Source: a virus
DNA: 64,000 bases
Virus record (IMG/VR): IMGVR_UViG_3300032307_000652
Location: 30,877 to 94,876 of that record
Reading direction: 5' to 3' (one strand)
Shown piece after piece: positions 1-64,000 of the stretch. Both the position numbers and the translations under genes were made by a program. The notes under the pieces were generated by a model, which did not search any database, had not been told where the DNA came from, and saw only the letters and a program-made list of their open reading frames with translations. Numbering within the stretch: position 1 is the first letter of the stretch; every line of letters starts with the position of its first letter.

Positions 1-425
1 TTTGTTAATTCAGATGGTGTAAACCATAATAATTCATTAATTTCACGACCTGCTGGAATTTCATAAATTTGTTGGTTTGGGACTAACGTGATATAATCTT
101 TTTTAAGAACCCAATCTCCAAGTGGGGATGATTGTAAACCAACTATTTTAGAATATGCTTGGGCATATCTATTTTCAAAATCTAAACTTTTAGTAACGAA
201 AGCTCTTGATAAAGATTGTGTATCTAAATTTAAGTTATTTAATGAAGTCCATTGTGACTCAATTAACCAATCTTGAACGTATTGGGCGTAATCCCCAATA
301 GAAAATTCTAAGATTGAGTCCATTTGTTCATCTTCCAATTCAATAGAACGAATTGGAGCTCCTAATACGTGTCTAACTTTTGTGTATAGTTGACTTCTGT
401 ATGGTTCGGCGATTATTGTATTCAT
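1..425 (-). CDS. Neck/head-tail adaptor protein, T4 gp13-like (partial, runs off the window's left edge)
   Basis: Not in the ORF track. Manual translation from ATG 425: MNTIIAEPYRSQLYTKVRHVLGAPIRSIELEDEQMDSILEFSIGDY...; LGAP.(I/V)EL..Q resembles the gp13 N-terminus. TATTTATA motif upstream at 441-448. Confidence 0.75.
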   Translation of the reverse strand, partial: MNTIIAEPYRSQLYTKVRHVLGAPIRSIELEDEQMDSILEFSIGDYAQYVQDWLIESQWTSLNNLNLDTQSLSRAFVTKSLDFENRYAQAYSKIVGLQSSPLGDWVLKKDYITLVPNQQIYEIPAGREINELLWFTPSELT

Positions 426-448
426 GAAGTGATATTTTTATATAAATA

Positions 449-1954
449 TCAATTCAGAGTATAAATTAAATCTTGTGTTGGGATTTTAAACATACTTGAA
501 CTAAAAGCTACTGTTTTGTTTTTAAAAATATAAACTTCTTTGTTAAGATTTGAGAAAATTAATAAGTCGGTATTAAATTTTTTGACAAACCCTTTGATTT
601 TAATATGGTAAAAACCTTCAATTACTTCCATATTTAAAATTGGTTTTACTTGAGCTGTTTGTATTTTATCATCAAAATTAACTGTTAAATCTGTACCCGC
701 AAAATCTTCTTTTGAACCTAAACTACCTACGATAACCGCGGTACCATCTCCGAATTCTTTATTGATTTTTTTAGCGACATACTCCTCAAGTTGACCACCT
801 TTGTCATGTGTTCTTTTTAAAAGTTTCATAATTTTATCAAGAGTTTTAGAACCTTTAAAAATTCTTTCACCAAAAAAACTCAGATATTCACAAAATTTAT
901 TTATTTCTTCTACTTGTTGTGAAGGTGTTACCCCAATAAAATTTAATGTGGGTTTATTTAGTTTTGTAAGAACAGCATTTAAATCATCAACTAAAATTTT
1001 AAACCCAATATAGTTTGTATTTAATTTATTAATTACTGAACGACCTGGTTGTTCTAAGTCGTAAATACCTGAAGACGAACCTTCAGAGTATTGATTGTTT
1101 TCACGCCACTTATCAGATAAAACTCTTTTTAATGTATTATCAATACATCTTCTATAAGTCCAAAGAACATTTTTATTATTACTAAAAATATCTGAATAAT
1201 CAGATACGTTTTCGTATAAAAGTTTTTTTTGTGAAATTGACTCGTTCAATTTTTTTTCAGTTTTTGATTTGTATAACTCGTTAACAAATTCCCAATTAAT
1301 TACGTCCCAAAAATTTTCAATATATTCGTCTCTTTTGTTTTGGTATTTTAAATAATAAGCGTGTTCCCACAAATCTAAACCTAACAACGGAAAACCACCT
1401 TTGTTTATTATGTTCATAAGTGGGTTGTCCTGATTTGAAGTTGACATAACTTTTAATCTACCAGTATCGGTTAACACTAACCAACACCATCCTGAACCAA
1501 ATCTTTTTCTTGAGATTTCTTCAAATTTAGTTTTGAAGTTACGATATGTTCCAAATTGTTTAACAATCTTTTCAAACACTTCACCACTTGGTTTTTGTGG
1601 GGTTGGTGATAACATCTTCCAAAACAATGCGTGATTAAATGCTCCACCTGCGTTGTTTCTTATTGTTGTATTATACTTTGAAATTTGTTTAACAATGTTT
1701 TCTAATTCAACATCACCATAATCTTTTTTACGAAGAGCTGAATTTAATTTTTTCACATACCCCTTGTAATGTTTTTGATAATGAAACTTCATTGTTTCGG
1801 GGTCAATAAATCTTCTTAATGATGCGTATCCATAAGGTAATTTATCAATACCTATGGTTTTCATTTCGTTAATAAAAAATTTGGTTTCAGGTTGAGTTTC
1901 CTCACCTAATATGCGACTAACTAATGACTCTGATACTAAATTTAACGATTTCAT
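449..1954 (-). CDS. sodA: Fe/Mn superoxide dismutase (Mn-type signatures) fused to a C-terminal putative PD-(D/E)XK nuclease-like domain
   Basis: SOD motifs MKFHYQKHYKGYV, NNAGGAFNHALFW, FGSGWCWL, NQDNP, DLWEHAYY, with all four metal ligands present. The extra ~270 aa contain G..LE..V...D..GTD......QVK. Confidence 0.85.
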   Translation of the reverse strand: MKSLNLVSESLVSRILGEETQPETKFFINEMKTIGIDKLPYGYASLRRFIDPETMKFHYQKHYKGYVKKLNSALRKKDYGDVELENIVKQISKYNTTIRNNAGGAFNHALFWKMLSPTPQKPSGEVFEKIVKQFGTYRNFKTKFEEISRKRFGSGWCWLVLTDTGRLKVMSTSNQDNPLMNIINKGGFPLLGLDLWEHAYYLKYQNKRDEYIENFWDVINWEFVNELYKSKTEKKLNESISQKKLLYENVSDYSDIFSNNKNVLWTYRRCIDNTLKRVLSDKWRENNQYSEGSSSGIYDLEQPGRSVINKLNTNYIGFKILVDDLNAVLTKLNKPTLNFIGVTPSQQVEEINKFCEYLSFFGERIFKGSKTLDKIMKLLKRTHDKGGQLEEYVAKKINKEFGDGTAVIVGSLGSKEDFAGTDLTVNFDDKIQTAQVKPILNMEVIEGFYHIKIKGFVKKFNTDLLIFSNLNKEVYIFKNKTVAFSSSMFKIPTQDLIYTLN

Positions 1955-1967
1955 TAATTATAAATAC

Positions 1968-3728
1968 TTACTTACTATTGATTTCGTTAAGTATTTGTTC
2001 AACAATATCTACAGAATTTTCATCTACATCACCCATAACCGTACCAATAATCTGTTTCTTCTTTATAAGAATGTCGTAGATAACACCTTCGATTGTATTT
2101 TCAAATAGTGGGTAGTACACTGAAACTGAATTTTTTTGACCGTATCTGTAAGCTCTGTCTTCCGCCTGACTATGTTCTGCAGGAACAAATGATAAGTCAT
2201 TCATAATAACCGCTTCACCTGCCGTGAGTGTTAATCCAACACCTGCCGCTTTCATATTACCACAAAAAACTTGTATTTTATCACTTTCTTGGAACTTGTC
2301 AACAGCATCTTGTCTTGCAGGTTTTGATGTTGACCCATCTAAATAAACAGATTTCTTACCAAAATGTTCGTGTATCTTTTTAAGTGGTTCAGTAAAGTTA
2401 CTGAAGATAATAACTTTTTTACCCTGCTCAATAATGTTCTCAGCAAGTTCAATTGTAATCGGTATTTTTTCTTCTGCAATAACTTGTCTTACTTTCATAA
2501 GTTTTGTAAACTGAACTGATAATGATTTTGATTCATCTTGTCTGTTATTATACCAATCATAATACTCACCCATCAAACCTTCGTATAATCTTGATTTCAA
2601 ACGAAGGTAAACAGGTGTCATAATTTTTTCAGGTAAATCTAAAACATCAGTTTTTAATCTTCTCAAAATTTGACGAGAAGTTCTTTCTCTTAACTCCTCC
2701 AAGTTTGATGCTCCTGTCACATTCCAAATCTTTTTACCTCCAACTCTAAACTGATATCCACCACAATATCTAATAGCATATGCTTGCCAGTTTTGACTTA
2801 CAGGACTATCAATAAGTTTTAAAATATTGTAGTAATTCATTGGACGAGAAGTCATTGGTGTTCCCGTTAGTAACCATAATTTTTTAATATTTTTGGTTAC
2901 ATCCATTATAATCTTTGTTCTTTGAGCTTGAGCATTTGAAACGTAATGTGCTTCGTCAATTACAACCAAATCAAATTTTGAATTAAGGATTGTTGAGTTT
3001 AATTTATCTTTTGGGTCGTGGAAGTTTTTAAGAATGTCGTAGTTAACAATCACGTAATCCGCTTGTTCAAACTTTTTACCCTCACAGATATAAACTGACT
3101 TGTCGGTATAGTTTTTAATTTCTCTTTCCCAATTTATTTTGAGTGATGCTGGACAAATAATTAAAACTCTATTTGCTCCACTTTCTAAAGATGCAATAAC
3201 GGTACTTGTTGTTTTACCAAGTCCCATATCATCCGCTAAAATAAACTTGTCGTTCTTTAATAACTTTTCAATTGCTTCTTTTTGGTGAGCAAGTGGTGGT
3301 CGGTTCTCATATTTTGTATAATCAACATCAACCAAGTTTTCAGTGTATTGTTTAATAACCGCTGCTTTGGGTATCCAAAAATCATGAATAGTCTCACCAC
3401 TAAAAATCTTACCCCAAATATGATATGATTTATCTTTCTCAATTAAAATCTTTTCAACATAGATTTTATCAGGTTCCTTAATAAATGGATTATCGGCAAC
3501 AAGTTTTTGAGAAAAATACGAGTCAATCTCAACCCATTTCTTGGCAACTTTTGGAACTACTGAATTATATTCAATAACATAATCACATTGGGCTCTCGTA
3601 GGGACATATTTTTTATTTGACTCAATCTGTTTTTTTAATTTAAGGATATAGTTATTTGAGCCCTGATAATTTTCAAGAATGGATATTGCCTGTTGTTCAA
3701 CACTTAAATGTCCCGTGGAAGTCGTCAA
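1968..3728 (-). CDS. SNF2-family (SMARCAL1/HARP-like) helicase/ATPase
   Basis: LADDMGLGKT, CPASLKINW, DEAH, LTGTP, QAEDRAYRYGQ motifs. Confidence 0.9.
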   Translation of the reverse strand: MTTSTGHLSVEQQAISILENYQGSNNYILKLKKQIESNKKYVPTRAQCDYVIEYNSVVPKVAKKWVEIDSYFSQKLVADNPFIKEPDKIYVEKILIEKDKSYHIWGKIFSGETIHDFWIPKAAVIKQYTENLVDVDYTKYENRPPLAHQKEAIEKLLKNDKFILADDMGLGKTTSTVIASLESGANRVLIICPASLKINWEREIKNYTDKSVYICEGKKFEQADYVIVNYDILKNFHDPKDKLNSTILNSKFDLVVIDEAHYVSNAQAQRTKIIMDVTKNIKKLWLLTGTPMTSRPMNYYNILKLIDSPVSQNWQAYAIRYCGGYQFRVGGKKIWNVTGASNLEELRERTSRQILRRLKTDVLDLPEKIMTPVYLRLKSRLYEGLMGEYYDWYNNRQDESKSLSVQFTKLMKVRQVIAEEKIPITIELAENIIEQGKKVIIFSNFTEPLKKIHEHFGKKSVYLDGSTSKPARQDAVDKFQESDKIQVFCGNMKAAGVGLTLTAGEAVIMNDLSFVPAEHSQAEDRAYRYGQKNSVSVYYPLFENTIEGVIYDILIKKKQIIGTVMGDVDENSVDIVEQILNEINSK

Positions 3729-3785
3729 AATATTTTAATTAACTATACAACTATAATAATAATCAAAAAAGAAATATTTATCAAT

Positions 3786-4301
3786 ATGTCAAATAGAATA
3801 GTTCCAATAACAAGATTAGGTAAATTTTTCGGAGCGGAAGATTACAACTTAGATATTAGTATGGGGAGAGAATGGTTAGAAGGTGATATGAACTTCACTC
3901 TTGTACTATATCGTGTTGACAAACAGAAGACAAATGTTGATGATGTTTATGGTGAGGCGTCGGTTGATGGGATTAAATTTTTACCCCCTGTTGAGTTTAA
4001 GGCTTTTTTACAAATTGTTGCCCCTGAAAATAAATTTCTTGGGTCAAGTAAGATTAATCAAATGGAACCAGGTAACGCAAGAATTTCTGTTTACCAAAAA
4101 CATTTAGATGAATTAGAAATCGATATTGAACTTGGAGATTATATTGGATATTATGAAACTGAAACCCAAGTGAGGTATTATGTGGTTAATAATGATGGTC
4201 GTGTTGTTTCAGATAACAAACACACATACGCAGGATATAAACCATTTTATAGAACAATAAACGCATCTCCTGTAATGGAAAACGAATTTAGAGGATTATA
4301 A
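3786..4301 (+). CDS. Neck/head-closure protein, T4 gp14-like
   Basis: DDVYGEA..F..PVEFKAFL resembles the gp14 family; lies directly before the gp15-like and sheath genes. Start moved to ATG 3786, just after the TATTTATC motif. Confidence 0.6.
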   Translation: MSNRIVPITRLGKFFGAEDYNLDISMGREWLEGDMNFTLVLYRVDKQKTNVDDVYGEASVDGIKFLPPVEFKAFLQIVAPENKFLGSSKINQMEPGNARISVYQKHLDELEIDIELGDYIGYYETETQVRYYVVNNDGRVVSDNKHTYAGYKPFYRTINASPVMENEFRGL

Positions 4302-4302
4302 A

Positions 4303-4461
4303 ATGAAAATTATTATTTCTGAAAAACAATTAAGAATGATTGTTGAGACAATACAAGATGGTAGGGTGATTTGTGATTGTGGTTGGTCTTGGGACTTATC
4401 TGACGGAGGAAACGACCCATATATTTGTCATAAATGTGGTAATAATAATGAAGAAAAATAA
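4303..4461 (+). CDS. Small 52-aa zinc-ribbon-like protein
   Basis: Not in the ORF track. MKIIISEKQLRMIVETIQDGRVICDCGWSWDLSDGGNDPYICHKCGNNNEEK; CxC...CxxC; fills the gap exactly, with a TAATG overlap into the next gene. Confidence 0.75.
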   Translation: MKIIISEKQLRMIVETIQDGRVICDCGWSWDLSDGGNDPYICHKCGNNNEEK

Positions 4462-5513
4462 TGGCGTTACCTAAAATTAAAAAAACTTTACCTTTAACAT
4501 ACCCTCCTGTCGGTTATGAAAGAAGATTAGAACTTCTTGAAGATATCAATAAGGACGGAACTTACTTGCCTAAATCTATTTTACATGAAGATTTAGATAG
4601 AGGTTTTTTGGATTTTGTTAAAAACGATTTAAAAACGGTTGTTGGTGGAAAAGTTGTCAGAGTTGTTGATATATTAATGACAACTCAGAATTGGGCTCAA
4701 TTCACACAAACTTGGGATTTTAATAACATTGATAAAAATGTTCAACCTCCAATTATTACAACAGTAAGAACACCTGAAGTAAAATTTGGGTCATTACCTT
4801 CATTAAGATATAATATACCAAATAGAAAACAATATTATTATGCTGCGGTCCCAACATGGGATGGACAAAGAAAAGGTATGGATATATATACTATTCCACA
4901 ACCAGTTCCTGTTGATATAAAATTTTCAGTTAAAATTATCTGTAATAGAATGAGAGAATTGAATAAATTCAATCAAATTGTTATCGAAAAATTTGCGTCT
5001 CGTCAAGCTTATACTCAAATTAAAGGACATTACATTCCAATAACACTTGACGAAGTATCTGATGAATCGGTTATGGATGTGGAAAAAAGAAGATATTATA
5101 TACAATCTTACGCTTTCACACTACAAGGATTTTTAAGTGATGAAGAAGAATATGAAGTTAAACCTGCAATTAGTAGGAGTTTAATGTTAGTTGAGTTAGA
5201 CAACAGAAAGAAAAAAGTAAAAAGAAAACAATACCCACCAAATCCTGACCAATATGTTTTTAATGCTAATTTTCCTGTAGGTGTAACTTCTTATACTCAA
5301 ACATTTAGTTATTCGGCAAATATTAATATTAATGGTGATGTTAATATAAACACGTATGAATTCTTAATTAACGGGTTATATTATGGAAACAATATTACAA
5401 CATTACCCGCTGGTGTGATACAAATTAATACAAATGATATTTTAACTATTAATATTGTTAAAACAAATAACGCTCAACCATCGTCATTTAATTTAGTTTC
5501 AACACTAATCTAA
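4461..5513 (+). CDS. Tail completion/sheath stabilizer, T4 gp15-like
   Basis: PVPVDIKFSVKI...ELNKFNQIVIEKF resembles the gp15 core; position just before the sheath gene. Confidence 0.7.
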   Translation: MALPKIKKTLPLTYPPVGYERRLELLEDINKDGTYLPKSILHEDLDRGFLDFVKNDLKTVVGGKVVRVVDILMTTQNWAQFTQTWDFNNIDKNVQPPIITTVRTPEVKFGSLPSLRYNIPNRKQYYYAAVPTWDGQRKGMDIYTIPQPVPVDIKFSVKIICNRMRELNKFNQIVIEKFASRQAYTQIKGHYIPITLDEVSDESVMDVEKRRYYIQSYAFTLQGFLSDEEEYEVKPAISRSLMLVELDNRKKKVKRKQYPPNPDQYVFNANFPVGVTSYTQTFSYSANININGDVNINTYEFLINGLYYGNNITTLPAGVIQINTNDILTINIVKTNNAQPSSFNLVSTLI

Positions 5514-5659
5514 CGTTCCCCGTAGATATCTTTTTTTTCCTCACAATTATCCTTAATTAGTTTTTCTAAAAACTTATGAATTTTTAAACCATGTTTCATA
5601 CAGTAGTCCTTTAGGATTTTATGACTGTCAGGGGATATTTTTATATTCTTAATTTCCAA
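5510..5659 (-). CDS. Small ribbon-helix-helix-like DNA-binding protein (49 aa, TTG start)
   Basis: Not in the ORF track. (M)EIKNIKISPDSHKILKDYCMKHGLKIHKFLEKLIKDNCEEKKDIYGER; strand-helix-G-helix RHH pattern; its own TATTTATA motif at 5694-5701 on the minus strand. Confidence 0.65.
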   Translation of the reverse strand: MEIKNIKISPDSHKILKDYCMKHGLKIHKFLEKLIKDNCEEKKDIYGER

Positions 5660-5677
5660 GGTAGAAAAAAGGTAGAA
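5660..5677. repeat. GGTAGAA-aaaa-GGTAGAA direct repeat, candidate operator
   Basis: Two 7-mers with an 11-bp period, between the RHH start codon and its promoter motif. Confidence 0.45.
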
Positions 5678-5737
5678 TTTATTCTTACTGATTTATAAAT
5701 AGTTAGTAATGCCATTAGTTTTTGATTAGAATGACAA

Positions 5738-5745
5738 TATTTATC
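5738..5745 (+). promoter_or_regulatory. TATTTAT late-promoter-like motif (sheath)
   Basis: The same motif recurs on the sense strand before most structural genes. Confidence 0.6.
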
Positions 5746-5779
5746 AATAAATAAATTTTTAAAAACATTTAAAATAAAC

Positions 5780-8700
5780 ATGGCAACATCAAACAAAGTT
5801 TTCGTCTCGCCGGGTGTATATACATCAGAAAGAGACTTATCATTTGTTTCACAAAGTGTCGGAGTTACTACTTTAGGTATAGTTGGGGAAACCTTGAGAG
5901 GTCCAGCGTTTGAACCTATATTCATTTCAAGCTACGGAGAATTTGAAACTTACTTCGGTAGTACACTTCCTGAAAAATTTGTGAATACACAAATCCCAAA
6001 ATATGAAGCTGCATACATTGCTAAATCATATTTACAACAATCAAATCAACTTTTTGTAACAAGAGTTTTAGGTTTATCAGGTTATGACGCAGGTCCTTCT
6101 TGGTCTATCACAACAGTTGCTAATGTTGATTGTAATACTATTGGAATTACTGGTGGAACTTCATTTAGTTTTGACTTTACGGGTTCAACCGCATCAACAA
6201 CTTCAATACAGTTTACTTCAGCAGTCCCTTCAGTGATTTCAGGTAATACTTATTACTCAAATAACTACACAGCATTTGATGGTACTAATTCATCAATATT
6301 GTCAGATTTAAGAAGTCAGATATCAAGTATTTTATCAACTAATTCATTATCTGCAACATCAGCATATTATTTTGGTCCTGTTTCAGGAACTCAAGTTAAC
6401 GCAAATGTTGTTGCGGGTTTAACTTCCGCAACAAATGTGTTTGATGTTGATAGTATAAGTGCTTCAACAATAGATTATTGTTCAGGTACAAATGACGCTT
6501 GGTTCTATGCTAACTTCGTACCGCCAGCAACAGGTGAGGCGTATTACGGAAACTCTTTCTATACTAATATTAGTTCTTTATCAGGAAGTGCGTTTAGTAC
6601 CGCTGGAAGTTTTACAGGAACTGTTTCAGGTTATTATTATGGATTTTCAGGTTTAACTTATTCAGGTTATAATGATTTAGTAATTGCGACACTTCGTTCA
6701 AGAGGGGTAACTAATTATTCATCTACTCAACATGGTCCTGAATATCAAGTAACAGGAACTTCTGACGTTCAAATGATTTGTACAGGAAGTTACTCTGCGG
6801 TAACTCAAAATCCATTTGCGACATTTGTAATTTCAGGTTTAAGTTACGATTCAACATCATTTAGTTTTGAAACGTCTTTTACACCTTCAAACGCTAACTT
6901 TATAACTAAAGTATTTGGAGTTGAAAACTTCGCTAAAGACCAATCTGAAGTTCCTTTGTTTGTTGAAGAAAGATATTCTACATTGTTATCTTACGGATAT
7001 AATAAAGGATTTATTAGAGGATTAAATTGTTCTTTAATATCTTTACCTGAAGCAAGAAATAATAATATTGATTCAATCGCATATTATTTAGAAAGATATC
7101 AAACTCCACAATCACCATGGGTTGTTTCAGAATTACGTGGTAATTTAGTTTACAGATTATTCAGAGCTGTTACAATTTCTGACGGAAATGATGCGAACGC
7201 TGAAATTAAAATTTCAATCGCAAACATTTCATTTAACAATGGAACATTTGATTTAATTGTTAGAGATTTCTTTGACACAGATTCTAACCCTGTTGTTTTA
7301 GAGAAATTCACTAATTGTAGTATGAATCCTGGTGAAAACAACTACGTAGCTAAAAAAGTTGGTAGTTCAGATGGTGAGTTCGCAATAAAATCAAAATTCA
7401 TTATGGTTGAAATTAACACGGAAGCTCCAGTTGACGCTCTTCCTTGTGGTTTTGAAGGTTTTGAAACTCGTAAATACACAGGTGCTAAATCACCGTTCCA
7501 AATTTATAAAACAAAGTATGACTATCCTGGTGAAGTTATTTACAACCCACCATTTGGAACTACTGCTGGTTTAGATAATGCGGTTCAAAGTTCAGGTGAT
7601 AACATAAGAAGAACTTATTTAGGTATTTCTTCAGCAGTGGCTTTCTCATCAGACTCACCAGGTTATGACCCTGATTTCTTCCAATATAAAGGAATGCCAA
7701 ATCCAATAACAACAACTTGTACTGAGCCAAGTCATGTAAGTTGGGGATTACAAACTAAAGGTTTCCACATGGATAGTGGAGCAACTTCGGTAACAATAGC
7801 AAATGTTTACTCAAATAGTGGACAAACAGCGTTTTATGTTGGAGCTGGGTCATTTAGTTCTGAACCTACTTCACAAACTAGCCCATATTACTTCTTGTAT
7901 TCTCGTAAGTTTACTTTCTTGGTACAAGGTGGTTTTGATGGATGGGATATCTATCGTGAATACAGAACAAATGCTGACCGTTACAGATTAGGTAACACTG
8001 GTTATAAACAAGGAGCGTTAGCGGGTTGTGTACCTTACACAGATGCTACAGGATGGGGAGCGTTTAAACAAATCACAGTTGGTGATAACACAGTTGATTA
8101 CGCAAACACTGACTATTATGCATACCTATTGGGTGTTCAACAATTCGCAAATCCTGAGGTAACAAATATCAATGTGTTAGTAACACCTGGTATTGATTAT
8201 GTTAACAATGGTGATTTAGTAGAACAAGTAATTGATATTGTTGAGAATGACAGAGCGGACTCAATCTACATCTGTACAACTCCTGATTTCAATTTATTAC
8301 AACCTTCAACTTCAATGGATAATTTAATTTACCCACAAGAAGCGGTTGATAACTTGGAAAACACTAATATTGATTCTAACTATACCGCAACTTACTACCC
8401 ATGGGTTCTTACTCGTGATACGGTAAATAACACTCAAATCTATATTCCAGCAACGGCTGAAGCAACAAGAAACTTCGCGTTAACAGATAACATCGCGTTC
8501 CCATGGTTCGCAACTGCTGGTTATACAAGAGGTGTGGTAAATGCGGTTAGAGCTCGTAAGAGATTAACTCAAGAAGATAGAGATACTCTTTACAAAGGAA
8601 GAATTAACCCAATCGCAACTTTCAACGACGTTGGAACTGTTATTTGGGGTAATAAAACTCTTCAAATTAGAGAGTCAGCTCTTGACAGAATTAACGTAAG

Positions 8701-8995
8701 AAGATTGTTATTACAAGCTCGTAAGTTGATTTCAGCAGTAGCCGTAAGATTATTGTTCGAACAAAACGACAACTTAGTAAGACAACAATTCTTAGATTCT
8801 GTTAACCCAATCTTAGATGCGATTCGTAGAGATAGAGGTTTGTATGACTTCAGAGTTACTGTTCAAAACACACCTGAAGACTTAGACGCTAACCAAATGG
8901 TAGGTAAGATTTACATCAAACCAACTAAAGCTCTTGAATTCATTGATATTGAGTTCTTAATCACTCCAACAGGAGCATCGTTTGAAAATATCTAA
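5780..8995 (+). CDS. Contractile tail sheath protein (gp18-like) with large insertions
   Basis: N-terminal FVSPGVYTSERD; C-terminal YYPW, PWFATAGYTRG, INPI, WGNKTL, RINVRRLL, FEQND, IKPTKALEFI. Confidence 0.95.
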   Translation: MATSNKVFVSPGVYTSERDLSFVSQSVGVTTLGIVGETLRGPAFEPIFISSYGEFETYFGSTLPEKFVNTQIPKYEAAYIAKSYLQQSNQLFVTRVLGLSGYDAGPSWSITTVANVDCNTIGITGGTSFSFDFTGSTASTTSIQFTSAVPSVISGNTYYSNNYTAFDGTNSSILSDLRSQISSILSTNSLSATSAYYFGPVSGTQVNANVVAGLTSATNVFDVDSISASTIDYCSGTNDAWFYANFVPPATGEAYYGNSFYTNISSLSGSAFSTAGSFTGTVSGYYYGFSGLTYSGYNDLVIATLRSRGVTNYSSTQHGPEYQVTGTSDVQMICTGSYSAVTQNPFATFVISGLSYDSTSFSFETSFTPSNANFITKVFGVENFAKDQSEVPLFVEERYSTLLSYGYNKGFIRGLNCSLISLPEARNNNIDSIAYYLERYQTPQSPWVVSELRGNLVYRLFRAVTISDGNDANAEIKISIANISFNNGTFDLIVRDFFDTDSNPVVLEKFTNCSMNPGENNYVAKKVGSSDGEFAIKSKFIMVEINTEAPVDALPCGFEGFETRKYTGAKSPFQIYKTKYDYPGEVIYNPPFGTTAGLDNAVQSSGDNIRRTYLGISSAVAFSSDSPGYDPDFFQYKGMPNPITTTCTEPSHVSWGLQTKGFHMDSGATSVTIANVYSNSGQTAFYVGAGSFSSEPTSQTSPYYFLYSRKFTFLVQGGFDGWDIYREYRTNADRYRLGNTGYKQGALAGCVPYTDATGWGAFKQITVGDNTVDYANTDYYAYLLGVQQFANPEVTNINVLVTPGIDYVNNGDLVEQVIDIVENDRADSIYICTTPDFNLLQPSTSMDNLIYPQEAVDNLENTNIDSNYTATYYPWVLTRDTVNNTQIYIPATAEATRNFALTDNIAFPWFATAGYTRGVVNAVRARKRLTQEDRDTLYKGRINPIATFNDVGTVIWGNKTLQIRESALDRINVRRLLLQARKLISAVAVRLLFEQNDNLVRQQFLDSVNPILDAIRRDRGLYDFRVTVQNTPEDLDANQMVGKIYIKPTKALEFIDIEFLITPTGASFENI

Positions 8996-9010
8996 AAAAT
9001 AATATCTAAA

Positions 9011-9040
9011 AAGACCCTCACAGAAATGTGGGGGTTTTTT
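9011..9040 (+). terminator. Intrinsic terminator after the sheath gene
   Basis: aagaccctcac-agaaat-gtggggg followed by a T-run. Confidence 0.8.
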
Positions 9041-9050
9041 ATTTTGTTAA

Positions 9051-9058
9051 TATTTATA
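9051..9058 (+). promoter_or_regulatory. TATTTATA late-promoter-like motif (HAD gene)
   Basis: 3 nt before ATG 9062. Confidence 0.55.
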
Positions 9059-9061
9059 GTT

Positions 9062-9877
9062 ATGAAAATGTTTTTAGTAGAAAAATTTGAGGAAGAAGTT
9101 ACACCCGATTTAAAGTATTATGCTTTTGACTGGGATGATAATATTCTTACAATGCCGACACAAATAATACTTCGTACTGAAGGTGGTGAAGAAGTTGGTA
9201 TGTCAACAGAAGACTTTGCGGAATATCGTGTTAAAGTTGGAGTTGAACCTTTTGAATATAAAAAGAAAACTATTGTTGGGTTTGCTGACGACCCATTCAG
9301 AAATTTTGGAACCAAAGGGGATAAGAGGTTCATTATTGACGCAATGATGGCAAAAGAAGGTCCGGCATGGGATGACTTTGTTGAAGCGATTAATGGAGGC
9401 TCAATCTTTTCAATAGTTACTGCAAGAGGACATTCACCATTAGCGTTACGTAGAGCAATCGAAAATATGATTGAAACTAATTTTAAAGGGATATCTAAAA
9501 AAGAATTAGTTAAAAATTTAAGAAAGTTTAGAAAGTTCGCGGGTGAAGAAGATATGAGTGATAAAGAACTTATTAATGCTTATATGGATATGAACAAGTA
9601 TTATCCTGTAACATTTGGAGCCGGTTCGGCACAAAGTCCTGAAAAAGGAAAAGTAGATGCTTTAAGAGAGTTCCAACAATACGTGAAATATTTGGCGGGA
9701 AGATTAAAAAAACCTATAATGTTTAAAGATGATATTAGTAATAGATTCATACCTAAAATAGGTTTTTCAGATGATGATTTAAGAAATCTGGAAAAAGTTA
9801 AAGATGAATTATCAAAAGACCCAGAAAATATTATTCAAACAATATCAACACATGGAGGAGAAAAGAAATTATATTAA
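9062..9877 (+). CDS. HAD-superfamily phosphatase-like protein
   Basis: Motif I FDWDDNI, motif II VTARG, motif IV GFSDDD. The track start at 9026 lies inside the terminator, so ATG 9062 is preferred. Confidence 0.75.
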   Translation: MKMFLVEKFEEEVTPDLKYYAFDWDDNILTMPTQIILRTEGGEEVGMSTEDFAEYRVKVGVEPFEYKKKTIVGFADDPFRNFGTKGDKRFIIDAMMAKEGPAWDDFVEAINGGSIFSIVTARGHSPLALRRAIENMIETNFKGISKKELVKNLRKFRKFAGEEDMSDKELINAYMDMNKYYPVTFGAGSAQSPEKGKVDALREFQQYVKYLAGRLKKPIMFKDDISNRFIPKIGFSDDDLRNLEKVKDELSKDPENIIQTISTHGGEKKLY

Positions 9878-9952
9878 TATTTATAAACTGGACTTATAGC
9901 AAGTTTGACTGAAAAAAAATTCAAAGTAAATAGAAAAATATTTAATTGACAC

Positions 9953-9960
9953 TATTTATA
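9953..9960 (+). promoter_or_regulatory. TATTTATA late-promoter-like motif (tail tube); second copy at 9878-9885
   Basis: Recurrent motif followed by an A-rich leader. Confidence 0.6.
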
Positions 9961-9993
9961 ATAAAATAAAAGAAAATTTAAAAACAAAATAAT

Positions 9994-10482
9994 ATGGCTG
10001 ATTTACTGATGAAAATGCCTTTTCCGTATGAACCCAAAAAGAAAAATAGATTTATTCTAAGATTTCCTTCTGAATTGGGTATAAACGAATGGTTTGTAGA
10101 AACAACAAATAGACCTAAAATAACTATAAACCCTATTGATATTCCTTTTCTAAATACTAAAAGATATGTTGCGGGAAAATACGAATGGAATACTATTGGT
10201 GTTACACTACGTGACCCAATTGGACCTTCAGCCGCTCAAGCAATGATGGAATGGGTTCGTTTACACGCTGAATCAGTAACGGGTCGTATGGGTTATGCAG
10301 CAGGATATAAGAAAGACGTTGAACTTGAAATGTTAGACCCGACAGGTGTTGTTATTGAAAAGTGGTCTTTAATCCAATGTTTCTTGACTGACGTTGATTT
10401 TGGTTCTCTTGGTTATGCGGACGACGCATTGGCTAATATTACATTGACACTTCGTCCTGACTATTGTGTATTACTTTACTAA
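9994..10482 (+). CDS. Tail tube protein (gp19-like)
   Basis: EPKKKNRF, AGKYEWNTIGVTLRD, YKKDVELEMLDPTG..IEKWSL..CF; size and position after the sheath. Confidence 0.9.
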   Translation: MADLLMKMPFPYEPKKKNRFILRFPSELGINEWFVETTNRPKITINPIDIPFLNTKRYVAGKYEWNTIGVTLRDPIGPSAAQAMMEWVRLHAESVTGRMGYAAGYKKDVELEMLDPTGVVIEKWSLIQCFLTDVDFGSLGYADDALANITLTLRPDYCVLLY

Positions 10483-10503
10483 TACTATTACAAATATTAT
10501 ATT

Positions 10504-10529
10504 AAGACCCACAGAAATGTGGGTTTTTT
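10504..10529 (+). terminator. Intrinsic terminator after the tube gene
   Basis: aagacccac-agaaat-gtgggttttt; nearly identical to the sheath terminator. Confidence 0.8.
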
Positions 10530-10576
10530 ATTTACAATAAATTAAACTATTATATGTTATAAACAAAAACGAATTT

Positions 10577-11329
10577 ATGGAAGAACAAAATGTTAATCAA
10601 ATGAATTTTAATTTACCACATGATGTAATAACTTTACCAAGTGGAGGTAAATTTTATAAAAACAAAAAAAAATCGGTTAAAGTTGGTTTTTTAACTGCAG
10701 CTGATGAAAATATTTTGGCAAACGCTTCTAATATGTCTGGTGACCAAGTTATCCAACAATTAATTCGTTCTAAAGTTTATGAACCTGATTTGAAGGTTGA
10801 TGATATGTTAGAAGGTGATATTGAAGCAATTTTAGTTTTTTTAAGAAATACCGCATTTGGTCCTGAATACACTGTTAATTTAACTGACCCTGAAACAGGT
10901 AATAAATTTGAATCAACTTTTTCTTTAGAGGAGTTAAACTTTTCTAAACCTGAGGTTGACCCTGATGAAAATGGTCACTACACAGCAACACTCCCAAAAA
11001 GTGGAAAAACCGTAAAATTAAAATTATTGACGTTTGGTGATAAAAAAGAATTATCTGATAGAGAAAATTCATACCCAAAAAACATGGTTGCTCCTAAAGT
11101 TACTTGGAGATTGGTAAAACAAATTATTAGTATTGACAACAATGAGGATAAAACAGAAATTGCTAAGTTTGTTGAAAAAATGCCGATAATGGATTCCAAA
11201 TTTATTACCAATTTTATAAATAAAAATCAACCGTCATTAGACTTAATCAAAGAAATTATAGCCCCATCTGGAAAAAGTGTACTCACTCGAGTTACCTTTG
11301 GGGCTGAGTTTTTTCGCCCTTTCTTCTGA
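10577..11329 (+). CDS. Baseplate hub assembly / tail assembly chaperone (T4 gp26-like)
   Basis: Duplicated LPSGG / LPKSGK.V modules, LTAADENIL, C-terminal FFRP; lies between tube and tape measure. Confidence 0.7.
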   Translation: MEEQNVNQMNFNLPHDVITLPSGGKFYKNKKKSVKVGFLTAADENILANASNMSGDQVIQQLIRSKVYEPDLKVDDMLEGDIEAILVFLRNTAFGPEYTVNLTDPETGNKFESTFSLEELNFSKPEVDPDENGHYTATLPKSGKTVKLKLLTFGDKKELSDRENSYPKNMVAPKVTWRLVKQIISIDNNEDKTEIAKFVEKMPIMDSKFITNFINKNQPSLDLIKEIIAPSGKSVLTRVTFGAEFFRPFF

Positions 11330-11471
11330 TTATACCAAACATCTTTTAGACCAATATCTTTTATTAAGTAGGTTTTTACATATTCCGTATTCGGATTTTA
11401 TGTTAATTCCTACGTCTCACCGTCTTTATTTGGTTAATACTGTTATAGAAATGAATACACCTAAAAGTTAG
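11310..11471 (+). CDS. gp51-like / lambda gpT-like chaperone extension, probably reached by frameshift
   Basis: In the +1 frame relative to the upstream gene: FFALSSDYTKHLLDQYLLLSRFLHIPYSDFMLIPTSHRLYLVNTVIEMNTPKS; no convincing independent start codon. Confidence 0.55.
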   Translation, partial: FFALSSDYTKHLLDQYLLLSRFLHIPYSDFMLIPTSHRLYLVNTVIEMNTPKS

Positions 11472-11499
11472 ACCTAAAGTATTTATTTAAAAAATACGT

Positions 11500-13521
11500 A
11501 TGTTACAAACAGATGATGTTAGTGGTAAAATACCTATAACCGCAGAAGAAACCAAATTTATTGGTGAAAATATAGCTCAGTTATTAATTAATGTTAATGC
11601 TATTCAAAAACCTGCATTAGGTTTAATTAATAGTTTTTTAGAAGTTAACAAAAGAATTGCAGAAGCCGACAAAGGTGCGTTTTCCTTAGTTGGAAAAATG
11701 GGACTAAATGAAGAGGCAGCTAAAAGAATTAAAAGAACTTTTGGTGAAGCTTATAATGAATTAGGTTTAATTGGTGCTGATTTTGGAACATTTGTAAAAA
11801 CACAGGAGTTATTCAATACTGCTACAGGTCGTAATGTTGTATTAACCAAAGAAAATTTAAACGATTTAATTTCAACAAATAAAGTTACGGGACTTGCGGC
11901 TGATACACTATTAACGAGTTTTCAGAATGCTGGTTTTTCAATGTCACAGATTACTCAAAATATGGAGAAAGTGGTTACACTTGCTTCAAGTATGGGGTTA
12001 AATAGTCAAGTGGTGTCTAAATTGGTAACCGATAATTTAGAAAAACTAAATAAGTTTGGTTTTGGTAATGGGGTTGAAGGTTTGGCAAAAATGGCGGCAA
12101 AAGCAGCATCTATGAGAATAGATATGAAGTCAGCTTTTCAAGTTGCGGACGACATCTTCAATAAAGGACCTGAAGCTGCTATAGAAATTTCTGCGACTTT
12201 ACAAAGATTAGGGGCAACGTCAGGTGCATTACTTGACCCATTAAAATTGATGGATTTAGCTCAAAACAATCTTCCTGAGTTACAAAATCAACTTGTTGAT
12301 TTATCAAAACAATATACCGTATTTAACGAAGATACTAAACAATTTGAAATCATGCCTGGTGCTAGAAAGCAATTAAATGAAGTAGCTAAGTCTTTAGGTA
12401 TAAGTTATGAAGAATTCGCAAAAATGTCTTTAGAAAGTTCTAAAATGGAAAAAAAACTTTCTGAAATTGATTTTAGCAGGTTTAGTCTGAATATGACCGA
12501 AGAACAAAAAGCTTTGATTACAAACATGGCTGAAATGAATACTCAGGGTGAGTATGTTGTTAAGGTAAAAGATGAAAATGGTGAATATATTGAAAAAGCG
12601 ATAACTCAATTAGGTCAAGAAGATTTAGTTTCATTACAAAAAGAAACTTTAACTGAAGGTGAAAAAATGTATGATATTGCTTCACAAAGTTTGAGTCAAC
12701 TTGAAAGAATTGGTAATTTACAAGAAACTTTTAATAATTCATTAAGTACTATGTTAGCAACAGGTGAATATGGAAATGCTATTTTACAAACATTAGCGGC
12801 TAGCAATGAAAAATTATATGGTGTAAATGACGCTTCAAAAAATGAGACTTTAAAACTTCTTACAATAAATAACAAGGATATGAATGAAAATGCCGTAAAT
12901 ATGGCAAATTCAACAAAGTCATTAATTGAAACGGCTTCTATTGGTGGTGCGGGTAATTTAGCTTCTGCGACATTGGCTTTAGAAGACCTTGGTAAAAGTA
13001 TGTTTGATATTAGTAAAAAAGGGTTGGGGGCAGCGTATGAAAATACCACACCTACTGACGTGTTAAAGGCGGTTATAACTACTACCGCGGCTCAAACCGC
13101 TGTTGATATTGGAAAAGAAATTGGTCAATACATAACAGGTGAAAAAAAAATAACGGATTTATTAATACCAAAATCTGGAGGTGATATTGCGGTAACTGCT
13201 GACGGAATACACTATTCTTTAGATAAAGGAGATATGTTAATGGCTGTAAATCAACAAAAATTAGCATCCGCAATTGGTGCATCATCACCATCACCAATAT
13301 TACCAACTGCGGTTGAAAATAATTACGCTTCTACTGAAGTAAAAAAAGAATCAACCCCAAAAGAACTTAATGTGAATATCAACTTTACACATGAGTCCAA
13401 AGGAGCTGATATAAATGTTGCTCAAGAATTTTCAAAATCTTTAAGAGATAATACATCATTACAACAACAACTTGTTCAACAGATAACTGAAAATATTAAA
13501 AACTACGGTTTAACCGCCTGA
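11500..13521 (+). CDS. Tape measure protein (putative)
   Basis: Ala/Leu/Gln/Met-rich helical sequence; follows tube and chaperones. Confidence 0.7.
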   Translation: MLQTDDVSGKIPITAEETKFIGENIAQLLINVNAIQKPALGLINSFLEVNKRIAEADKGAFSLVGKMGLNEEAAKRIKRTFGEAYNELGLIGADFGTFVKTQELFNTATGRNVVLTKENLNDLISTNKVTGLAADTLLTSFQNAGFSMSQITQNMEKVVTLASSMGLNSQVVSKLVTDNLEKLNKFGFGNGVEGLAKMAAKAASMRIDMKSAFQVADDIFNKGPEAAIEISATLQRLGATSGALLDPLKLMDLAQNNLPELQNQLVDLSKQYTVFNEDTKQFEIMPGARKQLNEVAKSLGISYEEFAKMSLESSKMEKKLSEIDFSRFSLNMTEEQKALITNMAEMNTQGEYVVKVKDENGEYIEKAITQLGQEDLVSLQKETLTEGEKMYDIASQSLSQLERIGNLQETFNNSLSTMLATGEYGNAILQTLAASNEKLYGVNDASKNETLKLLTINNKDMNENAVNMANSTKSLIETASIGGAGNLASATLALEDLGKSMFDISKKGLGAAYENTTPTDVLKAVITTTAAQTAVDIGKEIGQYITGEKKITDLLIPKSGGDIAVTADGIHYSLDKGDMLMAVNQQKLASAIGASSPSPILPTAVENNYASTEVKKESTPKELNVNINFTHESKGADINVAQEFSKSLRDNTSLQQQLVQQITENIKNYGLTA

Positions 13522-13559
13522 TAAAATCTGTTTCATTCTATTTATTATAAAAAGATTTG

Positions 13560-16500
13560 ATGCAAGAAAATATTCTTTCTTTTAACGGTTCGGAAAATTT
13601 TAGAAAAACACTTGTTTCTCGAAACTTAAAGCCTTATAAAATTGAGGGTTCATTTTCCAGTGCCGAATCTCAACAAAATTACACAACAAATTTAACGGAT
13701 AGTTCACCTGTTGATACTCCTAATGTTAGTGATAGTATATACGAGGAACCAAAATTAAATACAATTATAAACATTTACGGACCAGCTGGAAATTTTATTG
13801 ACGGTGCCGAATTAGTTAACTCTCTTGATATACCACAACCCCCAAGACCTGTATCTACAGGTGAGGAAATTGGACAAAACGAATATAACCCAAATTTTAC
13901 TAAACTTGATATTATCAATGAAAGTTTTATTGATAACGCTGCGGTTGTAAATAGATATACACCTGAAGGTAGTTATGATGATTTATTCGTGGTTGATGAA
14001 AAAATACTGGCAAAAACATTAGAACAAAGTGGAATTTATGGTGATGGTGTTTTATTCCCAATAAATTTTGTTCAGGGTGATTATACAGTAACAGAAATAT
14101 TAAATAACGACCCTGAATTAATAAGTGATTCTTATATACAAAGAATCGGTGCGGAAAGATTAACATATGCGTTTGAACAAAGAATTGCTCGTGAAATTGA
14201 AAGAAATACAGTTGGCGCGATTAATTTAGGTGTTTTAACAAGTCCGTTTGAAGCAACATTAGTTGCCACAGGACAAGAACCTTTTATACAGAGAAATTAT
14301 ACAATTACAGTTCCTAATGGTGTCATAGATTACGCAGCATATTTTTTACAAAGAGTCGCAGGTTTTTTATTACCCTATTCACCAATCGAAGGAAGTTATT
14401 TTTCAGATGTTGAAAGACAACGAATTAAACCACAACAAACTTTAGGTAATTTAGGTGGTAATCTTTTAAATAGACAAAATCCTTCTATAATTTTTTTACA
14501 AAATACAGGTTCAGGACAAAAAAGTGTATTATTTAATACTATTGCGTATAACAGATATAAACCTGATTATTCATTTAATCTAACTCAACTTGGTACTTTT
14601 CTTTCTGACTTTTTTGAAAACCCTAATTCTATTGGTAATTTATATGTTGGTAGACAAGAATCGGATATTACAAACGTTATATCACCTCCAAATGCTAGTC
14701 CAACTAATGCTTATGGTATACCAACAAGGACACCTGTATACGGACCTGATAAGGTTGGAATACTTTACGAAGGTGACCAAAACTTTCAATTTGGTTTAGC
14801 GGGACAAGATTATAGTAAAAGACCTGTTTTTGACGGTGGGTTTGTTTGGATTTCAGAACTTACGAAGGTTGAGGCCGGAAGAACTGTGGGACAAGATGGT
14901 AGAATTTATGGTAATAATAAAACATTTACACCATTAAGTTCATCTTATCAACAGGTATTATCTACAGGTTATGATTTCAGACCAGGTTCTATATTAGACG
15001 TTACTCAAAGAATAATTGACTCCACACCTGCACAGGGTAAAGATAGATTGGCTCATGTTGGTAACGCAATGAACCAAGTGTCAAAAGTTTTTTGGGATGG
15101 ATATAAGGAGTTAACAAAGGGTTCTAAGGTTAAAAAATATGTTAATGAAAATGGTTCTATTGTTGGAACTGAATATGGTAGAATTTTCTCAAAAGACAGA
15201 CCTTATTATACTTACGGAGATTTACAAGGAACTTACGCCAATACAAGTGGTACGGATACAAATGGTAATATCAGAAGGTATTCATATTCAGTACTAGATA
15301 GTGCTTACAACCTTAATATTGTTCCGTATAAAAATGGAGGAACTTCAACCCAAGGAGGAAGTGTTAAAAAATATATGTTTTCATTAGAAAACTTAGCTTG
15401 GAAATCAACACCCGAATTTAATAACTTACCTGATATTGAGAAGGGCCCAAATGGGGGTAGAATTATGTGGTTTCCACCATATGAATTAACTTTTGGAGAT
15501 AGCTCAAATGCGAACTTTAACGCAACTAATTTTATCGGAAGACCTGAACCAATTTACACATATAACAATACAACAAGACAAGGAGATATTTCGTTTAAAA
15601 TTGTTGTTGACCATCCGTCAGTATTAAACTTAATTGTTAATAGAGAATTAGAAAATCAAAATAGTGATTTAATAAATGGTGTTGTTAATTCATTTTTTGC
15701 GGGATGTAGAAAATACGACATTTATGAATTAGCTAAAAACTTCGGAAGTCTAAGTTTAAACACTATAGAAGACATATATCAGCAAGTTTTAGAAAGTGAC
15801 CAAACATCTGAAGAAGATAAACTTGAGGCTTTAGAATCATTACCACAGGATGAAGGTAATCCTACTGATTCCCAAAGAGTTGGTTTAAGTCAAAATTACA
15901 ATGATTTTGGATTTTATTTTGATGCATATAATGGTATTGAATCAAGCACTGATTACGAAATTTTATACGCTGATTATATAAATGTTGAAGGGTTTTATAA
16001 TGAACAACAACCCCAAGAACCTGTGAGTAGTTTTTTTGAAAAAGTTATAACAGAAAATTATAATAAATTATTATTGTTGAGGGATGAAATTGTTGAAATT
16101 TTAATCGCAGGGGGTGAAGTAAGTTTAGAACTTGTTGGTACTTTGGATGTTGAGACAAATGCTAGTGAATCGACAACATATAATAATGATAGATTATCAT
16201 CAATTAAAATATTTTTTGAAGAATATATTTTCCAAAGTTCACCACTTGGAAAATATGTTCAAAATGGTAAATTTAAAATTACATTAAGTAGTGATATACA
16301 ATCTTCTGCAATTATAAAATCAAGTGAACCTTTTGACTCGTTTGATTGTACTACAATTATTAACAATACTAATACACCATTTTCAATTCAAGCGATGGCT
16401 TGTAGAGGAATGAGAGTAAAAAATATAACGGTTACCGCACAACCTCCTGATAGTGAAAATAGTGGTGCGGTTAATACAAACAGTAATGATACTAATAGTA

Positions 16501-18392
16501 ATTTAAGAAGAAGTACTGGACAATTTTTATCAGATGTTTTTGGTAATAAGAAAAAGAAAAAAGAAAGTGTTGAGTCTAAAGTTAAAAATTTAAGTAAAAC
16601 AATTCTATCAGAATTATTAAATGAGAAAAATTATTTTGAAATAATCAAACAAGAAGACCCATTTTTATACGATAGTTTTAAAACAAAAATTAAATTCTTT
16701 AATCCGGCATTCCACTCTATTACACCTGAAGGATTTAATTCAAGATTAACTTTTTTAAATCAATGTGTTAGACCTGGTAATACAATACCAACAAAAACGT
16801 CTTCAGGTGATTTTGAAACTAAAGATTCTTTAAATACAAATTTTGGTTCACCACCTATCTTAGTATTAAGAATTGGTGATTTTTACAATTGTAAAATCGT
16901 ACCTGAAAGTTTAAGTTTTTCATACGAAACATTAGATTTTAATCCTGAAGGTATTGGCGTTCAACCAATGATTGTTACCGCAAAATTAGGTTTTAAAATG
17001 ATTGGTGGACATGGTTTGAAAGAACCAATTGACAGATTACAAAATGCATTATCATTTAATTACTATGCTAATACTGAAATGTATGATGAAAGGTCAATTC
17101 CTACCGACACAACTAAATTAACTGCGATTATAACTGGTGAAGATAGTTTAGGTTCAAATCTAAGGACTTTACAAAATTTGTCAAATCAAACTAATAATCA
17201 AAACTTAGCAAGTAATCAGGCAACAAATCAAAACCCAACAGACGGTGGTAATTTTATTGGAAATGTATCAGAATCTACAAATACTAATGGTGTTTTAACT
17301 GGTACTATACAATATAAAAATTTAGTTGATTCTGCAGTTGACAATAGTCAAAATTATATGAATTTAGTTGAAAGTTTCATCACAAGCGTTACCAAAGAGT
17401 ATAACTATGGTGTTTTAACTCAAATATATAATGAAAGATTATTTAAAAATGGAACTTTTAATTCTTTACAAGCACCTGTTTCAGATGTGAAAATTTTGGG
17501 TAAATTTAATAATTACCCAAATTATATTACAAGTGTAATGTCTGCTTTAATTACTGAGATTGAAAATGGAACAGACATGTTAACAATGTATTTGTTATCT
17601 AAAAATGTTCCTCAAAACGAAATTAGAATAGTCCAATCAAATTTTAAAGCGGCTTGTCAAAATAGAAAGAATACAATATTACAAGGTATTGGTAGTAAAA
17701 TACAATCAATAACTAATCAACAATCTGAGATTTATCAAATATTTAGAAGAATGGATTTAGTTTGTGATGCTACTGATGGTAAGTTAAATTCAAATGGCTC
17801 TATATTTGCGTTAACTAATACTGGAGAACCTTACGGAACTTCAGATACTTTAACTGATATTAGAACTGATTATACAAAAATCGCTAATGATTTTAAAAGT
17901 TATTACTCTTTATTGTTATCTAATAACTTAATTATTGAACCAACAGTTTCAACTTTGTATTTTACTCCGTTCACTAATTATAGTTCAACAGGTGGGTTGA
18001 ATTTATTTTTTACATTATTCTCAAATGATTTTACAGATAATCAATCTATTGAAAATTTAAAGAATTTTTTAACACAGAATTATACACCTGTAAGTGAAAA
18101 CACAAAGACGAAAGTTTTAACGTATTTGGGTTCTATTTCTCAATCAATTATTGATGAAAAAAATGCTCAAACATCATATGTGAATAATTTTTTTACAGGT
18201 CAAAGTTATTTGATTTATAAGAATTATAACCCACAAGTTGATGGTGTTAGTGTAAAAGGTAAAGACAGAGATTTTACATTTACTTCGGCAGGTTCAACAT
18301 CAAATCAACAAACTAATGTTTCCAACATTTATAAAAATGTTAATATTGATAATAATCAATCAACATATAACGGAAAGAAATATTTTAACTAA
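13560..18392 (+). CDS. Very large baseplate/tube-initiator protein (gp48/gp54-like segments)
   Basis: IGRPEPIYTYNNTTRQGDISFKIVVD and PPILVLRIGDFYNCKIVPESLSFSYE are tube-fold-like segments separated by a long insertion; lies between tape measure and the LysM-like gene. Confidence 0.55.
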   Translation: MQENILSFNGSENFRKTLVSRNLKPYKIEGSFSSAESQQNYTTNLTDSSPVDTPNVSDSIYEEPKLNTIINIYGPAGNFIDGAELVNSLDIPQPPRPVSTGEEIGQNEYNPNFTKLDIINESFIDNAAVVNRYTPEGSYDDLFVVDEKILAKTLEQSGIYGDGVLFPINFVQGDYTVTEILNNDPELISDSYIQRIGAERLTYAFEQRIAREIERNTVGAINLGVLTSPFEATLVATGQEPFIQRNYTITVPNGVIDYAAYFLQRVAGFLLPYSPIEGSYFSDVERQRIKPQQTLGNLGGNLLNRQNPSIIFLQNTGSGQKSVLFNTIAYNRYKPDYSFNLTQLGTFLSDFFENPNSIGNLYVGRQESDITNVISPPNASPTNAYGIPTRTPVYGPDKVGILYEGDQNFQFGLAGQDYSKRPVFDGGFVWISELTKVEAGRTVGQDGRIYGNNKTFTPLSSSYQQVLSTGYDFRPGSILDVTQRIIDSTPAQGKDRLAHVGNAMNQVSKVFWDGYKELTKGSKVKKYVNENGSIVGTEYGRIFSKDRPYYTYGDLQGTYANTSGTDTNGNIRRYSYSVLDSAYNLNIVPYKNGGTSTQGGSVKKYMFSLENLAWKSTPEFNNLPDIEKGPNGGRIMWFPPYELTFGDSSNANFNATNFIGRPEPIYTYNNTTRQGDISFKIVVDHPSVLNLIVNRELENQNSDLINGVVNSFFAGCRKYDIYELAKNFGSLSLNTIEDIYQQVLESDQTSEEDKLEALESLPQDEGNPTDSQRVGLSQNYNDFGFYFDAYNGIESSTDYEILYADYINVEGFYNEQQPQEPVSSFFEKVITENYNKLLLLRDEIVEILIAGGEVSLELVGTLDVETNASESTTYNNDRLSSIKIFFEEYIFQSSPLGKYVQNGKFKITLSSDIQSSAIIKSSEPFDSFDCTTIINNTNTPFSIQAMACRGMRVKNITVTAQPPDSENSGAVNTNSNDTNSNLRRSTGQFLSDVFGNKKKKKESVESKVKNLSKTILSELLNEKNYFEIIKQEDPFLYDSFKTKIKFFNPAFHSITPEGFNSRLTFLNQCVRPGNTIPTKTSSGDFETKDSLNTNFGSPPILVLRIGDFYNCKIVPESLSFSYETLDFNPEGIGVQPMIVTAKLGFKMIGGHGLKEPIDRLQNALSFNYYANTEMYDERSIPTDTTKLTAIITGEDSLGSNLRTLQNLSNQTNNQNLASNQATNQNPTDGGNFIGNVSESTNTNGVLTGTIQYKNLVDSAVDNSQNYMNLVESFITSVTKEYNYGVLTQIYNERLFKNGTFNSLQAPVSDVKILGKFNNYPNYITSVMSALITEIENGTDMLTMYLLSKNVPQNEIRIVQSNFKAACQNRKNTILQGIGSKIQSITNQQSEIYQIFRRMDLVCDATDGKLNSNGSIFALTNTGEPYGTSDTLTDIRTDYTKIANDFKSYYSLLLSNNLIIEPTVSTLYFTPFTNYSSTGGLNLFFTLFSNDFTDNQSIENLKNFLTQNYTPVSENTKTKVLTYLGSISQSIIDEKNAQTSYVNNFFTGQSYLIYKNYNPQVDGVSVKGKDRDFTFTSAGSTSNQQTNVSNIYKNVNIDNNQSTYNGKKYFN

Positions 18393-18718
18393 TGGCTAAC
18401 GAATATTTAAACAGGTATCAACTTTTTACGGCAAATGACCAACAAAATACTATTCCGTATATTACTATTCCTGCGAAAAACTCCGACAAAAAATATATTT
18501 ATAAACTTGGTGTTTCTCGTTTAGATAAGATATCCCAACTTTATTATGACTCACCTTATTTTGGTTGGTTTATTTTACAATCAAACTCACAATATGGAGG
18601 TTCGGAATTAAACATTCCTGACAATGCCGTTCTTAACATACCCTTCCCTTTAACATCTTCTTTATTAGATTATAAATCAGCTTTAGAGCGTTATTTCTAT
18701 TATTATGGCGAACAATAA
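18392..18718 (+). CDS. LysM-like baseplate protein (gp53/tail-X-like)
   Basis: RLDKISQLYYDSPYFGWFILQSN...LNIP. Confidence 0.75.
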   Translation: MANEYLNRYQLFTANDQQNTIPYITIPAKNSDKKYIYKLGVSRLDKISQLYYDSPYFGWFILQSNSQYGGSELNIPDNAVLNIPFPLTSSLLDYKSALERYFYYYGEQ

Positions 18719-21700
18719 TATTTTTATTGAAAAAGATGTAAATAATATCTTCATAGTTAATCCTAATAAAGTTACCAACCAGTTTGGTAACGCTGAAGAT
18801 AGAAATATTCCTATGGAAGATTTGGTTTATTATGTCAATTTAGAATGTGATATTAAACCAAGAAGTAGATTAATTGGAGGTATTGATGGTAATCAAACTA
18901 CAACACAAATTGCGTATGGTAAAATTAATTTTTTAAAACCTAACGACCAAGAATACTTAACAACAAATTGGACTAAATTACAAACTGATGTAGATGACCC
19001 TAATATTATTAATGGTGAATTATTAGGTTTAAAGACTGTAACGTATAAAGTTAACACATCGTTTGTTCCAACAATAACTATAACTTTAGAAGACTCAAAA
19101 GGTAGAGCTTTAATGGAAAGTGGGGACAACTCTCTTTATTCTGCTTTTTTTAATTTACCATACCCAACTTTTTATCTAACTATTAAAGGTTATTATGGTA
19201 AGGCAATTAGATATCCTATAATATTACAAAAATTTAATTCATCGTTTAACTCAAGTACAGGTAATTTTGAGTTAACGTTAAATTTTATTGCATATCAGTT
19301 TAATGTATTAACCGATATTACAATGGCTTCTCTTTTTGCGGTACCTCAAATGTATTTAAAAAGGACTACAACAAATGTTCCTTTACAGGCATCTAATGGA
19401 CAAACTGCCGCTAGAGAACAGTTAGCTCCACAAACACAGACTTCTAATGAATACATTCAACAAAAAGGGATGGAAAAATTAAAAGAAGTTTACAAAAAAT
19501 ATAAAACAAGAAATTTAATTGATGAAAATGTTCCTGAATTAACAATACAAGAACTTATAACAAAATTAGATAATTTTATTAATTATAGTTTAGAACAATT
19601 TGGTCAAGTTTCACTATCGGCATTAAATGATGTTAAAGAATATTCAGACGCAATTACGGATTATCGAAAGGGTATTTACACAGGTAGAGGGACATCGTGG
19701 TTTGACGTTTATTTATCGAGACAAAAATTTTTTATTAAAAATGGTGATGTAAATGAAAACCAACAGATAGAACCTAATGAAATAAAATTTTATACATTTT
19801 CAGAAATACAAGGTTCTTCTGAAATTTTAACAGATAATAATACTGTTAACAGTAGAAAAATTACGGGATTTAAAGAATTAGAACCATTAATTAAAAGTTA
19901 TAATGATAAACTTTTAAATAATGCGACTTTTGGTAAAAATGGGAAATATCCTATACCTGTAAATATAACTTTAGAAAGTGTTGGAATTATCAAACCAAAT
20001 TCAATTAACGAAGAAAAAACTTATAAATTAAGAAACGGTGGTAATGTAATTACTGAAGAAGAAATAAACTCAATTAAAAACGAAATAGACGAGTTACATC
20101 GTATAAATGACCCATTAACGAGTGCTGGATTAATTTATTATTATTTTGACTTTGATTCTCCGAATCAGTTTAATGATTTATTAAATAAAATACAAGATAA
20201 TTTACAAGACGCTTCACAAAAAATTGAAAAAGAGTTAACTGATGAGTTAGCTAAATTTATCGCGTCATCAACAGGGTTAGGATTTGTCCCTTCTTTAAAA
20301 AATATAATGGGAATTATATTGGCGTCAACTGAAGCGTTTTTACTTCTAATGGATGATGTTCATGTCGCAGCGTACCAAGTTAGAAATAATAAAAAGAAAC
20401 AAACTTCTGTTGGAAATGTTGACATTAAAGGACTTCCTGATTCTCCAGTTTATCCATGGCCGTTATATACCCGAATAAAAGAATGTAATAAATATGAAAT
20501 TAAGTACCCTGGTGATAATGATGTGATTAATGATACAAAGGCGTATGATTATGAAATATGGCCTGAAGTGGAATTTGTTGAAGAGTTTTTAAAGGGTTAT
20601 ATGCAAAGACAAACACCACCAGCATCAGTTAGCCCATTAGAACCAACAAGTGAAGTTAATCGAATAATGGTTTCGGCGTTTGATACTATACCAACAAATG
20701 TCCCATATTCAAATTTAGAAGAAGTTAGTTTCTTTTATGAATTTTACGAAAGATTAATTTCATTAGTTGAGTATAATGGATTCCTTAAAAAGAAATTATC
20801 AGACCCACAATATAGCGCTCAACTTATCAATTATTTAGTAGAGTCTGAAGGAACCAATATTGTTAACTCAATACTAACCTTTTCACCTAGTATTGTTTCT
20901 AAATTTACAAATACTCCATTTACAGATATCGCAACATTCGGTGAATATTTAAAATCAATATCTAATGATGGAACTGGTTTATTTTGGAATAATAAAGAAG
21001 CTGGTGTTTTTAATACAAAATATTTAAAAGAAAAAATAATAGATTCACCAAGTGGGTTTTTAATTTCGGATTTACCGTCAATTAAAATAACGTTAAAAAC
21101 CGAGACTAATATGACAAATTATATGTCAAGTTCTGTTCACAATACTCAAACTATTTTTGACTTATTACCATATACTAATGAAAATTGGAGAATAAATAAT
21201 TTATCAAACGGTGAGTCAGAATTTTCTTTTGAAAATTCTTACAATAAAACTAATTTTTCATTATTTTACAATACATACACAAAGAAAATTAGTAATTATA
21301 AAACACCTGCGGGATACGGTACAAATAATGAAAAAAACATTATTAAACCTTTTACTAATTTTAAACCATTCTATAACACAATTACACCGCCTGTTGATTT
21401 AAATTCATTTTATAATAACAGAAAACCAAAAGACTATATTTTAACTGAAGGTAAAACAAAGTATTCAACAAATGAGGAAACTACCTCAATAATGAACACA
21501 CCGTATTTCATTAATGCGATTCAAGAAGGTATTAATAATTTAAGAAATAATACTCCTTATCCGTTTAAGGCTGCGTCATATTTGTTTTTAAATAGTTTAC
21601 CGTTATCAACGTTAAGAGAAAAGTATTTATCTTTTATTGATAATGAAAATGTTCATTTAAATTTTATATCGTCTTCATTAAATAAATTTTCAGGTGTCCA

Positions 21701-24700
21701 TTCTTTACCAAAATTATGGGTTTGTAAAATCGGTTCTATTTGGCACAGATATAAAAATTATATTTTAAATGATGAAGATATATTAACATCTATATGGACT
21801 AATTTTGACGTTTTAAATAATTATTACCCTACGTCTAACCCTACATTAGATTATCTTTATTATTTTTCAGGGCAAACAGTTGGTGGTAATAACTATGAAT
21901 ATAAGATTAAATGTTCAGGTTCTACAGGAACATCTTCAGGTACTTTAAATGAAATAAATTTAGGATTTTATCCGAAAATTATTAATGATTTTTATTATTT
22001 AATTTACAAACAAAATTTATTTTTATCATCGGATACTATAACCCAAATAACTGAAAAAATTAATACTCAAATTAAATTAGGAAATTTAATATTATTATCA
22101 CCATCAGAATCATATTTCCAAACAGTTAAAACATGGTCTATATTAATTAAGAGTCAATATCTTAATGACTATTATGTTTTACCATCTTTTGGTTTGGGTA
22201 AAAACCAACTACAAAATTTATATTCAAACAACATATCTGAAATAAATACGGACGGAAATTTATTTAATGGTTCTGTTAGATTATTATGGGGGGGACCAAA
22301 TTACGGATATTTCAACAGTACAAACATAGTTAAACCAACAATAAAACAACATTTAAAGAAAGTTTATAAAGATTTAATCGAACAGGAAAGTTTTGAATTA
22401 AGGACCGACAGTGATTATTCTTCAATCGAAGAAATTTTTGGAGTTTTTACAAAAACTGAATTAGACCAATTTGAATCAGAATTTCTAAGATTTTCAGAAA
22501 AAAAAGAGGTTGAATTAAGTCATATAAATTTTGAAAAGATTTTATTAATCATTAGTTCAAAGAATTATACTGTAACAGGCTCAAGTGAGAATGATATAGT
22601 TGTAGGAATTCAAAAATTACAATTAAATTCTTTAAACACTTTTTTACCACCATTAATGACTAATAATACGTTATTTAAAAAAGGTAATACTACGGGATTT
22701 GATTTACCAACATTTAATTATTTTAGAGTAAATCCACAGTTAACACCAATAAATGTTGAACTTGGTTACACTGGAAATTTACCACCTGGTTTACCTGGCT
22801 CGACAATAACTTTACAACAATCACAAGAACAATATCCTGAATCATGGAAAGAGCTACAATTACAGGTAGGATTTTCAACAATTAATGGTGTTAGTTACAC
22901 TGATGACGGTTCTGCTTTAACTGATTTTTTTGTTGATTTTGATATTCCTTTTAATGTTGAAAACATACAAAGGTTTACAACTATTATAAAAATGTATGCT
23001 AGTTATAAACATACAACAACAATTGATAATGTTAGTGATTTATTTAAAGAAAGAGTATCAATAATTTTTGGTAACGATGATTTATTGTATAGTGAGTTAT
23101 TTAACGGAGTTATTAATTACGTTAAAAAGAATCTACCACAGACCGACACCACGCAAGTCGAAGAAATTGATAGTGTAATACAAGGATTTCAAAGTAAGAT
23201 TGAACTTTATGACATGTTTAAAGCGGTTAATGATAAATGGGTTTCAGCGAATGACTATAATGAAAAAACTCTATTTGAAGATTTTTTATTTTTAGATAGA
23301 GCTAATAGAGATATTGGTGGTGAAATATACTTGGATATTAATTCAATTACTAAATTTTTAAAAAACACATCACCAAAAACAAATGTATTTACAGTTTTAG
23401 ATTCTATTTTTAAAACACATAATTTTATAACATTTTCAATGCCATCGTATATAAATTTTTATAACAATTATACACCTTCTAAAAATTCAGAAAATAAACA
23501 AGAAGACCCTGACAGTTTTGCGAATAATTTATTTGGTATTTTTAAAAATGTTGATTATCAAAAAACCGCAGCTAAATTAGTAAGTATATACACTGAAAAA
23601 CCTTCGACACAGTTAAATAACAAAAGTAAAAACAACGGATATAAAGATGATGGTTTAAATATTATGAATGACGGTGACACATTAAGAGAATGTGACACAA
23701 GTAAAGTTCAGGATTTTGCGAAATCAAATAAAGTTGTTGGGTTTGCTGTGGATTTTAATTTACAAAATCAAAGTGTATTTGAAAATATTAATGTTAGTCA
23801 AGATTTAGGTAAGGCGACTTCTGAGTCTTTAACTGCGGAATATAATTTAGCAAATGGTACTGCGGGAACTAATACATCGACTCAAAACGTTAGTTTATAC
23901 AATATATATAAAGACAGAAGTTATTCATGTTCTGTTGATGGTTTTGGTAATGCTATGATACAACCTACCATGTATTTTGTTTTAAGAAACGTCCCATTAT
24001 TTGCTGGTTCTTATTACATAACTGAAGTTACTCACACTATTAATACAGATAGTTTTAAAACTTCATTTACAGGGACAAGACAAAACAAATATACTTTACC
24101 TAAAGTTGAAAATACTTTCCAAACATTAAAAACTGAACTGTTAAAAACTTTAAATAAAAACTACAATAATAAAATCTCAAGTAACGCACCGTTATCACAA
24201 AATAAAAATAACATAAAGACTCAAATAACTAATGGTATTAAAAATAATGATACTGTTATTGGTGTAAGTAGCTGTTCTTCATCATTGTTTGCTGATTACC
24301 AAACGTATGTTCCATTAACTACTCCGATAATTGCTTACTCCCCTGAGGTAATTATTACTAATATTCTTAATTCAACTATAACAACAACTGAATTCTTTAC
24401 AACTTATTTTATATTTAAAATTGCGTCGTATGTTAATGATAATAAAGGTAATTCTTCTTTTAATGCTACGGGATTTAATTTCGCGGATATTACTTTGGAT
24501 ATACCGTATAAAGGTGAATTAACTAGTTTATTTTTACCAAACTTTATATGTGTTTCTCAAAATGATAAGACAACAAAACCATATGCGGTTTTTGGAAATG
24601 ATGTTGATTGTGTCACATTAGTTAAAAAAAGATATACGGAATATTTTAAAGGTATATTTGATGATTCGATTAGTAATGAACAAACTATTAATGATTTTAA

Positions 24701-24866
24701 TCAAAAAAACAGTGTTCAGCAGTTAGAATTTAAAGAACAAATTGCTAAAGCTTGGATTGAATATTTTCCTTATAATAAGGTAAAAGAATATCCTAGTATT
24801 TTTGAAGATTATAAGAAAAATAACCCTACGGAGTATAAAGAATTGTTAGATAAAATATCGTTTTAA
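18705..24866 (+). CDS. Giant baseplate hub protein (gp27/P2 gpD-like termini with a large insert)
   Basis: C-terminal SCSVDGFGNAMIQP..YF...GSYYITEVTHTI...FKTSFTG; N-terminal beta-rich hub-like segment; follows the LysM-like gene. Confidence 0.6.
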   Translation: MANNNIFIEKDVNNIFIVNPNKVTNQFGNAEDRNIPMEDLVYYVNLECDIKPRSRLIGGIDGNQTTTQIAYGKINFLKPNDQEYLTTNWTKLQTDVDDPNIINGELLGLKTVTYKVNTSFVPTITITLEDSKGRALMESGDNSLYSAFFNLPYPTFYLTIKGYYGKAIRYPIILQKFNSSFNSSTGNFELTLNFIAYQFNVLTDITMASLFAVPQMYLKRTTTNVPLQASNGQTAAREQLAPQTQTSNEYIQQKGMEKLKEVYKKYKTRNLIDENVPELTIQELITKLDNFINYSLEQFGQVSLSALNDVKEYSDAITDYRKGIYTGRGTSWFDVYLSRQKFFIKNGDVNENQQIEPNEIKFYTFSEIQGSSEILTDNNTVNSRKITGFKELEPLIKSYNDKLLNNATFGKNGKYPIPVNITLESVGIIKPNSINEEKTYKLRNGGNVITEEEINSIKNEIDELHRINDPLTSAGLIYYYFDFDSPNQFNDLLNKIQDNLQDASQKIEKELTDELAKFIASSTGLGFVPSLKNIMGIILASTEAFLLLMDDVHVAAYQVRNNKKKQTSVGNVDIKGLPDSPVYPWPLYTRIKECNKYEIKYPGDNDVINDTKAYDYEIWPEVEFVEEFLKGYMQRQTPPASVSPLEPTSEVNRIMVSAFDTIPTNVPYSNLEEVSFFYEFYERLISLVEYNGFLKKKLSDPQYSAQLINYLVESEGTNIVNSILTFSPSIVSKFTNTPFTDIATFGEYLKSISNDGTGLFWNNKEAGVFNTKYLKEKIIDSPSGFLISDLPSIKITLKTETNMTNYMSSSVHNTQTIFDLLPYTNENWRINNLSNGESEFSFENSYNKTNFSLFYNTYTKKISNYKTPAGYGTNNEKNIIKPFTNFKPFYNTITPPVDLNSFYNNRKPKDYILTEGKTKYSTNEETTSIMNTPYFINAIQEGINNLRNNTPYPFKAASYLFLNSLPLSTLREKYLSFIDNENVHLNFISSSLNKFSGVHSLPKLWVCKIGSIWHRYKNYILNDEDILTSIWTNFDVLNNYYPTSNPTLDYLYYFSGQTVGGNNYEYKIKCSGSTGTSSGTLNEINLGFYPKIINDFYYLIYKQNLFLSSDTITQITEKINTQIKLGNLILLSPSESYFQTVKTWSILIKSQYLNDYYVLPSFGLGKNQLQNLYSNNISEINTDGNLFNGSVRLLWGGPNYGYFNSTNIVKPTIKQHLKKVYKDLIEQESFELRTDSDYSSIEEIFGVFTKTELDQFESEFLRFSEKKEVELSHINFEKILLIISSKNYTVTGSSENDIVVGIQKLQLNSLNTFLPPLMTNNTLFKKGNTTGFDLPTFNYFRVNPQLTPINVELGYTGNLPPGLPGSTITLQQSQEQYPESWKELQLQVGFSTINGVSYTDDGSALTDFFVDFDIPFNVENIQRFTTIIKMYASYKHTTTIDNVSDLFKERVSIIFGNDDLLYSELFNGVINYVKKNLPQTDTTQVEEIDSVIQGFQSKIELYDMFKAVNDKWVSANDYNEKTLFEDFLFLDRANRDIGGEIYLDINSITKFLKNTSPKTNVFTVLDSIFKTHNFITFSMPSYINFYNNYTPSKNSENKQEDPDSFANNLFGIFKNVDYQKTAAKLVSIYTEKPSTQLNNKSKNNGYKDDGLNIMNDGDTLRECDTSKVQDFAKSNKVVGFAVDFNLQNQSVFENINVSQDLGKATSESLTAEYNLANGTAGTNTSTQNVSLYNIYKDRSYSCSVDGFGNAMIQPTMYFVLRNVPLFAGSYYITEVTHTINTDSFKTSFTGTRQNKYTLPKVENTFQTLKTELLKTLNKNYNNKISSNAPLSQNKNNIKTQITNGIKNNDTVIGVSSCSSSLFADYQTYVPLTTPIIAYSPEVIITNILNSTITTTEFFTTYFIFKIASYVNDNKGNSSFNATGFNFADITLDIPYKGELTSLFLPNFICVSQNDKTTKPYAVFGNDVDCVTLVKKRYTEYFKGIFDDSISNEQTINDFNQKNSVQQLEFKEQIAKAWIEYFPYNKVKEYPSIFEDYKKNNPTEYKELLDKISF

Positions 24867-24897
24867 TTTTAACATATATTTATAATAAAAAACTATT

Positions 24898-25122
24898 ATG
24901 GACACAAAAAAAGTTTTAGATAATTATTTAGGTAAAAACACACGTATTACTGAAAAAGAAATTGGTAATGGATTTAAAGAAGTGTGTGATTTAGATACTG
25001 GGGATTGTTATTCAATTAGAATGAAAGATGGTTTAATTGAAAGAGTTGATAACACTTTAAGAACAAACAGAAAAATAAACGTTGAAACAACACAAGGTTT
25101 CAAACAACTATTAAACGGTTAA
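24898..25122 (+). CDS. Hypothetical protein (74 aa)
   Basis: ORF with TATTTATA motif at 24877-24884 and an A-rich leader. Confidence 0.7.
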   Translation: MDTKKVLDNYLGKNTRITEKEIGNGFKEVCDLDTGDCYSIRMKDGLIERVDNTLRTNRKINVETTQGFKQLLNG

Positions 25123-25126
25123 AAAA

Positions 25127-25771
25127 ATGTCAGGAATCGATAAAAAAATTTTAGAGGAAATATCAAGATATAAAAAAATAAATAACTATATCTTTGAACA
25201 AGATGCTACGGTACCAGAACCTGAAGGTGAAGTTCCGCCAGCACCTGACGCAGGAGCGTTGCCACCGGCACCTGAAGCAGGTGCACCAGCACCAACTGAT
25301 ACCGCTCCACAACCTATTGACGTTGCGTCAGACCCTGATGTTGAAAAAGTAGGTGAAGAAGAAAATGAATCGGAAGAACTTGAGATTACAGATTTAGTAA
25401 ATTCTCAAAAAAATATCGAAACTAAACAAGAAGAGTATTTCAATAACCTTTTCAACCAATTAAATGGTTTAGAAAGTAAATTGAAAGATATGGAAGGTAT
25501 TTTTACAAAATTAAATGATATTGAAGCTAAGATTGAAAAATACAGAGAAAAAACTCCACAAGAAAAACTTGAACTAAGAAGTTTAGACTCAGGACCGTTT
25601 AATCAAAAATTATCTGATTTTTTTGTGGATAAAGAACAAGAGATGGAAAAATCGGGAAAAAATGAATATGTTTTAACAACTGATGAAGTTGAAGATTTTA
25701 CACCATCAGAAATTAAATCGACTTTTAACGATTACGGAGAAGAAACACAATACAAACCTTTGAAATTCTAA
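25127..25771 (+). CDS. Acidic, Pro/Ala-linker, coiled-coil protein; possible head core/scaffold
   Basis: ILEEISRYKKINNYIFEQ N-terminus, PAPDAGALPPAPEAG linker, heptad-like C-terminal half. Confidence 0.5.
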   Translation: MSGIDKKILEEISRYKKINNYIFEQDATVPEPEGEVPPAPDAGALPPAPEAGAPAPTDTAPQPIDVASDPDVEKVGEEENESEELEITDLVNSQKNIETKQEEYFNNLFNQLNGLESKLKDMEGIFTKLNDIEAKIEKYREKTPQEKLELRSLDSGPFNQKLSDFFVDKEQEMEKSGKNEYVLTTDEVEDFTPSEIKSTFNDYGEETQYKPLKF

Positions 25772-25779
25772 ATTTCAAA

Positions 25780-25811
25780 TTTGACTATCACGGCTGACAC
25801 ACTTATACTTG
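25780..25811 (+). promoter_or_regulatory. Host-RNAP promoter for the replication block
   Basis: TTGACT(25781-86)-N17-TATACT(25804-09). Also reads as Bacteroidota-type TTTG-N20-TAtaCTTG, one mismatch from TAnnTTTG. Confidence 0.7.
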
Positions 25812-25839
25812 AATATTAACTAATAAATTATATACACAA

Positions 25840-26679
25840 ATGGCGACAAATTCCTTAGATGCTGTACTCGCTCAGTACGAAAAAGCGAAAAGTGGGGGTA
25901 ACTCTGCAAACAAAATGTCTCAAGAAGACAGAATGAAAAAATATTTTGCGGCAATTTTAACGCAAAACGAGAACTCAGGACAGAAACGTCTTCGTATCTT
26001 ACCTACCCCTGATGGGTCTTCACCTTTCAAAGAAGTATGGTATCACGAAGTACAAGTTGAGGGTAAATGGAATAAAATCTATGACCCAGGAAAGAACGAT
26101 AACGAGCGTTCACCTTTGACTGAAATTCATGATGAATTAATGTCAACAGGTAAAGAGTCTGATAAAGAACTCGCTAAATCTTACAAACCTCGTAAATTTT
26201 ACATCGTTAAAGTAATTGACCGTGATAACGAAGCGGACGGAGTTAAGTTCTGGCGTTTCAAACACAATTACAAGAACGAAGGTATCCTTGATAAAATCAT
26301 TCCGATTTGGAAAGCTAAAGGTGATATCACTGACCCTGTTAATGGACGTGACCTTATCATTGAGTTAACAAAGGCTAAGACTCCAAAAGGAGCAACTTAT
26401 ACGGTTATTCAAACAGTTATGCATGACGACCCATCACCTGTTCACACAGATGCTGAAACGTCTAAGTCATGGATTGAAGACCCACTTACTTGGGCTGATG
26501 TTTACTCTAAAAAACCTGTTGAGTACTTGGAAGCAATTGCTCGTGGAGAAACTCCAAGATGGTCATCTGATTTAGGTAAATATGTTTACGGTGATAGTTC
26601 ATCTGATGAAGGTACTATCGGTGGTTCATATGTTGACCCACAGGCTGGTGACGAACCAGATGGTGATTTACCATTCTAA
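25840..26679 (+). CDS. Single-stranded DNA-binding protein (T4 gp32-like)
   Basis: RLRILP, aromatic-rich core, GRDLII, acidic tail ending DGDLPF; first gene of the replication cluster. Confidence 0.8.
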   Translation: MATNSLDAVLAQYEKAKSGGNSANKMSQEDRMKKYFAAILTQNENSGQKRLRILPTPDGSSPFKEVWYHEVQVEGKWNKIYDPGKNDNERSPLTEIHDELMSTGKESDKELAKSYKPRKFYIVKVIDRDNEADGVKFWRFKHNYKNEGILDKIIPIWKAKGDITDPVNGRDLIIELTKAKTPKGATYTVIQTVMHDDPSPVHTDAETSKSWIEDPLTWADVYSKKPVEYLEAIARGETPRWSSDLGKYVYGDSSSDEGTIGGSYVDPQAGDEPDGDLPF

Positions 26680-26685
26680 TTTATA

Positions 26686-26724
26686 AAAGGTTGGACACTA
26701 ATATACACAAAGTGTCCAACCTTT
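26686..26724. terminator. 14-bp perfect hairpin between SSB and RecA (terminator/attenuator or processing site)
   Basis: aaaggttggacact-N11-agtgtccaaccttt. Confidence 0.6.
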
Positions 26725-26764
26725 GCTATTTTTAAACAACAAACAATTTAAATCATAGACATTT

Positions 26765-27763
26765 ATGGCAATAAAGAAAAAAGAATTTTCATTAGATGCG
26801 ATTAAAGACAAATATTCAACCAAGACAAAATATAAAGAAACAGACTTTTATGAAGTCGGTGAGGCTTTCCATAATAGTTGCGGTTTACCTGGTCCTGCTT
26901 TGGGTAACATCAACATGTTCTTGGGTCATTCGAACTCTTCAAAAACGACCGCGCTTGTCAAAGCCGCTGTGTCTACTCAGCAGAAGGGGCATTTGCCTGT
27001 TTTCATTATCACCGAGAAAAAATGGAGTTGGGACCACGCAGTAGAACTTGGTCTTAAAGCTGAAATGACTGATGGTGAATGGGACGGACAATTTATCTTT
27101 AATGATAATTTTGATTACATTGAACAAGTTACTGACTACATCAACGAGTTATTAGACGAACAAGAAAAAGGTAATATTCCTTATTCTCTTTGTTTCCTTT
27201 GGGATTCAGTTGGTTCAGTTCCTTGTAAGATGACCTTTGATGGTAAAGGTGGTAAACAACATAACGCATCTGTATTGGCGGATAAAATTGGTATGGGTAT
27301 CCAAGCCCGTATTACTAAATCTCGTAAAGAGGATTATCCATATACAAACACAATGGTTGTAGTTAATCAACCTTGGGTTGAATTACCTGATAATCCATTT
27401 GGACAACCAACAATTAAAGCAAAAGGTGGTGAAGCTCTTTGGTTAGCATCGGCTCTTGTATTCTTGTTTGGTAATCAGAAAAATGCTGGTATTAATCACA
27501 TTACAGCAACTAAAAATGGTAGAACGGTATCTTACGCCATCAGAACAAAAATCTCTGTCCTAAAGAACCATATCAATGGATTAGGATATAAAGATGGTAA
27601 GATTATCGCGACACCACAAGGATATATTGCTGACGATAAAGACGCTCTTGAAAAATACAAAAAAGAGTATTCTCAGTATTGGAACGCAATTCTTTCAGGA
27701 ACAGGTGAAATAACTCTTGATGAGACTGAAGAAACTTTTACAAACGAAAACGAACCATTTTAA
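26765..27763 (+). CDS. recA: RecA/UvsX-like recombinase
   Basis: Walker A-like GHSNSSKTT, Walker B LWDSVGS, VVNQ, KGGEAL, KNHI. Confidence 0.8.
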   Translation: MAIKKKEFSLDAIKDKYSTKTKYKETDFYEVGEAFHNSCGLPGPALGNINMFLGHSNSSKTTALVKAAVSTQQKGHLPVFIITEKKWSWDHAVELGLKAEMTDGEWDGQFIFNDNFDYIEQVTDYINELLDEQEKGNIPYSLCFLWDSVGSVPCKMTFDGKGGKQHNASVLADKIGMGIQARITKSRKEDYPYTNTMVVVNQPWVELPDNPFGQPTIKAKGGEALWLASALVFLFGNQKNAGINHITATKNGRTVSYAIRTKISVLKNHINGLGYKDGKIIATPQGYIADDKDALEKYKKEYSQYWNAILSGTGEITLDETEETFTNENEPF

Positions 27764-27772
27764 TTTTAGTTC

Positions 27773-28777
27773 GTGAAAAAAACACTACTTGTTGACGGAA
27801 ATAATCTGATGAAGATTGGGTTTCATGGTGTGAAGGATTACTTCCACAATGGGGAACACATCGGGGCGTTGTATCATTTTATGAATACACTTCGTAAGTT
27901 TATCAGTGAACATAACTTTGACAAGGTAGTAGTATTTTGGGATGGTGAAGACTCCACGAGTTTACGTGGAATTCTTTACCCCAAATACAAACAAAACCGA
28001 CGATTGGTTATGGAGGACTCTATCTTTATGTCCTACTTAAAACAAAAAAATCGTATCAAACAATATTTGGAAGAAGTCTATATAAGACAATTAGAGATTA
28101 GTGGTAGAGAAGCCGATGATTTAATTGCTTATTATTGTCAAGTATCTGAAAATGAGGATAAATTAATTTTTTCGTCAGACAGAGATTTAACACAACTTAT
28201 TTCTGAAAATGTATCCATATACTCACCATCAGTTAAAGCTACCTTTAAACACGGGGATAAGATTAAATTTGATGATTTTGAGTTCCCACACTATAACGTA
28301 AAAACTTTAAAGATATTAACTGGTGATAAGTCAGATAATATTGAAGGTATCTATCTTTTGGGTGAAAAAACTTTAGTTAAATTTTTCCCTGAGATACTTG
28401 AAAAAGAAGTTTCTTATAACGATATTTTAACAAGAGCTGAAGATTTGTTAAAAGAACAAAAAGACAATCAGACCTTAAAAAATCTTTTAACGGGTAAAAC
28501 AAAATCAGGTATCTTTGAACAAGAATTTTTCCAAGTTAATGAACAGATTGTGGACTTATCTAATCCTTTATTGAGGGATGAAGACAAAGAAGAAATACAA
28601 TCAATCGTTACTGAAAAATTGGATATCGAAGGTAGAAGTTACAAGAACTTAATTAAATATATGGTTGAGGACGGGTTGTTCAAATACCTACCAAAGGGTG
28701 ACGACGCATGGACGTATTTCATCCAACCTTTTATGAAGTTAACAAGAAAAGAAAAAACAAAAACAAACAAAAAATAA
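27773..28777 (+). CDS. 5'-3' exonuclease / flap nuclease (Pol I N-terminal or T4 RNase H-like)
   Basis: LLVDGNNL, YKQNR, EADDLIA, SSDRDLTQL, GDKSDNIEGI..GEKT. Confidence 0.92.
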   Translation: MKKTLLVDGNNLMKIGFHGVKDYFHNGEHIGALYHFMNTLRKFISEHNFDKVVVFWDGEDSTSLRGILYPKYKQNRRLVMEDSIFMSYLKQKNRIKQYLEEVYIRQLEISGREADDLIAYYCQVSENEDKLIFSSDRDLTQLISENVSIYSPSVKATFKHGDKIKFDDFEFPHYNVKTLKILTGDKSDNIEGIYLLGEKTLVKFFPEILEKEVSYNDILTRAEDLLKEQKDNQTLKNLLTGKTKSGIFEQEFFQVNEQIVDLSNPLLRDEDKEEIQSIVTEKLDIEGRSYKNLIKYMVEDGLFKYLPKGDDAWTYFIQPFMKLTRKEKTKTNKK

Positions 28778-28785
28778 AATAAATT

Positions 28786-29238
28786 ATGAAAGAACAAGAC
28801 ATTACCAAACTGGAATTCTTGATGACGGTAAACAACAATTTTATCGTACAACGTTTTTTTAACGTTAAAGGGTATAACCCAAAGGCTCACAACTCAGCAG
28901 AGTTGATTGATTTGATGGATGGTTTCATTTCAGATTTGAAAGAAAATTTCAAGATGAAAACTGTAAACTACATGTTGGACAATCAATATCAGATTAGTGA
29001 AGACCCTGAGGTATTGAACACATCATTCACTGATGGACCTGAGTCGTTTAACATCTATATCAAAAATGGTGATACGACAATGTGTCATTATTCATTTGAT
29101 GCTAAACTTTATCCACCTAAGGTGAGATACACCGTAGACATACGCCCGTTCCTAAAAGGAATACTTTTTGGTCTTACTGACGTGTTGTCATCTAGAAATT
29201 TAACACACGAATACATGGGTTATCAGCTAGCTCGTTGA
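28786..29238 (+). CDS. Hypothetical protein in the replication block
   Basis: 150-aa ORF with an A-rich leader; no motif recognised. Confidence 0.7.
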   Translation: MKEQDITKLEFLMTVNNNFIVQRFFNVKGYNPKAHNSAELIDLMDGFISDLKENFKMKTVNYMLDNQYQISEDPEVLNTSFTDGPESFNIYIKNGDTTMCHYSFDAKLYPPKVRYTVDIRPFLKGILFGLTDVLSSRNLTHEYMGYQLAR

Positions 29239-29263
29239 TATTTATTCAAAAAACAAACATAAT

Positions 29264-30634
29264 ATGGCTGACAAAAATTTTGATTATTTGGGAGAGACCT
29301 TCCAATTACAACTTCTTAACCAAATGATAGTTGATAAGGACTTTTCACACTCAATTATTGAGGTGATTGAACCTAACTATTTTGAAAACAAATACTTTCG
29401 TTTATTTGTTCAGATGGTAAAAGAATACTATTCAAAGTTTGAACACAGTCCTAGTTTTGAGACAATTCAACAAAAAGCTAAGAGTGAAATTAGTCAGGAG
29501 TTATTATTAAAGATAACTCTTGACACTATTTCTGATATACAAAATGTTACCGAAGAAGGTACTCAGTTTGTTCAGGAGAAGGCTTTGAAGTTTTGTAAAC
29601 AACAAGAACTTCAAAAGGTTATGGATAAAGCTAAAAAAATCATTGACCACGGTGAGTTTGAAAACTACGACACTTTGGAAGAAATGGTTAGAGAGGCTTT
29701 ACAGGTTGGAAACGTGGATAGAGGAACAGGGGATGTGTTTCAAGACTTAGATGAAGTATTAGCGGATGATTACAGACATCCAATCCCAATGGGAATACCG
29801 GGTATTGACAATCTTTTGAAAGGTGGTTTGGCAAAAGGAGAAATTGGTGTTATATTAGCACCCACAGGTGTTGGTAAATCAACATTAACAACAAAGATTG
29901 CCAATCACGCTTTTAATTTAGGATTTAATGTTTTACAAATTTTCTTTGAAGATAATTATAAAATTATTCAGAGAAAACATTTTACATGTTGGACAGGTAT
30001 TGCTCCTGATGAACTGAGTAATCATAAAGAAACAGTATTGGCAAAGGTTGCTGAAATTAAAGAGAAAATGCCAAACAAGTTAGTGATGAAGAAGTTACCT
30101 TCTGACACATTAACTATGAATCAGATTAAAAATCAGATTAGAAAAATGATTGCTGATGGGACAAAGATTGATATGGTTATTTTAGATTATATCGATTGTG
30201 TTACACCTGAGAAAATGATGGAAGACGAATGGAAATCTGAGGGTTCAGTTATGAGAGCATTTGAATCTATGTGTCACGAATTGGACATCGCAGGGTGGAC
30301 GGCGACACAAGGTAATAGAAGTTCTATTTCATCAGATGTGGTAACTACCGACCAAATGGGTGGTTCTATTAAGAAAGCTCAAGTAGGACACGTCATCATC
30401 ACGGTGGCAAAATCACTACAACAAAAAGAATTGAATCTTGCGACTATTGCGATTACAAAGTCGAGAATTGGTAAAGACGGGGTAGTATTTGAGAACTGTA
30501 AATTCAATAACGAAATGTTAGAAATTGATACAGAAAGTACTACAACATTCTTAGGACTTGAGGAACAAAAGGAAGAAAGAAATAGAAACAGGATTAAAGA
30601 AATTATGGAGAAAAGAAAACAACAAACAGTATAA
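29264..30634 (+). CDS. dnaB: Replicative DNA helicase (DnaB / T4 gp41-like)
   Basis: APTGVGKST, ILDYID, WTATQGNR, KSRIG. Confidence 0.9.
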   Translation: MADKNFDYLGETFQLQLLNQMIVDKDFSHSIIEVIEPNYFENKYFRLFVQMVKEYYSKFEHSPSFETIQQKAKSEISQELLLKITLDTISDIQNVTEEGTQFVQEKALKFCKQQELQKVMDKAKKIIDHGEFENYDTLEEMVREALQVGNVDRGTGDVFQDLDEVLADDYRHPIPMGIPGIDNLLKGGLAKGEIGVILAPTGVGKSTLTTKIANHAFNLGFNVLQIFFEDNYKIIQRKHFTCWTGIAPDELSNHKETVLAKVAEIKEKMPNKLVMKKLPSDTLTMNQIKNQIRKMIADGTKIDMVILDYIDCVTPEKMMEDEWKSEGSVMRAFESMCHELDIAGWTATQGNRSSISSDVVTTDQMGGSIKKAQVGHVIITVAKSLQQKELNLATIAITKSRIGKDGVVFENCKFNNEMLEIDTESTTTFLGLEEQKEERNRNRIKEIMEKRKQQTV

Positions 30635-30647
30635 TTATTAAAACAAT

Positions 30648-31607
30648 ATGGAACAAAAAATGGAAAAAATTTTAGTAGAAAATCCAAATCGTTTTGTAAT
30701 TTTCCCAATACAATATAATGATATTTGGGAATTTTATAAGATGCATCAAGCTGCGTTTTGGACAGCAGAAGAAATCGATTTAAGCGGTGACCTACGTGAC
30801 TGGGAAAACTTATCAGAAAATGAACAATATTTTATCAAAAATATTTTATCGTTTTTCGCGGCATCAGATGGTATCGTAAATGAAAACTTGGCTGAAAATT
30901 TCTATAGAGAAGTACAATATCCTGAAGCTAAGTTTTTCTATGGTATGCAACTTGCTATGGAGAACATTCACAGTTTAATGTATTCACTTCTTATTGATAC
31001 TTACGTGTCAAATGAAGAAGAAAAAAACAAATGTTTTACTGCGTTAGATAATTTACCTGCGGTTCAGAAGAAGGCTAAATGGGCTTTGGATTGGATTGAA
31101 AATGCGTCGTTCCAAGAAAGATTGGTGGCATTTGCGGCTGTTGAAGGCATCTTCTTTTCAGGTTCATTCTGTTCTATTTTCTGGTTAAAATCAAGAGGTA
31201 TTATGCAAGGATTGTGTAATGCTAACGCTTTGATTTTCAAAGACGAAAACCTACACTGTGACTTTGCAATTCACTTGTTAAACAATCACGTTGAAAACAA
31301 ACCAAGTGAAAAGAGAATTAAAGAAATTCTACTTTCAGCTCTTGAGATTGAAAAAGAATTCATCACTGAATCACTACCTGTTTCTTTAATTGGTATGAAC
31401 CAAAACTTAATGAAACAATATCTTGAGTTTGTTGTTGATGGTCTATTGGTAAAGTTTGGATGTAAAAAACAATTTAATGTTGAACAACCATTTAAGTTCA
31501 TGGAACAAATTGCGGTTGAAACAAAAGGTAATTTCTTCGAGTCAAGAACTGTTGAATACCAAAAAGCTAAATTGAATGAAACATTGTCCTTTACTGACGA
31601 TTTCTAA
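30648..31607 (+). CDS. nrdB: Ribonucleotide reductase class Ia beta subunit
   Basis: [30 protein letters not shown] (radical Tyr), [21 protein letters not shown]. Confidence 0.96.
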
Positions 31608-31627
31608 TTTATTATTTTTATAGAACT

Positions 31628-34060
31628 ATGATGTCACTTAAAATTAAAAAGAGAGGTGGAGATGATGCGTCATTTAATCCACAAAAAATTTATAACCGTA
31701 TTAAAAGAGCTTCAAAGGGATTGAGTGTCAACTCCGATGAAATCTTTATTAAGGTTATCACTTCAGTACCAACTGAAGGTATTATTACAACAAAAGAATT
31801 AGATAAGTTAATCTATGAAATTGCTGCGGCATTTACAGGTAGTCATCACGATTATTCAAGACTAGCTTCATCAGTAGCTATTTCATCTTACCATAAAGAA
31901 ACTGACCCAAGTTTTTCAAACACAATGAATTTGCTACATGGTGAAGGTATCATCAATGATAAATTAATGGAAATTATTGAGGATTATGGGTCAAGTAATA
32001 TTGATGCGATTATCAATCATGATAATGATTATAACTTTGACTACTTTGCTTGGAGGTCACTTTCTGAAATGTATCTTTTGAAACTATCTGATGGTAAGGT
32101 AGTTGAACGTCCGCAACATATGTATATGAGAGTTGCTCTTTGGGTAACTAATACATTTGAAGAAGCGGTTGAATACTATCAGGCGTTATCTAACCAAAGA
32201 ATTTCACCGGCAACACCAATTATGATTAATGCTGGTACAAAGGTTCCACAATTGGCATCTTGTGTTCTTCATTACAATGATTCAGATTCTCGTGAAGGTT
32301 TGTTGAATACTATGAGAGACATCTCAACCTATTCATCAGACGCTGCGGGTATCGGATTATCAATGTCTAACATTCGTAGTAAGGAGAGTCGTATTTCATC
32401 TTCAGGTGGATACGCTGGTGGATTGTTGAAGTATTTGAAGATTGTTAATGAGTCACTTCGTTTCTTTAACCAACAAGGACGTAGACCAGGTTCTGCGGCA
32501 ATTTACTTGGAACCTTGGCATAAAGATATCTTTGATTTGTTGGATATTAAAAAGAACACAGGTGCTGAGGAATTAAGAGCACGTGATTTATTTACCGCTC
32601 TTTGGATACCTGATAACTTCATGAGGGCAGTTAAGAACAATGATGATTGGTATTTGTTCTGTCCTAATGATATTATTAAGGCAGGTATCAAACCATTACA
32701 AGAATCTTATGGTGATGAGTACGAGGAGAATTATGACAAAGCCGTTGAGTTAGGTCTTGGTAAAAAAGTTAAGGCTCAAGAAATTTGGAATAAAATTATT
32801 GAATCACAAGTTGAAACAGGTGTTCCATATCTATGTTCTAAAGATAGTGCCAACAGAAAAACAAACCATCAGAACATTGGTGTAATTAAACAATCAAATC
32901 TTTGTAATGAGATTTACCAATATACTGACGAGAAAACAACTGCAATCTGTACTCTTTCATCTATGGTGTTAAAGAACTATGTAAAAGACGGTGAGTTTGA
33001 TTTTAATGGGTTGTATGAAGAAACTCGTAAAGTTGTAAGAGCGTTAAACAAAGTTGTTAACATCAACAATTACTCAACTGAAAAGGGACGTAAGGGTGGA
33101 TTGGAACAAAGAGCAATTGCTATTGGTACACAAGGACTTGCTGACGTATTCTACTTGATGGACTACATCTTCACATCTGAAGAAGCGCGTAAATTAAACA
33201 AAGAGATTTTTGAAACAATCTATTTTGCGGCAATCACCGAAAGTAACAGATTGTGTATGGATGGTAAGTATGAACCATACGCTCACTTTGAAGGGTCACC
33301 AATGTCACAAGGAGTATTCCAATTTGATATGTGGGGGTTGAAAGAAGATGAGTTATCAGGAAGATGGCCTTGGTCAACTCTAAAAGAAAATGTTAGTAAG
33401 TATGGAGTTTGTAACTCATTATTTACGGCTCAAATGCCTGTAGCATCTTCAGCAAAGATTACAGGTTCATACGAAATGACAGAACCCGCTCACTCAGCAA
33501 TCTTTAACAGACGTGTGGTTGGTGGAGAGATTATGATTGTTAACAAGTATTTGATTAGTGATTTTGAAAAGATTGGAATTTGGTCTGAAGATTTAAAGAA
33601 TGAAATTATTATGAATGAAGGTTCAATTCAAAACATTAATTTCAATAACTACCTTGACCAAGAAGATAAAAGATACAACTTCAAAGTTAAAAGAACTGAA
33701 CATTTAATTAAGAAATACAAAACAATTTGGGAAATTTCACAAAGAGAATTGATTGAGATGGCGGCAGATAGAGCACCATTTATTGACCAATCACAATCAA
33801 TGAATATCTACATGTCAAACCCAACATTGTCAAAGATTTCATCATCACATTTCTACGGATGGGAAAAAGGATTGAAAACACTTTGTTACTACGTTAGAAC
33901 AAGAGCAATCTCAACGGGAGCTAAACACTTGGCAATGGATGTATCAAAAATTAACAAACCAAAACCAACACCTGAACCGCCAAAGGTAGATTATAGTTAT
34001 ATGAATTTACCACCAAAACCTGAAAACAGTGAATTTGATTGTTTTGGTTGTTCTTCTTAA
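31628..34060 (+). CDS. nrdA: Ribonucleotide reductase class Ia alpha subunit with ATP cone
   Basis: IKKRGG ATP cone, QLASC, QSNLCNEI, AICTL, DQSQSMN, YY pair, C-terminal CFGC. Confidence 0.96.
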   Translation: MMSLKIKKRGGDDASFNPQKIYNRIKRASKGLSVNSDEIFIKVITSVPTEGIITTKELDKLIYEIAAAFTGSHHDYSRLASSVAISSYHKETDPSFSNTMNLLHGEGIINDKLMEIIEDYGSSNIDAIINHDNDYNFDYFAWRSLSEMYLLKLSDGKVVERPQHMYMRVALWVTNTFEEAVEYYQALSNQRISPATPIMINAGTKVPQLASCVLHYNDSDSREGLLNTMRDISTYSSDAAGIGLSMSNIRSKESRISSSGGYAGGLLKYLKIVNESLRFFNQQGRRPGSAAIYLEPWHKDIFDLLDIKKNTGAEELRARDLFTALWIPDNFMRAVKNNDDWYLFCPNDIIKAGIKPLQESYGDEYEENYDKAVELGLGKKVKAQEIWNKIIESQVETGVPYLCSKDSANRKTNHQNIGVIKQSNLCNEIYQYTDEKTTAICTLSSMVLKNYVKDGEFDFNGLYEETRKVVRALNKVVNINNYSTEKGRKGGLEQRAIAIGTQGLADVFYLMDYIFTSEEARKLNKEIFETIYFAAITESNRLCMDGKYEPYAHFEGSPMSQGVFQFDMWGLKEDELSGRWPWSTLKENVSKYGVCNSLFTAQMPVASSAKITGSYEMTEPAHSAIFNRRVVGGEIMIVNKYLISDFEKIGIWSEDLKNEIIMNEGSIQNINFNNYLDQEDKRYNFKVKRTEHLIKKYKTIWEISQRELIEMAADRAPFIDQSQSMNIYMSNPTLSKISSSHFYGWEKGLKTLCYYVRTRAISTGAKHLAMDVSKINKPKPTPEPPKVDYSYMNLPPKPENSEFDCFGCSS

Positions 34061-34084
34061 TAACAAACAAATATCCGATGTGTT

Positions 34085-34114
34085 ATCCCGAGCTAGGTCG
34101 GGATTTTTATTTTT
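34085..34114 (+). terminator. Intrinsic terminator closing the replication block
   Basis: atcccga-gctagg-tcgggat followed by ttttattttt. Confidence 0.8.
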
Positions 34115-34118
34115 GTAG

Positions 34119-34126
34119 TATTTATA
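34119..34126 (+). promoter_or_regulatory. TATTTATA late-promoter-like motif (gp25)
   Basis: Directly after the terminator and 4 nt before ATG 34131. Confidence 0.6.
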
Positions 34127-34130
34127 TGAT

Positions 34131-34589
34131 ATGGCTCAAGGTAAAACATACGGTATAACATTTCCATTCAGAGATTCTTTTGACGGTAAATATTTAGATT
34201 TAACCGACTTTAGTGAAGATGAAATTAAAACCGATTTAATTCATTTGTTGTTAACGAGAAAAGGAAGTAGATATTTTCTACCAAATTTTGGAACTCGATT
34301 ATATGAATATATTTTTGAACCACTTGATGGTCCGACATTTAATGAGATTGAAACGGAAATAAAAGACGCGGTAACTACGTATATTCCTAATCTTCAAATC
34401 ACATCAGTTAAAGTTGAACCAATAATATCACCTGACGGACAATCAGATTTGGCAACTACTTTTCCTGAAACGGGAGAGATGACTTTACCTGATTTGGCAA
34501 TAAACGAACACACTGCAAAGGTAACAATAAATTATAATATTACTAGTGGAGTATTTAATACTTCGGACTTTATAATTATTAATATATAA
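34131..34589 (+). CDS. Baseplate wedge subunit gp25 / gpW-like
   Basis: LLLTRKGSRYFLPNFGTRLYEYIFEP. Confidence 0.9.
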   Translation: MAQGKTYGITFPFRDSFDGKYLDLTDFSEDEIKTDLIHLLLTRKGSRYFLPNFGTRLYEYIFEPLDGPTFNEIETEIKDAVTTYIPNLQITSVKVEPIISPDGQSDLATTFPETGEMTLPDLAINEHTAKVTINYNITSGVFNTSDFIIINI

Positions 34590-34590
34590 A

Positions 34591-36426
34591 ATGGCACAAC
34601 AAATATCATATACAACAAGGGATTTCCAAGCGATAAGGTTAGAATTAATAAATTACGTTCAAACTTATTATCCTGATTTAATTCAAAATGTTAACGACGC
34701 ATCGATTTTTTCAGTATTCTTAGATTTAAATGCGGCAGTTACCGACAATTTAAATTTTAATATTGACAGAGCGTTACAGGAAACTGTGTTACAGTATGCC
34801 CAAAAAGATATTTCTGTTTATAATATAGCAAGAACATATGGTTTAAAAATACCAGGATTAAGACCTTCTATCGCTCTTTGTGATTTTTCGATTATAGTTC
34901 CTGTTGATGGTGATACTGAAAATTTACAATATTGTGGTGTTTTACGTAGAGGTAGTCAAGTGTTAGGTGCTGGCCAAACATTTGAAACTTTATATGATAT
35001 TGATTTTGCTTCTGAATACAATTCAGAAGGTTTTCCAAACAGGTTAAAAATTCCAAATTTTAATGCTAACGGAACATTAGTAAACTATACTATTTTAAAA
35101 AGAGAACCTGTTGTAAATGGGGTAACAAGAGTATTTAAAAAGGTTATATCACAAACAGATTCAAGACCATTTTTAGAAGTGTTTTTACCTGAACAAAATG
35201 TTTTAGGAGTTACAAGTGTTCTTTTAAAGAATGGAAACAATTTTACAAATATTCCATCAGCTCAAGAATTTTTATCAACTGTTGATAGATGGTACGAAGT
35301 TCAGGCTTTGGCTGAAGACAGAATTTTTATTCCTGACACTACTAAAACATCTGACAATCCTGGTATTAAGGTTGGAAAATATTTACAAACAAATCAAAGA
35401 TTTATTACTGAATATACACCACAGGGCTATCTTAAATTAACTTTTGGTGGGGGTAATCAATCTACGGATGAATTATTAAGACAATACGCTTTAAACGGAA
35501 TTACTTTAGATATATCAAAGTATCAAAATAATTTTTCTTTAGGGTCAACTTTAAAACCAACAACAACATTGTTTATTCAATATCGTGTTGGTGGAGGACT
35601 ACAAAGTAATTTAGGTGTTGGTATTATTAATCAAATTGGAACAATTAATTTTTCAGTTAACGGTCCTAACTCTCAACAGAATTTAAATACTATTAACTCT
35701 CTTCAGGTGAATAATATTACCGCAGCGGTTGGAGGGGCTAACGCACCTACTATTGAAGAAATTAGAAATTTAGTTGGATTTAACTTTGCGTCACAAAACA
35801 GAGCGGTTACCATTAATGACTATGAAGCAATTTTAAGAAAAATGCCATCAATGTTTGGAGCACCTGCAAAAGTTGCGATAACTGAAGAAGATAACAAAAT
35901 TAAAATAAACATTTTATCTTATGATACGGAAGGTAATTTATCGAGTAATGTGTCAAATACATTACAAAGTAATATTGCTAATTACCTATCAAATTACAGA
36001 ATGATAAATGATTATATTTTTGTAAATTCTGCGAATGTGATTGATTTGGCATTTGATGTCTCAGTAGTATTAGATGCTAGTCAAAACCAAGGAACTGTTA
36101 TTACAAATTTAGTTGAAAAAGTTCAAAACTATATGAGCCCATCAACAAGAGAAATGGGTTCAAATGTCTACATATCAGAAATAAGAAGATTAGTTCAGGA
36201 AGAAGTTGGTGTAATAACAGTGACTGACATTAAAGTTTACAATAAAGTAGGTGGACAATATTCATCATCTCAAACTTCACAAAGATACGCGAATAGTGAT
36301 ACTAAACAAATTGAACTTATTGACGATACAATATTTGCGGAACCAACACAAATTTACGATGTAAGATATCCTAATAAAGATATTCGAATTATAGTAAAGA
36401 ACTTAACTACAGTTAACTTTAGCTAA
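34591..36426 (+). CDS. Baseplate wedge subunit (T4 gp6 / P2 gpJ-like)
   Basis: RDFQAIRLELINY, YRVGGG..SN, GGANAPTIEEIR, QNRAVTINDY. Confidence 0.88.
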   Translation: MAQQISYTTRDFQAIRLELINYVQTYYPDLIQNVNDASIFSVFLDLNAAVTDNLNFNIDRALQETVLQYAQKDISVYNIARTYGLKIPGLRPSIALCDFSIIVPVDGDTENLQYCGVLRRGSQVLGAGQTFETLYDIDFASEYNSEGFPNRLKIPNFNANGTLVNYTILKREPVVNGVTRVFKKVISQTDSRPFLEVFLPEQNVLGVTSVLLKNGNNFTNIPSAQEFLSTVDRWYEVQALAEDRIFIPDTTKTSDNPGIKVGKYLQTNQRFITEYTPQGYLKLTFGGGNQSTDELLRQYALNGITLDISKYQNNFSLGSTLKPTTTLFIQYRVGGGLQSNLGVGIINQIGTINFSVNGPNSQQNLNTINSLQVNNITAAVGGANAPTIEEIRNLVGFNFASQNRAVTINDYEAILRKMPSMFGAPAKVAITEEDNKIKINILSYDTEGNLSSNVSNTLQSNIANYLSNYRMINDYIFVNSANVIDLAFDVSVVLDASQNQGTVITNLVEKVQNYMSPSTREMGSNVYISEIRRLVQEEVGVITVTDIKVYNKVGGQYSSSQTSQRYANSDTKQIELIDDTIFAEPTQIYDVRYPNKDIRIIVKNLTTVNFS

Positions 36427-36477
36427 CATCCTTTATTTTTATAAAAGTGTGTTTAAAATATTTATTTAAAAACACAC

Positions 36478-39400
36478 ATGTCATCAACATACAGAATTAG
36501 AACGGAGTTAGGAGTAAACAAGACCATTCAGGTTAAGTTAGAACAAAATTACGACACTTTAGAGTTATTGTCTTTAACGATTTCGCCTAATAATTTATAT
36601 ACACGAGCTTGTGCGAATTATGGTGTTGTTTGTGGTAGAGTTTTTTGTAATAATGGTTTTGGGTTACCAAACGCTAGATTATCTATTTTTATACCTATTG
36701 ATGAATTAGATATTACAAATCAAGACATTTCAGTTTTATATCCTTATCAAAGTATTAATGACGTTAATGAGGATGGATATCTATATAATTTATTACCTTA
36801 CACACAATCTCATAGTGGACACGTTCCTGTTGGAACTTTTCCTGATAGGATTGATGCTCTTATTAATAAGACAGTAATTGAAGTTTATGATAAGTATTAT
36901 CGATTCACAGTGAGTACAAACGACTCTGGTGACTTTATGATACTTGGAGTACCAACAGGTCAACAGACGTTGTTTATGCAAGTTGACCTTTCCGATATTG
37001 GTGAGTTCTCAATGACACCACAAGACTTAATAAGAATGGGTCTTGCAACTGAATCACAAGTTGATGGAACAAGATTTAAATTTTCCGAAAACTATAATGA
37101 GTTACCTCAAATCATTAGTATTTCAAAAACTATACAAGTATCACCATTTTATGGTGAACCTGAGATTTGTGATTACTCAATACAGCAAGTTGACTTTGAT
37201 TTAACTTCTGAAAAAAATGTGACAATATCACCAACTGCGGTTTTTATTGGTTCTATTTTTTCGGCAAACGAGGGGACTAAAGTTGTTAATACAAATGATA
37301 ACGCTTGTAATGTTAAACGAGGTCTTGGTAGAATGTGTGATTTAATTCCCGGTCCTGGACAAATATTAGCTTTGAGACAAACAATTCGTTTAGATAATTT
37401 AGGTTTACCAATTATTGAACAATTTACATTAGAAAATGATGGTAAAATTATAGACCAAGATGGTACTTGGGTAACTGAAGTACCTATGAATTTAGATTAT
37501 GTATATACTGATGAGGAAGGTAATAGAAGAATAAGTGATAATCCCAATATTGGTATTCCTACAAAATCAAAATATAGATTTAAAGTTAAATGGGACCAAT
37601 CTCCGCAATTATCAGAATCTACTAAAAGAGGATATTTCTTAGTTCCAAATATTAAAGAATATGGTTGGACATACAATCCTCAAAATCCCTTAGATGACCC
37701 AAATTTACAAGATTTTGTTAGTAGTGTTGTCACTGTGGAAATTCCTGCAGGTGTTACTGAATCATTTATATATAATTTGATAAATGAAAATGAGGCGACT
37801 ACGTATGTTTTTAGACTTAATGAAACTATTAATGTCGATAATTTAAAAATAACTTATCCTGATGGAACACCATATACAAGTCAAAATTTTAGTAATAATT
37901 TTATAGGAGGACTTCCAAACTTTAGTTTATCATGGGAATCTCCTGATATAACAACTGTATCAACATTTATTTTTTACAAAATAATTTATAAAAGATTTCA
38001 ATTAGAATCATCATACGCGTTTAGTTTAGATTGGAATGATTATGCTAATGTTGATGACGCTTTGAGTTGTGAAGATACTTTTATGGAATTACATTTCAAT
38101 AAAGTATACACTGTAAGTCAAATTATTGACAGGTACTCAACAGGATTGAGACCGGGTAAAACAGTCCAAATTAAAAATATTCAAGACACAAGTTGTGATG
38201 GAGAAAAAAACAAATTTCCTATAAACGATGTTTTTGTTAATATTACATTTAACTATGTTTTTAACAGTTTAATTTTAGAAATAATAAAATATTTGTTAAT
38301 AGGGTTAGTCCCATTATTACACGTATTAAGTTTTCTTTGGTTAATTTTATCTCGAGTTATTGCTGCAATACTTTTAGTTGTTCAGTTGGTAATTTTTATA
38401 ATTTGTAACATAGTAAGAGGAATACAAGACATTTTTGGAACAGCGTCTTTGGATTGTCCACCACCGTCTGATTTTGGAAGTTTATTAAGAGAAAATCCTT
38501 TGAAAAATATTACACTTCCTCTTCTTTTATATACTGAAGATGGGTGTGAAAGATGTAATTGTAAAGCTGGTGATGTAACTGCGGATACCGATTTAATTGC
38601 GGAGTTCACACAAGTCCAAGAAGAACAAGTATCAATTTTAATGGATACTACAGGATTTCAAACGTATGCGAATAATCCGAATGATTTTACTTATATTCCT
38701 AATCTTATTTCTGGAAACGCTGGACTACCAGGTGTGGAAAAAAGAACTCCTCAATTGTCTGATTCATTTACACTTGTTACCGACCCAGATGCCGTTACAA
38801 GAACGATAGAATTAAATTATTATTCACAATCATTACCTTTTTCTGAAAGGTTAAATATGTTATCATTTCCTGGTAGATACTTTAAAGTGGGTACCGCAAA
38901 TGACCCATTGGGTATTAAAGTATATATTGAACCTGAGCTTAATACTCCGATACAGTCTTTTCCATATTGGGATGCTACGACTCAAACAGTTCAGCAACAA
39001 ATTGTTGTGGGTTCACCTAAATTCCATTGGGATAACGCTTTGATTATTGCGTTAGACCCAGGAATTGATTTAACTGTCGGTGAAATATTATCTTTTCAAA
39101 ATCCGGCACTTTCTAATGACCTTAACTATAAAAGGAATGAAAATTATCCTGCGTCTTTAGGTAAAATTGAGGCACCTCCTATCGAAACACCTGAAAATAC
39201 ACTTGGTAGTATTGGTGCGCAAATAACGGTAAACTGGACAAGAACTTATACATTTCTAAATTTAGGAAATGGATATCAAAATCCAAATGGACCAATTAAT
39301 GGAACCGCGGGTGGTGGTATTGCGGAACAAACTACTTATAATATATCATCAGTTACTGAAAATAATGCGGTTACATCATTTGCTGCGGACATTGAATATT

Positions 39401-42093
39401 TTCAAGTTCTAAAAGTTGGAAACTTGAATGAATTATCTAACGCTTCTATTAATAATATTTTAAATCAAAATCAATATTTTAGATATCAGGAAAATGCGGA
39501 TGGAGGAACAGTTAGTTGTTTTTGGCAAAGAGCTAATTATTACGGAAGTGGATTAGGATTCCCAACATTGGGAAATAACTTAGTGACTCCAAATGGATAT
39601 AAGTATGCTATTTTAATGAGAGGTGTTGATGTTCATTCACCAAGAGTAAAACAAAAAATTTGGTTAGGAAGTTTGATGTATAATCAAATTAGTGAATCAA
39701 ATATACCTGATGGTGTTAGTGAATCCGATGTGTATGTTGAAGGATATTTCAAATTAAATATACCATACCAACCAAACAACCTTGGTACAGAACAACAACA
39801 AGTTCAATGTAGACATAATCAACTTCAAACTAATAGTAGTGTTGATGAATTTGGTAGTACAATATTCTATCCTAGTTATATGTTTGAATACTATTCAACT
39901 ACGTTTATACCTTTTACAAGTGATTTACATTTATATTATTCGTCATATGACGCTAAAAACTTTGGGAATGTAATTCCTGTTGAATATTCTGACTCTTCAG
40001 TTGACGGATATGTTCCTTATCAACAAATACAAACAAGTTTTAACACTGGATTTGAAAGAGTATCAAGTACAAACATTTTTACAGGTTTTTTTAGTAATAC
40101 ACAACAATGTGGTCAAGGAACATCTGCTAGTAATAATAATGATTGTGATGATGATACAGGACAATATTTCCCACAATCTTTAGAAACCTATACTTGGAAT
40201 TTATACAATCAATATCCTAATTCTAACACCCAACTTGATTTTCCTGGAAACTATCGAATAGGACAAGTTGTTGAAGGAGGGTCAGTTTATCAATACTCAC
40301 TATCTTTAGAGTTGTATGATAGCCCTTGTCAGGCAAATGGAGGGTCGTCTAATGGTCTTAAATTGTGGACAACTCCAAAAATGGCTTATTTTTCACCCTC
40401 ATACCGAACCATAACTTCACCTGGTAACACGACAACGTATCCTACTGTTAATTTTAGTAATAGGAAAAAAATTGTTGTTAGGTCAAATAGAATGCCAACC
40501 TCTACAAATGAACAAATTTCAGGTCCTAATAGTTTTCAATTACATCAAAATTCAAAATTTGCGATTTATCGATTATCAGATACTGGAGGGGTACAAGAGT
40601 TAGAAAATGTAACACAATTCCCAACAAATTCAGATAATGAATCGGCAAACGCATTTGTTCCATTTACAAATGTTTTAGAATCGGTAAACAACTGTGAAAA
40701 GGCGGTTATGTTAAGTTGTTATGGGACTGATGAAAATGGTAACCCAATTATCAAACCTGACTGTCCTCAATTGATGGACCCGGATAATCCTTTAAAATAT
40801 TTTAATTATGGAACAGGATGTTACAATTTAGTTTCAAGAAGTTTTTTAAGTTTACCAAGAGATATTACTTTAATTCAGGAATGGTCAAATAGAAATAAAA
40901 TTTCAAATGCCGTATGTCTTGATGTATTCTCACACAGTTTCTCAAACAATTGGATTAACGGAACATTGTTTGCTTACCCATTTGAAAATAAAAGGTTTTT
41001 TGATTCTCAAAATCAACCTTTTAGTGTTTTTTGTAAAAGTTTAATTTATTTACATGAAACATCACAGAATTTCTATTATAGAAGTTCACCTTGGGATGGG
41101 CAAAGATTTTTGGGTAATACATCAGTGGTTTATTATGAAAGACAAGTTGGTAATGAAAGATATTTGGCAAATCCAACAACTATTATGGATTTAGGGCCTA
41201 AAGATACTTTCATACAAGAATTAGTTAATACTGATGAATATGATGGTTATATTGTATCGAAAGTACCCTCAACATCATATAAAGATGTTAGTGAAATATT
41301 CAATTTGTTTGTTCTAAGTCGATTGGTTAATAATAGTTTTATTGAAAATTTATTAATTTCTGCGTTACCTGAAATTGTAATGGCAATGTTCTTTACAAAT
41401 AAAAGGTGGGGAGCGTTTAGTGCTTTACCTGCGTATGTTGATGGTGATTACTCACAAATGTTATCAATTAATTCTGAGTTTGGAATTAGTGAATTTAACG
41501 TGTCAAATTATGCTCAACCACTTGATTCAGGATTTCAATCGGTTTATTTCGGAGGGTCTGGAGCTTATCCTTTATTTGGAATATTCTTAACTGGTAATAC
41601 ACAAGATAGAGATTATATTACACCAAGAAGAACTATATGGAATCCAAATGCGTCTATTAACCAAAACCCTGATTATAACTTTAGTCAAATTCCTGTTAAA
41701 ACTCAAACTGTTCCATTTTATCAATGGAAATTAGATGACCAAAACTATTCTAGTATTGGACAGTATACAATTTTTGGTAATCAAAATAACAATTGGGTTA
41801 CTGATTCACAAGTAACTCCACCTACGTTCTTTTCATTTGGTTATCAAAATATGGATAGACTTAATCCTCAATCAAATTATTTCCAACCGGATGGTAACAA
41901 CTCAAATTATTTCAGAGCGACATTGATTAATTTTTCAAATGGAACGCCAACAATTGCTTTACCTCAAACTTTTAATGGCTCAAGTTTTATAGTTGGGGCA
42001 CCACAACACTTCTATTTTGGTTTGATAAAAGGTGCTAGTGCTATTGATAAGTTTAGAATAAAATATGTTAATACCGAATTAATAATTGAATAA
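36478..42093 (+). CDS. Very large virion-region protein with an internal hydrophobic, membrane-like segment
   Basis: Beta-sandwich-like N-terminus (GVVCGRV..NGFGLPNARLSIF; TNDSGDFMILGVPTG); hydrophobic stretch at about 38250-38415; baseplate context. Confidence 0.55.
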   Translation: MSSTYRIRTELGVNKTIQVKLEQNYDTLELLSLTISPNNLYTRACANYGVVCGRVFCNNGFGLPNARLSIFIPIDELDITNQDISVLYPYQSINDVNEDGYLYNLLPYTQSHSGHVPVGTFPDRIDALINKTVIEVYDKYYRFTVSTNDSGDFMILGVPTGQQTLFMQVDLSDIGEFSMTPQDLIRMGLATESQVDGTRFKFSENYNELPQIISISKTIQVSPFYGEPEICDYSIQQVDFDLTSEKNVTISPTAVFIGSIFSANEGTKVVNTNDNACNVKRGLGRMCDLIPGPGQILALRQTIRLDNLGLPIIEQFTLENDGKIIDQDGTWVTEVPMNLDYVYTDEEGNRRISDNPNIGIPTKSKYRFKVKWDQSPQLSESTKRGYFLVPNIKEYGWTYNPQNPLDDPNLQDFVSSVVTVEIPAGVTESFIYNLINENEATTYVFRLNETINVDNLKITYPDGTPYTSQNFSNNFIGGLPNFSLSWESPDITTVSTFIFYKIIYKRFQLESSYAFSLDWNDYANVDDALSCEDTFMELHFNKVYTVSQIIDRYSTGLRPGKTVQIKNIQDTSCDGEKNKFPINDVFVNITFNYVFNSLILEIIKYLLIGLVPLLHVLSFLWLILSRVIAAILLVVQLVIFIICNIVRGIQDIFGTASLDCPPPSDFGSLLRENPLKNITLPLLLYTEDGCERCNCKAGDVTADTDLIAEFTQVQEEQVSILMDTTGFQTYANNPNDFTYIPNLISGNAGLPGVEKRTPQLSDSFTLVTDPDAVTRTIELNYYSQSLPFSERLNMLSFPGRYFKVGTANDPLGIKVYIEPELNTPIQSFPYWDATTQTVQQQIVVGSPKFHWDNALIIALDPGIDLTVGEILSFQNPALSNDLNYKRNENYPASLGKIEAPPIETPENTLGSIGAQITVNWTRTYTFLNLGNGYQNPNGPINGTAGGGIAEQTTYNISSVTENNAVTSFAADIEYFQVLKVGNLNELSNASINNILNQNQYFRYQENADGGTVSCFWQRANYYGSGLGFPTLGNNLVTPNGYKYAILMRGVDVHSPRVKQKIWLGSLMYNQISESNIPDGVSESDVYVEGYFKLNIPYQPNNLGTEQQQVQCRHNQLQTNSSVDEFGSTIFYPSYMFEYYSTTFIPFTSDLHLYYSSYDAKNFGNVIPVEYSDSSVDGYVPYQQIQTSFNTGFERVSSTNIFTGFFSNTQQCGQGTSASNNNDCDDDTGQYFPQSLETYTWNLYNQYPNSNTQLDFPGNYRIGQVVEGGSVYQYSLSLELYDSPCQANGGSSNGLKLWTTPKMAYFSPSYRTITSPGNTTTYPTVNFSNRKKIVVRSNRMPTSTNEQISGPNSFQLHQNSKFAIYRLSDTGGVQELENVTQFPTNSDNESANAFVPFTNVLESVNNCEKAVMLSCYGTDENGNPIIKPDCPQLMDPDNPLKYFNYGTGCYNLVSRSFLSLPRDITLIQEWSNRNKISNAVCLDVFSHSFSNNWINGTLFAYPFENKRFFDSQNQPFSVFCKSLIYLHETSQNFYYRSSPWDGQRFLGNTSVVYYERQVGNERYLANPTTIMDLGPKDTFIQELVNTDEYDGYIVSKVPSTSYKDVSEIFNLFVLSRLVNNSFIENLLISALPEIVMAMFFTNKRWGAFSALPAYVDGDYSQMLSINSEFGISEFNVSNYAQPLDSGFQSVYFGGSGAYPLFGIFLTGNTQDRDYITPRRTIWNPNASINQNPDYNFSQIPVKTQTVPFYQWKLDDQNYSSIGQYTIFGNQNNNWVTDSQVTPPTFFSFGYQNMDRLNPQSNYFQPDGNNSNYFRATLINFSNGTPTIALPQTFNGSSFIVGAPQHFYFGLIKGASAIDKFRIKYVNTELIIE

Positions 42094-43870
42094 CTCTAAC
42101 GAAATAATAATTGTAAAAGGTTCCGCAAGATATGCGGGAGCTCCTGATGTTGATTCTAAAATATCAGTTGAATTAAACTCAACATTGAAGGAGATGACTG
42201 AATATGACAGAAATCTACTTGTTGATTTAGAAAATTTATTTGATAGAGAAAGACAAGAGTGTGATACTTTTGTTCCGACATGTAAGTTTACATTTATATT
42301 TGAAAATTCATATAGTGGACTTACAGGACCTAAAGCTGGTCCTTACGACCCGATTAACAGAAATCTTTATTATGTTAATCCTTTATATTATCGTCTTTTA
42401 CAAAACGAACAACAAGACCCAAGTAATGAGATTGCTTGGGGAGGATTTCCACAATATCATGAATTTGATTTTATAAGAAATGATTCTAATGTAGTAGGAT
42501 ATACTCAGCCACTTGTAGGTCAAATTCCTCAGTATCATATTTTATTTGACGCTAAAGAACAATCATATTATAATTGGTTTTTCCATTTAAGTTATCCATC
42601 TGAAAAATATTTTAATCAATCGATGGAATATCAGTTTGAGGACGGAGAAGTGTTTACTTGGACGGTTTCCCAAGGAATTCCTTTTGTTATTTCAAATGAA
42701 ACATTTAATGGACAACCTGTTATTGTTTTTAGATGTGCGATGGACCACGGATTAAGTGTTGGGGAAAGCGTTGAACTTTCTTTAAATTGTAATGATGTTA
42801 ATATTTTTGATGTTTATAGATTAGGTGATGGTTACACTAATTCTGAGAAAAATGTTTTCATGATTTTTAATATTGGATTTTTATGTGATATCTTTTTTGA
42901 TGGACAAAAAGGAACATTAAAAAGAGTTACAAATAAAGAAAATCTAACTGAAAGTAAATCGGAATATTATGTTAGAAGACATAAAATTATAACAAATTAC
43001 ACTGACGCAATTTTAACAAAAACCGCTTTTGAAAATAATGCATTTAGAAAAACCACCAAGTTTGAAACAAAATCATTAACACCGAATTTAAATGCTCGAA
43101 CATCGTTAAAAGAAGGGACACAAAGTTATAGTCTATCGTTTAAAAATAATTTTTCAATAAATGGATTAAAAGATAATTTAAATAGACCTTTAACTGAATT
43201 GTATGTTACGGTTGTTAACCGAGGAAGATTTGGATTTTTTAATTCATTAAAAAAAGGGTGGGGTTTTAATCTTGGGCCTGAATTAAATACATGGTGGGGT
43301 AATCCAAATAGTGATACGAATATTACTCAAACAAGTTTTAATAGACCTGGTCCATTTATCACAGATTCATTCGGAAATCCTGTTGGAACATTAATGACAT
43401 TTTATTATAACAACCCATTAGAAGTTGATGATTTAATTGACGGAGATTTATGTGAATGGAATGATATGACACAAGAAGAACAGGTTTTAAGTTTACATTA
43501 TCATAAAATCAGATTTAATCCTAAAGTTTTTGATGTTTCCCCAAATAGTTCTTTGGGGTATTATTATAACACACATTACAAATTTCAACTAAGAACATTT
43601 TCATCATATATAGAAAATGCTGACAGAAATATTATTGTGGATAATTTACCGAGTTATAGTTATTACTCGGCATATAATCAAAAGTTTTTTTGGAGGGATA
43701 TTTACACGTATGGATATATTGATGTTGATGGTGTAGGTGTGGATAATCCATTTTTAAATAATAAACACTATTTGTTTGAAGATTTTATTTTCAGATTGAT
43801 ACCTGAGGGAAGTAATATCAATGAAAATTCAACATTAGTTAATGACCCATTAATAGACGATTGTGAATAA
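42086..43870 (+). CDS. Putative baseplate/structural protein
   Basis: Overlapping operon context; aromatic, beta-rich sequence. Confidence 0.55.
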   Translation: MNNSNEIIIVKGSARYAGAPDVDSKISVELNSTLKEMTEYDRNLLVDLENLFDRERQECDTFVPTCKFTFIFENSYSGLTGPKAGPYDPINRNLYYVNPLYYRLLQNEQQDPSNEIAWGGFPQYHEFDFIRNDSNVVGYTQPLVGQIPQYHILFDAKEQSYYNWFFHLSYPSEKYFNQSMEYQFEDGEVFTWTVSQGIPFVISNETFNGQPVIVFRCAMDHGLSVGESVELSLNCNDVNIFDVYRLGDGYTNSEKNVFMIFNIGFLCDIFFDGQKGTLKRVTNKENLTESKSEYYVRRHKIITNYTDAILTKTAFENNAFRKTTKFETKSLTPNLNARTSLKEGTQSYSLSFKNNFSINGLKDNLNRPLTELYVTVVNRGRFGFFNSLKKGWGFNLGPELNTWWGNPNSDTNITQTSFNRPGPFITDSFGNPVGTLMTFYYNNPLEVDDLIDGDLCEWNDMTQEEQVLSLHYHKIRFNPKVFDVSPNSSLGYYYNTHYKFQLRTFSSYIENADRNIIVDNLPSYSYYSAYNQKFFWRDIYTYGYIDVDGVGVDNPFLNNKHYLFEDFIFRLIPEGSNINENSTLVNDPLIDDCE

Positions 43871-44636
43871 GATTAAATTAACAAATAAAAATATTAGTAG
43901 GAATATTAATATTCCAATCAATATGAATTGGGATTTCTTGGATAGAGAGGATACTTTAATTAAGTATGAGGAAGAAGTTCTAAATAAAATCTTGGGGTTT
44001 CCTAATGATTATGAGGTTAGAAGATTTGAAATGTTTCAAAATCCTAACAACGATATAACCTTACCATTAACATATAATTTTAATTTTAAATCATCAACTA
44101 ATAATGATTGGGTTTTAAATTATACTGATTCAGGTCGATTTACTCAAAGAGAACTTTATAATAACGCGAGAACTTATGATAAATCTTTTTTTAAATTAGA
44201 TTTTTACGACACTACAAATCCTCAAACAAAAAAAAATTATCTAACAATAATTTTAAATAAAAGACCAAACAAAACGACATATACTTTTACCGCTCAAACA
44301 ACTCCTGTTGAAATTGATTTACCTTCTTTTACTTTAAATTACAATAAAAATCAGGAAGGATTTTTTATCTATTGGTTTGATGACCCAACGATTTTAAACA
44401 TTAATACTTTGTATATGACGGCAAAGTTTTTTGACGCATCAAACGGACAATTCACTTCTTTCACAACAAAAAAACAAACAACGTCTACAACACCATATCG
44501 ATTAGGAACTGATTTTTTTAATAGAAGAGTTAGTTTTGACTATAATGATAACACATATAAAATAACACTTATGGACCAACCGACAGTACAAGAAAATATT
44601 ATCGAATGGTATGAGTATATAAACCCAACATCATAA
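43863..44636 (+). CDS. Putative structural protein
   Basis: Translationally coupled within the structural operon. Confidence 0.55.
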   Translation: MNKIKLTNKNISRNINIPINMNWDFLDREDTLIKYEEEVLNKILGFPNDYEVRRFEMFQNPNNDITLPLTYNFNFKSSTNNDWVLNYTDSGRFTQRELYNNARTYDKSFFKLDFYDTTNPQTKKNYLTIILNKRPNKTTYTFTAQTTPVEIDLPSFTLNYNKNQEGFFIYWFDDPTILNINTLYMTAKFFDASNGQFTSFTTKKQTTSTTPYRLGTDFFNRRVSFDYNDNTYKITLMDQPTVQENIIEWYEYINPTS

Positions 44637-45718
44637 TGGAAATTTTTAAAGTTAAAATATCACCTGAGGTTTTAAAAGACGATATTGTTTATGAAACATA
44701 TAGTGGTTATACATTTGGTGTCTACAGTGGATTAACTAATATCCTTAAAGGAGGACCAAATGGTTCTTCGTTATTAACAGGTCTTACTATACCAATTTTA
44801 TTAAAACAAAAATATCAAGACATTGGATATTATGATGGTTTTGATGGTAAGATAAAACAAGAAAACATCTCGGCGAATTTTTTATTTTATTCTACCGTAG
44901 AAAATCCATATACATTTAAAATACTTAATACTTCAGATAATGAAAATGTTTATTTGTTTAACTCAACTTATCAGGTTGATTGGGGGGACGGAACAACACA
45001 AACAATCACTACATTTTATCCTGAAGAAATTACACATAACTATTCAGGACCTTTACCTGAACCAACAGGGTATACTATAACTTTAACACAAACAAATTTA
45101 TGGGGTGTTATTCAAGTCAAAAAGAATATTGTTGTTCCATATTCACTCCCTGAAAATACCGACCAATTTGGAACTGTTACATTTGCTAACACTAATGGAA
45201 GTTGGAGCGCAACACCATCATCATATAATTTTATTTTCACAGGTGATGCTTACAATCAGTTATCATATCAAGTAAGTTCTTTTTACACAGAGGTTCCATT
45301 TTTCGTAACTGGATATACTACATCAAGATTAAATGATTTATCAACTTACGGACCGAGTCAATTTGTTGTTGGACAAACAGTCCCATTACCTGGACGAGAA
45401 TATGGTATGATTGAATCTATGAGTAACGCTTATACCGCATATACTATAAATGGAACAACCTACCAAGATTATCCTAATGGAACTACAATTTTTGTATTAC
45501 CATCTTCGGGTATGACTTCAGATATGTTCTCAGTTAGTGCCATAACTAAAAATGAAGCGTTAATGAATGTTATCGACCAACCTCAGTTATACAACTCAAT
45601 TTTTGTTGAACGTGGTAAAAATTCAGGGGTTGAAAACTTTTTGAGATTAGGTGAAGTTTCTAATTTAAGTGATTTGTTAAATTATGGATATAACTATTTC
45701 ATTATAAAACAGGGATAA
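44636..45718 (+). CDS. Putative structural protein with a PKD-like Ig domain
   Basis: YQVDWGDGT...HNY...YTITLT. Confidence 0.6.
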   Translation: MEIFKVKISPEVLKDDIVYETYSGYTFGVYSGLTNILKGGPNGSSLLTGLTIPILLKQKYQDIGYYDGFDGKIKQENISANFLFYSTVENPYTFKILNTSDNENVYLFNSTYQVDWGDGTTQTITTFYPEEITHNYSGPLPEPTGYTITLTQTNLWGVIQVKKNIVVPYSLPENTDQFGTVTFANTNGSWSATPSSYNFIFTGDAYNQLSYQVSSFYTEVPFFVTGYTTSRLNDLSTYGPSQFVVGQTVPLPGREYGMIESMSNAYTAYTINGTTYQDYPNGTTIFVLPSSGMTSDMFSVSAITKNEALMNVIDQPQLYNSIFVERGKNSGVENFLRLGEVSNLSDLLNYGYNYFIIKQG

Positions 45719-45769
45719 GAAATTTAAATTTAACTATTTATAAAAATAAACTACTAAAGTAATAAGAAC

Positions 45770-46675
45770 TTGGCAACTGGTAATTACGGAACTATAAGAT
45801 TGGCGGACGTTAGTCCTGCGGATGTTGAAATAATATTAAATTATACACCATCAAGAGACGACACACAAGGGTTTGTTTTGAAAAAATTAAATTCACTTGA
45901 GTTATTACGTCCTTACTTTAGTAATTCAAGTGTTGGTGGTTCAACTACTGAGGTATTAGGTGGATTATATAATCTCACATTACCATCAACGGAGTTTAAC
46001 AATTTAGGAATTTATACTTTGATGTTACGTCCGGCTCAAATCAGAACATCAATTACTGATTGTGGAGTTTTATCGGCGTTACCAAATGTTAGAGGTATAA
46101 TTATTGACTTAAATAATGTTCCGTCACAATACCTAAATAAGTTTGTAAATCAGGGACTGGTAGGGTATAGAATTGAATATCTTAATAATGATGGCTCTAA
46201 AGTAACTAATTTTTTTAGAATAATAACTTCATCTTTTTATTGTGAAGCAATTTTAGCGAACACTAATAATACAAGTGATAAAGCGGTGAGATATCGATAC
46301 ACAGATAGTGAAACTAATTTAATGTTTTGTACAGTATCACCAAGTTCATCACCATCAAATAAACCAAATGTAACGCCATTTATAGGTTCACCGGGACAAA
46401 ACGTTATTATCACTAATACATTTTTTGACCCTACAGTAATTGAGGTTGAGATTGTTGAATACGACACATCAAGTTTAGCAATTGCTCTTTATGGTAATCA
46501 AACTAAATCTATTGAAGATGGTATATACACAATTTATGATAGTGATAACAACATTTACAAACAATATAACTTGTACGAAATTAGAGACCAATTTAATGAA
46601 CTTCTTTATGAAGTTAGACAAGATAGAAATAATAACATTGATTTCACTAAAAACTTTGACAATATCATTGCTTAA
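45770..46675 (+). CDS. Putative structural protein (TTG start)
   Basis: TATTTATA at 45735-45742; TAATG-coupled to the next gene. Confidence 0.55.
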   Translation: MATGNYGTIRLADVSPADVEIILNYTPSRDDTQGFVLKKLNSLELLRPYFSNSSVGGSTTEVLGGLYNLTLPSTEFNNLGIYTLMLRPAQIRTSITDCGVLSALPNVRGIIIDLNNVPSQYLNKFVNQGLVGYRIEYLNNDGSKVTNFFRIITSSFYCEAILANTNNTSDKAVRYRYTDSETNLMFCTVSPSSSPSNKPNVTPFIGSPGQNVIITNTFFDPTVIEVEIVEYDTSSLAIALYGNQTKSIEDGIYTIYDSDNNIYKQYNLYEIRDQFNELLYEVRQDRNNNIDFTKNFDNIIA

Positions 46676-49641
46676 TGGCTAATTACACTTGTCCACCACA
46701 AAGACCATCAGGTTCAGGAACATTTTCAAATAACCTTGTCGGTTTACAAATAACCGATGGTGGTGGTTTAACGCAAGGTAATTTTACATTCACAAGTGTT
46801 GTAACTGAAAAAACTAATAGAAACTTTTCGGTTGGGGTATTTTCAGAACCAATATCATTAGAAACTCTTGGTTTTCAAAATACAATACAAGCGAAGTCTA
46901 TTTTTGATAAAAATTTTAAATTATACCCAAATTTTGATGAAACAGATATCACAAATTTTGTTGGTTATGGTTCTTTATCAAAAAGATTTGAGTCTGCGAT
47001 TACAAATATTATAAATTATTTTCCGGCATCTATTGATGTATCTAAATACCGACCAAATTTTACAACAGGTGCGACCGCAACAGGAATAACATACAATGTA
47101 AATGAAAATGAAACAAAACTAATTATTCCATTAGAAACTGTTCGAAATCCCTTTTCAGTTAATTATACTACAACTTCAACACAAACAATTGAGAGTTTAG
47201 AATTTAGTGTTTCAAAGTATAGGGACATGTCTAAAACATTTTTAAGTTATGTTTTAGTTTTAAATTCGAATTATTATCCTCTAACATTTATGGACCCAAG
47301 TACGTCTATAAGTGCTGGAACATTAACAGTTTATGTTCAGGGTAATCCTTTTTCAGGTTTATCAACGTATAATGATTTCTTTTTAATAAGACCAAATGAT
47401 ACAATTGTTAATGAAGTTTTTAATTTAGAATTAGGTGAGGTTGAAGAAATTTTATTGAATAGAATGGTTAAACCTATCTATACTTATGTTGCGACTGTCC
47501 CATCAATTTCTGATTCAGGATTAATTTATAATTCAACACAGACAGTTACTTTTCCATTAGATGGTCCTTGGAACTTAGATATTAGAACAAACGCATTTGT
47601 TAGTTATATCGAAAGTTTACAATTATTAGGTTTAGATTTTGACAATTATAGGACAAATATTATATCTAGATTTTATACAACAAACGCATTTAAAGATTTT
47701 GATACATCAGACCAAAAGGTTGACAAAGTATTAAAGATATATGGAAGAAGTTTTGATGAAACAAAAAAATATGCGGACGCAATTCAACATGTTACCTCTG
47801 TAAATTATAATATTGGTAATGATATTCATTCAGGACTTCTTACAAATTTTGCCGAGACTTTAGGATGGAGAACAAACATATCACCGATAGCTGATTCTGC
47901 TTTTTTAGAATCGGTTTATGGGACTACTGAAAACGCTTTTCCTGCGTATTCTACAAGTCAGACTATGTTGGACTTAAATTACCAATACTATAGAAATTTA
48001 ATATTAAATTCGGCATATTTGTTTAAATCTAAAGGAACAAGAAAGGCGATTGAATTCCTTTTAAATTTTATTGGAACTCCACAGGCTTTACTTGAATTTA
48101 ATGAAAATGTTTATTTGGTTGATTCCAAAGTAAACATGGATAGATTTAATCAATTATATAATAGTATTTCAGGTGGAACTTACACACCACAATTCCCAGC
48201 ATTGGACTCAACAAATGTATACGGGTTTTTAGGTAATACATATACTGGTTACACCACCCAACAAGTTGTTGAAGAGGTAACCACAACTAGAAATGATTAT
48301 CCTGTTGATGATGAAGGATATCCAACCAAACCAACATATAGTAATGATTATTTCTTTCAAAAAGGTGAGGGTTGGATACAATCAACGCCACAACATAGAA
48401 GTCCACAAATTGTTTCTGCTAATACAAATACATTTACAGGACAAAATCTTAGTATACAAACAAGTTTAGAACCTTTTACTTACGGTGAAAAATATTTAGA
48501 AAGGTTTAGAGATTTTCCGTTTATGGAACTTGGATTTTCAATTAAAAAAGAAAATGACAATAAGAAAAGTTGGTATGACCAAACAAGTGATTTACGAAAA
48601 AACACGGACAACTTATTTGATGCTTATTATACCGTTAGTGATGATAGATATGTTTTAAACGTTAAGAATACTGATATATTTTTAAATCCTGCTCAAGCGT
48701 TGGCTTATGATGTTTGGTACATGTCTAATACACAAAATTACCCAATACCATTTACAGGGTTATCTTCACCATATCCACAAACAGGTGGTACGGATTGGAC
48801 CTTTATTAATCCTCAACCACAAATAGAGAACTTCTTCGAGTTTTATAAAACGTTTTGGATGAATATGATTAATGTTAGAAATAGACAAATTTCATCTGAT
48901 GGTAAAACAAGTGGATACCCAACCTTACAATCTTTATTTTGGAAATACCTAACAATGTACCAAGATGTTGGAATACAAAATAATAATTTCACATACCAAA
49001 ATATGATAAACTATATTAATGGTTTAGGTTCATTTTGGATTAATTTGATAGAACAATTTGTACCAGCGACTACTATATGGAATACAGGGACAAAATTTGA
49101 AAATTCTATTTTTCATAGACAAAAGTTTATTTATAGAATGCAGAAAGGATGTCAGATTGTTTTACAAGAAATTGTTGGACCAGTATCAACAGGAACTATC
49201 AGTACTAACAATTGTAATAATGTAACATTCCCACTTCCAATACCGACAATAAATGATTTAGGTTCGGCGGTTAATAATAATTCTGAACAATTGGCGATTC
49301 AGGAAGGATTTTTAAATGGATATACCACAGTGTCCGCATTATATGGGTTTGAATTTACCATAAGTAATTTCAATGGAACAAATTCATATACATTTACTTA
49401 CAACGATTCCGCTTATTATTATACCCCTAATTTATTACCAACTCAAGCACAATGGACTAACATTATAAATCAAGGTATATTGTATTTTGCTAGTTCAGGG
49501 CAACTAAATGATGTGGGAATTCAAATTATTCTTGATTCAAATGATAATGTTATTAACATAGTAACACTATCGTGTGAATTCAGTGATTGGGAAATATCAG
49601 ATTTCTTAATATTAACGCAAGTATCAATTCAAGGACCATAA
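46675..49641 (+). CDS. Baseplate wedge protein (T4 gp7 / P2 gpI-like domain)
   Basis: LLTNFAETLGW...AYLFKSKGTRKAIEFLL; EQFVPA near the C-terminus. Confidence 0.65.
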   Translation: MANYTCPPQRPSGSGTFSNNLVGLQITDGGGLTQGNFTFTSVVTEKTNRNFSVGVFSEPISLETLGFQNTIQAKSIFDKNFKLYPNFDETDITNFVGYGSLSKRFESAITNIINYFPASIDVSKYRPNFTTGATATGITYNVNENETKLIIPLETVRNPFSVNYTTTSTQTIESLEFSVSKYRDMSKTFLSYVLVLNSNYYPLTFMDPSTSISAGTLTVYVQGNPFSGLSTYNDFFLIRPNDTIVNEVFNLELGEVEEILLNRMVKPIYTYVATVPSISDSGLIYNSTQTVTFPLDGPWNLDIRTNAFVSYIESLQLLGLDFDNYRTNIISRFYTTNAFKDFDTSDQKVDKVLKIYGRSFDETKKYADAIQHVTSVNYNIGNDIHSGLLTNFAETLGWRTNISPIADSAFLESVYGTTENAFPAYSTSQTMLDLNYQYYRNLILNSAYLFKSKGTRKAIEFLLNFIGTPQALLEFNENVYLVDSKVNMDRFNQLYNSISGGTYTPQFPALDSTNVYGFLGNTYTGYTTQQVVEEVTTTRNDYPVDDEGYPTKPTYSNDYFFQKGEGWIQSTPQHRSPQIVSANTNTFTGQNLSIQTSLEPFTYGEKYLERFRDFPFMELGFSIKKENDNKKSWYDQTSDLRKNTDNLFDAYYTVSDDRYVLNVKNTDIFLNPAQALAYDVWYMSNTQNYPIPFTGLSSPYPQTGGTDWTFINPQPQIENFFEFYKTFWMNMINVRNRQISSDGKTSGYPTLQSLFWKYLTMYQDVGIQNNNFTYQNMINYINGLGSFWINLIEQFVPATTIWNTGTKFENSIFHRQKFIYRMQKGCQIVLQEIVGPVSTGTISTNNCNNVTFPLPIPTINDLGSAVNNNSEQLAIQEGFLNGYTTVSALYGFEFTISNFNGTNSYTFTYNDSAYYYTPNLLPTQAQWTNIINQGILYFASSGQLNDVGIQIILDSNDNVINIVTLSCEFSDWEISDFLILTQVSIQGP

Positions 49642-51803
49642 TGAGTTACAGTATTACACTTACAGGAGATTGTTCTAACAATAGTAATGGTGCGGTTACA
49701 ATCCAATTTTATACCACCCCACCAACTATTATTAGTTGGACTGACAATAAATTACCTACTCAGACATTTACAGGTGATAGTATCACATATGGTGGGTTAA
49801 GTGCTGACACATATTCTTTTTCGTTCACATCGTCAACGGTTCCGGTAAATAGAATTTATGGGCCGGTAAGTTTTACAGTTTTGTCATCGACAACTGCCAA
49901 TATTACTACAGGGTATCAGTCAAGTTGTTCTTCAAACAACGGTTATTTAACTGTTGATGTTAATTTAGATATTTTTGATACTGAATTATATCCGATACCC
50001 GTTAATATTGATTTGTATAAAGATTATGTATTTTACGAAACAATAAGTGGTAGTAGTAGTCAAACGTCTTTTTTCAATTTAGGGGAAGGGATGTATTACG
50101 CTAATGTTTCAGGAAATGGTTTTTGTGATTGTGAGACTGAATCAGTTGTTATACACCCAAATACGGAGTCTTTAGATTTTGATTTTTATGTTGTTAATAA
50201 CCCTGCTTGTTCAGGTGTTGACGGTAAGATATACGTTACAGGTATAACTGGTACACCTCCATATACATACATTTGGTCACAGAATGTTGGATATACTGGT
50301 GCTACCACATTAGTTACAGGTGTAACACAAGGAACTTATACTTTAACTATTATAGATGGTGCGGGATGTGAATTATCAAAAACTGCGGCAGTTGGTTCGG
50401 CACCATTTATTGGATTAATTAGTTATGAAGTTACACAACCGACATGTTTTACATCTGATGGGGTTTTGGATATTTATTTGTCAGGTGGAACAGGACCTTA
50501 TTTTTATTTATTAAGTAATGGTGATTCTGTTACCTCGTATAGTTCTTCAGTTTCTTTTTCAGGGTTAAGTGCTGGTTTATATAGTTTAAGTGTTACTGAT
50601 GTTGCTCTTTGTACTTTTACATCATTCTTTACATTATCAACACCTAAAGTTTTTACATTTATATCTGCGGATGTTGTTAATTCACAATGTCAATATAACG
50701 GTGGTTCAATTGATGTCACTCTTTTAGGTGGAACTCCACCATATTATTATACTTTAGATAATAATAGTGGAACAACTAATAATGTTTCAAGTTTAATTAC
50801 AACAAATACTTTTTCAGATTTATCATCAGGAACTTATACTCTTACAATATCTGACTCAAGTAGTGCGTGTACTTACTCACAAAATTATACAGTTCTTAAT
50901 GAAACTTCGTTTAATTTTTCATTAAGTGCCCGAAGTAATTATTGTACTTATAACAGTGGGGCAATTCAAGTTGATATAACACCAAATACTACTGCTGATA
51001 CATTCTATACTTATTCTATTTCAAGCGGATTTAGTTCCGCTCCGACAACAGCAACAACATACGTATTTAACAATTTACCACCTGACACATATGATATAAC
51101 AATTTCAGATTCTACAGGATGTACTCAAAATGGTTCAGTGGTAGTTGATTATTTTGCTCCTTATAATTTGGTTCTTTATGGAACTGATTGTGGGACAGGT
51201 AGTGGGGGAACAATAAGTGCGATGATTAATGAAACGGATGGTCCATTTGATTTGACATGGAGTGATAATGTTAATGGTCAGACAGGGGTTTATATTACAG
51301 GTTTAACTGCTGGAACTTATTCTTTGGCGGTTAGTGGAGTGAATAATTGTGAGACAACAAAATACTTTACAATTAGTTGTAATCCTCTGAGAACGGCTAG
51401 TTCAACTTATTCCTATTCAATGGGAACTAAGTCTTATATACCATCTTCATTCTTAAATTTCTCAAATATGTTATCAAAAGGATATTTGAGTTTAACTAAC
51501 GGACACACTGCTTGTAAATTAAATTATGCTAGATTCTTCTGCGATGTTGAATTAAATAATATAACTTATTCTGGTTCATTTTATACCTCTAAAACACTTA
51601 CAAGTGTTCCTACATTAAGTGCGTTTACAAATGGTATAGGTTATTTATTTGATACAATTCCTGATTTAAAATCATATGAGATTAACCTTGATACTAACAC
51701 AATAAATGTTGAATCAGATGTTGTTGGTGGTGTTGAAGTTTATAAGGATGAAGTATTAACAATTACTGTAAGAATAGTTTATAAAATTTCATGTCTAACA
51801 TAA
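49641..51803 (+). CDS. SprB-repeat-like Ig-domain adhesin/fibre protein
   Basis: Repeated P.C....G.I....GGTPPYxY...GL.AG.Y.LTVTD..GC units; start moved to ATG 49641 (TAATG overlap). Confidence 0.7.
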   Translation: MSYSITLTGDCSNNSNGAVTIQFYTTPPTIISWTDNKLPTQTFTGDSITYGGLSADTYSFSFTSSTVPVNRIYGPVSFTVLSSTTANITTGYQSSCSSNNGYLTVDVNLDIFDTELYPIPVNIDLYKDYVFYETISGSSSQTSFFNLGEGMYYANVSGNGFCDCETESVVIHPNTESLDFDFYVVNNPACSGVDGKIYVTGITGTPPYTYIWSQNVGYTGATTLVTGVTQGTYTLTIIDGAGCELSKTAAVGSAPFIGLISYEVTQPTCFTSDGVLDIYLSGGTGPYFYLLSNGDSVTSYSSSVSFSGLSAGLYSLSVTDVALCTFTSFFTLSTPKVFTFISADVVNSQCQYNGGSIDVTLLGGTPPYYYTLDNNSGTTNNVSSLITTNTFSDLSSGTYTLTISDSSSACTYSQNYTVLNETSFNFSLSARSNYCTYNSGAIQVDITPNTTADTFYTYSISSGFSSAPTTATTYVFNNLPPDTYDITISDSTGCTQNGSVVVDYFAPYNLVLYGTDCGTGSGGTISAMINETDGPFDLTWSDNVNGQTGVYITGLTAGTYSLAVSGVNNCETTKYFTISCNPLRTASSTYSYSMGTKSYIPSSFLNFSNMLSKGYLSLTNGHTACKLNYARFFCDVELNNITYSGSFYTSKTLTSVPTLSAFTNGIGYLFDTIPDLKSYEINLDTNTINVESDVVGGVEVYKDEVLTITVRIVYKISCLT

Positions 51804-51827
51804 TCTAACAAAAACTATTTATGTTAG

Positions 51828-52832
51828 ATGAGTTTAGTAACAATTAACAATTTATCGGGTATTCCTCCTTACCAAGTTTCTGTCTGTGATATCTTTCAGT
51901 TCTCTTGTGTTACGGTAACAACAATTCACGATTATATTCCTCCAGCATATTCTTTTTATTTACCAAGTGGTTTTAATAAAGCTCCAAAAGTATTAATTAA
52001 GATTGTCGATTCTACGGGATGTATTTTTACAAGTGAGTATGAATGTTTAACACCAACTCCAACACCAAGTATTACACCAAGTATTACTCCTACAACATCT
52101 TTAACTCCTTCAATAACCCCAACACCAAGTATTACACCATCGTTTACACCAACCCCAAGTATTACGCCATCTATAACCCCGACCCCAAGTATTACTCCGT
52201 CAATTACCCCTACTAATACAGTTACACCAACACCGACAGTTACTCCAACCCTTACACAAACTCCCGAAGTTGGAAGATATGCTTATTTATTTATTGAACC
52301 TTATTCTGGTTCATCATCTATTGGAAGTTATATGAATTCTATGGGTTCATCATTCTATGGATTTACAAATGCTACAAGACCAAGTACTTCAGCATCTACG
52401 TTCCAAACAGATATGCAAAACTATGTTAATTTCTCAGGATGGTCTACAGGTTTATTCCCACAAGTAATAAGACAAACGATACCTCAAACAACGGGAGGAC
52501 TTGATAGTTATGGTAATCCAAGAATTGCATATAATTTCTTAACAACACTTGTTCCTGAAAATTATACTCAAAGTAAGGCTTGGTACACTTGGATAATACC
52601 GACTAATTTAACAAATAACCAATATCAAATTGAGATTGATTTAGGAATTGTTAATCCAAATGTCTTTACAAGTGTAAAGATGGAACCAACAATTTATGCT
52701 AATACATTTATTTATACAGGTAGTACTATTGCAAGAACCACCTATAGGGTTTACACAACATACCCATCAAATACATTTGAATTGGATAACACTTATGACC
52801 TTTATTTTAGAGGAAGTAAGGTTGATATATAA
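51828..52832 (+). CDS. Virion-region protein with a mucin-like Thr-Pro-Ser linker
   Basis: About 70 aa of ([12 protein letters not shown])n; TATTTATG motif at 51816-51823. Confidence 0.65.
52050..52265 (+). repeat. Degenerate coding repeat ([12 protein letters not shown])n
   Basis: Repeated ccaagtattac units. Confidence 0.85.
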
Positions 52833-52841
52833 TTATAGTAA

Positions 52842-53993
52842 ATGAGTTTCCCATATAAAAATCCGATATCGTCTATCCAATTAAATGGAACACAAACTGT
52901 ACCAAGAAACAATACGTATGGTACTACTTTCAGTGTTAACAATACGGGTGGTTATATGGAGGTTTTCAGTTTATCTGACCTTTATTATACAATACCATCA
53001 GGTACAACTGGAAGTATTGAATATTCGGGTAATACCATTCCTATTGAGTTTACAAAAGGAACGGGAGCCGCTTGGTCTCCTGATGTAATTACTTTGGCTT
53101 CTGATAATATTTCATCAGGTAGAAGACGACTTGGTATGTTAGCTTATGTTTATGAGGTTGACCAAGTTTATCAATATCATATTAATGATTACGAGACGTT
53201 ATTTAATGCTGCGACTGCTAGTACGGGATGTGCTCAGGTATCTGATTTTGGAACAACGATAAATAATAAAACTGCTGCGGGTCAGTCGTTTATTAATTCT
53301 TGGACTGCTAACACTATTGAAGATGTTAGTGGGGCGACATATAGTACTGCGGTATGGAGAAAGTTTACAACAGGAACTGGAGGAGGTTCAGGATTTACGT
53401 CAGTTAGAATAAATAATATCAGTCAATTTACATCATCACCATATAGCTATATTAATTTTAGTGGTGTTAATGTTAATATATCATCAGTTGGAAATAATAC
53501 GATTGTATTATCAGCAAATACTGGTGGTGGTTCTTTTAGTGGTGGATTAGAGTATTTTGTGTCCGCATCAACACCTACAGGAACAATTGTAAGTGGAGAT
53601 AGGTGGTTCAATACAAACACAGGTGTTGAATTAGTATGGATTGATGATGGTGATTCACAGCAATGGATTCAACCATTCTCAGTACCAGGGCCTTTATCAC
53701 CTGATGTGGGATATTATACGACAACAGGAATTACAACAGGACAAACTTTAACTTGGGATAAAACATATTGGGGCATAAGTGGTAATAGTAATGTTGATTT
53801 GGTATTACCGTCAGTGGTTGGTAAAGAGGGTTACTATTTAATAATAAAAGATGAAGAGGGGATTTGTGGTACTTATAGAATAAGAATAACACCTTCATCA
53901 GGAACAATTGATAATAATAATTACGTTGATATGAACATAAACTATATGTCCTTAACTTGTATTGTTAGGGACGGAAATTGGTATTTAATATGA
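52842..53993 (+). CDS. Tail fibre-like protein
   Basis: RRRLGMLAYV, GDRWFNTNTG...QQW; C-terminal LVLP...LIIKDE.G....I.P..GTID...WYLI fibre-type module. Confidence 0.6.
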   Translation: MSFPYKNPISSIQLNGTQTVPRNNTYGTTFSVNNTGGYMEVFSLSDLYYTIPSGTTGSIEYSGNTIPIEFTKGTGAAWSPDVITLASDNISSGRRRLGMLAYVYEVDQVYQYHINDYETLFNAATASTGCAQVSDFGTTINNKTAAGQSFINSWTANTIEDVSGATYSTAVWRKFTTGTGGGSGFTSVRINNISQFTSSPYSYINFSGVNVNISSVGNNTIVLSANTGGGSFSGGLEYFVSASTPTGTIVSGDRWFNTNTGVELVWIDDGDSQQWIQPFSVPGPLSPDVGYYTTTGITTGQTLTWDKTYWGISGNSNVDLVLPSVVGKEGYYLIIKDEEGICGTYRIRITPSSGTIDNNNYVDMNINYMSLTCIVRDGNWYLI

Positions 53994-55216
53994 GTTTTAT
54001 ATATAATAATGCGGTAAAATATTCTGATAGTCCAAATATTGATGCGTTTGGTAGATTGAGAGTTGCGGCAGTAACTAATCTATTGGATATTAAACATGTT
54101 TACGACAAAAATCCATTACAAGTTAATGAAGTAACCGCAGGAACTGCAACATCTATTTTTAGTCAGGAATATGCCAGAGTTAGAATGTCAACTTCAGCAA
54201 ATAATGATTTGGTAATTAGGCAATCAAAAACACACCCAATATATCAACCTGGTAAGAGTCAGTTATTTGAGGGAAGCTTTTCAAATTTTCAATTGGAGAC
54301 AAATGTAATAAAAAGAGTGGGATGTTTTACTACAACAACCGCATCAACTTATAATTCAGTTTTTGACGGGTTCTTCTTGGAGAGCAACGGGGTATCAAAT
54401 ACAATAAGTTTCCAACTATGGAGGTCAGGCACAACAATATTTAGCGCATCAACCACAACTTGGGAAACAAATGAGTTTAACCCTTCAAATTTTAATTGGT
54501 CTAACTCTCAATTAATGTTAGTTGATTATCAATGGTTAGGAGTTGGAAGAATGAGATTTGGATTTAATTTATCAGGACAAACAATTTATTTTACCGAACA
54601 TAATTGCTCAAATAATGATAGTTCGGTTTATATGTCATCACCAAACCAGCCTATAAGATATGAGATAAGACAAGTTGGAGCAGGTTCGGGTAGTTTTGAT
54701 ATGATATGTAGTCAGGTTTCTACTGAAGGTGCTTTAAATGGTTTATATAGTACTGTTGGTATTGCCCATTCCTCACAAATTACTCTTAATACTCCTGCAA
54801 CACCTAACGGAACAAAGTACCCATACATTGGGTTTAGATTAAGACCAGGATATGGTTCCGTAGTTTCCGAATTGGTAAGTTCAAATATTGTTGGTGTAAC
54901 TAACGATATATTTTTAATTACCGTTGAGTTTAACCCGACTCTATCCTCAACTCCAACATGGTCAGGTACGACAAATTCTCCGTTTGAATATTCTTTACAG
55001 GACGGAACATTAACAGTATCTAATTCAGGTTATATATTAAATTCAATCATCGCCGATTTAAGTACGTCAACAGCAATTGATTTCGGTACAAGTGATAATC
55101 AAATAAGAGTTGGTACAAATGTAAATGGGACAAGAGATGAAATGTGGATTTGTATAACACCATTAACCGCAGACCCTAAATTAAGGGGAGCAATTAATTT
55201 ATTATATTATTTATAA
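53990..55216 (+). CDS. Beta-sandwich (lectin-like) virion protein
   Basis: DAFGRLRV, YQPGKS, DYQWLGVGRMRFG; ATGA overlap supports start 53990. Confidence 0.55.
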   Translation: MSFIYNNAVKYSDSPNIDAFGRLRVAAVTNLLDIKHVYDKNPLQVNEVTAGTATSIFSQEYARVRMSTSANNDLVIRQSKTHPIYQPGKSQLFEGSFSNFQLETNVIKRVGCFTTTTASTYNSVFDGFFLESNGVSNTISFQLWRSGTTIFSASTTTWETNEFNPSNFNWSNSQLMLVDYQWLGVGRMRFGFNLSGQTIYFTEHNCSNNDSSVYMSSPNQPIRYEIRQVGAGSGSFDMICSQVSTEGALNGLYSTVGIAHSSQITLNTPATPNGTKYPYIGFRLRPGYGSVVSELVSSNIVGVTNDIFLITVEFNPTLSSTPTWSGTTNSPFEYSLQDGTLTVSNSGYILNSIIADLSTSTAIDFGTSDNQIRVGTNVNGTRDEMWICITPLTADPKLRGAINLLYYL

Positions 55217-56775
55217 TGCCAATTAATTTTCCAAATAGTCCATCACCAAATCAACTTTACACCTATGACACTAAAACATGGGAGTGGAATGGTATATATT
55301 GGGAAGTATATTCTGCTCTAACAAGTTACATAACAAGTGCTTACACTGTTGGTGATGGTGTTTCGGACATATCAGGTGTTACAGGAGGAAATATTGCGTT
55401 AAAAAGTTTCAGTGGTGTTAATATAACAATTATTGATACTGGTAGTAAACTTATTTTTAGTGGATATTCAATTACATCAGGTAGTTCAGGAACATCGGGT
55501 TCAAGCGGGTCATCAGGTTTAAGTGGAAGTAGTGGAACATCTGGTTCATCAGGTAGTTCAGGCTCTAGTGGAAGCTCAGGTTCTTCAGGTATATCAGGTA
55601 GTACAGGTTCGAGAGGAACTTCCGGAACTAGCGGAACGTCAGGTTCAAGTGGTTCTAGTGGTACATCGGGTAGTGGAGGGTCTTCAGGAAGTTCAGGTAC
55701 ATCAGGTAGTAGTGGTTCATCAGGAACAAGTGGTTTAGATGGGATAAGTGGGACATCTGGTTCATCAGGGTCAAGTGGTAGTACAGGTTCAAGAGGAACT
55801 AGCGGAACATCAGGTTCAAGTGGTTCTTCAGGAACTAGTGGAAGTTCAGGAACATCAGGTTCATCGGGTAGTTCAGGTTCTGCTGGAACATCGGGAACAG
55901 GATTTACTACAATTACAAGTCCGGGTAGTAATAGAGTATTAACATCTGATGGTACGGCAAACGCTGCGGTAGCTCAGGCTAGGATGACTTTTGATGGGAT
56001 TAAATTAGCGGTAACAGGTGATACGACTATTATTGGTTCCACGACTATTACTGGTAATATAAGTACTACAGGTGTAACCTCTCTTGGTAACGGAACATTT
56101 ACAAAGGCGGGGTCAGCTACTGGTGATGTTATCCTTGATAATAATAGTACAGATACTCCGGGTGTTTTGTTTTATTATGCTAATAATTCAAACTATGGTA
56201 TTGATAGTTTTAATGGGTCATTTGATGTTCTAAGTGGTCAGTTATTACGTTTCACAAATAAATTAAATGAGACTGGCGGAGCTGTAAAGATGGCTATAGA
56301 TACCACAGGTAATGTGGTATTTACCGGATTTATAAAGGCTAATGCGTGGAGAGCAGGTCAGGTAATTAACGATATTATTTTGAGTAATACTGAAGTGACT
56401 ATTAGTACAACAACTATAGCAACTAGTACTTCGGATACTGATTTCTTAACTTACAGTTATACACCATTAAGTTCTACAAGTTATTTAGTAATACATTATC
56501 ACTTAGCATCTTTTGATTTTACTTCTGGTACAGGTAATGATTCATACATATCTAGAATAAAGGTTGATGGTGGTGAAATAACCTATTCAGTACAAAGCAC
56601 GGTTAATGGATTTCGTACAGGTGTTTTATTTCCATTAACGGGTAGATACACTAACTCTAATACTACCGCAAAATCGATAGTAGTTGCATGTCGTAGAAGT
56701 TCTGCGGATGATAATATCACAATAGTAAATTCGGCTACTTCAATGTGGTTGAGAATAACAGAAGTAGCGAGATAA
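55216..56775 (+). CDS. Fibre protein with a Gly-Ser-Ser/Gly-Thr-Ser collagen-periodicity shaft
   Basis: INFPNSP...WEWNG..W N-terminus; about 46 Gly-X-Y triplets; C-terminal beta-sandwich ending ITEVAR. Confidence 0.7.
55477..55902 (+). repeat. (GSS/GTS)n coding repeat, 9-nt period, codon-diversified
   Basis: Gly at every third residue over about 140 aa. Confidence 0.9.
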
Positions 56776-58436
56776 TGCCAATACCACCAAATAAAATAAA
56801 ATACTCAACGTCCTTTCATCCTAATACGATTAAAGTTAAGGATTGGGTTTTAGGTATTAATGAAGGCGCAGAATACGGGCCAACAAGTGTTACAGGATTT
56901 TGGAATTCTATTATACCACCATCAGGTGGTTATACCATGTATGGAAACAAAGCAGTTGCTGGACCGTCCATAGTTGTTGCTCAAAACGACTCAGAACTTA
57001 TTGGGTTTACTCAAGGATTTGCAGGTCAAACATTTAGTACGGCTAACGAAGCGTTAGGATGGTACACAGGACAAACAGGGCTTATTTGTGTTAACCTTGA
57101 TTATCCTGATATTGTAACTGACGGATTAACATTATTACTTGACGCTGGTTATGTTTCATCATACCCAAGAAGTGGTTCACGATGGGATGATTTAAGTTTT
57201 AGTGGTAATAACGGAACATTAATTAATACTCCGACATTTAGTTCAAGTAATAACGGATACCTTACATTTAACGGAAGTAATCAATATGTTAATGTTGCAG
57301 GTACTCCTGTCGGAATAACGGCATATACAAAAAACATTTGGTTTTACCTAAACTCAACTGCTGATAACAACTTATTAAGCAGTGATACGGGTGGACACTT
57401 TATGTATTTTGCTGGTACAAATAAATTATATTGTGGACATTCAAATTGGGGTAATTATGGTGTTTATCCCTCAACAACAAGTTTTAGTAATGGTGTTTGG
57501 TATAACGCATGTCTTACTTTTGACACAACAAATGGTTTCATTCTATATGTTAATGGTGTTCAGGATAGTACATACACCGCTCAAAAAACACCTGTAAGTG
57601 GTAATGGGTCTACAAGGATTGGTTCTTATGGTGTAGGTGGTAATTTATTGAATGGTAGAGTTTCAGTTGCAATGACGTACAATAGAGTATTAAGTTCTAC
57701 AGAGGTATTAAAAAACTTTAACTCGTTTTCATCAAGATTTATTTCACCATCACCAACACCGACAACAACAATTACTCCTACTAGAACACCAACTGTAACA
57801 CCAACTATCACACCAACAAACACTCAAACTCCGACAAATACTCAAACACCTACACCATCAATTACACCAACTAGAACTGTAACACCTACACCATCAATTA
57901 CACCAACAAATACAATTACTCCTACACCGTCAATTACACCAACTAGAACTGTAACACCTACCATATCAATAACCCCTACTAATACTCCAACACCAACAAC
58001 TACCCCAATACCTGTTACAGGTGTTACATTCTCACAAGCGTTTACAGGTGGTACTGCTCCATCGATAGCTATAGAAACTGCTTGGAACACATTCAGAAGC
58101 CGATTAACTGGTACCACATACACTCAATTTGTATGGTCAAGTACTAATGGTAATAGTTTAACTGTAAGTCATCCCACATTAGTACAATCATTAGCAACTT
58201 CGTTAAGAACTGCAACAGTAACAGGTATTACTATTAACAGTGTGGTATGGAGAGTTGGAACAGGATGTGGCACTCCTAAAATCGGTGGTGTTGCGGTAGA
58301 GTTTTCTAACATTGGAAGTTGTAGTGTATCAAGTACATACGCTTTAAGACCAATGATTAATAATGCTAACTGGGGTGGAACTAATGAATATACAGTTAAC
58401 GCGCCGTCACAAACAATAACTTTAACATTCTCATAA
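56775..58436 (+). CDS. LamG/concanavalin-like domain fibre protein with a Thr-Pro stalk
   Basis: [44 protein letters not shown]; about 90-aa TP repeat; start moved to 56775 (TAATG overlap). Confidence 0.75.
57744..58013 (+). repeat. Thr-Pro coding repeat, including three tandem 36-nt units (57849-57956)
   Basis: cctacaccatcaattacaccaactagaactgtaaca; units 1 and 3 differ at one base. Confidence 0.88.
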
Positions 58437-58438
58437 TT

Positions 58439-58573
58439 ATGTATTATATATTAGATTTAGAACAAACCCCACCTGAAAAACTATCAAACGTTGAATTTGA
58501 AAATAAGTTTGATGCTTGTGAATGGATTGAACAAAATGGGGGTATTGTAAAATATACTATAACAGAAATATAA
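58439..58573 (+). CDS. Small 44-aa protein, possible fibre chaperone
   Basis: Not in the ORF track. MYYILDLEQTPPEKLSNVEFENKFDACEWIEQNGGIVKYTITEI fills the gap between two fibre genes. Confidence 0.6.
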   Translation: MYYILDLEQTPPEKLSNVEFENKFDACEWIEQNGGIVKYTITEI

Positions 58574-58574
58574 A

Positions 58575-59381
58575 ATGGCAACATCAAGACCCTTCGCATA
58601 TAACACAGGTTCAACAATATCAGGGACAGAACAAGTCGGAAGTATTGCTATTGGCACACCAACAAGTGGGTTTACATCCACAGGTTTAAGATGGTGGAAT
58701 GGGCCTGATGAAGATTTGGGTTATGTAATTGCTCATACTGTTCCATCAGGAACACAACCAAATCCTGTTGGAGTTCCTGCTTATATTGGTTTTTGGAGAA
58801 CATCAGGTAAGACAGATAATAACTTTATTAGTTTGTCTCAGTACGTATCAAGTTTTACGGGAACACCACAAACATTCGCAAGTGCTTCAGCCGCTAAAAC
58901 ATGGTTAAACTCGGCGGGATATTGGACATCTTATGTTAGTTCATACACATATTATAGATGGCAAATAACCGCAACAAAAACAGCACCACCTGATGGTAAC
59001 TGTACGCAGGCTGCTGAGTTTGTATTCCAAGTAGGAGGTGTCGACCAAAGTATGACGGGTGTTACTGTTACAAATCCTGGTGGTACTAGTCCGGCAAGTG
59101 AAGAGCCGCCAAAATTAGTTGATGGTAATTTGGCTACAAAGGGTTTAGATTTATTGTATGTCTCAAACGGAAATGTTACTAATTTTATATTTCAGTTCTC
59201 AACTGCTAAAACATTTAATGGATATAGATGGGCTACCGCAAATGATGCTGAAAGTAGAGACCCTAAATCATGGACTATTGCGGGTAGTAATGACGGAACA
59301 ACATGGACTACATTACATACGGTTACTAACTTTACAGCTACTGTTGCTCGACAAACTTATCAAACCGCACAAACTTATTAA
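58575..59381 (+). CDS. Virion protein with an F5/8-type C (discoidin/CBM32-like) domain
   Basis: YRWATANDAESRDPKSWTIAGSNDGTTWTTL. Confidence 0.7.
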   Translation: MATSRPFAYNTGSTISGTEQVGSIAIGTPTSGFTSTGLRWWNGPDEDLGYVIAHTVPSGTQPNPVGVPAYIGFWRTSGKTDNNFISLSQYVSSFTGTPQTFASASAAKTWLNSAGYWTSYVSSYTYYRWQITATKTAPPDGNCTQAAEFVFQVGGVDQSMTGVTVTNPGGTSPASEEPPKLVDGNLATKGLDLLYVSNGNVTNFIFQFSTAKTFNGYRWATANDAESRDPKSWTIAGSNDGTTWTTLHTVTNFTATVARQTYQTAQTY

Positions 59382-59434
59382 TTTATTTCTTTAATTTTTA
59401 TTTAAAATTAATACTTTTTGTATAAAACGTTTAC

Positions 59435-60679
59435 ATGAAAATTTTTATACAAGTTGCGTCTTATAGAGACCCACAGTTAATCCCAACTATAAAATCTGCA
59501 TTAGAAAATGCTAAACGACCTGAAAACTTAGTTTTCGGTATTGCTCGTCAGTATCATCGCGATGATAATTTTGATAATTTAGATGAATATAGAGATGATG
59601 AAAGATTTAGAATAATTGATATTCCTTATTATGAATCTAGAGGAGCATGTTGGGCGAGAAATCAAATACAACAATTGTACGATAAAGAAAATTACACCCT
59701 CCAAATTGACTCACATATGAGGTTTGCCCAAGATTGGGATGATGAGATGATTAGGATGATTAAACAACTTCAAAAGAAAGGATATAAGAAACCTTTATTA
59801 ACAGGATATGTTTCATCATTTGACCCTGACAATGACCCAAGTTTACGTGTGAATGAACCATGGAGAATGGCGTTTGATAGATTTATTCCTGAAGGTGCTG
59901 TTTTCTTTTTACCTGAGACAATTCCTGGTTGGCAAAATCTAACTGAACCTGTTACCGCAAGATTTTATTCCGCTCACTTCTGTTTTACTCTTGGTAAGTT
60001 CGCTAAAGAAGTTCAACACGACCCTGAGTTTTATTTTCACGGAGAAGAGATTTCAATTGCCGCAAGAGCTTACACTCACGGATATGATTTATTCCACCCA
60101 CACAAAGTTTTGATTTGGCATGAATATACTCGCAAAGGTAGAACCAAACAATGGGACGACGATAAACAATGGGTGGATAAGAATAATTTTGCTCACAAGA
60201 AAAATCGTTCTCTATTTGGTATGGATGGTGAGGAAAATATGAATCACGGAAAATATGGTTTTGGTAAAGTTAGAAGTTTAAGAGATTATGAAAAATATTC
60301 AGGACTACTCTTTTCAAAGAGAGCCGTTCAACAATATACATTAGATAAAGGTTATCCACCTAATCCAAATAACTTCAATTCAGAAGAAGAATGGTTAAAA
60401 TCATTTACGTCAGTATTCAAACATTGTATTGATATTGGATTTACTCAAGTTCCTGAAAAGGATTATGACTTTTGGGTTGTTGCGTTCCACAATGAAATGG
60501 ATGAGACCATTTACAGACAAGACGCTGATAAAGGTGAGGTTGATAGAATGTTAAGAGACCCTGATGGTTATTGTAAAGTTTGGAGAGAGTTCTTAACTGA
60601 TTCAAAACCTAAATATTGGGTGGTTTGGCCTCACTCAGAATCTAAAGGATGGTGTGATAGAATAACAGGAAATTTATAA
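59435..60679 (+). CDS. GT60-like polypeptide alpha-GlcNAc transferase (Skp1-GlcNAcT-like)
   Basis: IFIQVASYRDP, LVFGI, GACWAR, LQIDSHMRF..DWD, FHGEEI..AARAYTHGYDLFHP. Confidence 0.8.
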   Translation: MKIFIQVASYRDPQLIPTIKSALENAKRPENLVFGIARQYHRDDNFDNLDEYRDDERFRIIDIPYYESRGACWARNQIQQLYDKENYTLQIDSHMRFAQDWDDEMIRMIKQLQKKGYKKPLLTGYVSSFDPDNDPSLRVNEPWRMAFDRFIPEGAVFFLPETIPGWQNLTEPVTARFYSAHFCFTLGKFAKEVQHDPEFYFHGEEISIAARAYTHGYDLFHPHKVLIWHEYTRKGRTKQWDDDKQWVDKNNFAHKKNRSLFGMDGEENMNHGKYGFGKVRSLRDYEKYSGLLFSKRAVQQYTLDKGYPPNPNNFNSEEEWLKSFTSVFKHCIDIGFTQVPEKDYDFWVVAFHNEMDETIYRQDADKGEVDRMLRDPDGYCKVWREFLTDSKPKYWVVWPHSESKGWCDRITGNL

Positions 60680-60682
60680 TAT

Positions 60683-61393
60683 ATGAAATTTACATTTGCT
60701 ACTTTTTGTTTTGGTGAAAGATATTATAACCAAGTTAATAGATTTATTGGTGATATTATAGAATCAGATTATAAAACAAATTTGGTTGTTATCACCGATG
60801 ACCCAAGTAAGATTAACAATCAAGAATTCGTCCATGTTTTTAACATTAATGATTTTAATCCGAATTATTTGGAATATGCTAAAAACTACTACGATTTTGA
60901 TTTTTCAGTTAAGAGATATTCTTTAAGAGCAGCTTTAAGTATTGGTTTTACTAAAATCATTTTAGTTGATTGTGATATGAGAGTTAACCCATCTTTCTTT
61001 AATGAAGAAAAGATTTTGGGGGCGTTTGATGAAAATTGTTTATCAGGGCCAGTAACTTATAATTTTCACGAACAAGTTCATACTAATAGTGAATTAGGTA
61101 GACGATTACTTGAGTATGAAAAGTATTTCAATCATGAGGTTGATAAAGATAAGTTGGAGGTTATGCCTGAAGATTGTATCCAATACTTGAGTATTGATGA
61201 AGATAAGTTTAATAGTTTTTTAGATACTTGGGACAAATGTATTGAATATAAAAAAGAAAAAGGTTTAAGAAACATACCTGCTGGTAACATTGATGAGATG
61301 TGTTTTTCAGCATTATCTAATGGAATAGAAATAAAAAATAATGCTTATAAGGCATCAAACATAGTATATGCAGAACATGACAAATGGTACTAA
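60683..61393 (+). CDS. Putative GT-A fold glycosyltransferase
   Basis: VVITDD, K.Y.L, IILVDCD (DxD), late DE motif; GT cluster context. Confidence 0.55.
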   Translation: MKFTFATFCFGERYYNQVNRFIGDIIESDYKTNLVVITDDPSKINNQEFVHVFNINDFNPNYLEYAKNYYDFDFSVKRYSLRAALSIGFTKIILVDCDMRVNPSFFNEEKILGAFDENCLSGPVTYNFHEQVHTNSELGRRLLEYEKYFNHEVDKDKLEVMPEDCIQYLSIDEDKFNSFLDTWDKCIEYKKEKGLRNIPAGNIDEMCFSALSNGIEIKNNAYKASNIVYAEHDKWY

Positions 61394-62231
61394 AATAATT
61401 TCAGCGATTTATGAACTAAAATATGTTGAAGGGATTAACAGTGAGAGATATAAAAATTTCCCATTATTAGTTGCAACAATTAAAAATATAATTTATCCTG
61501 AATATCATTACGTAATTTATACTGACCAAAATTCGTATGATAAATTTAATTTAAAGTATGAATTTAATTTCCCAAATGTTGAATTCAAATTTAAAGAATT
61601 AAATACATCTGAAACTTGTGAATTAATTGATAGAATTAGAACTCAAGAATTATTGGGTGGGATTAATTATGATAGAATTTATTGTGTTAACAATTACTTA
61701 GAAGTTGTTTTAAATAAACTTAAATTCTTAATTGATGAGTCACATGATTGTGAAAATATCTTTTGGATTGATGCTGGTTTGATTGGAACGTCTTGTCACG
61801 ACGGATGGAGAGATTATATGGCTCCATTAATTAATTCAAAAAACTTTTTGGACAAGGTGGTTGATAAGATAAAACAACACGGGTTTATTCATTTGAAAGG
61901 CAATTCAATTGTGATGAACTATGAAACAGTTTCTAAATTCAATCAACTATTTGGTGTTGAATTAAAGGTTGTTCCTGGATGTCTATTTGGTGGAACGTCA
62001 GAAAAAGTTAGACATATTTTAGACGGATATTTAGACATTTTTAATCAATATTTAACCACACATAACCAACTTATTAGTGAACAAGAAGTTCTCACGGCTA
62101 TCACAGGTAAACATTCTGATGAATGTCATGCTTTTGAGTTTGGAGATTGGTTAGACTTACAAAAAGCGTTTTTAAATATTTTAGACATTTATGATGAGAC
62201 AAAATATGTAAGGGAGAAATGTTATGTTTAG
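61368..62231 (+). CDS. HtrL/WlaTC-like putative glycosyltransferase
   Basis: IYTD, IFWIDAG, GCLFGG, SEQEVL; start could be 61377. Confidence 0.65.
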   Translation: MQNMTNGTKIISAIYELKYVEGINSERYKNFPLLVATIKNIIYPEYHYVIYTDQNSYDKFNLKYEFNFPNVEFKFKELNTSETCELIDRIRTQELLGGINYDRIYCVNNYLEVVLNKLKFLIDESHDCENIFWIDAGLIGTSCHDGWRDYMAPLINSKNFLDKVVDKIKQHGFIHLKGNSIVMNYETVSKFNQLFGVELKVVPGCLFGGTSEKVRHILDGYLDIFNQYLTTHNQLISEQEVLTAITGKHSDECHAFEFGDWLDLQKAFLNILDIYDETKYVREKCYV

Positions 62232-62787
62232 TCTTAACATTGTTTGTACTTCAATCGGGAGAGAAACTCTACCAAGATTAATTGAGTCATTCAAAGACCA
62301 ATTAGACACAACAGATATTTTTACAATAATATCAGATATTAATCACGACTTTGTTTCAGAAGTATTATCAAGGTATGAGTTTAAATTCAAAGTTAATCAC
62401 ATATTAAATCAAGGTGAAAGAAAGTGGAAATACGGACATCCATTAATTAATGAGAACATTAATTCATTGGAAGGTGATTTTATAATGTTTGCTGATGATG
62501 ATGATAGATACACTGAAGAAGCATTCAAAGTAATTAAAGAAACTGTTAAAGATAAAAATAAATTATACATATTCAAACACAATTGGTTAGGTGATATTAA
62601 TTGGAGATTAAAAGATTTCACAAGAGGTAATGTAGGTAAATGTATGGGAGTGATTCCAAATACACATAATTTACCGATGTTCCAAGAAGATGTTTTTGGA
62701 GATGTTATTTTTTATGAAGAGATAGGTCAAATGTTTGAAAGTGAATTTGTTGATTACATAATCTATAAAGTTAGACATACGGAATGA
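62224..62787 (+). CDS. GT2-like glycosyltransferase (short)
   Basis: IVCTSIGRETLPRLIES, IISD, GDFIMFADDDD. Confidence 0.65.
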   Translation: MFSLNIVCTSIGRETLPRLIESFKDQLDTTDIFTIISDINHDFVSEVLSRYEFKFKVNHILNQGERKWKYGHPLINENINSLEGDFIMFADDDDRYTEEAFKVIKETVKDKNKLYIFKHNWLGDINWRLKDFTRGNVGKCMGVIPNTHNLPMFQEDVFGDVIFYEEIGQMFESEFVDYIIYKVRHTE

Positions 62788-64000
62788 GTAATATTACATT
62801 AGTTACAGGATTGTGGAATATTGGTAGAGAAAATCTTGAAGAAGGTTGGTCTCGTTCTTTTTCACATTATTTAGAAAAATTTGAACAACTATTAAAGGTT
62901 GAGGAAAACTTAATAATTTTTGGTGAAAAAGAATTGGAGGAATTTGTTTGGGAAAGAAGAGAACAAAGTAATACCCAATTTATTTTAAGAGATAAGAGTT
63001 GGTTTGTTGAAAATGACTTTTATAATAAGATACAACAAATTAGAAATAACCCTGAATGGTATAATCAATCAGGGTGGTTAAAAGAATCGACACAAGGTAG
63101 ATTAGAAATGTATAATCCTCTTGTTATGTCTAAAATGTTTTTGTTAAACGACGCAAGAATTTTTGATAAGTTTAATTCTGAGTTTTTATTTTGGATTGAT
63201 GCTGGACTTACAAATACTGTTCACCCCGGATATTTTACACATGATAAGGTGTTAAATAATTTAAGTAAGTATATTGATAAGTTTACATTTGTTTGTTTTC
63301 CATACGACGCAAGTAATGAGATACACGGATTTTCATACCCAAAGATTAATGAATGGGCTGAATATGATGTGAAGAAAGTTGCTCGTGGTGGATTTTTTGG
63401 AGGGCCAAAAGAAACCATATCACAGATGAATGGTGAATATTATAACCTATTGAATGATACACTATCAAGTGGGTACATGGGAACTGAGGAATCAATATTT
63501 TCAATAATGGTTTATAAGTTAAAAGAATATATAAATTATTTTGAAATCGATTATAACGGTTTATTTGGAAAATTCTTCGAAGATTTAAAAGATGATGTTT
63601 TAGTTAAAAAGACAGAGTTTGTTAAAATTCAAAATGAATTAGATATTGATAAAGTTGCGTTGTATGTCATAACATTCAATTCACCAAAACAATTTGAAAC
63701 ACTAATTAAATCTATGATTGAATATGATAGGGATTTCTTAGACAAACCAAAGAAATTTTTATTGAATAATTCAACTGACCTGTCTACAACGGAAGAATAC
63801 TTAAGACTTTGTAAAGAATATGATTTTGAACATATCAAAAAAGATAATATAGGTATTACAGGTGGACGACAATGGACTGCGGAACACTTTGATGAAACAG
63901 GGTTGGACTATATGTTATTCTTTGAGGATGATATGTTTTTTTATTCACAAAAAAATGAAGTGTGTAGAAATGGGTTTAACAGATATGTGAGTAATCTATA
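62784..64000 (+). CDS. HtrL-like plus GT2-like two-domain glycosyltransferase (partial)
   Basis: Not in the ORF track (no stop inside the window). Manual translation: MSNITLVTGLWNIGR...YNPLVMSK...FWIDAG...RGGFFGG...GTEESIF, then VALYVITFNSP...NIGITGGR...YMLFFEDD. Confidence 0.75.
   Translation, partial: MSNITLVTGLWNIGRENLEEGWSRSFSHYLEKFEQLLKVEENLIIFGEKELEEFVWERREQSNTQFILRDKSWFVENDFYNKIQQIRNNPEWYNQSGWLKESTQGRLEMYNPLVMSKMFLLNDARIFDKFNSEFLFWIDAGLTNTVHPGYFTHDKVLNNLSKYIDKFTFVCFPYDASNEIHGFSYPKINEWAEYDVKKVARGGFFGGPKETISQMNGEYYNLLNDTLSSGYMGTEESIFSIMVYKLKEYINYFEIDYNGLFGKFFEDLKDDVLVKKTEFVKIQNELDIDKVALYVITFNSPKQFETLIKSMIEYDRDFLDKPKKFLLNNSTDLSTTEEYLRLCKEYDFEHIKKDNIGITGGRQWTAEHFDETGLDYMLFFEDDMFFYSQKNEVCRNGFNRYVSNL

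Follow-up and report, generated by a model that had tools for sequence, protein, structure and literature searches.

The outward-facing virion proteins of a clade of large uncultured phages are rich in the four-residue motif [S/T]-[G/A]-x-T, whose sharpness, restriction to the surface and to the clade, and turnover at constant density are direct observations, as is the gene content described below. Together with its flanks, it can be written as phi-[S/T]-[G/A]-x-T, and it appears to be a short linear motif that is specific to the lineage and under selection. Its behavior is that of a site recognized by a clade-supplied factor rather than of something required by any single fold. Given its excess on surface proteins and the very large sugar-building gene cluster of the phage, the motif may mark sites of sugar attachment. 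We consider it plausible, with a probability of about 0.4, that it constitutes a phage glycosylation sequon; its reader would most likely be the cytoplasmic glycosylation machinery encoded by the phage itself. A role in structure alone has almost the same likelihood as one in sugar attachment. In the following, the window refers to the whole stretch of 64,000 nucleotides analyzed, i.e. positions 30,877 to 94,876 of IMG/VR record IMGVR_UViG_3300032307_000652.

Distribution of the motif among virion proteins

Eleven surface ORFs, encoding sheath, distal-tail and fibre proteins, contain 96 copies of [ST][GA]xT, compared with 29.4 expected from composition-preserving local shuffles (3.3x, z ~13). 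The null models comprised whole-protein shuffles and local shuffles with blocks of 12, 20 and 40 residues; the excess is robust to block size, with z ~10 even for blocks of 12. By contrast, inner tail and baseplate proteins on the contig have 9 sites versus 11.5 expected (0.8x) and non-virion proteins 3 versus 7.8. Avoidance of the motif by non-virion proteins is not uniform, with ratios of 0.61x, 1.15x and 0.74x. Within the virion, the excess is limited to the surface, and the inner proteins lack it in G001 orthologues as well; the capsid protein shows a mild presence of the motif. The initial annotation had noticed the motif by eye in virion proteins and judged it rare in replication enzymes. 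All tetrapeptides it listed are found in their ORFs, and both the enrichment over shuffled sequences and the virion restriction are borne out; it had overlooked two tetrapeptides in the sheath (TAST, SAVT), one each in ORF 44636 (TAYT) and ORF 52842 (SGFT), and 15 sites in ORF 49587.

All window features described here lie on the plus strand. The tail sheath (5780..8995, 1071 aa; Pfam Phage_sheath_1 and Phage_sheath_1C) bears 9 sites versus 3.4 expected, all of them in its large outer insertion domains (aa 124-340 and 666-683), whereas the conserved core (aa 783-1070), to which homology with gp18 in the PDB is limited, has none. The strongest excess within the window (8 versus 1.1, z ~7) is found in a distal-tail protein of 360 aa with a PKD-like segment (44636..45718). 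It is followed by a second distal-tail protein (46675..49641, 988 aa; 8 versus 2.2), whose orthologues retain three of the eight sites, and by a 738-aa protein with Ig-like SprB repeats (49587..51803; Pfam SprB, 2e-11; 15 versus 3.8). A modular protein of fibre or receptor-binding type (52842..53993, 383 aa; 10 versus 2.2) combines a conserved C-terminal stretch of ~79 aa with an exchangeable N-terminal module; such modules are swapped among relatives, and most of them are enriched. Further sites occur in a virion structural protein (53978..55216, 412 aa; phrog_1645, PHROG 9e-42; 6 versus 1.3), a LamG/ConA-like protein with a short T/P linker (56745..58436, 563 aa; Pfam Laminin_G_3, 4e-16; 6 versus 2.4) and an F5/8 type C (discoidin) protein (58575..59381, 268 aa; Pfam F5_F8_type_C; 6 versus 2.2). 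Upstream of the window, an ORF at contig positions 22901-26812 has 17 sites versus 3.8 expected.

Other proteins rich in the same residues show no such excess. The collagen-like tail fibre (55216..56775; Pfam Collagen, 3e-19) has an unremarkable 9 sites versus 6.5 (z ~1), since its G/S/T composition explains the count, and the T-rich protein before the modular fibre (51828..52832, 334 aa) is not enriched (2 versus 0.9). The large inner proteins serve as internal negative controls (ORFs 13557, 18705 and 36478): the S/T-rich inner tail or baseplate proteins of 1611, 108 and 2053 aa (13557..24866) show 0 versus 2.4 and 4 versus 2.4 sites, and a baseplate-associated protein of 1871 aa (36478..42093) 2 versus 2.0-2.2.

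Sequence profile and behavior among relatives

The motif is sharply defined. While [ST][GA]xT is enriched 3.7x, [ST][GA]xS (1.03x) and the reversed motif (1.2x) are not, and shifting the threonine to +2, +4 or +5 yields 1.3-1.6x, confirming the preference for +3. The first residue must be S or T (S 3.1, T 2.4; [^ST][GA]xT, 0.79x), the second is A or G alike (3.5 and 3.2), the third excludes R, K, P and H, and at the fourth position only T is favored (3.0), asparagine never being accepted. The residues on either side are hydrophobic (L/W/I/V at -1, Y/A/F/I at +4), and the motif avoids proline and charges. Codon usage at the motif equals the background, which places the signal at the protein level. 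The motif differs from the Bacteroidota O-glycosylation sequon D-[S/T]-[A/I/L/M/T/V], as had been noted before; that sequon, belonging to the presumed host phylum, is itself not enriched (17 versus 16.8, 1.0x) and works in the periplasm, whereas the phage proteins stay in the cytoplasm.

The clade consists of widespread uncultured phages of ~300 kb, largely from freshwater metagenomes; its hosts are possibly Flavobacteriia (PMC12619734), towards which locus L193 also gives a weak hint. The motif is in excess in all 66 related IMG/VR loci (1.7-5.1x), and also in two complete relatives of 294-304 kb. ORFs with high S/T content in G000, G001 and G002 show 2.5x, 2.1x and 3.2x, compared with 0.8x in the same class of Xanthomonas phage XacN1, 1.0x in T4, 1.3x in Mel-JY01, 1.2x in Rctr197k, 1.4x in a Flavobacterium phage and 1.7x in S-RIM8, the last four control phages together spanning about 1.1-1.7x. 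Flavobacteriaceae T9SS cargo proteins (n = 40) are at 1.04x, and one bacterial SprB-repeat protein among them at 1.4x. Individual fibre proteins from unrelated phages also show an excess, though a weaker one (Rctr197k, 11 versus 3.6; immuto, 10 versus 4.7; S-RIM8, 20 versus 11.6).

Between orthologues, the density of sites is kept while their positions turn over. Sheath orthologues have 6-14 sites, most of them at other positions, compared with 1-5 in outgroup sheaths, and orthologues of ORF 49587 at 33% identity keep 12-26. Distant homologues lack the sites, which were gained where these have other residues; those of ORF 53978, for example, are absent from its homologues in cyanophage S-RIM8 and Rctr197k (LSGQTI versus IDGQFI). 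In the ORF 44636 family (61 sequences), five of the eight sites are position-conserved within conserved blocks, S alternates with T and G with A at sites that stay in place, and the threonine at +3 is more conserved than other threonines (0.84 versus 0.42). When replaced, the +3 threonine becomes serine in 53% of cases, compared with 30% for other threonines.

The glycan cluster and its candidate initiating enzyme

Directly downstream of the fibre genes lies a GT60-type glycosyltransferase gene (59435..60679; PF11397, Pfam 'GlcNAc', 2.4e-68, 231.6 bits versus a cut-off of 21). PF11397, or CAZy GT60, is the family of polypeptide O-GlcNAc transferases, and the ORF is our best candidate for an initiating enzyme. 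At least 225 IMG/VR loci contain the gene, with copies of 74-99% identity in the 80 best-matching ones; it is also present in each of the three large relatives that were searched, and more than 7000 metagenome proteins match it. As no clade member lacking glycosyltransferases was found among these three relatives, the co-occurrence of enzyme and motif offers no contrast. The window further encodes a small GT2-like glycosyltransferase (62224..62787; PF00535, 7e-5, slightly below the cut-off) and a protein of the LPS-core-associated HtrL/YibB family (62784..63998, running past the window end; PF09612, 5e-13). The cluster continues at the other end of the contig (625-22853, minus strand) with GT2, GT4, GT8, GT10, gmd, RfbH/DegT-like and SDR genes, and comprises roughly 27 kb with at least 12 sugar genes besides GT60. 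No cluster ORF has a predicted transmembrane segment, so there is no sign of a flippase, polymerase or ligase. As relatives carry a ThyA-family gene, DNA glycosylation is a possible job of at least part of the glycosyltransferase set.

Known GT60 enzymes include Gnt1, which modifies Skp1 in the cytoplasm of Dictyostelium, and the mucin Thr-GlcNAc transferase of Trypanosoma cruzi; their acceptors are hydroxyproline on Skp1 and threonine in T/P-rich mucin stretches. The phage ORF is a clear member of this protein-directed family, and the Thr-directed T. cruzi enzyme would fit the Thr-only fourth position. However, [ST][GA]xT is unlike the known acceptors, which are better matched by the T/P-rich linkers of the same surface proteins, where TP[TS] is enriched 3.3x; for an enzyme of GT60 type, these linkers are the more canonical target. 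Moreover, XacN1 shows no motif excess genome-wide (132 versus 144, 0.92x), despite a homologous GT60 (47% identical).

Possible readers of the motif

The proteins are S-, T- and G-rich, and pairwise terms ([ST][GA], 1.36x; [GA]xT, 1.55x) account for part of the excess, as a compositional artefact would have it. We nevertheless reject this explanation as highly improbable, given that the signal survives 12-residue block shuffles, that xS and shifted offsets are close to 1x, and that no excess is seen in proteins just as rich in S/T, whether from this phage, other phages or bacteria. A more serious contender, possible though tentative, is that the motif, as phi-[S/T]-[G/A]-x-T-phi, represents a packing unit for a beta-strand, bulge or turn in the thin, mostly trimeric beta-structures that make up the fibres and surface domains of this lineage, spread by descent and module shuffling within the clade with no modification involved. 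Hydrophobic flanks and the exclusion of proline and charges, together with a location in strands, fit a packing motif better than a classical O-glycosylation loop. While the AlphaFold2 models are poor overall (mean pLDDT 54-60; for ORF 52842, confidence is limited to aa 240-383), the confident sites of ORF 44636 (144, 225 and 267) lie in strands. Position conservation in this family points the same way, as do the tandem arrays in N-terminal fibre shafts, which resemble fibre-shaft repeats (e.g. SGGTvTGGTifqSGLTANTlSATT), several ORF 49587 sites that belong to the SprB-repeat consensus (VTGLTG..PY, LTAGTY), the extensive module exchange among relatives and the weaker excess in fibres of unrelated phages. 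Yet the excess tracks lineage and not fold: outside the clade, the sites are missing from homologous folds, and the beta-rich SprB and T9SS proteins of bacteria remain at 1.0-1.4x, while within the clade the motif spans PKD-like, SprB, LamG and discoidin domains as well as sheath insertions. The initial annotation had called its carriers non-homologous, which holds at the BLASTP level with the caveat of the SprB consensus. The equal acceptance of G and A argues against a positive-phi glycine turn, the +3 threonine goes mainly to serine and not to valine or isoleucine, density is maintained despite turnover, and no solenoid-like or rung-like periodicity was found among the sites.

A lineage-specific, fold-independent and surface-restricted pattern with two required hydroxyl positions would suit any trans-acting reader encoded by the clade, such as a chaperone for fibre assembly, a decoration or cement protein that docks on surface strands, or an enzyme phosphorylating or acylating Ser/Thr. 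We consider such readers unlikely, as no candidate enzyme or chaperone was identified and the only adjacent set of enzymes that is both large and conserved builds glycans. Still less probable is a flat threonine face for binding ordered water, ice or polysaccharide. The ice-binding motif of the Flavobacterium frigoris protein FfIBP (DUF3494 fold), T-A/G-X-T/N (PMC5334608), is almost the same tetrapeptide and also lies on beta-strand surfaces, and the freshwater origin and possible Flavobacteriia hosts of the clade would fit. However, a DUF3494/Ice_binding domain was not found in G000-G002, Flavobacteriaceae IBP domains are enriched only 1.65x, the periodic stacking of rungs is absent, and the phage motif demands S/T at its first residue and never has N at +3.

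For glycosylation, close parallels are SgtA of Clostridioides difficile, which transfers O-GlcNAc onto the threonine of G-x-T (GPT) repeats in BclA3 (PMC7157674), and the BclA-type collagen-like fibres of spores. There, as would be the case in the phage, the gene for a soluble GT-A type enzyme (in the phage, the GT60-type candidate) adjoins that of a surface fibre substrate, a small residue precedes the acceptor threonine by two positions, and further glycosyltransferases extend the sugar. The phage motif differs in needing Ser/Thr three residues upstream, in accepting Ala as readily as Gly, and in residing in ordinary beta-rich domains and not in a collagen triple helix; in the collagen-like fibre that the phage does have, there is no excess beyond composition. 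Virion glycosylation is also known from mycobacteriophages (Freeman et al. 2023, as cited in PMC12619734), in which phage-encoded glycosyltransferases near structural genes likewise modify virion proteins. That system is reported to have two glycosyltransferases and to carry its glycans on extensions at the C-termini of capsid and tail-tube subunits, and no sequon is defined for it. The present clade instead has a cluster of roughly 27 kb, and its four-residue motif is dispersed over sheath, tail and fibre proteins. Giant viruses such as chlorovirus and mimivirus glycosylate autonomously (PMC4691112, PMC7019647). As proposed for the phage, they synthesize glycans in the cytoplasm independently of the host, using many glycosyltransferases and nucleotide-sugar enzymes for virus-specific sites on surface proteins; they are, however, eukaryotic viruses, and their acceptor sites bear no sequence relationship to the phage motif. 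Chlorovirus capsid glycans are N-linked at non-canonical sequons, and mimivirus glycans are found on fibrils.

The initial annotation had proposed a modification site for the phage's glycosyltransferases. Its statistical predictions held, while the step to glycosylation is one that we infer, with the hydrophobic strand contexts and the XacN1 GT60 weighing against it. On the sequon reading, a soluble initiating glycosyltransferase, for which the GT60-type enzyme (59435-60679) is the best candidate, would add the first sugar to the invariant threonine late in infection, recognizing a small residue at -2 and a hydroxyl residue at -3 from it. The many soluble enzymes of the cluster (GT2, GT4, GT8, GT10) and its GDP-sugar pathway would then lengthen this sugar, so that the released particle would wear a sugar coat.

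A tetrapeptide enriched in virion surface proteins

In the sheath (5780–8995) and in the distal-tail and fibre module (44636–59381) of this phage, the short pattern [ST][GA]xT recurs well beyond expectation. All tetrapeptides listed by the initial annotation, which had interpreted the pattern as a possible glycosylation sequon, are present in the sequence. Measured against composition-preserving shuffles, which underlie all ratios and expected counts in the following, six ORFs are enriched with p ≤ 0.0025 when whole proteins are shuffled, and the enrichment survives local shuffling in blocks of 12, 20 or 40 residues (85 sites against ~30 expected in twelve structural ORFs, z ~10). An artefact is extremely improbable, since these block shuffles of 12 to 40 residues rule out composition and low complexity. 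Immediately before the window, a 1303-aa ORF (contig 22901–26812) carries 17 sites against 3.8 expected, and the eleven surface or distal ORFs that include it hold 96 against 29.4. No excess was found in the collagen-like fibre (ORF 55216, named like all ORFs by its window start; 9 against 6.5), in ORF 51828 or in three very large inner tail and baseplate proteins (ORFs 13557, 18705 and 36478), although these are rich in Ser and Thr too.

The pattern is sharply defined. With the final threonine at +3, counted from the Ser/Thr at position 0, it is enriched 3.7x, as opposed to 1.3–1.6x with threonine at +2, +4 or +5. The serine variant [ST][GA]xS is found at 1.03x and the reversed pattern at 1.2x, while [ST][ND]xT is depleted. 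As had been proposed, the pattern is also distinct from the D-[S/T]-[AILMTV] sequon of Bacteroidota, which occurs at its expected frequency (17 against 16.8, 1.0x). Profiled conditionally over 1,700 unique clade contexts, the motif favours Ser (3.1) and Thr (2.4) at position 0, Ala (3.5) and Gly (3.2) at position 1, and Thr (3.0) at position 3, where every other residue stays at or below 1.3. In these contexts, Arg, Lys, Pro and His are almost absent from x, and the preferred neighbours are Leu, Trp, Ile or Val at −1 and Tyr, Ala, Phe or Ile at +4; the flanks are thus hydrophobic and uncharged, and proline is avoided across the whole neighbourhood. Since [GA]xT without a preceding Ser/Thr is found at only 0.79x, the upstream hydroxyl residue belongs to the motif, and since codon usage at motif positions equals the background, the signal lies in the protein and a DNA-level cause is ruled out. 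In an unbiased enumeration of triplets, repeats (IGGG..N, TPT) outscore the motif triplets; once the repeat patterns TIG, PTT, GGC and TPP are set aside, SA.T and TG.T rank highest among triplets of the form ab.c. Neither the motif nor any phage glycosylation sequon is described in the literature we searched.

Distribution and turnover of the sites

With ORF 53978 (phrog_1645) as query, we recovered 66 related loci from IMG/VR. All 66 show the motif at 1.7–5.1x, with the serine variant near 1, and their variable fibre ORFs without a BLAST match to this phage contain 1348 sites against 437 expected. The excess is shared by two complete relatives (294 and 304 kb), here called G001 and G002. In G001, the enriched ORFs are fibres at 173–196 kb, the sheath and the distal tail at 251–271 kb, and there is a mild excess in the major capsid protein (4 against 1.1). 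When ORFs are split by their Ser + Thr content, an unbiased criterion, the high-S/T class reaches 2.5x in the present contig, 2.1x in G001 and 3.2x in G002, compared with 0.8x in Xanthomonas phage XacN1 (whole genome), 1.0x in T4, 1.2x in Rctr197k, 1.3x in Mel-JY01, 1.4x in Flavobacterium phage immuto and 1.7x in cyanophage S-RIM8. A universal property of phage fibres is ruled out by T4, XacN1, Mel-JY01, Rctr197k, immuto and LR756508, with S-RIM8 at only 1.6–1.7x. Likewise, a property of beta-rich secreted proteins of the host family is ruled out by 40 cargo proteins of the T9SS, drawn from thirteen genomes of Flavobacteriaceae, in which ~43,000 aa of such protein contain 147 sites against 141 (1.04x). 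A bacterial SprB-repeat protein of 2224 aa stands at 1.4x, and a search of genome contigs for bacterial SprB relatives gave two loci only, both phage-like contigs in MAGs.

Within the phage, BLASTP bears out that the motif-rich proteins are mutually non-homologous. The motif spans PKD-like (ORF 44636), SprB (ORF 49587), LamG (ORF 56745) and discoidin (ORF 58575) domains as well as the outer insertions of the sheath; it tracks lineage, not fold. The enrichment is genuine, strong, specific and found across the clade; it is accounted for neither by composition or DNA signals nor by a shared domain, the general architecture of fibres or a host-type protein grammar. The initial annotation had further noted that the motif appears rare in replication enzymes and glycosyltransferases. 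Avoidance in cytoplasmic phage proteins would have supported a motif read by an enzyme. It is suggested by the non-virion ORFs of the contig (3 sites against 7.8, P = 0.05) and of G001 (26 against 35), but the unbiased S/T-based classification yields 0.61x, 1.15x and 0.74x in the three genomes, and the avoidance is not upheld.

Single fibres of unrelated phages show a moderate excess, namely one of Rctr197k (L073:24238-25755; 11 against 3.6) and one of S-RIM8 (L069:8634-14054; 20 against 11.6). From contexts such as 'TANTLV.RD..GNFSAGTITA', some of the motif would seem to belong to widespread fibre repeats. Motifs resembling LPLSGGTMTG may be common in tail fibres. For GGTMTG-type fibre motifs, a literature search and a tblastn search with the tandem-motif shaft gave nothing usable.

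In the ORF 44636 family (61 sequences, ~47% identity), five of the eight sites are present in at least 78% of members, Ser/Thr and Gly/Ala swap at fixed columns, and the threonine at +3 is conserved at 0.84, compared with 0.42 for other threonines. Members of the ORF 49587 family (33% identity), by comparison, carry 12–26 sites each with few positions in common. The sheaths of the clade have 6–14 sites in their insertion domains, mostly at differing aligned positions, while outgroup sheaths have 1–5. For ORF 53978, the cyanophage and Rctr197k homologues (29% identity) have different residues at the sites that the clade conserves (e.g. LSGQTI vs IDGQFI or IDGQTY). Serine accounts for 53% of the replacements of the threonine at +3 and for 30% of those at other threonine columns, a comparison in which the definition of sites is partly circular. 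Density is thus maintained while sites are gained convergently, a pattern that no single fold demands.

The gene 5' of the phrog_1645 gene (52842–53993; same position in the related loci) conserves its C-terminal ~79 aa, while its N-terminal part is swapped among relatives for unrelated modules of 150–1100 aa. This is the layout of a host-range cassette anchored at its C-terminus. In some homologues, Pfam PF26696 or the Peptidase_S74 chaperone domain is present, and a relative's fibre (L009:11239-13452) has head repeats of YadA/UspA1-type trimeric autotransporters (PDB 3pr7, E 3e-9), a bacterial adhesin architecture.

The GT60-type enzyme and its genomic setting

The window covers bases 30877–94876 of a 94.9 kb viral contig (G+C ~31%), estimated by CheckV at ~32% of a genome. 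The contig is that of a distant T4-like myovirus and encodes sheath, baseplate J, RNR, gp32-like, DnaB-like and FEN proteins. On its minus strand (window 449–1954), a 501-aa ORF combines complete N- and C-terminal Fe/Mn superoxide dismutase domains (aa 36–226) with ~270 further residues of unassigned function; such a protein is uncommon both among phages and among superoxide dismutases. The 1871-aa baseplate-associated protein (36478–42093) has three successive strongly hydrophobic segments at aa ~593–650, possibly a membrane-inserting region.

Only 54 nt past the last ORF of the fibre module starts ORF 59435 (59435–60679), a member of Pfam family PF11397 (E 2.4e-68; 231.6 bits against a cut-off of 21; two stretches, profile positions 95–349). 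Characterised members of this GT60 family glycosylate polypeptides, and the ORF is a candidate for the transfer of GlcNAc to polypeptide hydroxyls; sequence searches gave no solved homologue. It is followed by a small GT2 and an HtrL/YibB-like protein and is present in all three large relatives searched. The enzyme matches at least 225 IMG/VR loci, the best 80 of the 225 being 74–99% identical, and has more than 7000 protein homologues in metagenomes; ORF 44636 has 1553. By these sequence counts, the clade is very abundant in metagenomes. Since the locus search with GT60 returned the same clade only and no relative lacking the enzyme was found, the association between glycosyltransferase and motif has no contrast.

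Among GenBank phages, homologues of the enzyme (44–47% identity) were found only in XacN1 and three other Xanthomonas/Stenotrophomonas jumbo phages. The XacN1 copy (AP018399.1, 222135–223508; 47% identical) lies beside a carbamoyltransferase and a GT9, and the XacN1 genome has no motif excess (132 against 144). Long Thr/Pro-rich, 'mucin-like' linkers separate domains of fibre proteins (contig ORF 22901–26812, i.e. L002:4901-8812, and window 56745–58436); TP[TS] is enriched 3.3x over local shuffles, and these linkers are an alternative, more canonical candidate target of the enzyme.

Glycan genes fill ~27 kb at both contig ends (contig 625–22853 and window 59435–63998), with four GT2, three GT4, a GT8 and a GT10 in total. 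The block at contig 625–22853, on the minus strand, encodes GT2, GT4, GT8, GT10, a GT2–GT4 fusion, a GDP-mannose 4,6-dehydratase (gmd), an RfbH/DegT-like protein and an SDR. A PhoH gene lies amid the glycan genes. By a crude predictor, and on a contig representing ~32% of a genome, no cluster ORF has a hydrophobic 19-residue segment at KD ≥ 1.6. An Und-P-dependent role in surface polysaccharide or O-antigen synthesis is thereby disfavoured, as the polytopic flippase, polymerase, ligase or initiating phosphotransferase that it needs was not found in the cluster; with no evident membrane component, the set is better suited to adding sugars one by one to a soluble acceptor in the cytoplasm than to exporting a lipid-linked polymer. 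Part of the cluster may serve DNA glycosylation, which would call for hydroxymethyl-pyrimidine synthesis by a ThyA-family hydroxymethylase; a ThyA-family gene (thymidylate synthase or pyrimidine hydroxymethylase) is found in G001 (C1:31500-32291) and G002 (C1:269134-270246).

Possible readers of the motif

We consider it most plausible, with a probability of roughly 0.4, that selection maintains the motif on the surface proteins of this lineage as a site for a factor that the clade itself encodes, most probably the phages' own O-glycosylation machinery. In its full form, this reading would have freshwater jumbo phages of ~300 kb run protein O-glycosylation autonomously in the cytoplasm, with the sequon φ-[S/T]-[G/A]-x-T (φ, hydrophobic). 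All virion proteins that face outwards would have acquired this sequon by convergence, which would yield a sugar-coated particle. This form is tentative. The clade, whose hosts are likely Bacteroidota, may be that of the moraphages, freshwater phages of 200–307 kb described in 2025, for which Bacteroidota are the predicted hosts and which share four core GT families (PMC12619734). A 7 kb contig from an uncultured Flavobacterium MAG (CAZSZH010000085.1), which carries an ORF 49587 homologue (33% identity over aa 70–737), probably stems from a phage and was mis-binned; its binning is a weak hint at Flavobacterium as host.

Glycosylation is favoured by the clade-conserved GT60-family enzyme adjoining the fibre module, by the very large set of glycan genes without evident membrane components, and by precedent. 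In the SgtA/BclA3 system, Thr in G-x-T is the O-GlcNAc acceptor on a surface fibre (PMC7157674); the phage has small GT2-like ORFs. The systems differ in that the acceptor there is a collagen repeat, whereas the phage's collagen-like fibre shows no excess, and in that G.T without upstream Ser/Thr is found at only 0.78x in the phage (G.T[GA], 1.75x). Phage virion glycosylation also has a precedent cited in PMC12619734, and glycosyltransferase genes adjoin structural genes here as in mycobacteriophage-type virion glycosylation. Against glycosylation stand XacN1, which has a 47%-identical GT60 and no motif excess, the over-represented Thr/Pro linkers as a more conventional target for such an enzyme, and the failed avoidance in cytoplasmic proteins.

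A purely structural packing motif spread through module shuffling is almost as probable an explanation. The hydrophobic, uncharged flanks and the avoidance of proline would suit it, as would the moderate excesses in single fibres of unrelated phages. Shaft-repeat-like tandem arrays in fibre N-termini of relatives (e.g. 'ylplSGGTvTGGTifqSGLTANTlSATT') point the same way, as does ORF 49587 (49587–51803; SprB repeat PF13573, 43.5 bits against a cut-off of 28), where several sites are the repeat consensus itself, which includes TGLT, SGGT and TAGT. Two AF2 runs (mean pLDDT 59.5 and 54.4) gave three sites in confident segments, residues 144, 225 and 267 of ORF 44636, which the model places inside strands; PDB sequence searches with motif-rich regions returned nothing useful. 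Against such a packing motif, the pattern follows lineage, not fold. Trans-acting readers other than glycosylation are unlikely, and a functional threonine surface like that of ice-binding proteins is less probable still. The latter draws on the tetrapeptide T-A/G-X-T/N, near-identical to the phage motif, on the flat ice-binding face of a Flavobacterium protein (FfIBP; PMC5334608). However, the DUF3494 beta-helix domain (PF11999) of such proteins has no match in the three genomes at E ≤ 0.1, Pfam matches to ice-binding domains are absent from motif-rich ORFs, and true ice-binding domains show the motif at just 1.65x, which rules out membership in this domain family. Nor does the histogram of site spacings, with isolated bumps at 5, 10 and 17 and no consistent period, support the rungs of a solenoid.

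Should the motif be structural, it would represent an unusually sharp, lineage-wide sequence rule for fibre and surface domains and a useful marker of virion surface proteins in the clade. If it is a sequon read by the phages' own O-glycosylation machinery, it would be the first defined for a phage-encoded glycosylation system, and the system a bacterial-virus counterpart of giant-virus glycosylation. Attachment sites could then be read from sequence, so that virion glycosylation could be predicted and put to the test for thousands of aquatic phages that are uncultured, and a simple peptide substrate would be at hand to assign functions to the GT60-type enzyme and to 27 kb of unknown glycosyltransferases. 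It would also point to phage particles being commonly glycan-coated in nature, the coat evolving as viral glycan shields do: its density is maintained while positions turn over. Such a coat may protect the particle from proteases, grazers and defence lectins, or mediate adhesion to mucus-like or polysaccharide matrices.

Follow-up and report, generated by a model that had tools for sequence, protein, structure and literature searches.

The CAZy family GT60 is best known for polypeptide α-GlcNAc-transferases of protists, in which Dictyostelium Gnt1 acts on a hydroxyproline of Skp1, and the pp-αGlcNAcTs of Dictyostelium and Trypanosoma cruzi act on threonine residues of mucin-like repeats, their substrates being PTVT- and Thr-rich. 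To our knowledge, all characterised GT60 enzymes act on proteins, and we know of no characterised member from a bacterium or a phage. In Gram-positive bacteria, serine-rich-repeat adhesin loci encode together a cytoplasmic O-GlcNAc initiator (GtfA/GtfB), strain-variable extenders and a Ser/Thr-repeat substrate. Collagen glycosyltransferases use hydroxylysine as acceptor. Among viruses, O-glycosylation of virions has been described for mycobacteriophages (Freeman et al. 2023, Cell Host Microbe, cited in PMC12619734), and giant viruses are documented to glycosylate autonomously, one of their enzymes being R699, a collagen glucosyltransferase of mimivirus (PMC9546862, PMC12279948).

The window analysed here is a stretch of 64,000 nucleotides from an uncultured freshwater (lake) jumbo myophage with a genome of ~300 kb; the contig that carries it represents only 32% of a genome. 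Five tightly packed genes, all on the + strand, form a block (59435–63998) with a GT60 open reading frame at its 5' end and four ORFs behind it. A gap of 53 nt (59382–59434) separates the GT60 ORF from the preceding fibre gene, and both the co-oriented run and its close spacing to the fibre operon are thus as originally predicted. None of the five products has a transmembrane segment, and all are soluble. The contig end truncates the last ORF (62784–63998). A second glycan island of ~20 kb lies upstream on the same contig and encodes nucleotide-sugar enzymes (GDP-mannose dehydratase, DegT) together with additional glycosyltransferases, a provision shared with the giant viruses.

The lead ORF (59435–60679, +) encodes 414 amino acids and contains all three motifs by which a GT60-like gene had been proposed: ASYRD (residue 8), QIDSH (residue 90) and GEE (residue 203). 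It matches Pfam PF11397 ‘GlcNAc’ (GT60) with an E-value of 2.4e-68 and 231.6 bits (cut-off 21), in two stretches that cover model positions 2–44 and 95–349 of 352, and phrog_24687 with an E-value of 6e-171; it is a bona fide member of the GT60 family and is predicted to be an initiating polypeptide α-HexNAc transferase. An AlphaFold2 model (pLDDT 95.4) shows a catalytic domain (residues ~1–300) followed by a conserved β-rich C-terminal domain (~300–414). The 29 best PDB matches of this model are all mucin-type ppGalNAc-Ts (Z = 19.2–22.6, ~275 aligned residues), and generic GT2-like folds rank below them (Z ≤ 18). In contrast, the sequence did not match the Pfam families of the GT27 catalytic unit (Glycos_transf_2 and Glyco_transf_7C), and neither phmmer nor a 42-sequence profile returned a GT27 PDB chain at E ≤ 1. 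The likeness to GT27 is structural only, and the proposed kinship between the two families holds in the sense that the enzyme is GT27-like by fold and GT60 by sequence. Residues Asp92, His94, Glu204, Glu205 and His229 are invariant in an alignment of 42 sequences (36–90% identity). Asp92 and His94 of the DxH motif, together with His229, are probably metal ligands, and their spacing is similar to that of the DxH...H Mn site of GalNAc-T2.

With the protist GT60 enzymes the phage protein shares the PF11397 family, the DxH motif and the conserved downstream histidine, but it is soluble, lacks a membrane anchor and carries the extra conserved C-terminal β-domain. Its candidate acceptors, described below, contain Thr-Pro repeats. 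The GT27 enzymes of animals and Toxoplasma provide the best structural matches and use the same type of metal site. Compared to these, the phage enzyme has no detectable sequence similarity, is no Golgi membrane protein and gave no Pfam Ricin_B_lectin match in a search with the whole ORF. PF11397 was missing from all 14 model bacterial genomes searched, which suggests that the family is not a housekeeping one.

The block is closed by a tandem GT-A enzyme (62784–63998, +), in which an HtrL/GT6-like domain precedes an inverting GT2/GT13-like domain. In the window it is cut at residue 405, and its full length is 556 amino acids in the related phage locus L005. It matches PF09612 HtrL_YibB (E = 5e-13, 49.7 bits, cut-off 24.1), whereas its score of 65.7 against the NCBIfam YibB equivalog lies far under the cut-off of 264.9. 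In the AlphaFold2 model (pLDDT 85.6), the HtrL domain resembles GT6 enzymes (Z ~13, r.m.s.d. = 3.5 over ~196 residues). A Foldseek search with the fusion returned mimivirus R699, human LH3 and COLGALT1, and LARGE1 as top matches (E = 2e-10 to 5e-8). This resemblance to R699, LH3 and COLGALT1 is one of tandem GT-A architecture only (whole-chain TM ~0.25), and GT6 and GT2/GT13 enzymes are equally good matches for the single domains.

Between these two enzymes lie three genes. The first (60683–61393, +) encodes an orphan protein of 236 residues with an invariant Asp96-x-Asp98 motif. We found no family, profile or PDB match for it, and no Pfam domain in the 120 listed of its 310 homologues; the Atlas leads are GT8, GT6 and Nucleotid_trans, and its role as a glycosyltransferase is only a lead. 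The second (61368–62231, +) has no direct PF09612 match, and hhalign aligned it to the HtrL domain of the fusion with a probability of 94.4% (E = 9e-8), which points to an HtrL-like glycosyltransferase with a GT6-like retaining GT-A fold. The third (62224–62787, +) encodes a small protein that carries a DDDD motif (residues 91–94), and it appears weakly GT2-like: its PF00535 score of 23.2 bits lies just under the cut-off of 23.3, and further matches are to PglI-type (E = 1.7e-5) and SpsA (E = 7e-4) sequences. The original prediction of at least four more GT-like genes thus stands for three, including the fusion, while the 60683 ORF contributes a DxD motif only.

To place the block in a wider context, we compared 80 related phage loci. 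The tandem GT-A fusion is present in 78 of them and in phage XacN1, and in 78/80 loci the GT60 gene and the fusion bracket one to eight variable glycan genes. Overall, the middle genes fall into 52 protein families, among which are fucosyl-, galactosyl-, methyl-, carbamoyl- and acetyl-transferases, as well as one family that matches the PLOD GT domain. A cassette with conserved ends (GT60 at the 5' end, tandem GT-A at the 3' end) and a hypervariable middle is new here. It would follow the same logic as the serine-rich-repeat adhesin loci, in which initiator, variable extenders and substrate are encoded together. However, the initiator there is a GT4 enzyme of the GT-B fold, and export occurs by accessory Sec, whereas the products of the phage cassette would remain cytoplasmic until lysis. 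As in the mycobacteriophage system, phage-encoded glycosyltransferases would here coat structural proteins of the phage itself with glycans, and the window genes adjoin structural genes. The families differ, a GT60 enzyme leading and a tandem GT-A enzyme following here; glycans are proposed here for internal Thr/Pro linkers of fibre-like proteins and not for capsid and tail-tube C-termini; and the cassette is much larger, hypervariable and accompanied by the second island.

Six fibre-module genes precede the block, all on the + strand. The product of the first (51828–52832) is a modular fibre-like protein with an SprB-like N-terminal domain (residues 1–73), a Thr/Pro/Ser linker and a C-terminal domain. 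Its linker of 84 residues (66–149, nt 52023–52274) contains 28 Thr, 11 Ser and 20 Pro, and in many related loci the ORFs that immediately precede GT60 are homologous to its N-terminal domain. The fibre protein that follows (52842–53993) has no Pfam family and shares its N-terminus with a giant collagen-like fibre of L005; the third (53978–55216) likewise has no Pfam family, and its homologue in the complete relative G002 is located elsewhere. Next comes a collagen-like tail fibre (55216–56775; Pfam Collagen at E = 2.6e-19, with matches to numerous PHROG tail-fibre families as well) with 47 uninterrupted Gly-X-Y triplets (nt 55480–55902). A ConA-like protein (56745–58436; Laminin_G_3, PF13385, E = 4e-16) carries, behind this domain, a Thr/Pro/Ser linker of 108 residues that contains 42 Thr and 23 Pro (nt 57714–58037), and then a C-terminal domain. 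The last gene (58575–59381) encodes a fibre-tip-like protein with an F5/8 type C domain of the discoidin, sugar-binding type (PF00754, E = 1.3e-6; phrog_17517 tail protein).

Of the stalks originally proposed as mucin-like, the Thr/Pro/Ser tracts of the 51828 and 56745 products are present, and both proteins are candidate acceptors. The Gly-Ser-Ser stalk was rejected as a mucin-like tract, as it is a collagen-type Gly-X-Y repeat with 67 Ser, 17 Thr and neither Pro nor Lys. In a 99%-identical relative, a collagen-like fibre that exceeds 1529 residues lies just downstream of the block, but none was found in G002, which has the same cassette; the collagen repeat and this absence leave the 55216 fibre without support as an acceptor. 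Glycosylation of collagen on hydroxylysine is not supported, with the tract lacking Lys and Pro and the complete G002 genome lacking any collagen-like ORF.

A Thr/Pro/Ser-linker protein lies within three flanking ORFs of the block in 49/56 distinct contexts, a count that does not represent independent events because the flanking proteins belong to a single large set of homologues, so that it reflects conserved synteny in part. Genome-wide, such tracts tag 5 of the 339 ORFs of G002, and their presence beside the block exceeds chance expectation. The expected co-occurrence of GT60 with repeat genes in related phages is found for the Thr/Pro/Ser proteins, and the linker proteins that flank the block are the candidate phage-encoded mucin-like acceptors. 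The block lies beside the fibre operon in the window and its close relatives; in the complete G002 and in XacN1 it adjoins DNA polymerase (PolB)/replication genes and a second glycan island instead. Only in the window's sublineage does the block adjoin the fibre operon, and this position is not conserved; the block moved ~60 kb into the fibre module there, together with its downstream linker-protein genes. Bacterial chromosomes also carry the GT60 and HtrL/GT-A pair, amid unrelated metabolic neighbourhoods. The neighbours of the bacterial GT60 homologues are heterogeneous, and adjacency of Thr/Pro/Ser proteins to GT60 was not significant in bacterial genomes (7/147 versus 16/559, p = 0.18).

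On the reading that fits best, which we hold to be about as likely as not, the block would be a soluble cytoplasmic O-glycosylation cassette for the phage's own Thr/Pro-linker proteins, the putative acceptors. The families and folds of the enzymes, their solubility, the design of conserved ends and variable middle and the flanking by Thr/Pro/Ser-linker proteins are directly supported. From gene neighbourhood we infer the assignment of the linker proteins as acceptors, and we likewise infer the donor sugar, the location of the acceptors on the virion and the benefit. In such a pathway, the GT60 enzyme would place a first HexNAc, most likely α-GlcNAc from host UDP-GlcNAc, on Thr/Ser of the Thr-Pro-rich linkers of fibre- or appendage-like phage proteins, before or during assembly. 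The variable middle genes (here the orphan DxD protein, the HtrL-like and the GT2-like enzyme) would lengthen and decorate the glycan, and the conserved tandem GT-A enzyme, with its HtrL/GT6-like and GT2-like domains, would add two more sugars. Nucleotide-sugar enzymes of the upstream island might supply sugars. The outcome would be a glycan on exposed linkers that differs by strain, and possible benefits are stiffer linkers, protection from proteases and changed adsorption.

Alternatively, the soluble glycosyltransferases may work at the inner membrane face and remodel the host envelope by modifying the lipid A-core (LOS/LPS outer core) or another host glycoconjugate, which could serve superinfection exclusion or keep progeny from re-adsorbing to lysed cells. 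HtrL_YibB, GT10, GT11 and GT25 are families typical of LPS/LOS outer-core synthesis. By its name and the NCBIfam YibB match, HtrL_YibB is an LPS-core-locus family, and it is reported from Acinetobacter LOS outer-core loci; LOS/O-antigen synthesis commonly involves the cassette families GT10, GT11, GT25, GT2 and GT8, and the ancestral position of the block is beside replication genes. Profiles for a WbaP/WecA-type initiating transferase (PF02397, PF00953) and a Wzx flippase (PF01943) matched nothing in five related records, one of them 100% complete, whereas these lipid-carrier controls were matched in 9–13 of the 14 model genomes. The phage thus seems to encode no lipid-carrier (Und-P) polysaccharide pathway, for which host enzymes could serve; this does not exclude envelope modification, since core extension needs neither component from the phage. 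What makes this alternative unlikely is that the lead family is known only with protein acceptors and has a fold specifically like that of the polypeptide GalNAc-Ts, that it is absent from the model bacteria, that Thr/Pro/Ser-linker proteins consistently flank the block and that the block lies inside the fibre module in the window's sublineage.

The GT60-led set might also mark cytoplasmic proteins of the host or phage for take-over or regulation, as in protist Skp1 or with bacterial effector glycosyltransferases, the fibre neighbourhood being incidental. The enzymes are soluble, G002 and XacN1 have the block close to replication genes, the bacterial GT60 and HtrL/GT-A pairs have unrelated metabolic surroundings, and the target of the characterised enzyme Gnt1 is a cytoplasmic regulator. 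However, no prolyl 4-hydroxylase partner (PF13640) was found in the five related records, which makes a hydroxyproline acceptor of the Skp1 type unlikely on the phage side. Since a cassette of several enzymes that is hypervariable and adds methyl and carbamoyl groups would also be more in keeping with a glycan exposed at a surface than with a regulatory mark, and linker proteins are enriched around the block, we hold this explanation to be improbable.

Hypermodification of DNA, in which the enzymes would build glycans on modified phage bases to evade restriction, has precedents in phage clusters that place diverse glycans on DNA (Pyle et al. 2024, cited in PMC12619734). The C-terminal domain of the fusion also weakly matches TAGT (E = 0.0027 in L005, under the cut-off) and phrog_842, a β-glucosyl-HMC α-glucosyltransferase (E = 3e-4), but both hits stay under threshold and are of a kind that GT-A similarity in general would give. 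This explanation is very improbable, as the lead enzyme is of the GT60/GT27 type, cassette enzymes that transfer fucosyl, galactosyl, methyl and carbamoyl groups are untypical of DNA glycans, and the only TS-family gene of the relatives is a true ThyA (263 bits to a solved thymidylate synthase). No hydroxymethylase was found, and Tet_JBP matched neither the phage records nor any control genome; by these sequence comparisons, the DNA bases originally listed as an alternative target are not supported.

Returning to O-glycosylation of the phage's own linker proteins, a broader possibility, which we advance tentatively and with slightly more doubt than belief, is that freshwater jumbo phages and many bacteria own a self-contained cytoplasmic mucin-type O-glycosylation system that puts strain-specific glycans on the Thr/Pro linkers of virion appendages. 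In it, a GT60 enzyme would initiate, an exchangeable cassette would extend and a conserved tandem GT-A enzyme would finish the glycan. If true, the system would represent a viral counterpart of O-antigen diversity and, for the enzyme family with which eukaryotes begin mucin-type glycosylation, a prokaryotic and viral reservoir.

The three motifs by which ORF 59435-60679 had been recognised as a GT60 enzyme (ASYRD, QIDSH and GEE) are all present, and the protein is a member of PF11397/GT60 with an E-value of 2.4e-68. It also matches phrog_24687, a phage family labelled 'glycosyltransferase' (E = 6e-171). Residues D92, H94, E204, E205 and H229 are invariant in an alignment of 42 sequences with identities down to 36%. 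When the AlphaFold model of the enzyme (pLDDT 95.4) was compared with the PDB, the top 29 structure matches were all polypeptide GalNAc-transferases (Z = 19.2-22.6), with r.m.s.d. values of about 3.5 Å over about 275 residues, and generic GT2-like enzymes ranked below them (Z ≤ 18). No structure in the PDB has sequence similarity to ORF 59435. Its sequence thus assigns the enzyme to GT60, and its fold resembles that of GT27.

Four further glycosyltransferase-like ORFs had been predicted behind this gene. The prediction holds for ORF 62784, which combines an HtrL_YibB domain with a second GT-A domain, for the HtrL-like ORF 61368 and, marginally, for the GT2-like ORF 62224, but not for ORF 60683, which offers an invariant DxD only. 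We regard the enzyme assignments in the block as solid, and a membrane-compatible hydrophobic segment is found in none of its five ORFs. ORF 60683 was rejected as a recognisable glycosyltransferase: it has no match in Pfam, PHROG, NCBIfam or PDB profiles and no profile match to the remaining cassette genes, Pfam domains are absent from the best 120 of its 310 homologues, and the sole pointers to such a function are language-model leads. A promoter and terminator scan of positions 49000-64000 returned the same counts as shuffled controls and is therefore uninformative on co-transcription.

ORF 62784 (hereafter the fusion) is cut by the end of the contig; a relative with 97% identity has the complete protein, of 556 amino acids, and its model (pLDDT 85.6) comprises two GT-A domains. 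The first (residues 1-268) is similar to retaining GT6 enzymes (Z about 13), among them the blood-group A/B transferases and BoGT6a; the second (residues 285-545) is similar to inverting enzymes (Z about 14), for example B4GALNT1, POMGnT1 and GnT-I. A whole-chain Foldseek search ranked tandem GT-A enzymes at the top, namely the mimivirus collagen glucosyltransferase R699, LH3, LARGE1 and COLGALT1. On our reading of the model, the fusion probably has its architecture in common with these enzymes, and not its substrate.

To place the block among relatives, 225 IMG/VR stretches with a GT60 relative were collected, and the best 80 loci (74-99% identical) were kept for comparison. In 78 of these 80 loci, the genes downstream of GT60 include a homologue of the fusion, and the same pair is found in the isolated phage XacN1. 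The interval between the two genes holds one to eight genes (1.0-6.5 kb), amounting to 263 ORFs in 52 families. By Pfam, these include FkbM and other methyltransferases, glycosyltransferases of the types GT10, GT11, GT25, GT2, GT34, GT7 and GT31, a PLOD-type glycosyltransferase domain, and carbamoyltransferase, DegT aminotransferase, nucleotidyltransferase, GNAT, epimerase and HAD proteins. An HtrL/GT-A gene also lies within 3.5 kb of a GT60 homologue in 33 of 80 GTDB loci, high-GC chromosomes included. From the pair's recurrence in phage and GTDB loci it follows that GT60 and the fusion are the conserved ends of a module whose middle is variable and can be swapped. GT60 itself holds 74-82% identity among phages whose fibre genes can barely be aligned. 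The family is large: metagenomes contain over 7,000 clusters at 90% identity, and clustering at 50% leaves 4,590 representatives, some of which carry two to five tandem GT60 domains; such tandem proteins (P0123, P0124, P0126, P0163 and others) measure 1,000-2,461 amino acids.

Upstream of the window lies a second glycan island, on contig bases 1-22,900 (L085:1-20000 and L086:1-2850; G000:C1:1-22850). Its roughly 20 kb carry about 25 minus-strand genes, among them GDP-mannose 4,6-dehydratase, epimerases, DegT, three copies of GT2, GT4, GT8, GT10, GT25, and FkbM and other methyltransferases. For thirteen genes in its middle (contig 6171-15491), G002, a relative with a complete genome, has no homologue, and the island is a second variable cassette.

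The original prediction set the block 54 nt after a fibre operon, which is correct for the window but is not a feature of the lineage, as the positions in G002 and XacN1 differ. In G002, island 2 (minus strand) is followed by a 716-aa protein, the GT60 block, a 134-aa ORF, a linker protein (with a Thr/Pro/Ser-rich linker) and PolB, and the XacN1 block adjoins the polymerase too. On the contig that includes the window, island 2, a 1303-aa protein and PolB are contiguous, and the block is 60 kb distant, immediately behind the fibre operon. The 1303-aa protein (G000:C1:22901-26812; L086:2901-6809; outside the window) corresponds to the G002 716-aa protein plus a Thr/Pro/Ser extension and occupies the exact G002 site of the block, which suggests that the block was relocated or excised. 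By this synteny, the block and the downstream linker-protein genes occupy another position in this sublineage, within the fibre module.

Linker proteins flank the block in 49 of 56 distinct evaluable phage contexts, counting the one ORF directly upstream and the two directly downstream; genome-wide, such proteins make up 5 of 339 ORFs in G002. A conserved domain of about 120 amino acids starts the downstream neighbour in every case, either as a stand-alone 122-aa ORF or followed by a Thr/Pro/Ser linker and a variable C-terminal domain. Many upstream neighbours open with the SprB-like domain that window ORF 51828 likewise has at its N-terminus. Since the flanking proteins are mutually homologous, the count reflects conserved synteny besides any functional link. 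The XacN1 neighbourhood has a single, weak Thr/Pro/Ser tag, in the giant ORF325. In the 99%-identical relative L005, the block is followed by a 122-aa ORF and a 410-aa linker protein (L005:15050-16625) with paralogous N-domains of about 120 amino acids and a 26-nt overlap; elsewhere one ORF combines N-domain, linker and variable C-domain, and a split gene, a wrong start or a frameshift are candidate explanations.

Co-occurrence of GT60 with repeat genes, expected for both kinds of stalk, was seen for Thr/Pro/Ser linkers but not for collagen-like fibres, which occur within 10 kb of the block in only 5 of 56 contexts. The Gly-Ser-Ser stalk, taken to be mucin-like, proved to be a recognised collagen repeat of 47 Gly-X-Y triplets with neither Pro nor Lys. 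The three-gene cassette recurs in G002 (69-83% identity), a genome with no ORF of at least six Gly-X-Y triplets. These data thus give no support to collagen-like fibres as the defining acceptor of the block, though such fibres may be additional targets. Behind the 410-aa linker protein, L005 encodes (L005:16654-21240) a giant collagen-like fibre of more than 1529 amino acids, with a run of about 380 Gly-Ser/Thr triplets (Pfam Collagen, E = 1.5e-165) and an N-terminus similar to window ORF 52842. Where the window (52842-56775) has separate ORFs 52842 and 55216, close relatives (L005:3206-7318) have their homologues as a single 1370-aa ORF, and ORF 53978 is missing, a sign that fibre genes have been shuffled as modules.

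We infer that the linkers act as acceptors, with α-GlcNAc as the first sugar and with the products carried on the virion, and we give this combined reading roughly an even chance. Its main rival is remodelling of the LPS/LOS core, for which HtrL, GT10, GT11 and GT25 are typical and which needs no WbaP, WecA or Wzx gene. A lipid-carrier polysaccharide pathway is not supported, as WbaP-/WecA-type transferases and Wzx are absent from five records in searches whose controls worked. Bacterial contexts give no verdict between the protein reading and its rivals: GT60 homologues there have varied neighbours that show no consistent link to EPS, LPS or a protein substrate, and their adjacency to Thr/Pro/Ser proteins in bacterial genomes is not significant. 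Glycosylation of DNA is unlikely, given that the single TS-family gene of relatives is a true ThyA and that TAGT and phrog_842 matches fall below threshold; Tet_JBP gave no match, and neither did its control anywhere. A Skp1-type hydroxyproline acceptor is likewise improbable because prolyl hydroxylase (PF13640) is found in none of five records.

The source of the window is a jumbo myophage. Its genes include SSB, a UvsX-like recombinase, a DnaB-type helicase, class I RNR, a baseplate J-like wedge protein and a long series of large structural ORFs. The contig of 94,876 bp, of which the window is the final 64 kb, is 32% complete (CheckV), implying a genome of about 300 kb, and the largest relatives measure 293,850 bp at 100% completeness. 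Among isolated phages, megablast found no match to the region, and tblastn matched only XacN1, Xoo-sp13, CM1 and RAS14, at 44-47%. Near-identical DNA occurs in lake-water and freshwater metagenome runs. One fibre protein contains SprB repeats, a Bacteroidota-type motif, and complete relatives encode DnaK (full-length HSP70 genes at G002:C1:228880-230661 and G003:C1:268472-270250). The nearest matches among bacterial bins are Saprospiraceae MAG contigs, which could be jumbo-phage contigs binned wrongly or, alternatively, point to the host; four of them (L102-L104 and L107; GC 0.33-0.39, one of 230 kb) carry GT60 at 67-71% identity together with the fusion. Habitat, DnaK, SprB repeats and Saprospiraceae matches fit the freshwater 'moraphages', of which this phage is a candidate member; these have genomes of 200-307 kb, Bacteroidota hosts, DnaK and four glycosyltransferase orthogroups in their core genome (PMC12619734).

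Literature searches on phage GT60, O-glycosylated tail fibres and jumbo-phage collagen-like proteins yielded no description of this system, and the block would be a variant of phage self-glycosylation that is new relative to the literature searched. To our knowledge, glycosylation of phage particles has so far been documented mainly for some mycobacteriophages, whose enzymes are unlike those of the GT60 block. If the linkers are indeed glycosylated, an abundant group of lake phages would devote roughly one-tenth of its genes to sugar chemistry, with a glycan that differs among near-identical strains and is located on the flexible linkers of host-recognition appendages. There it would affect adsorption, protease resistance and the sticking of particles to organic matter, and this would be the first function proposed for bacterial and viral GT60 enzymes.
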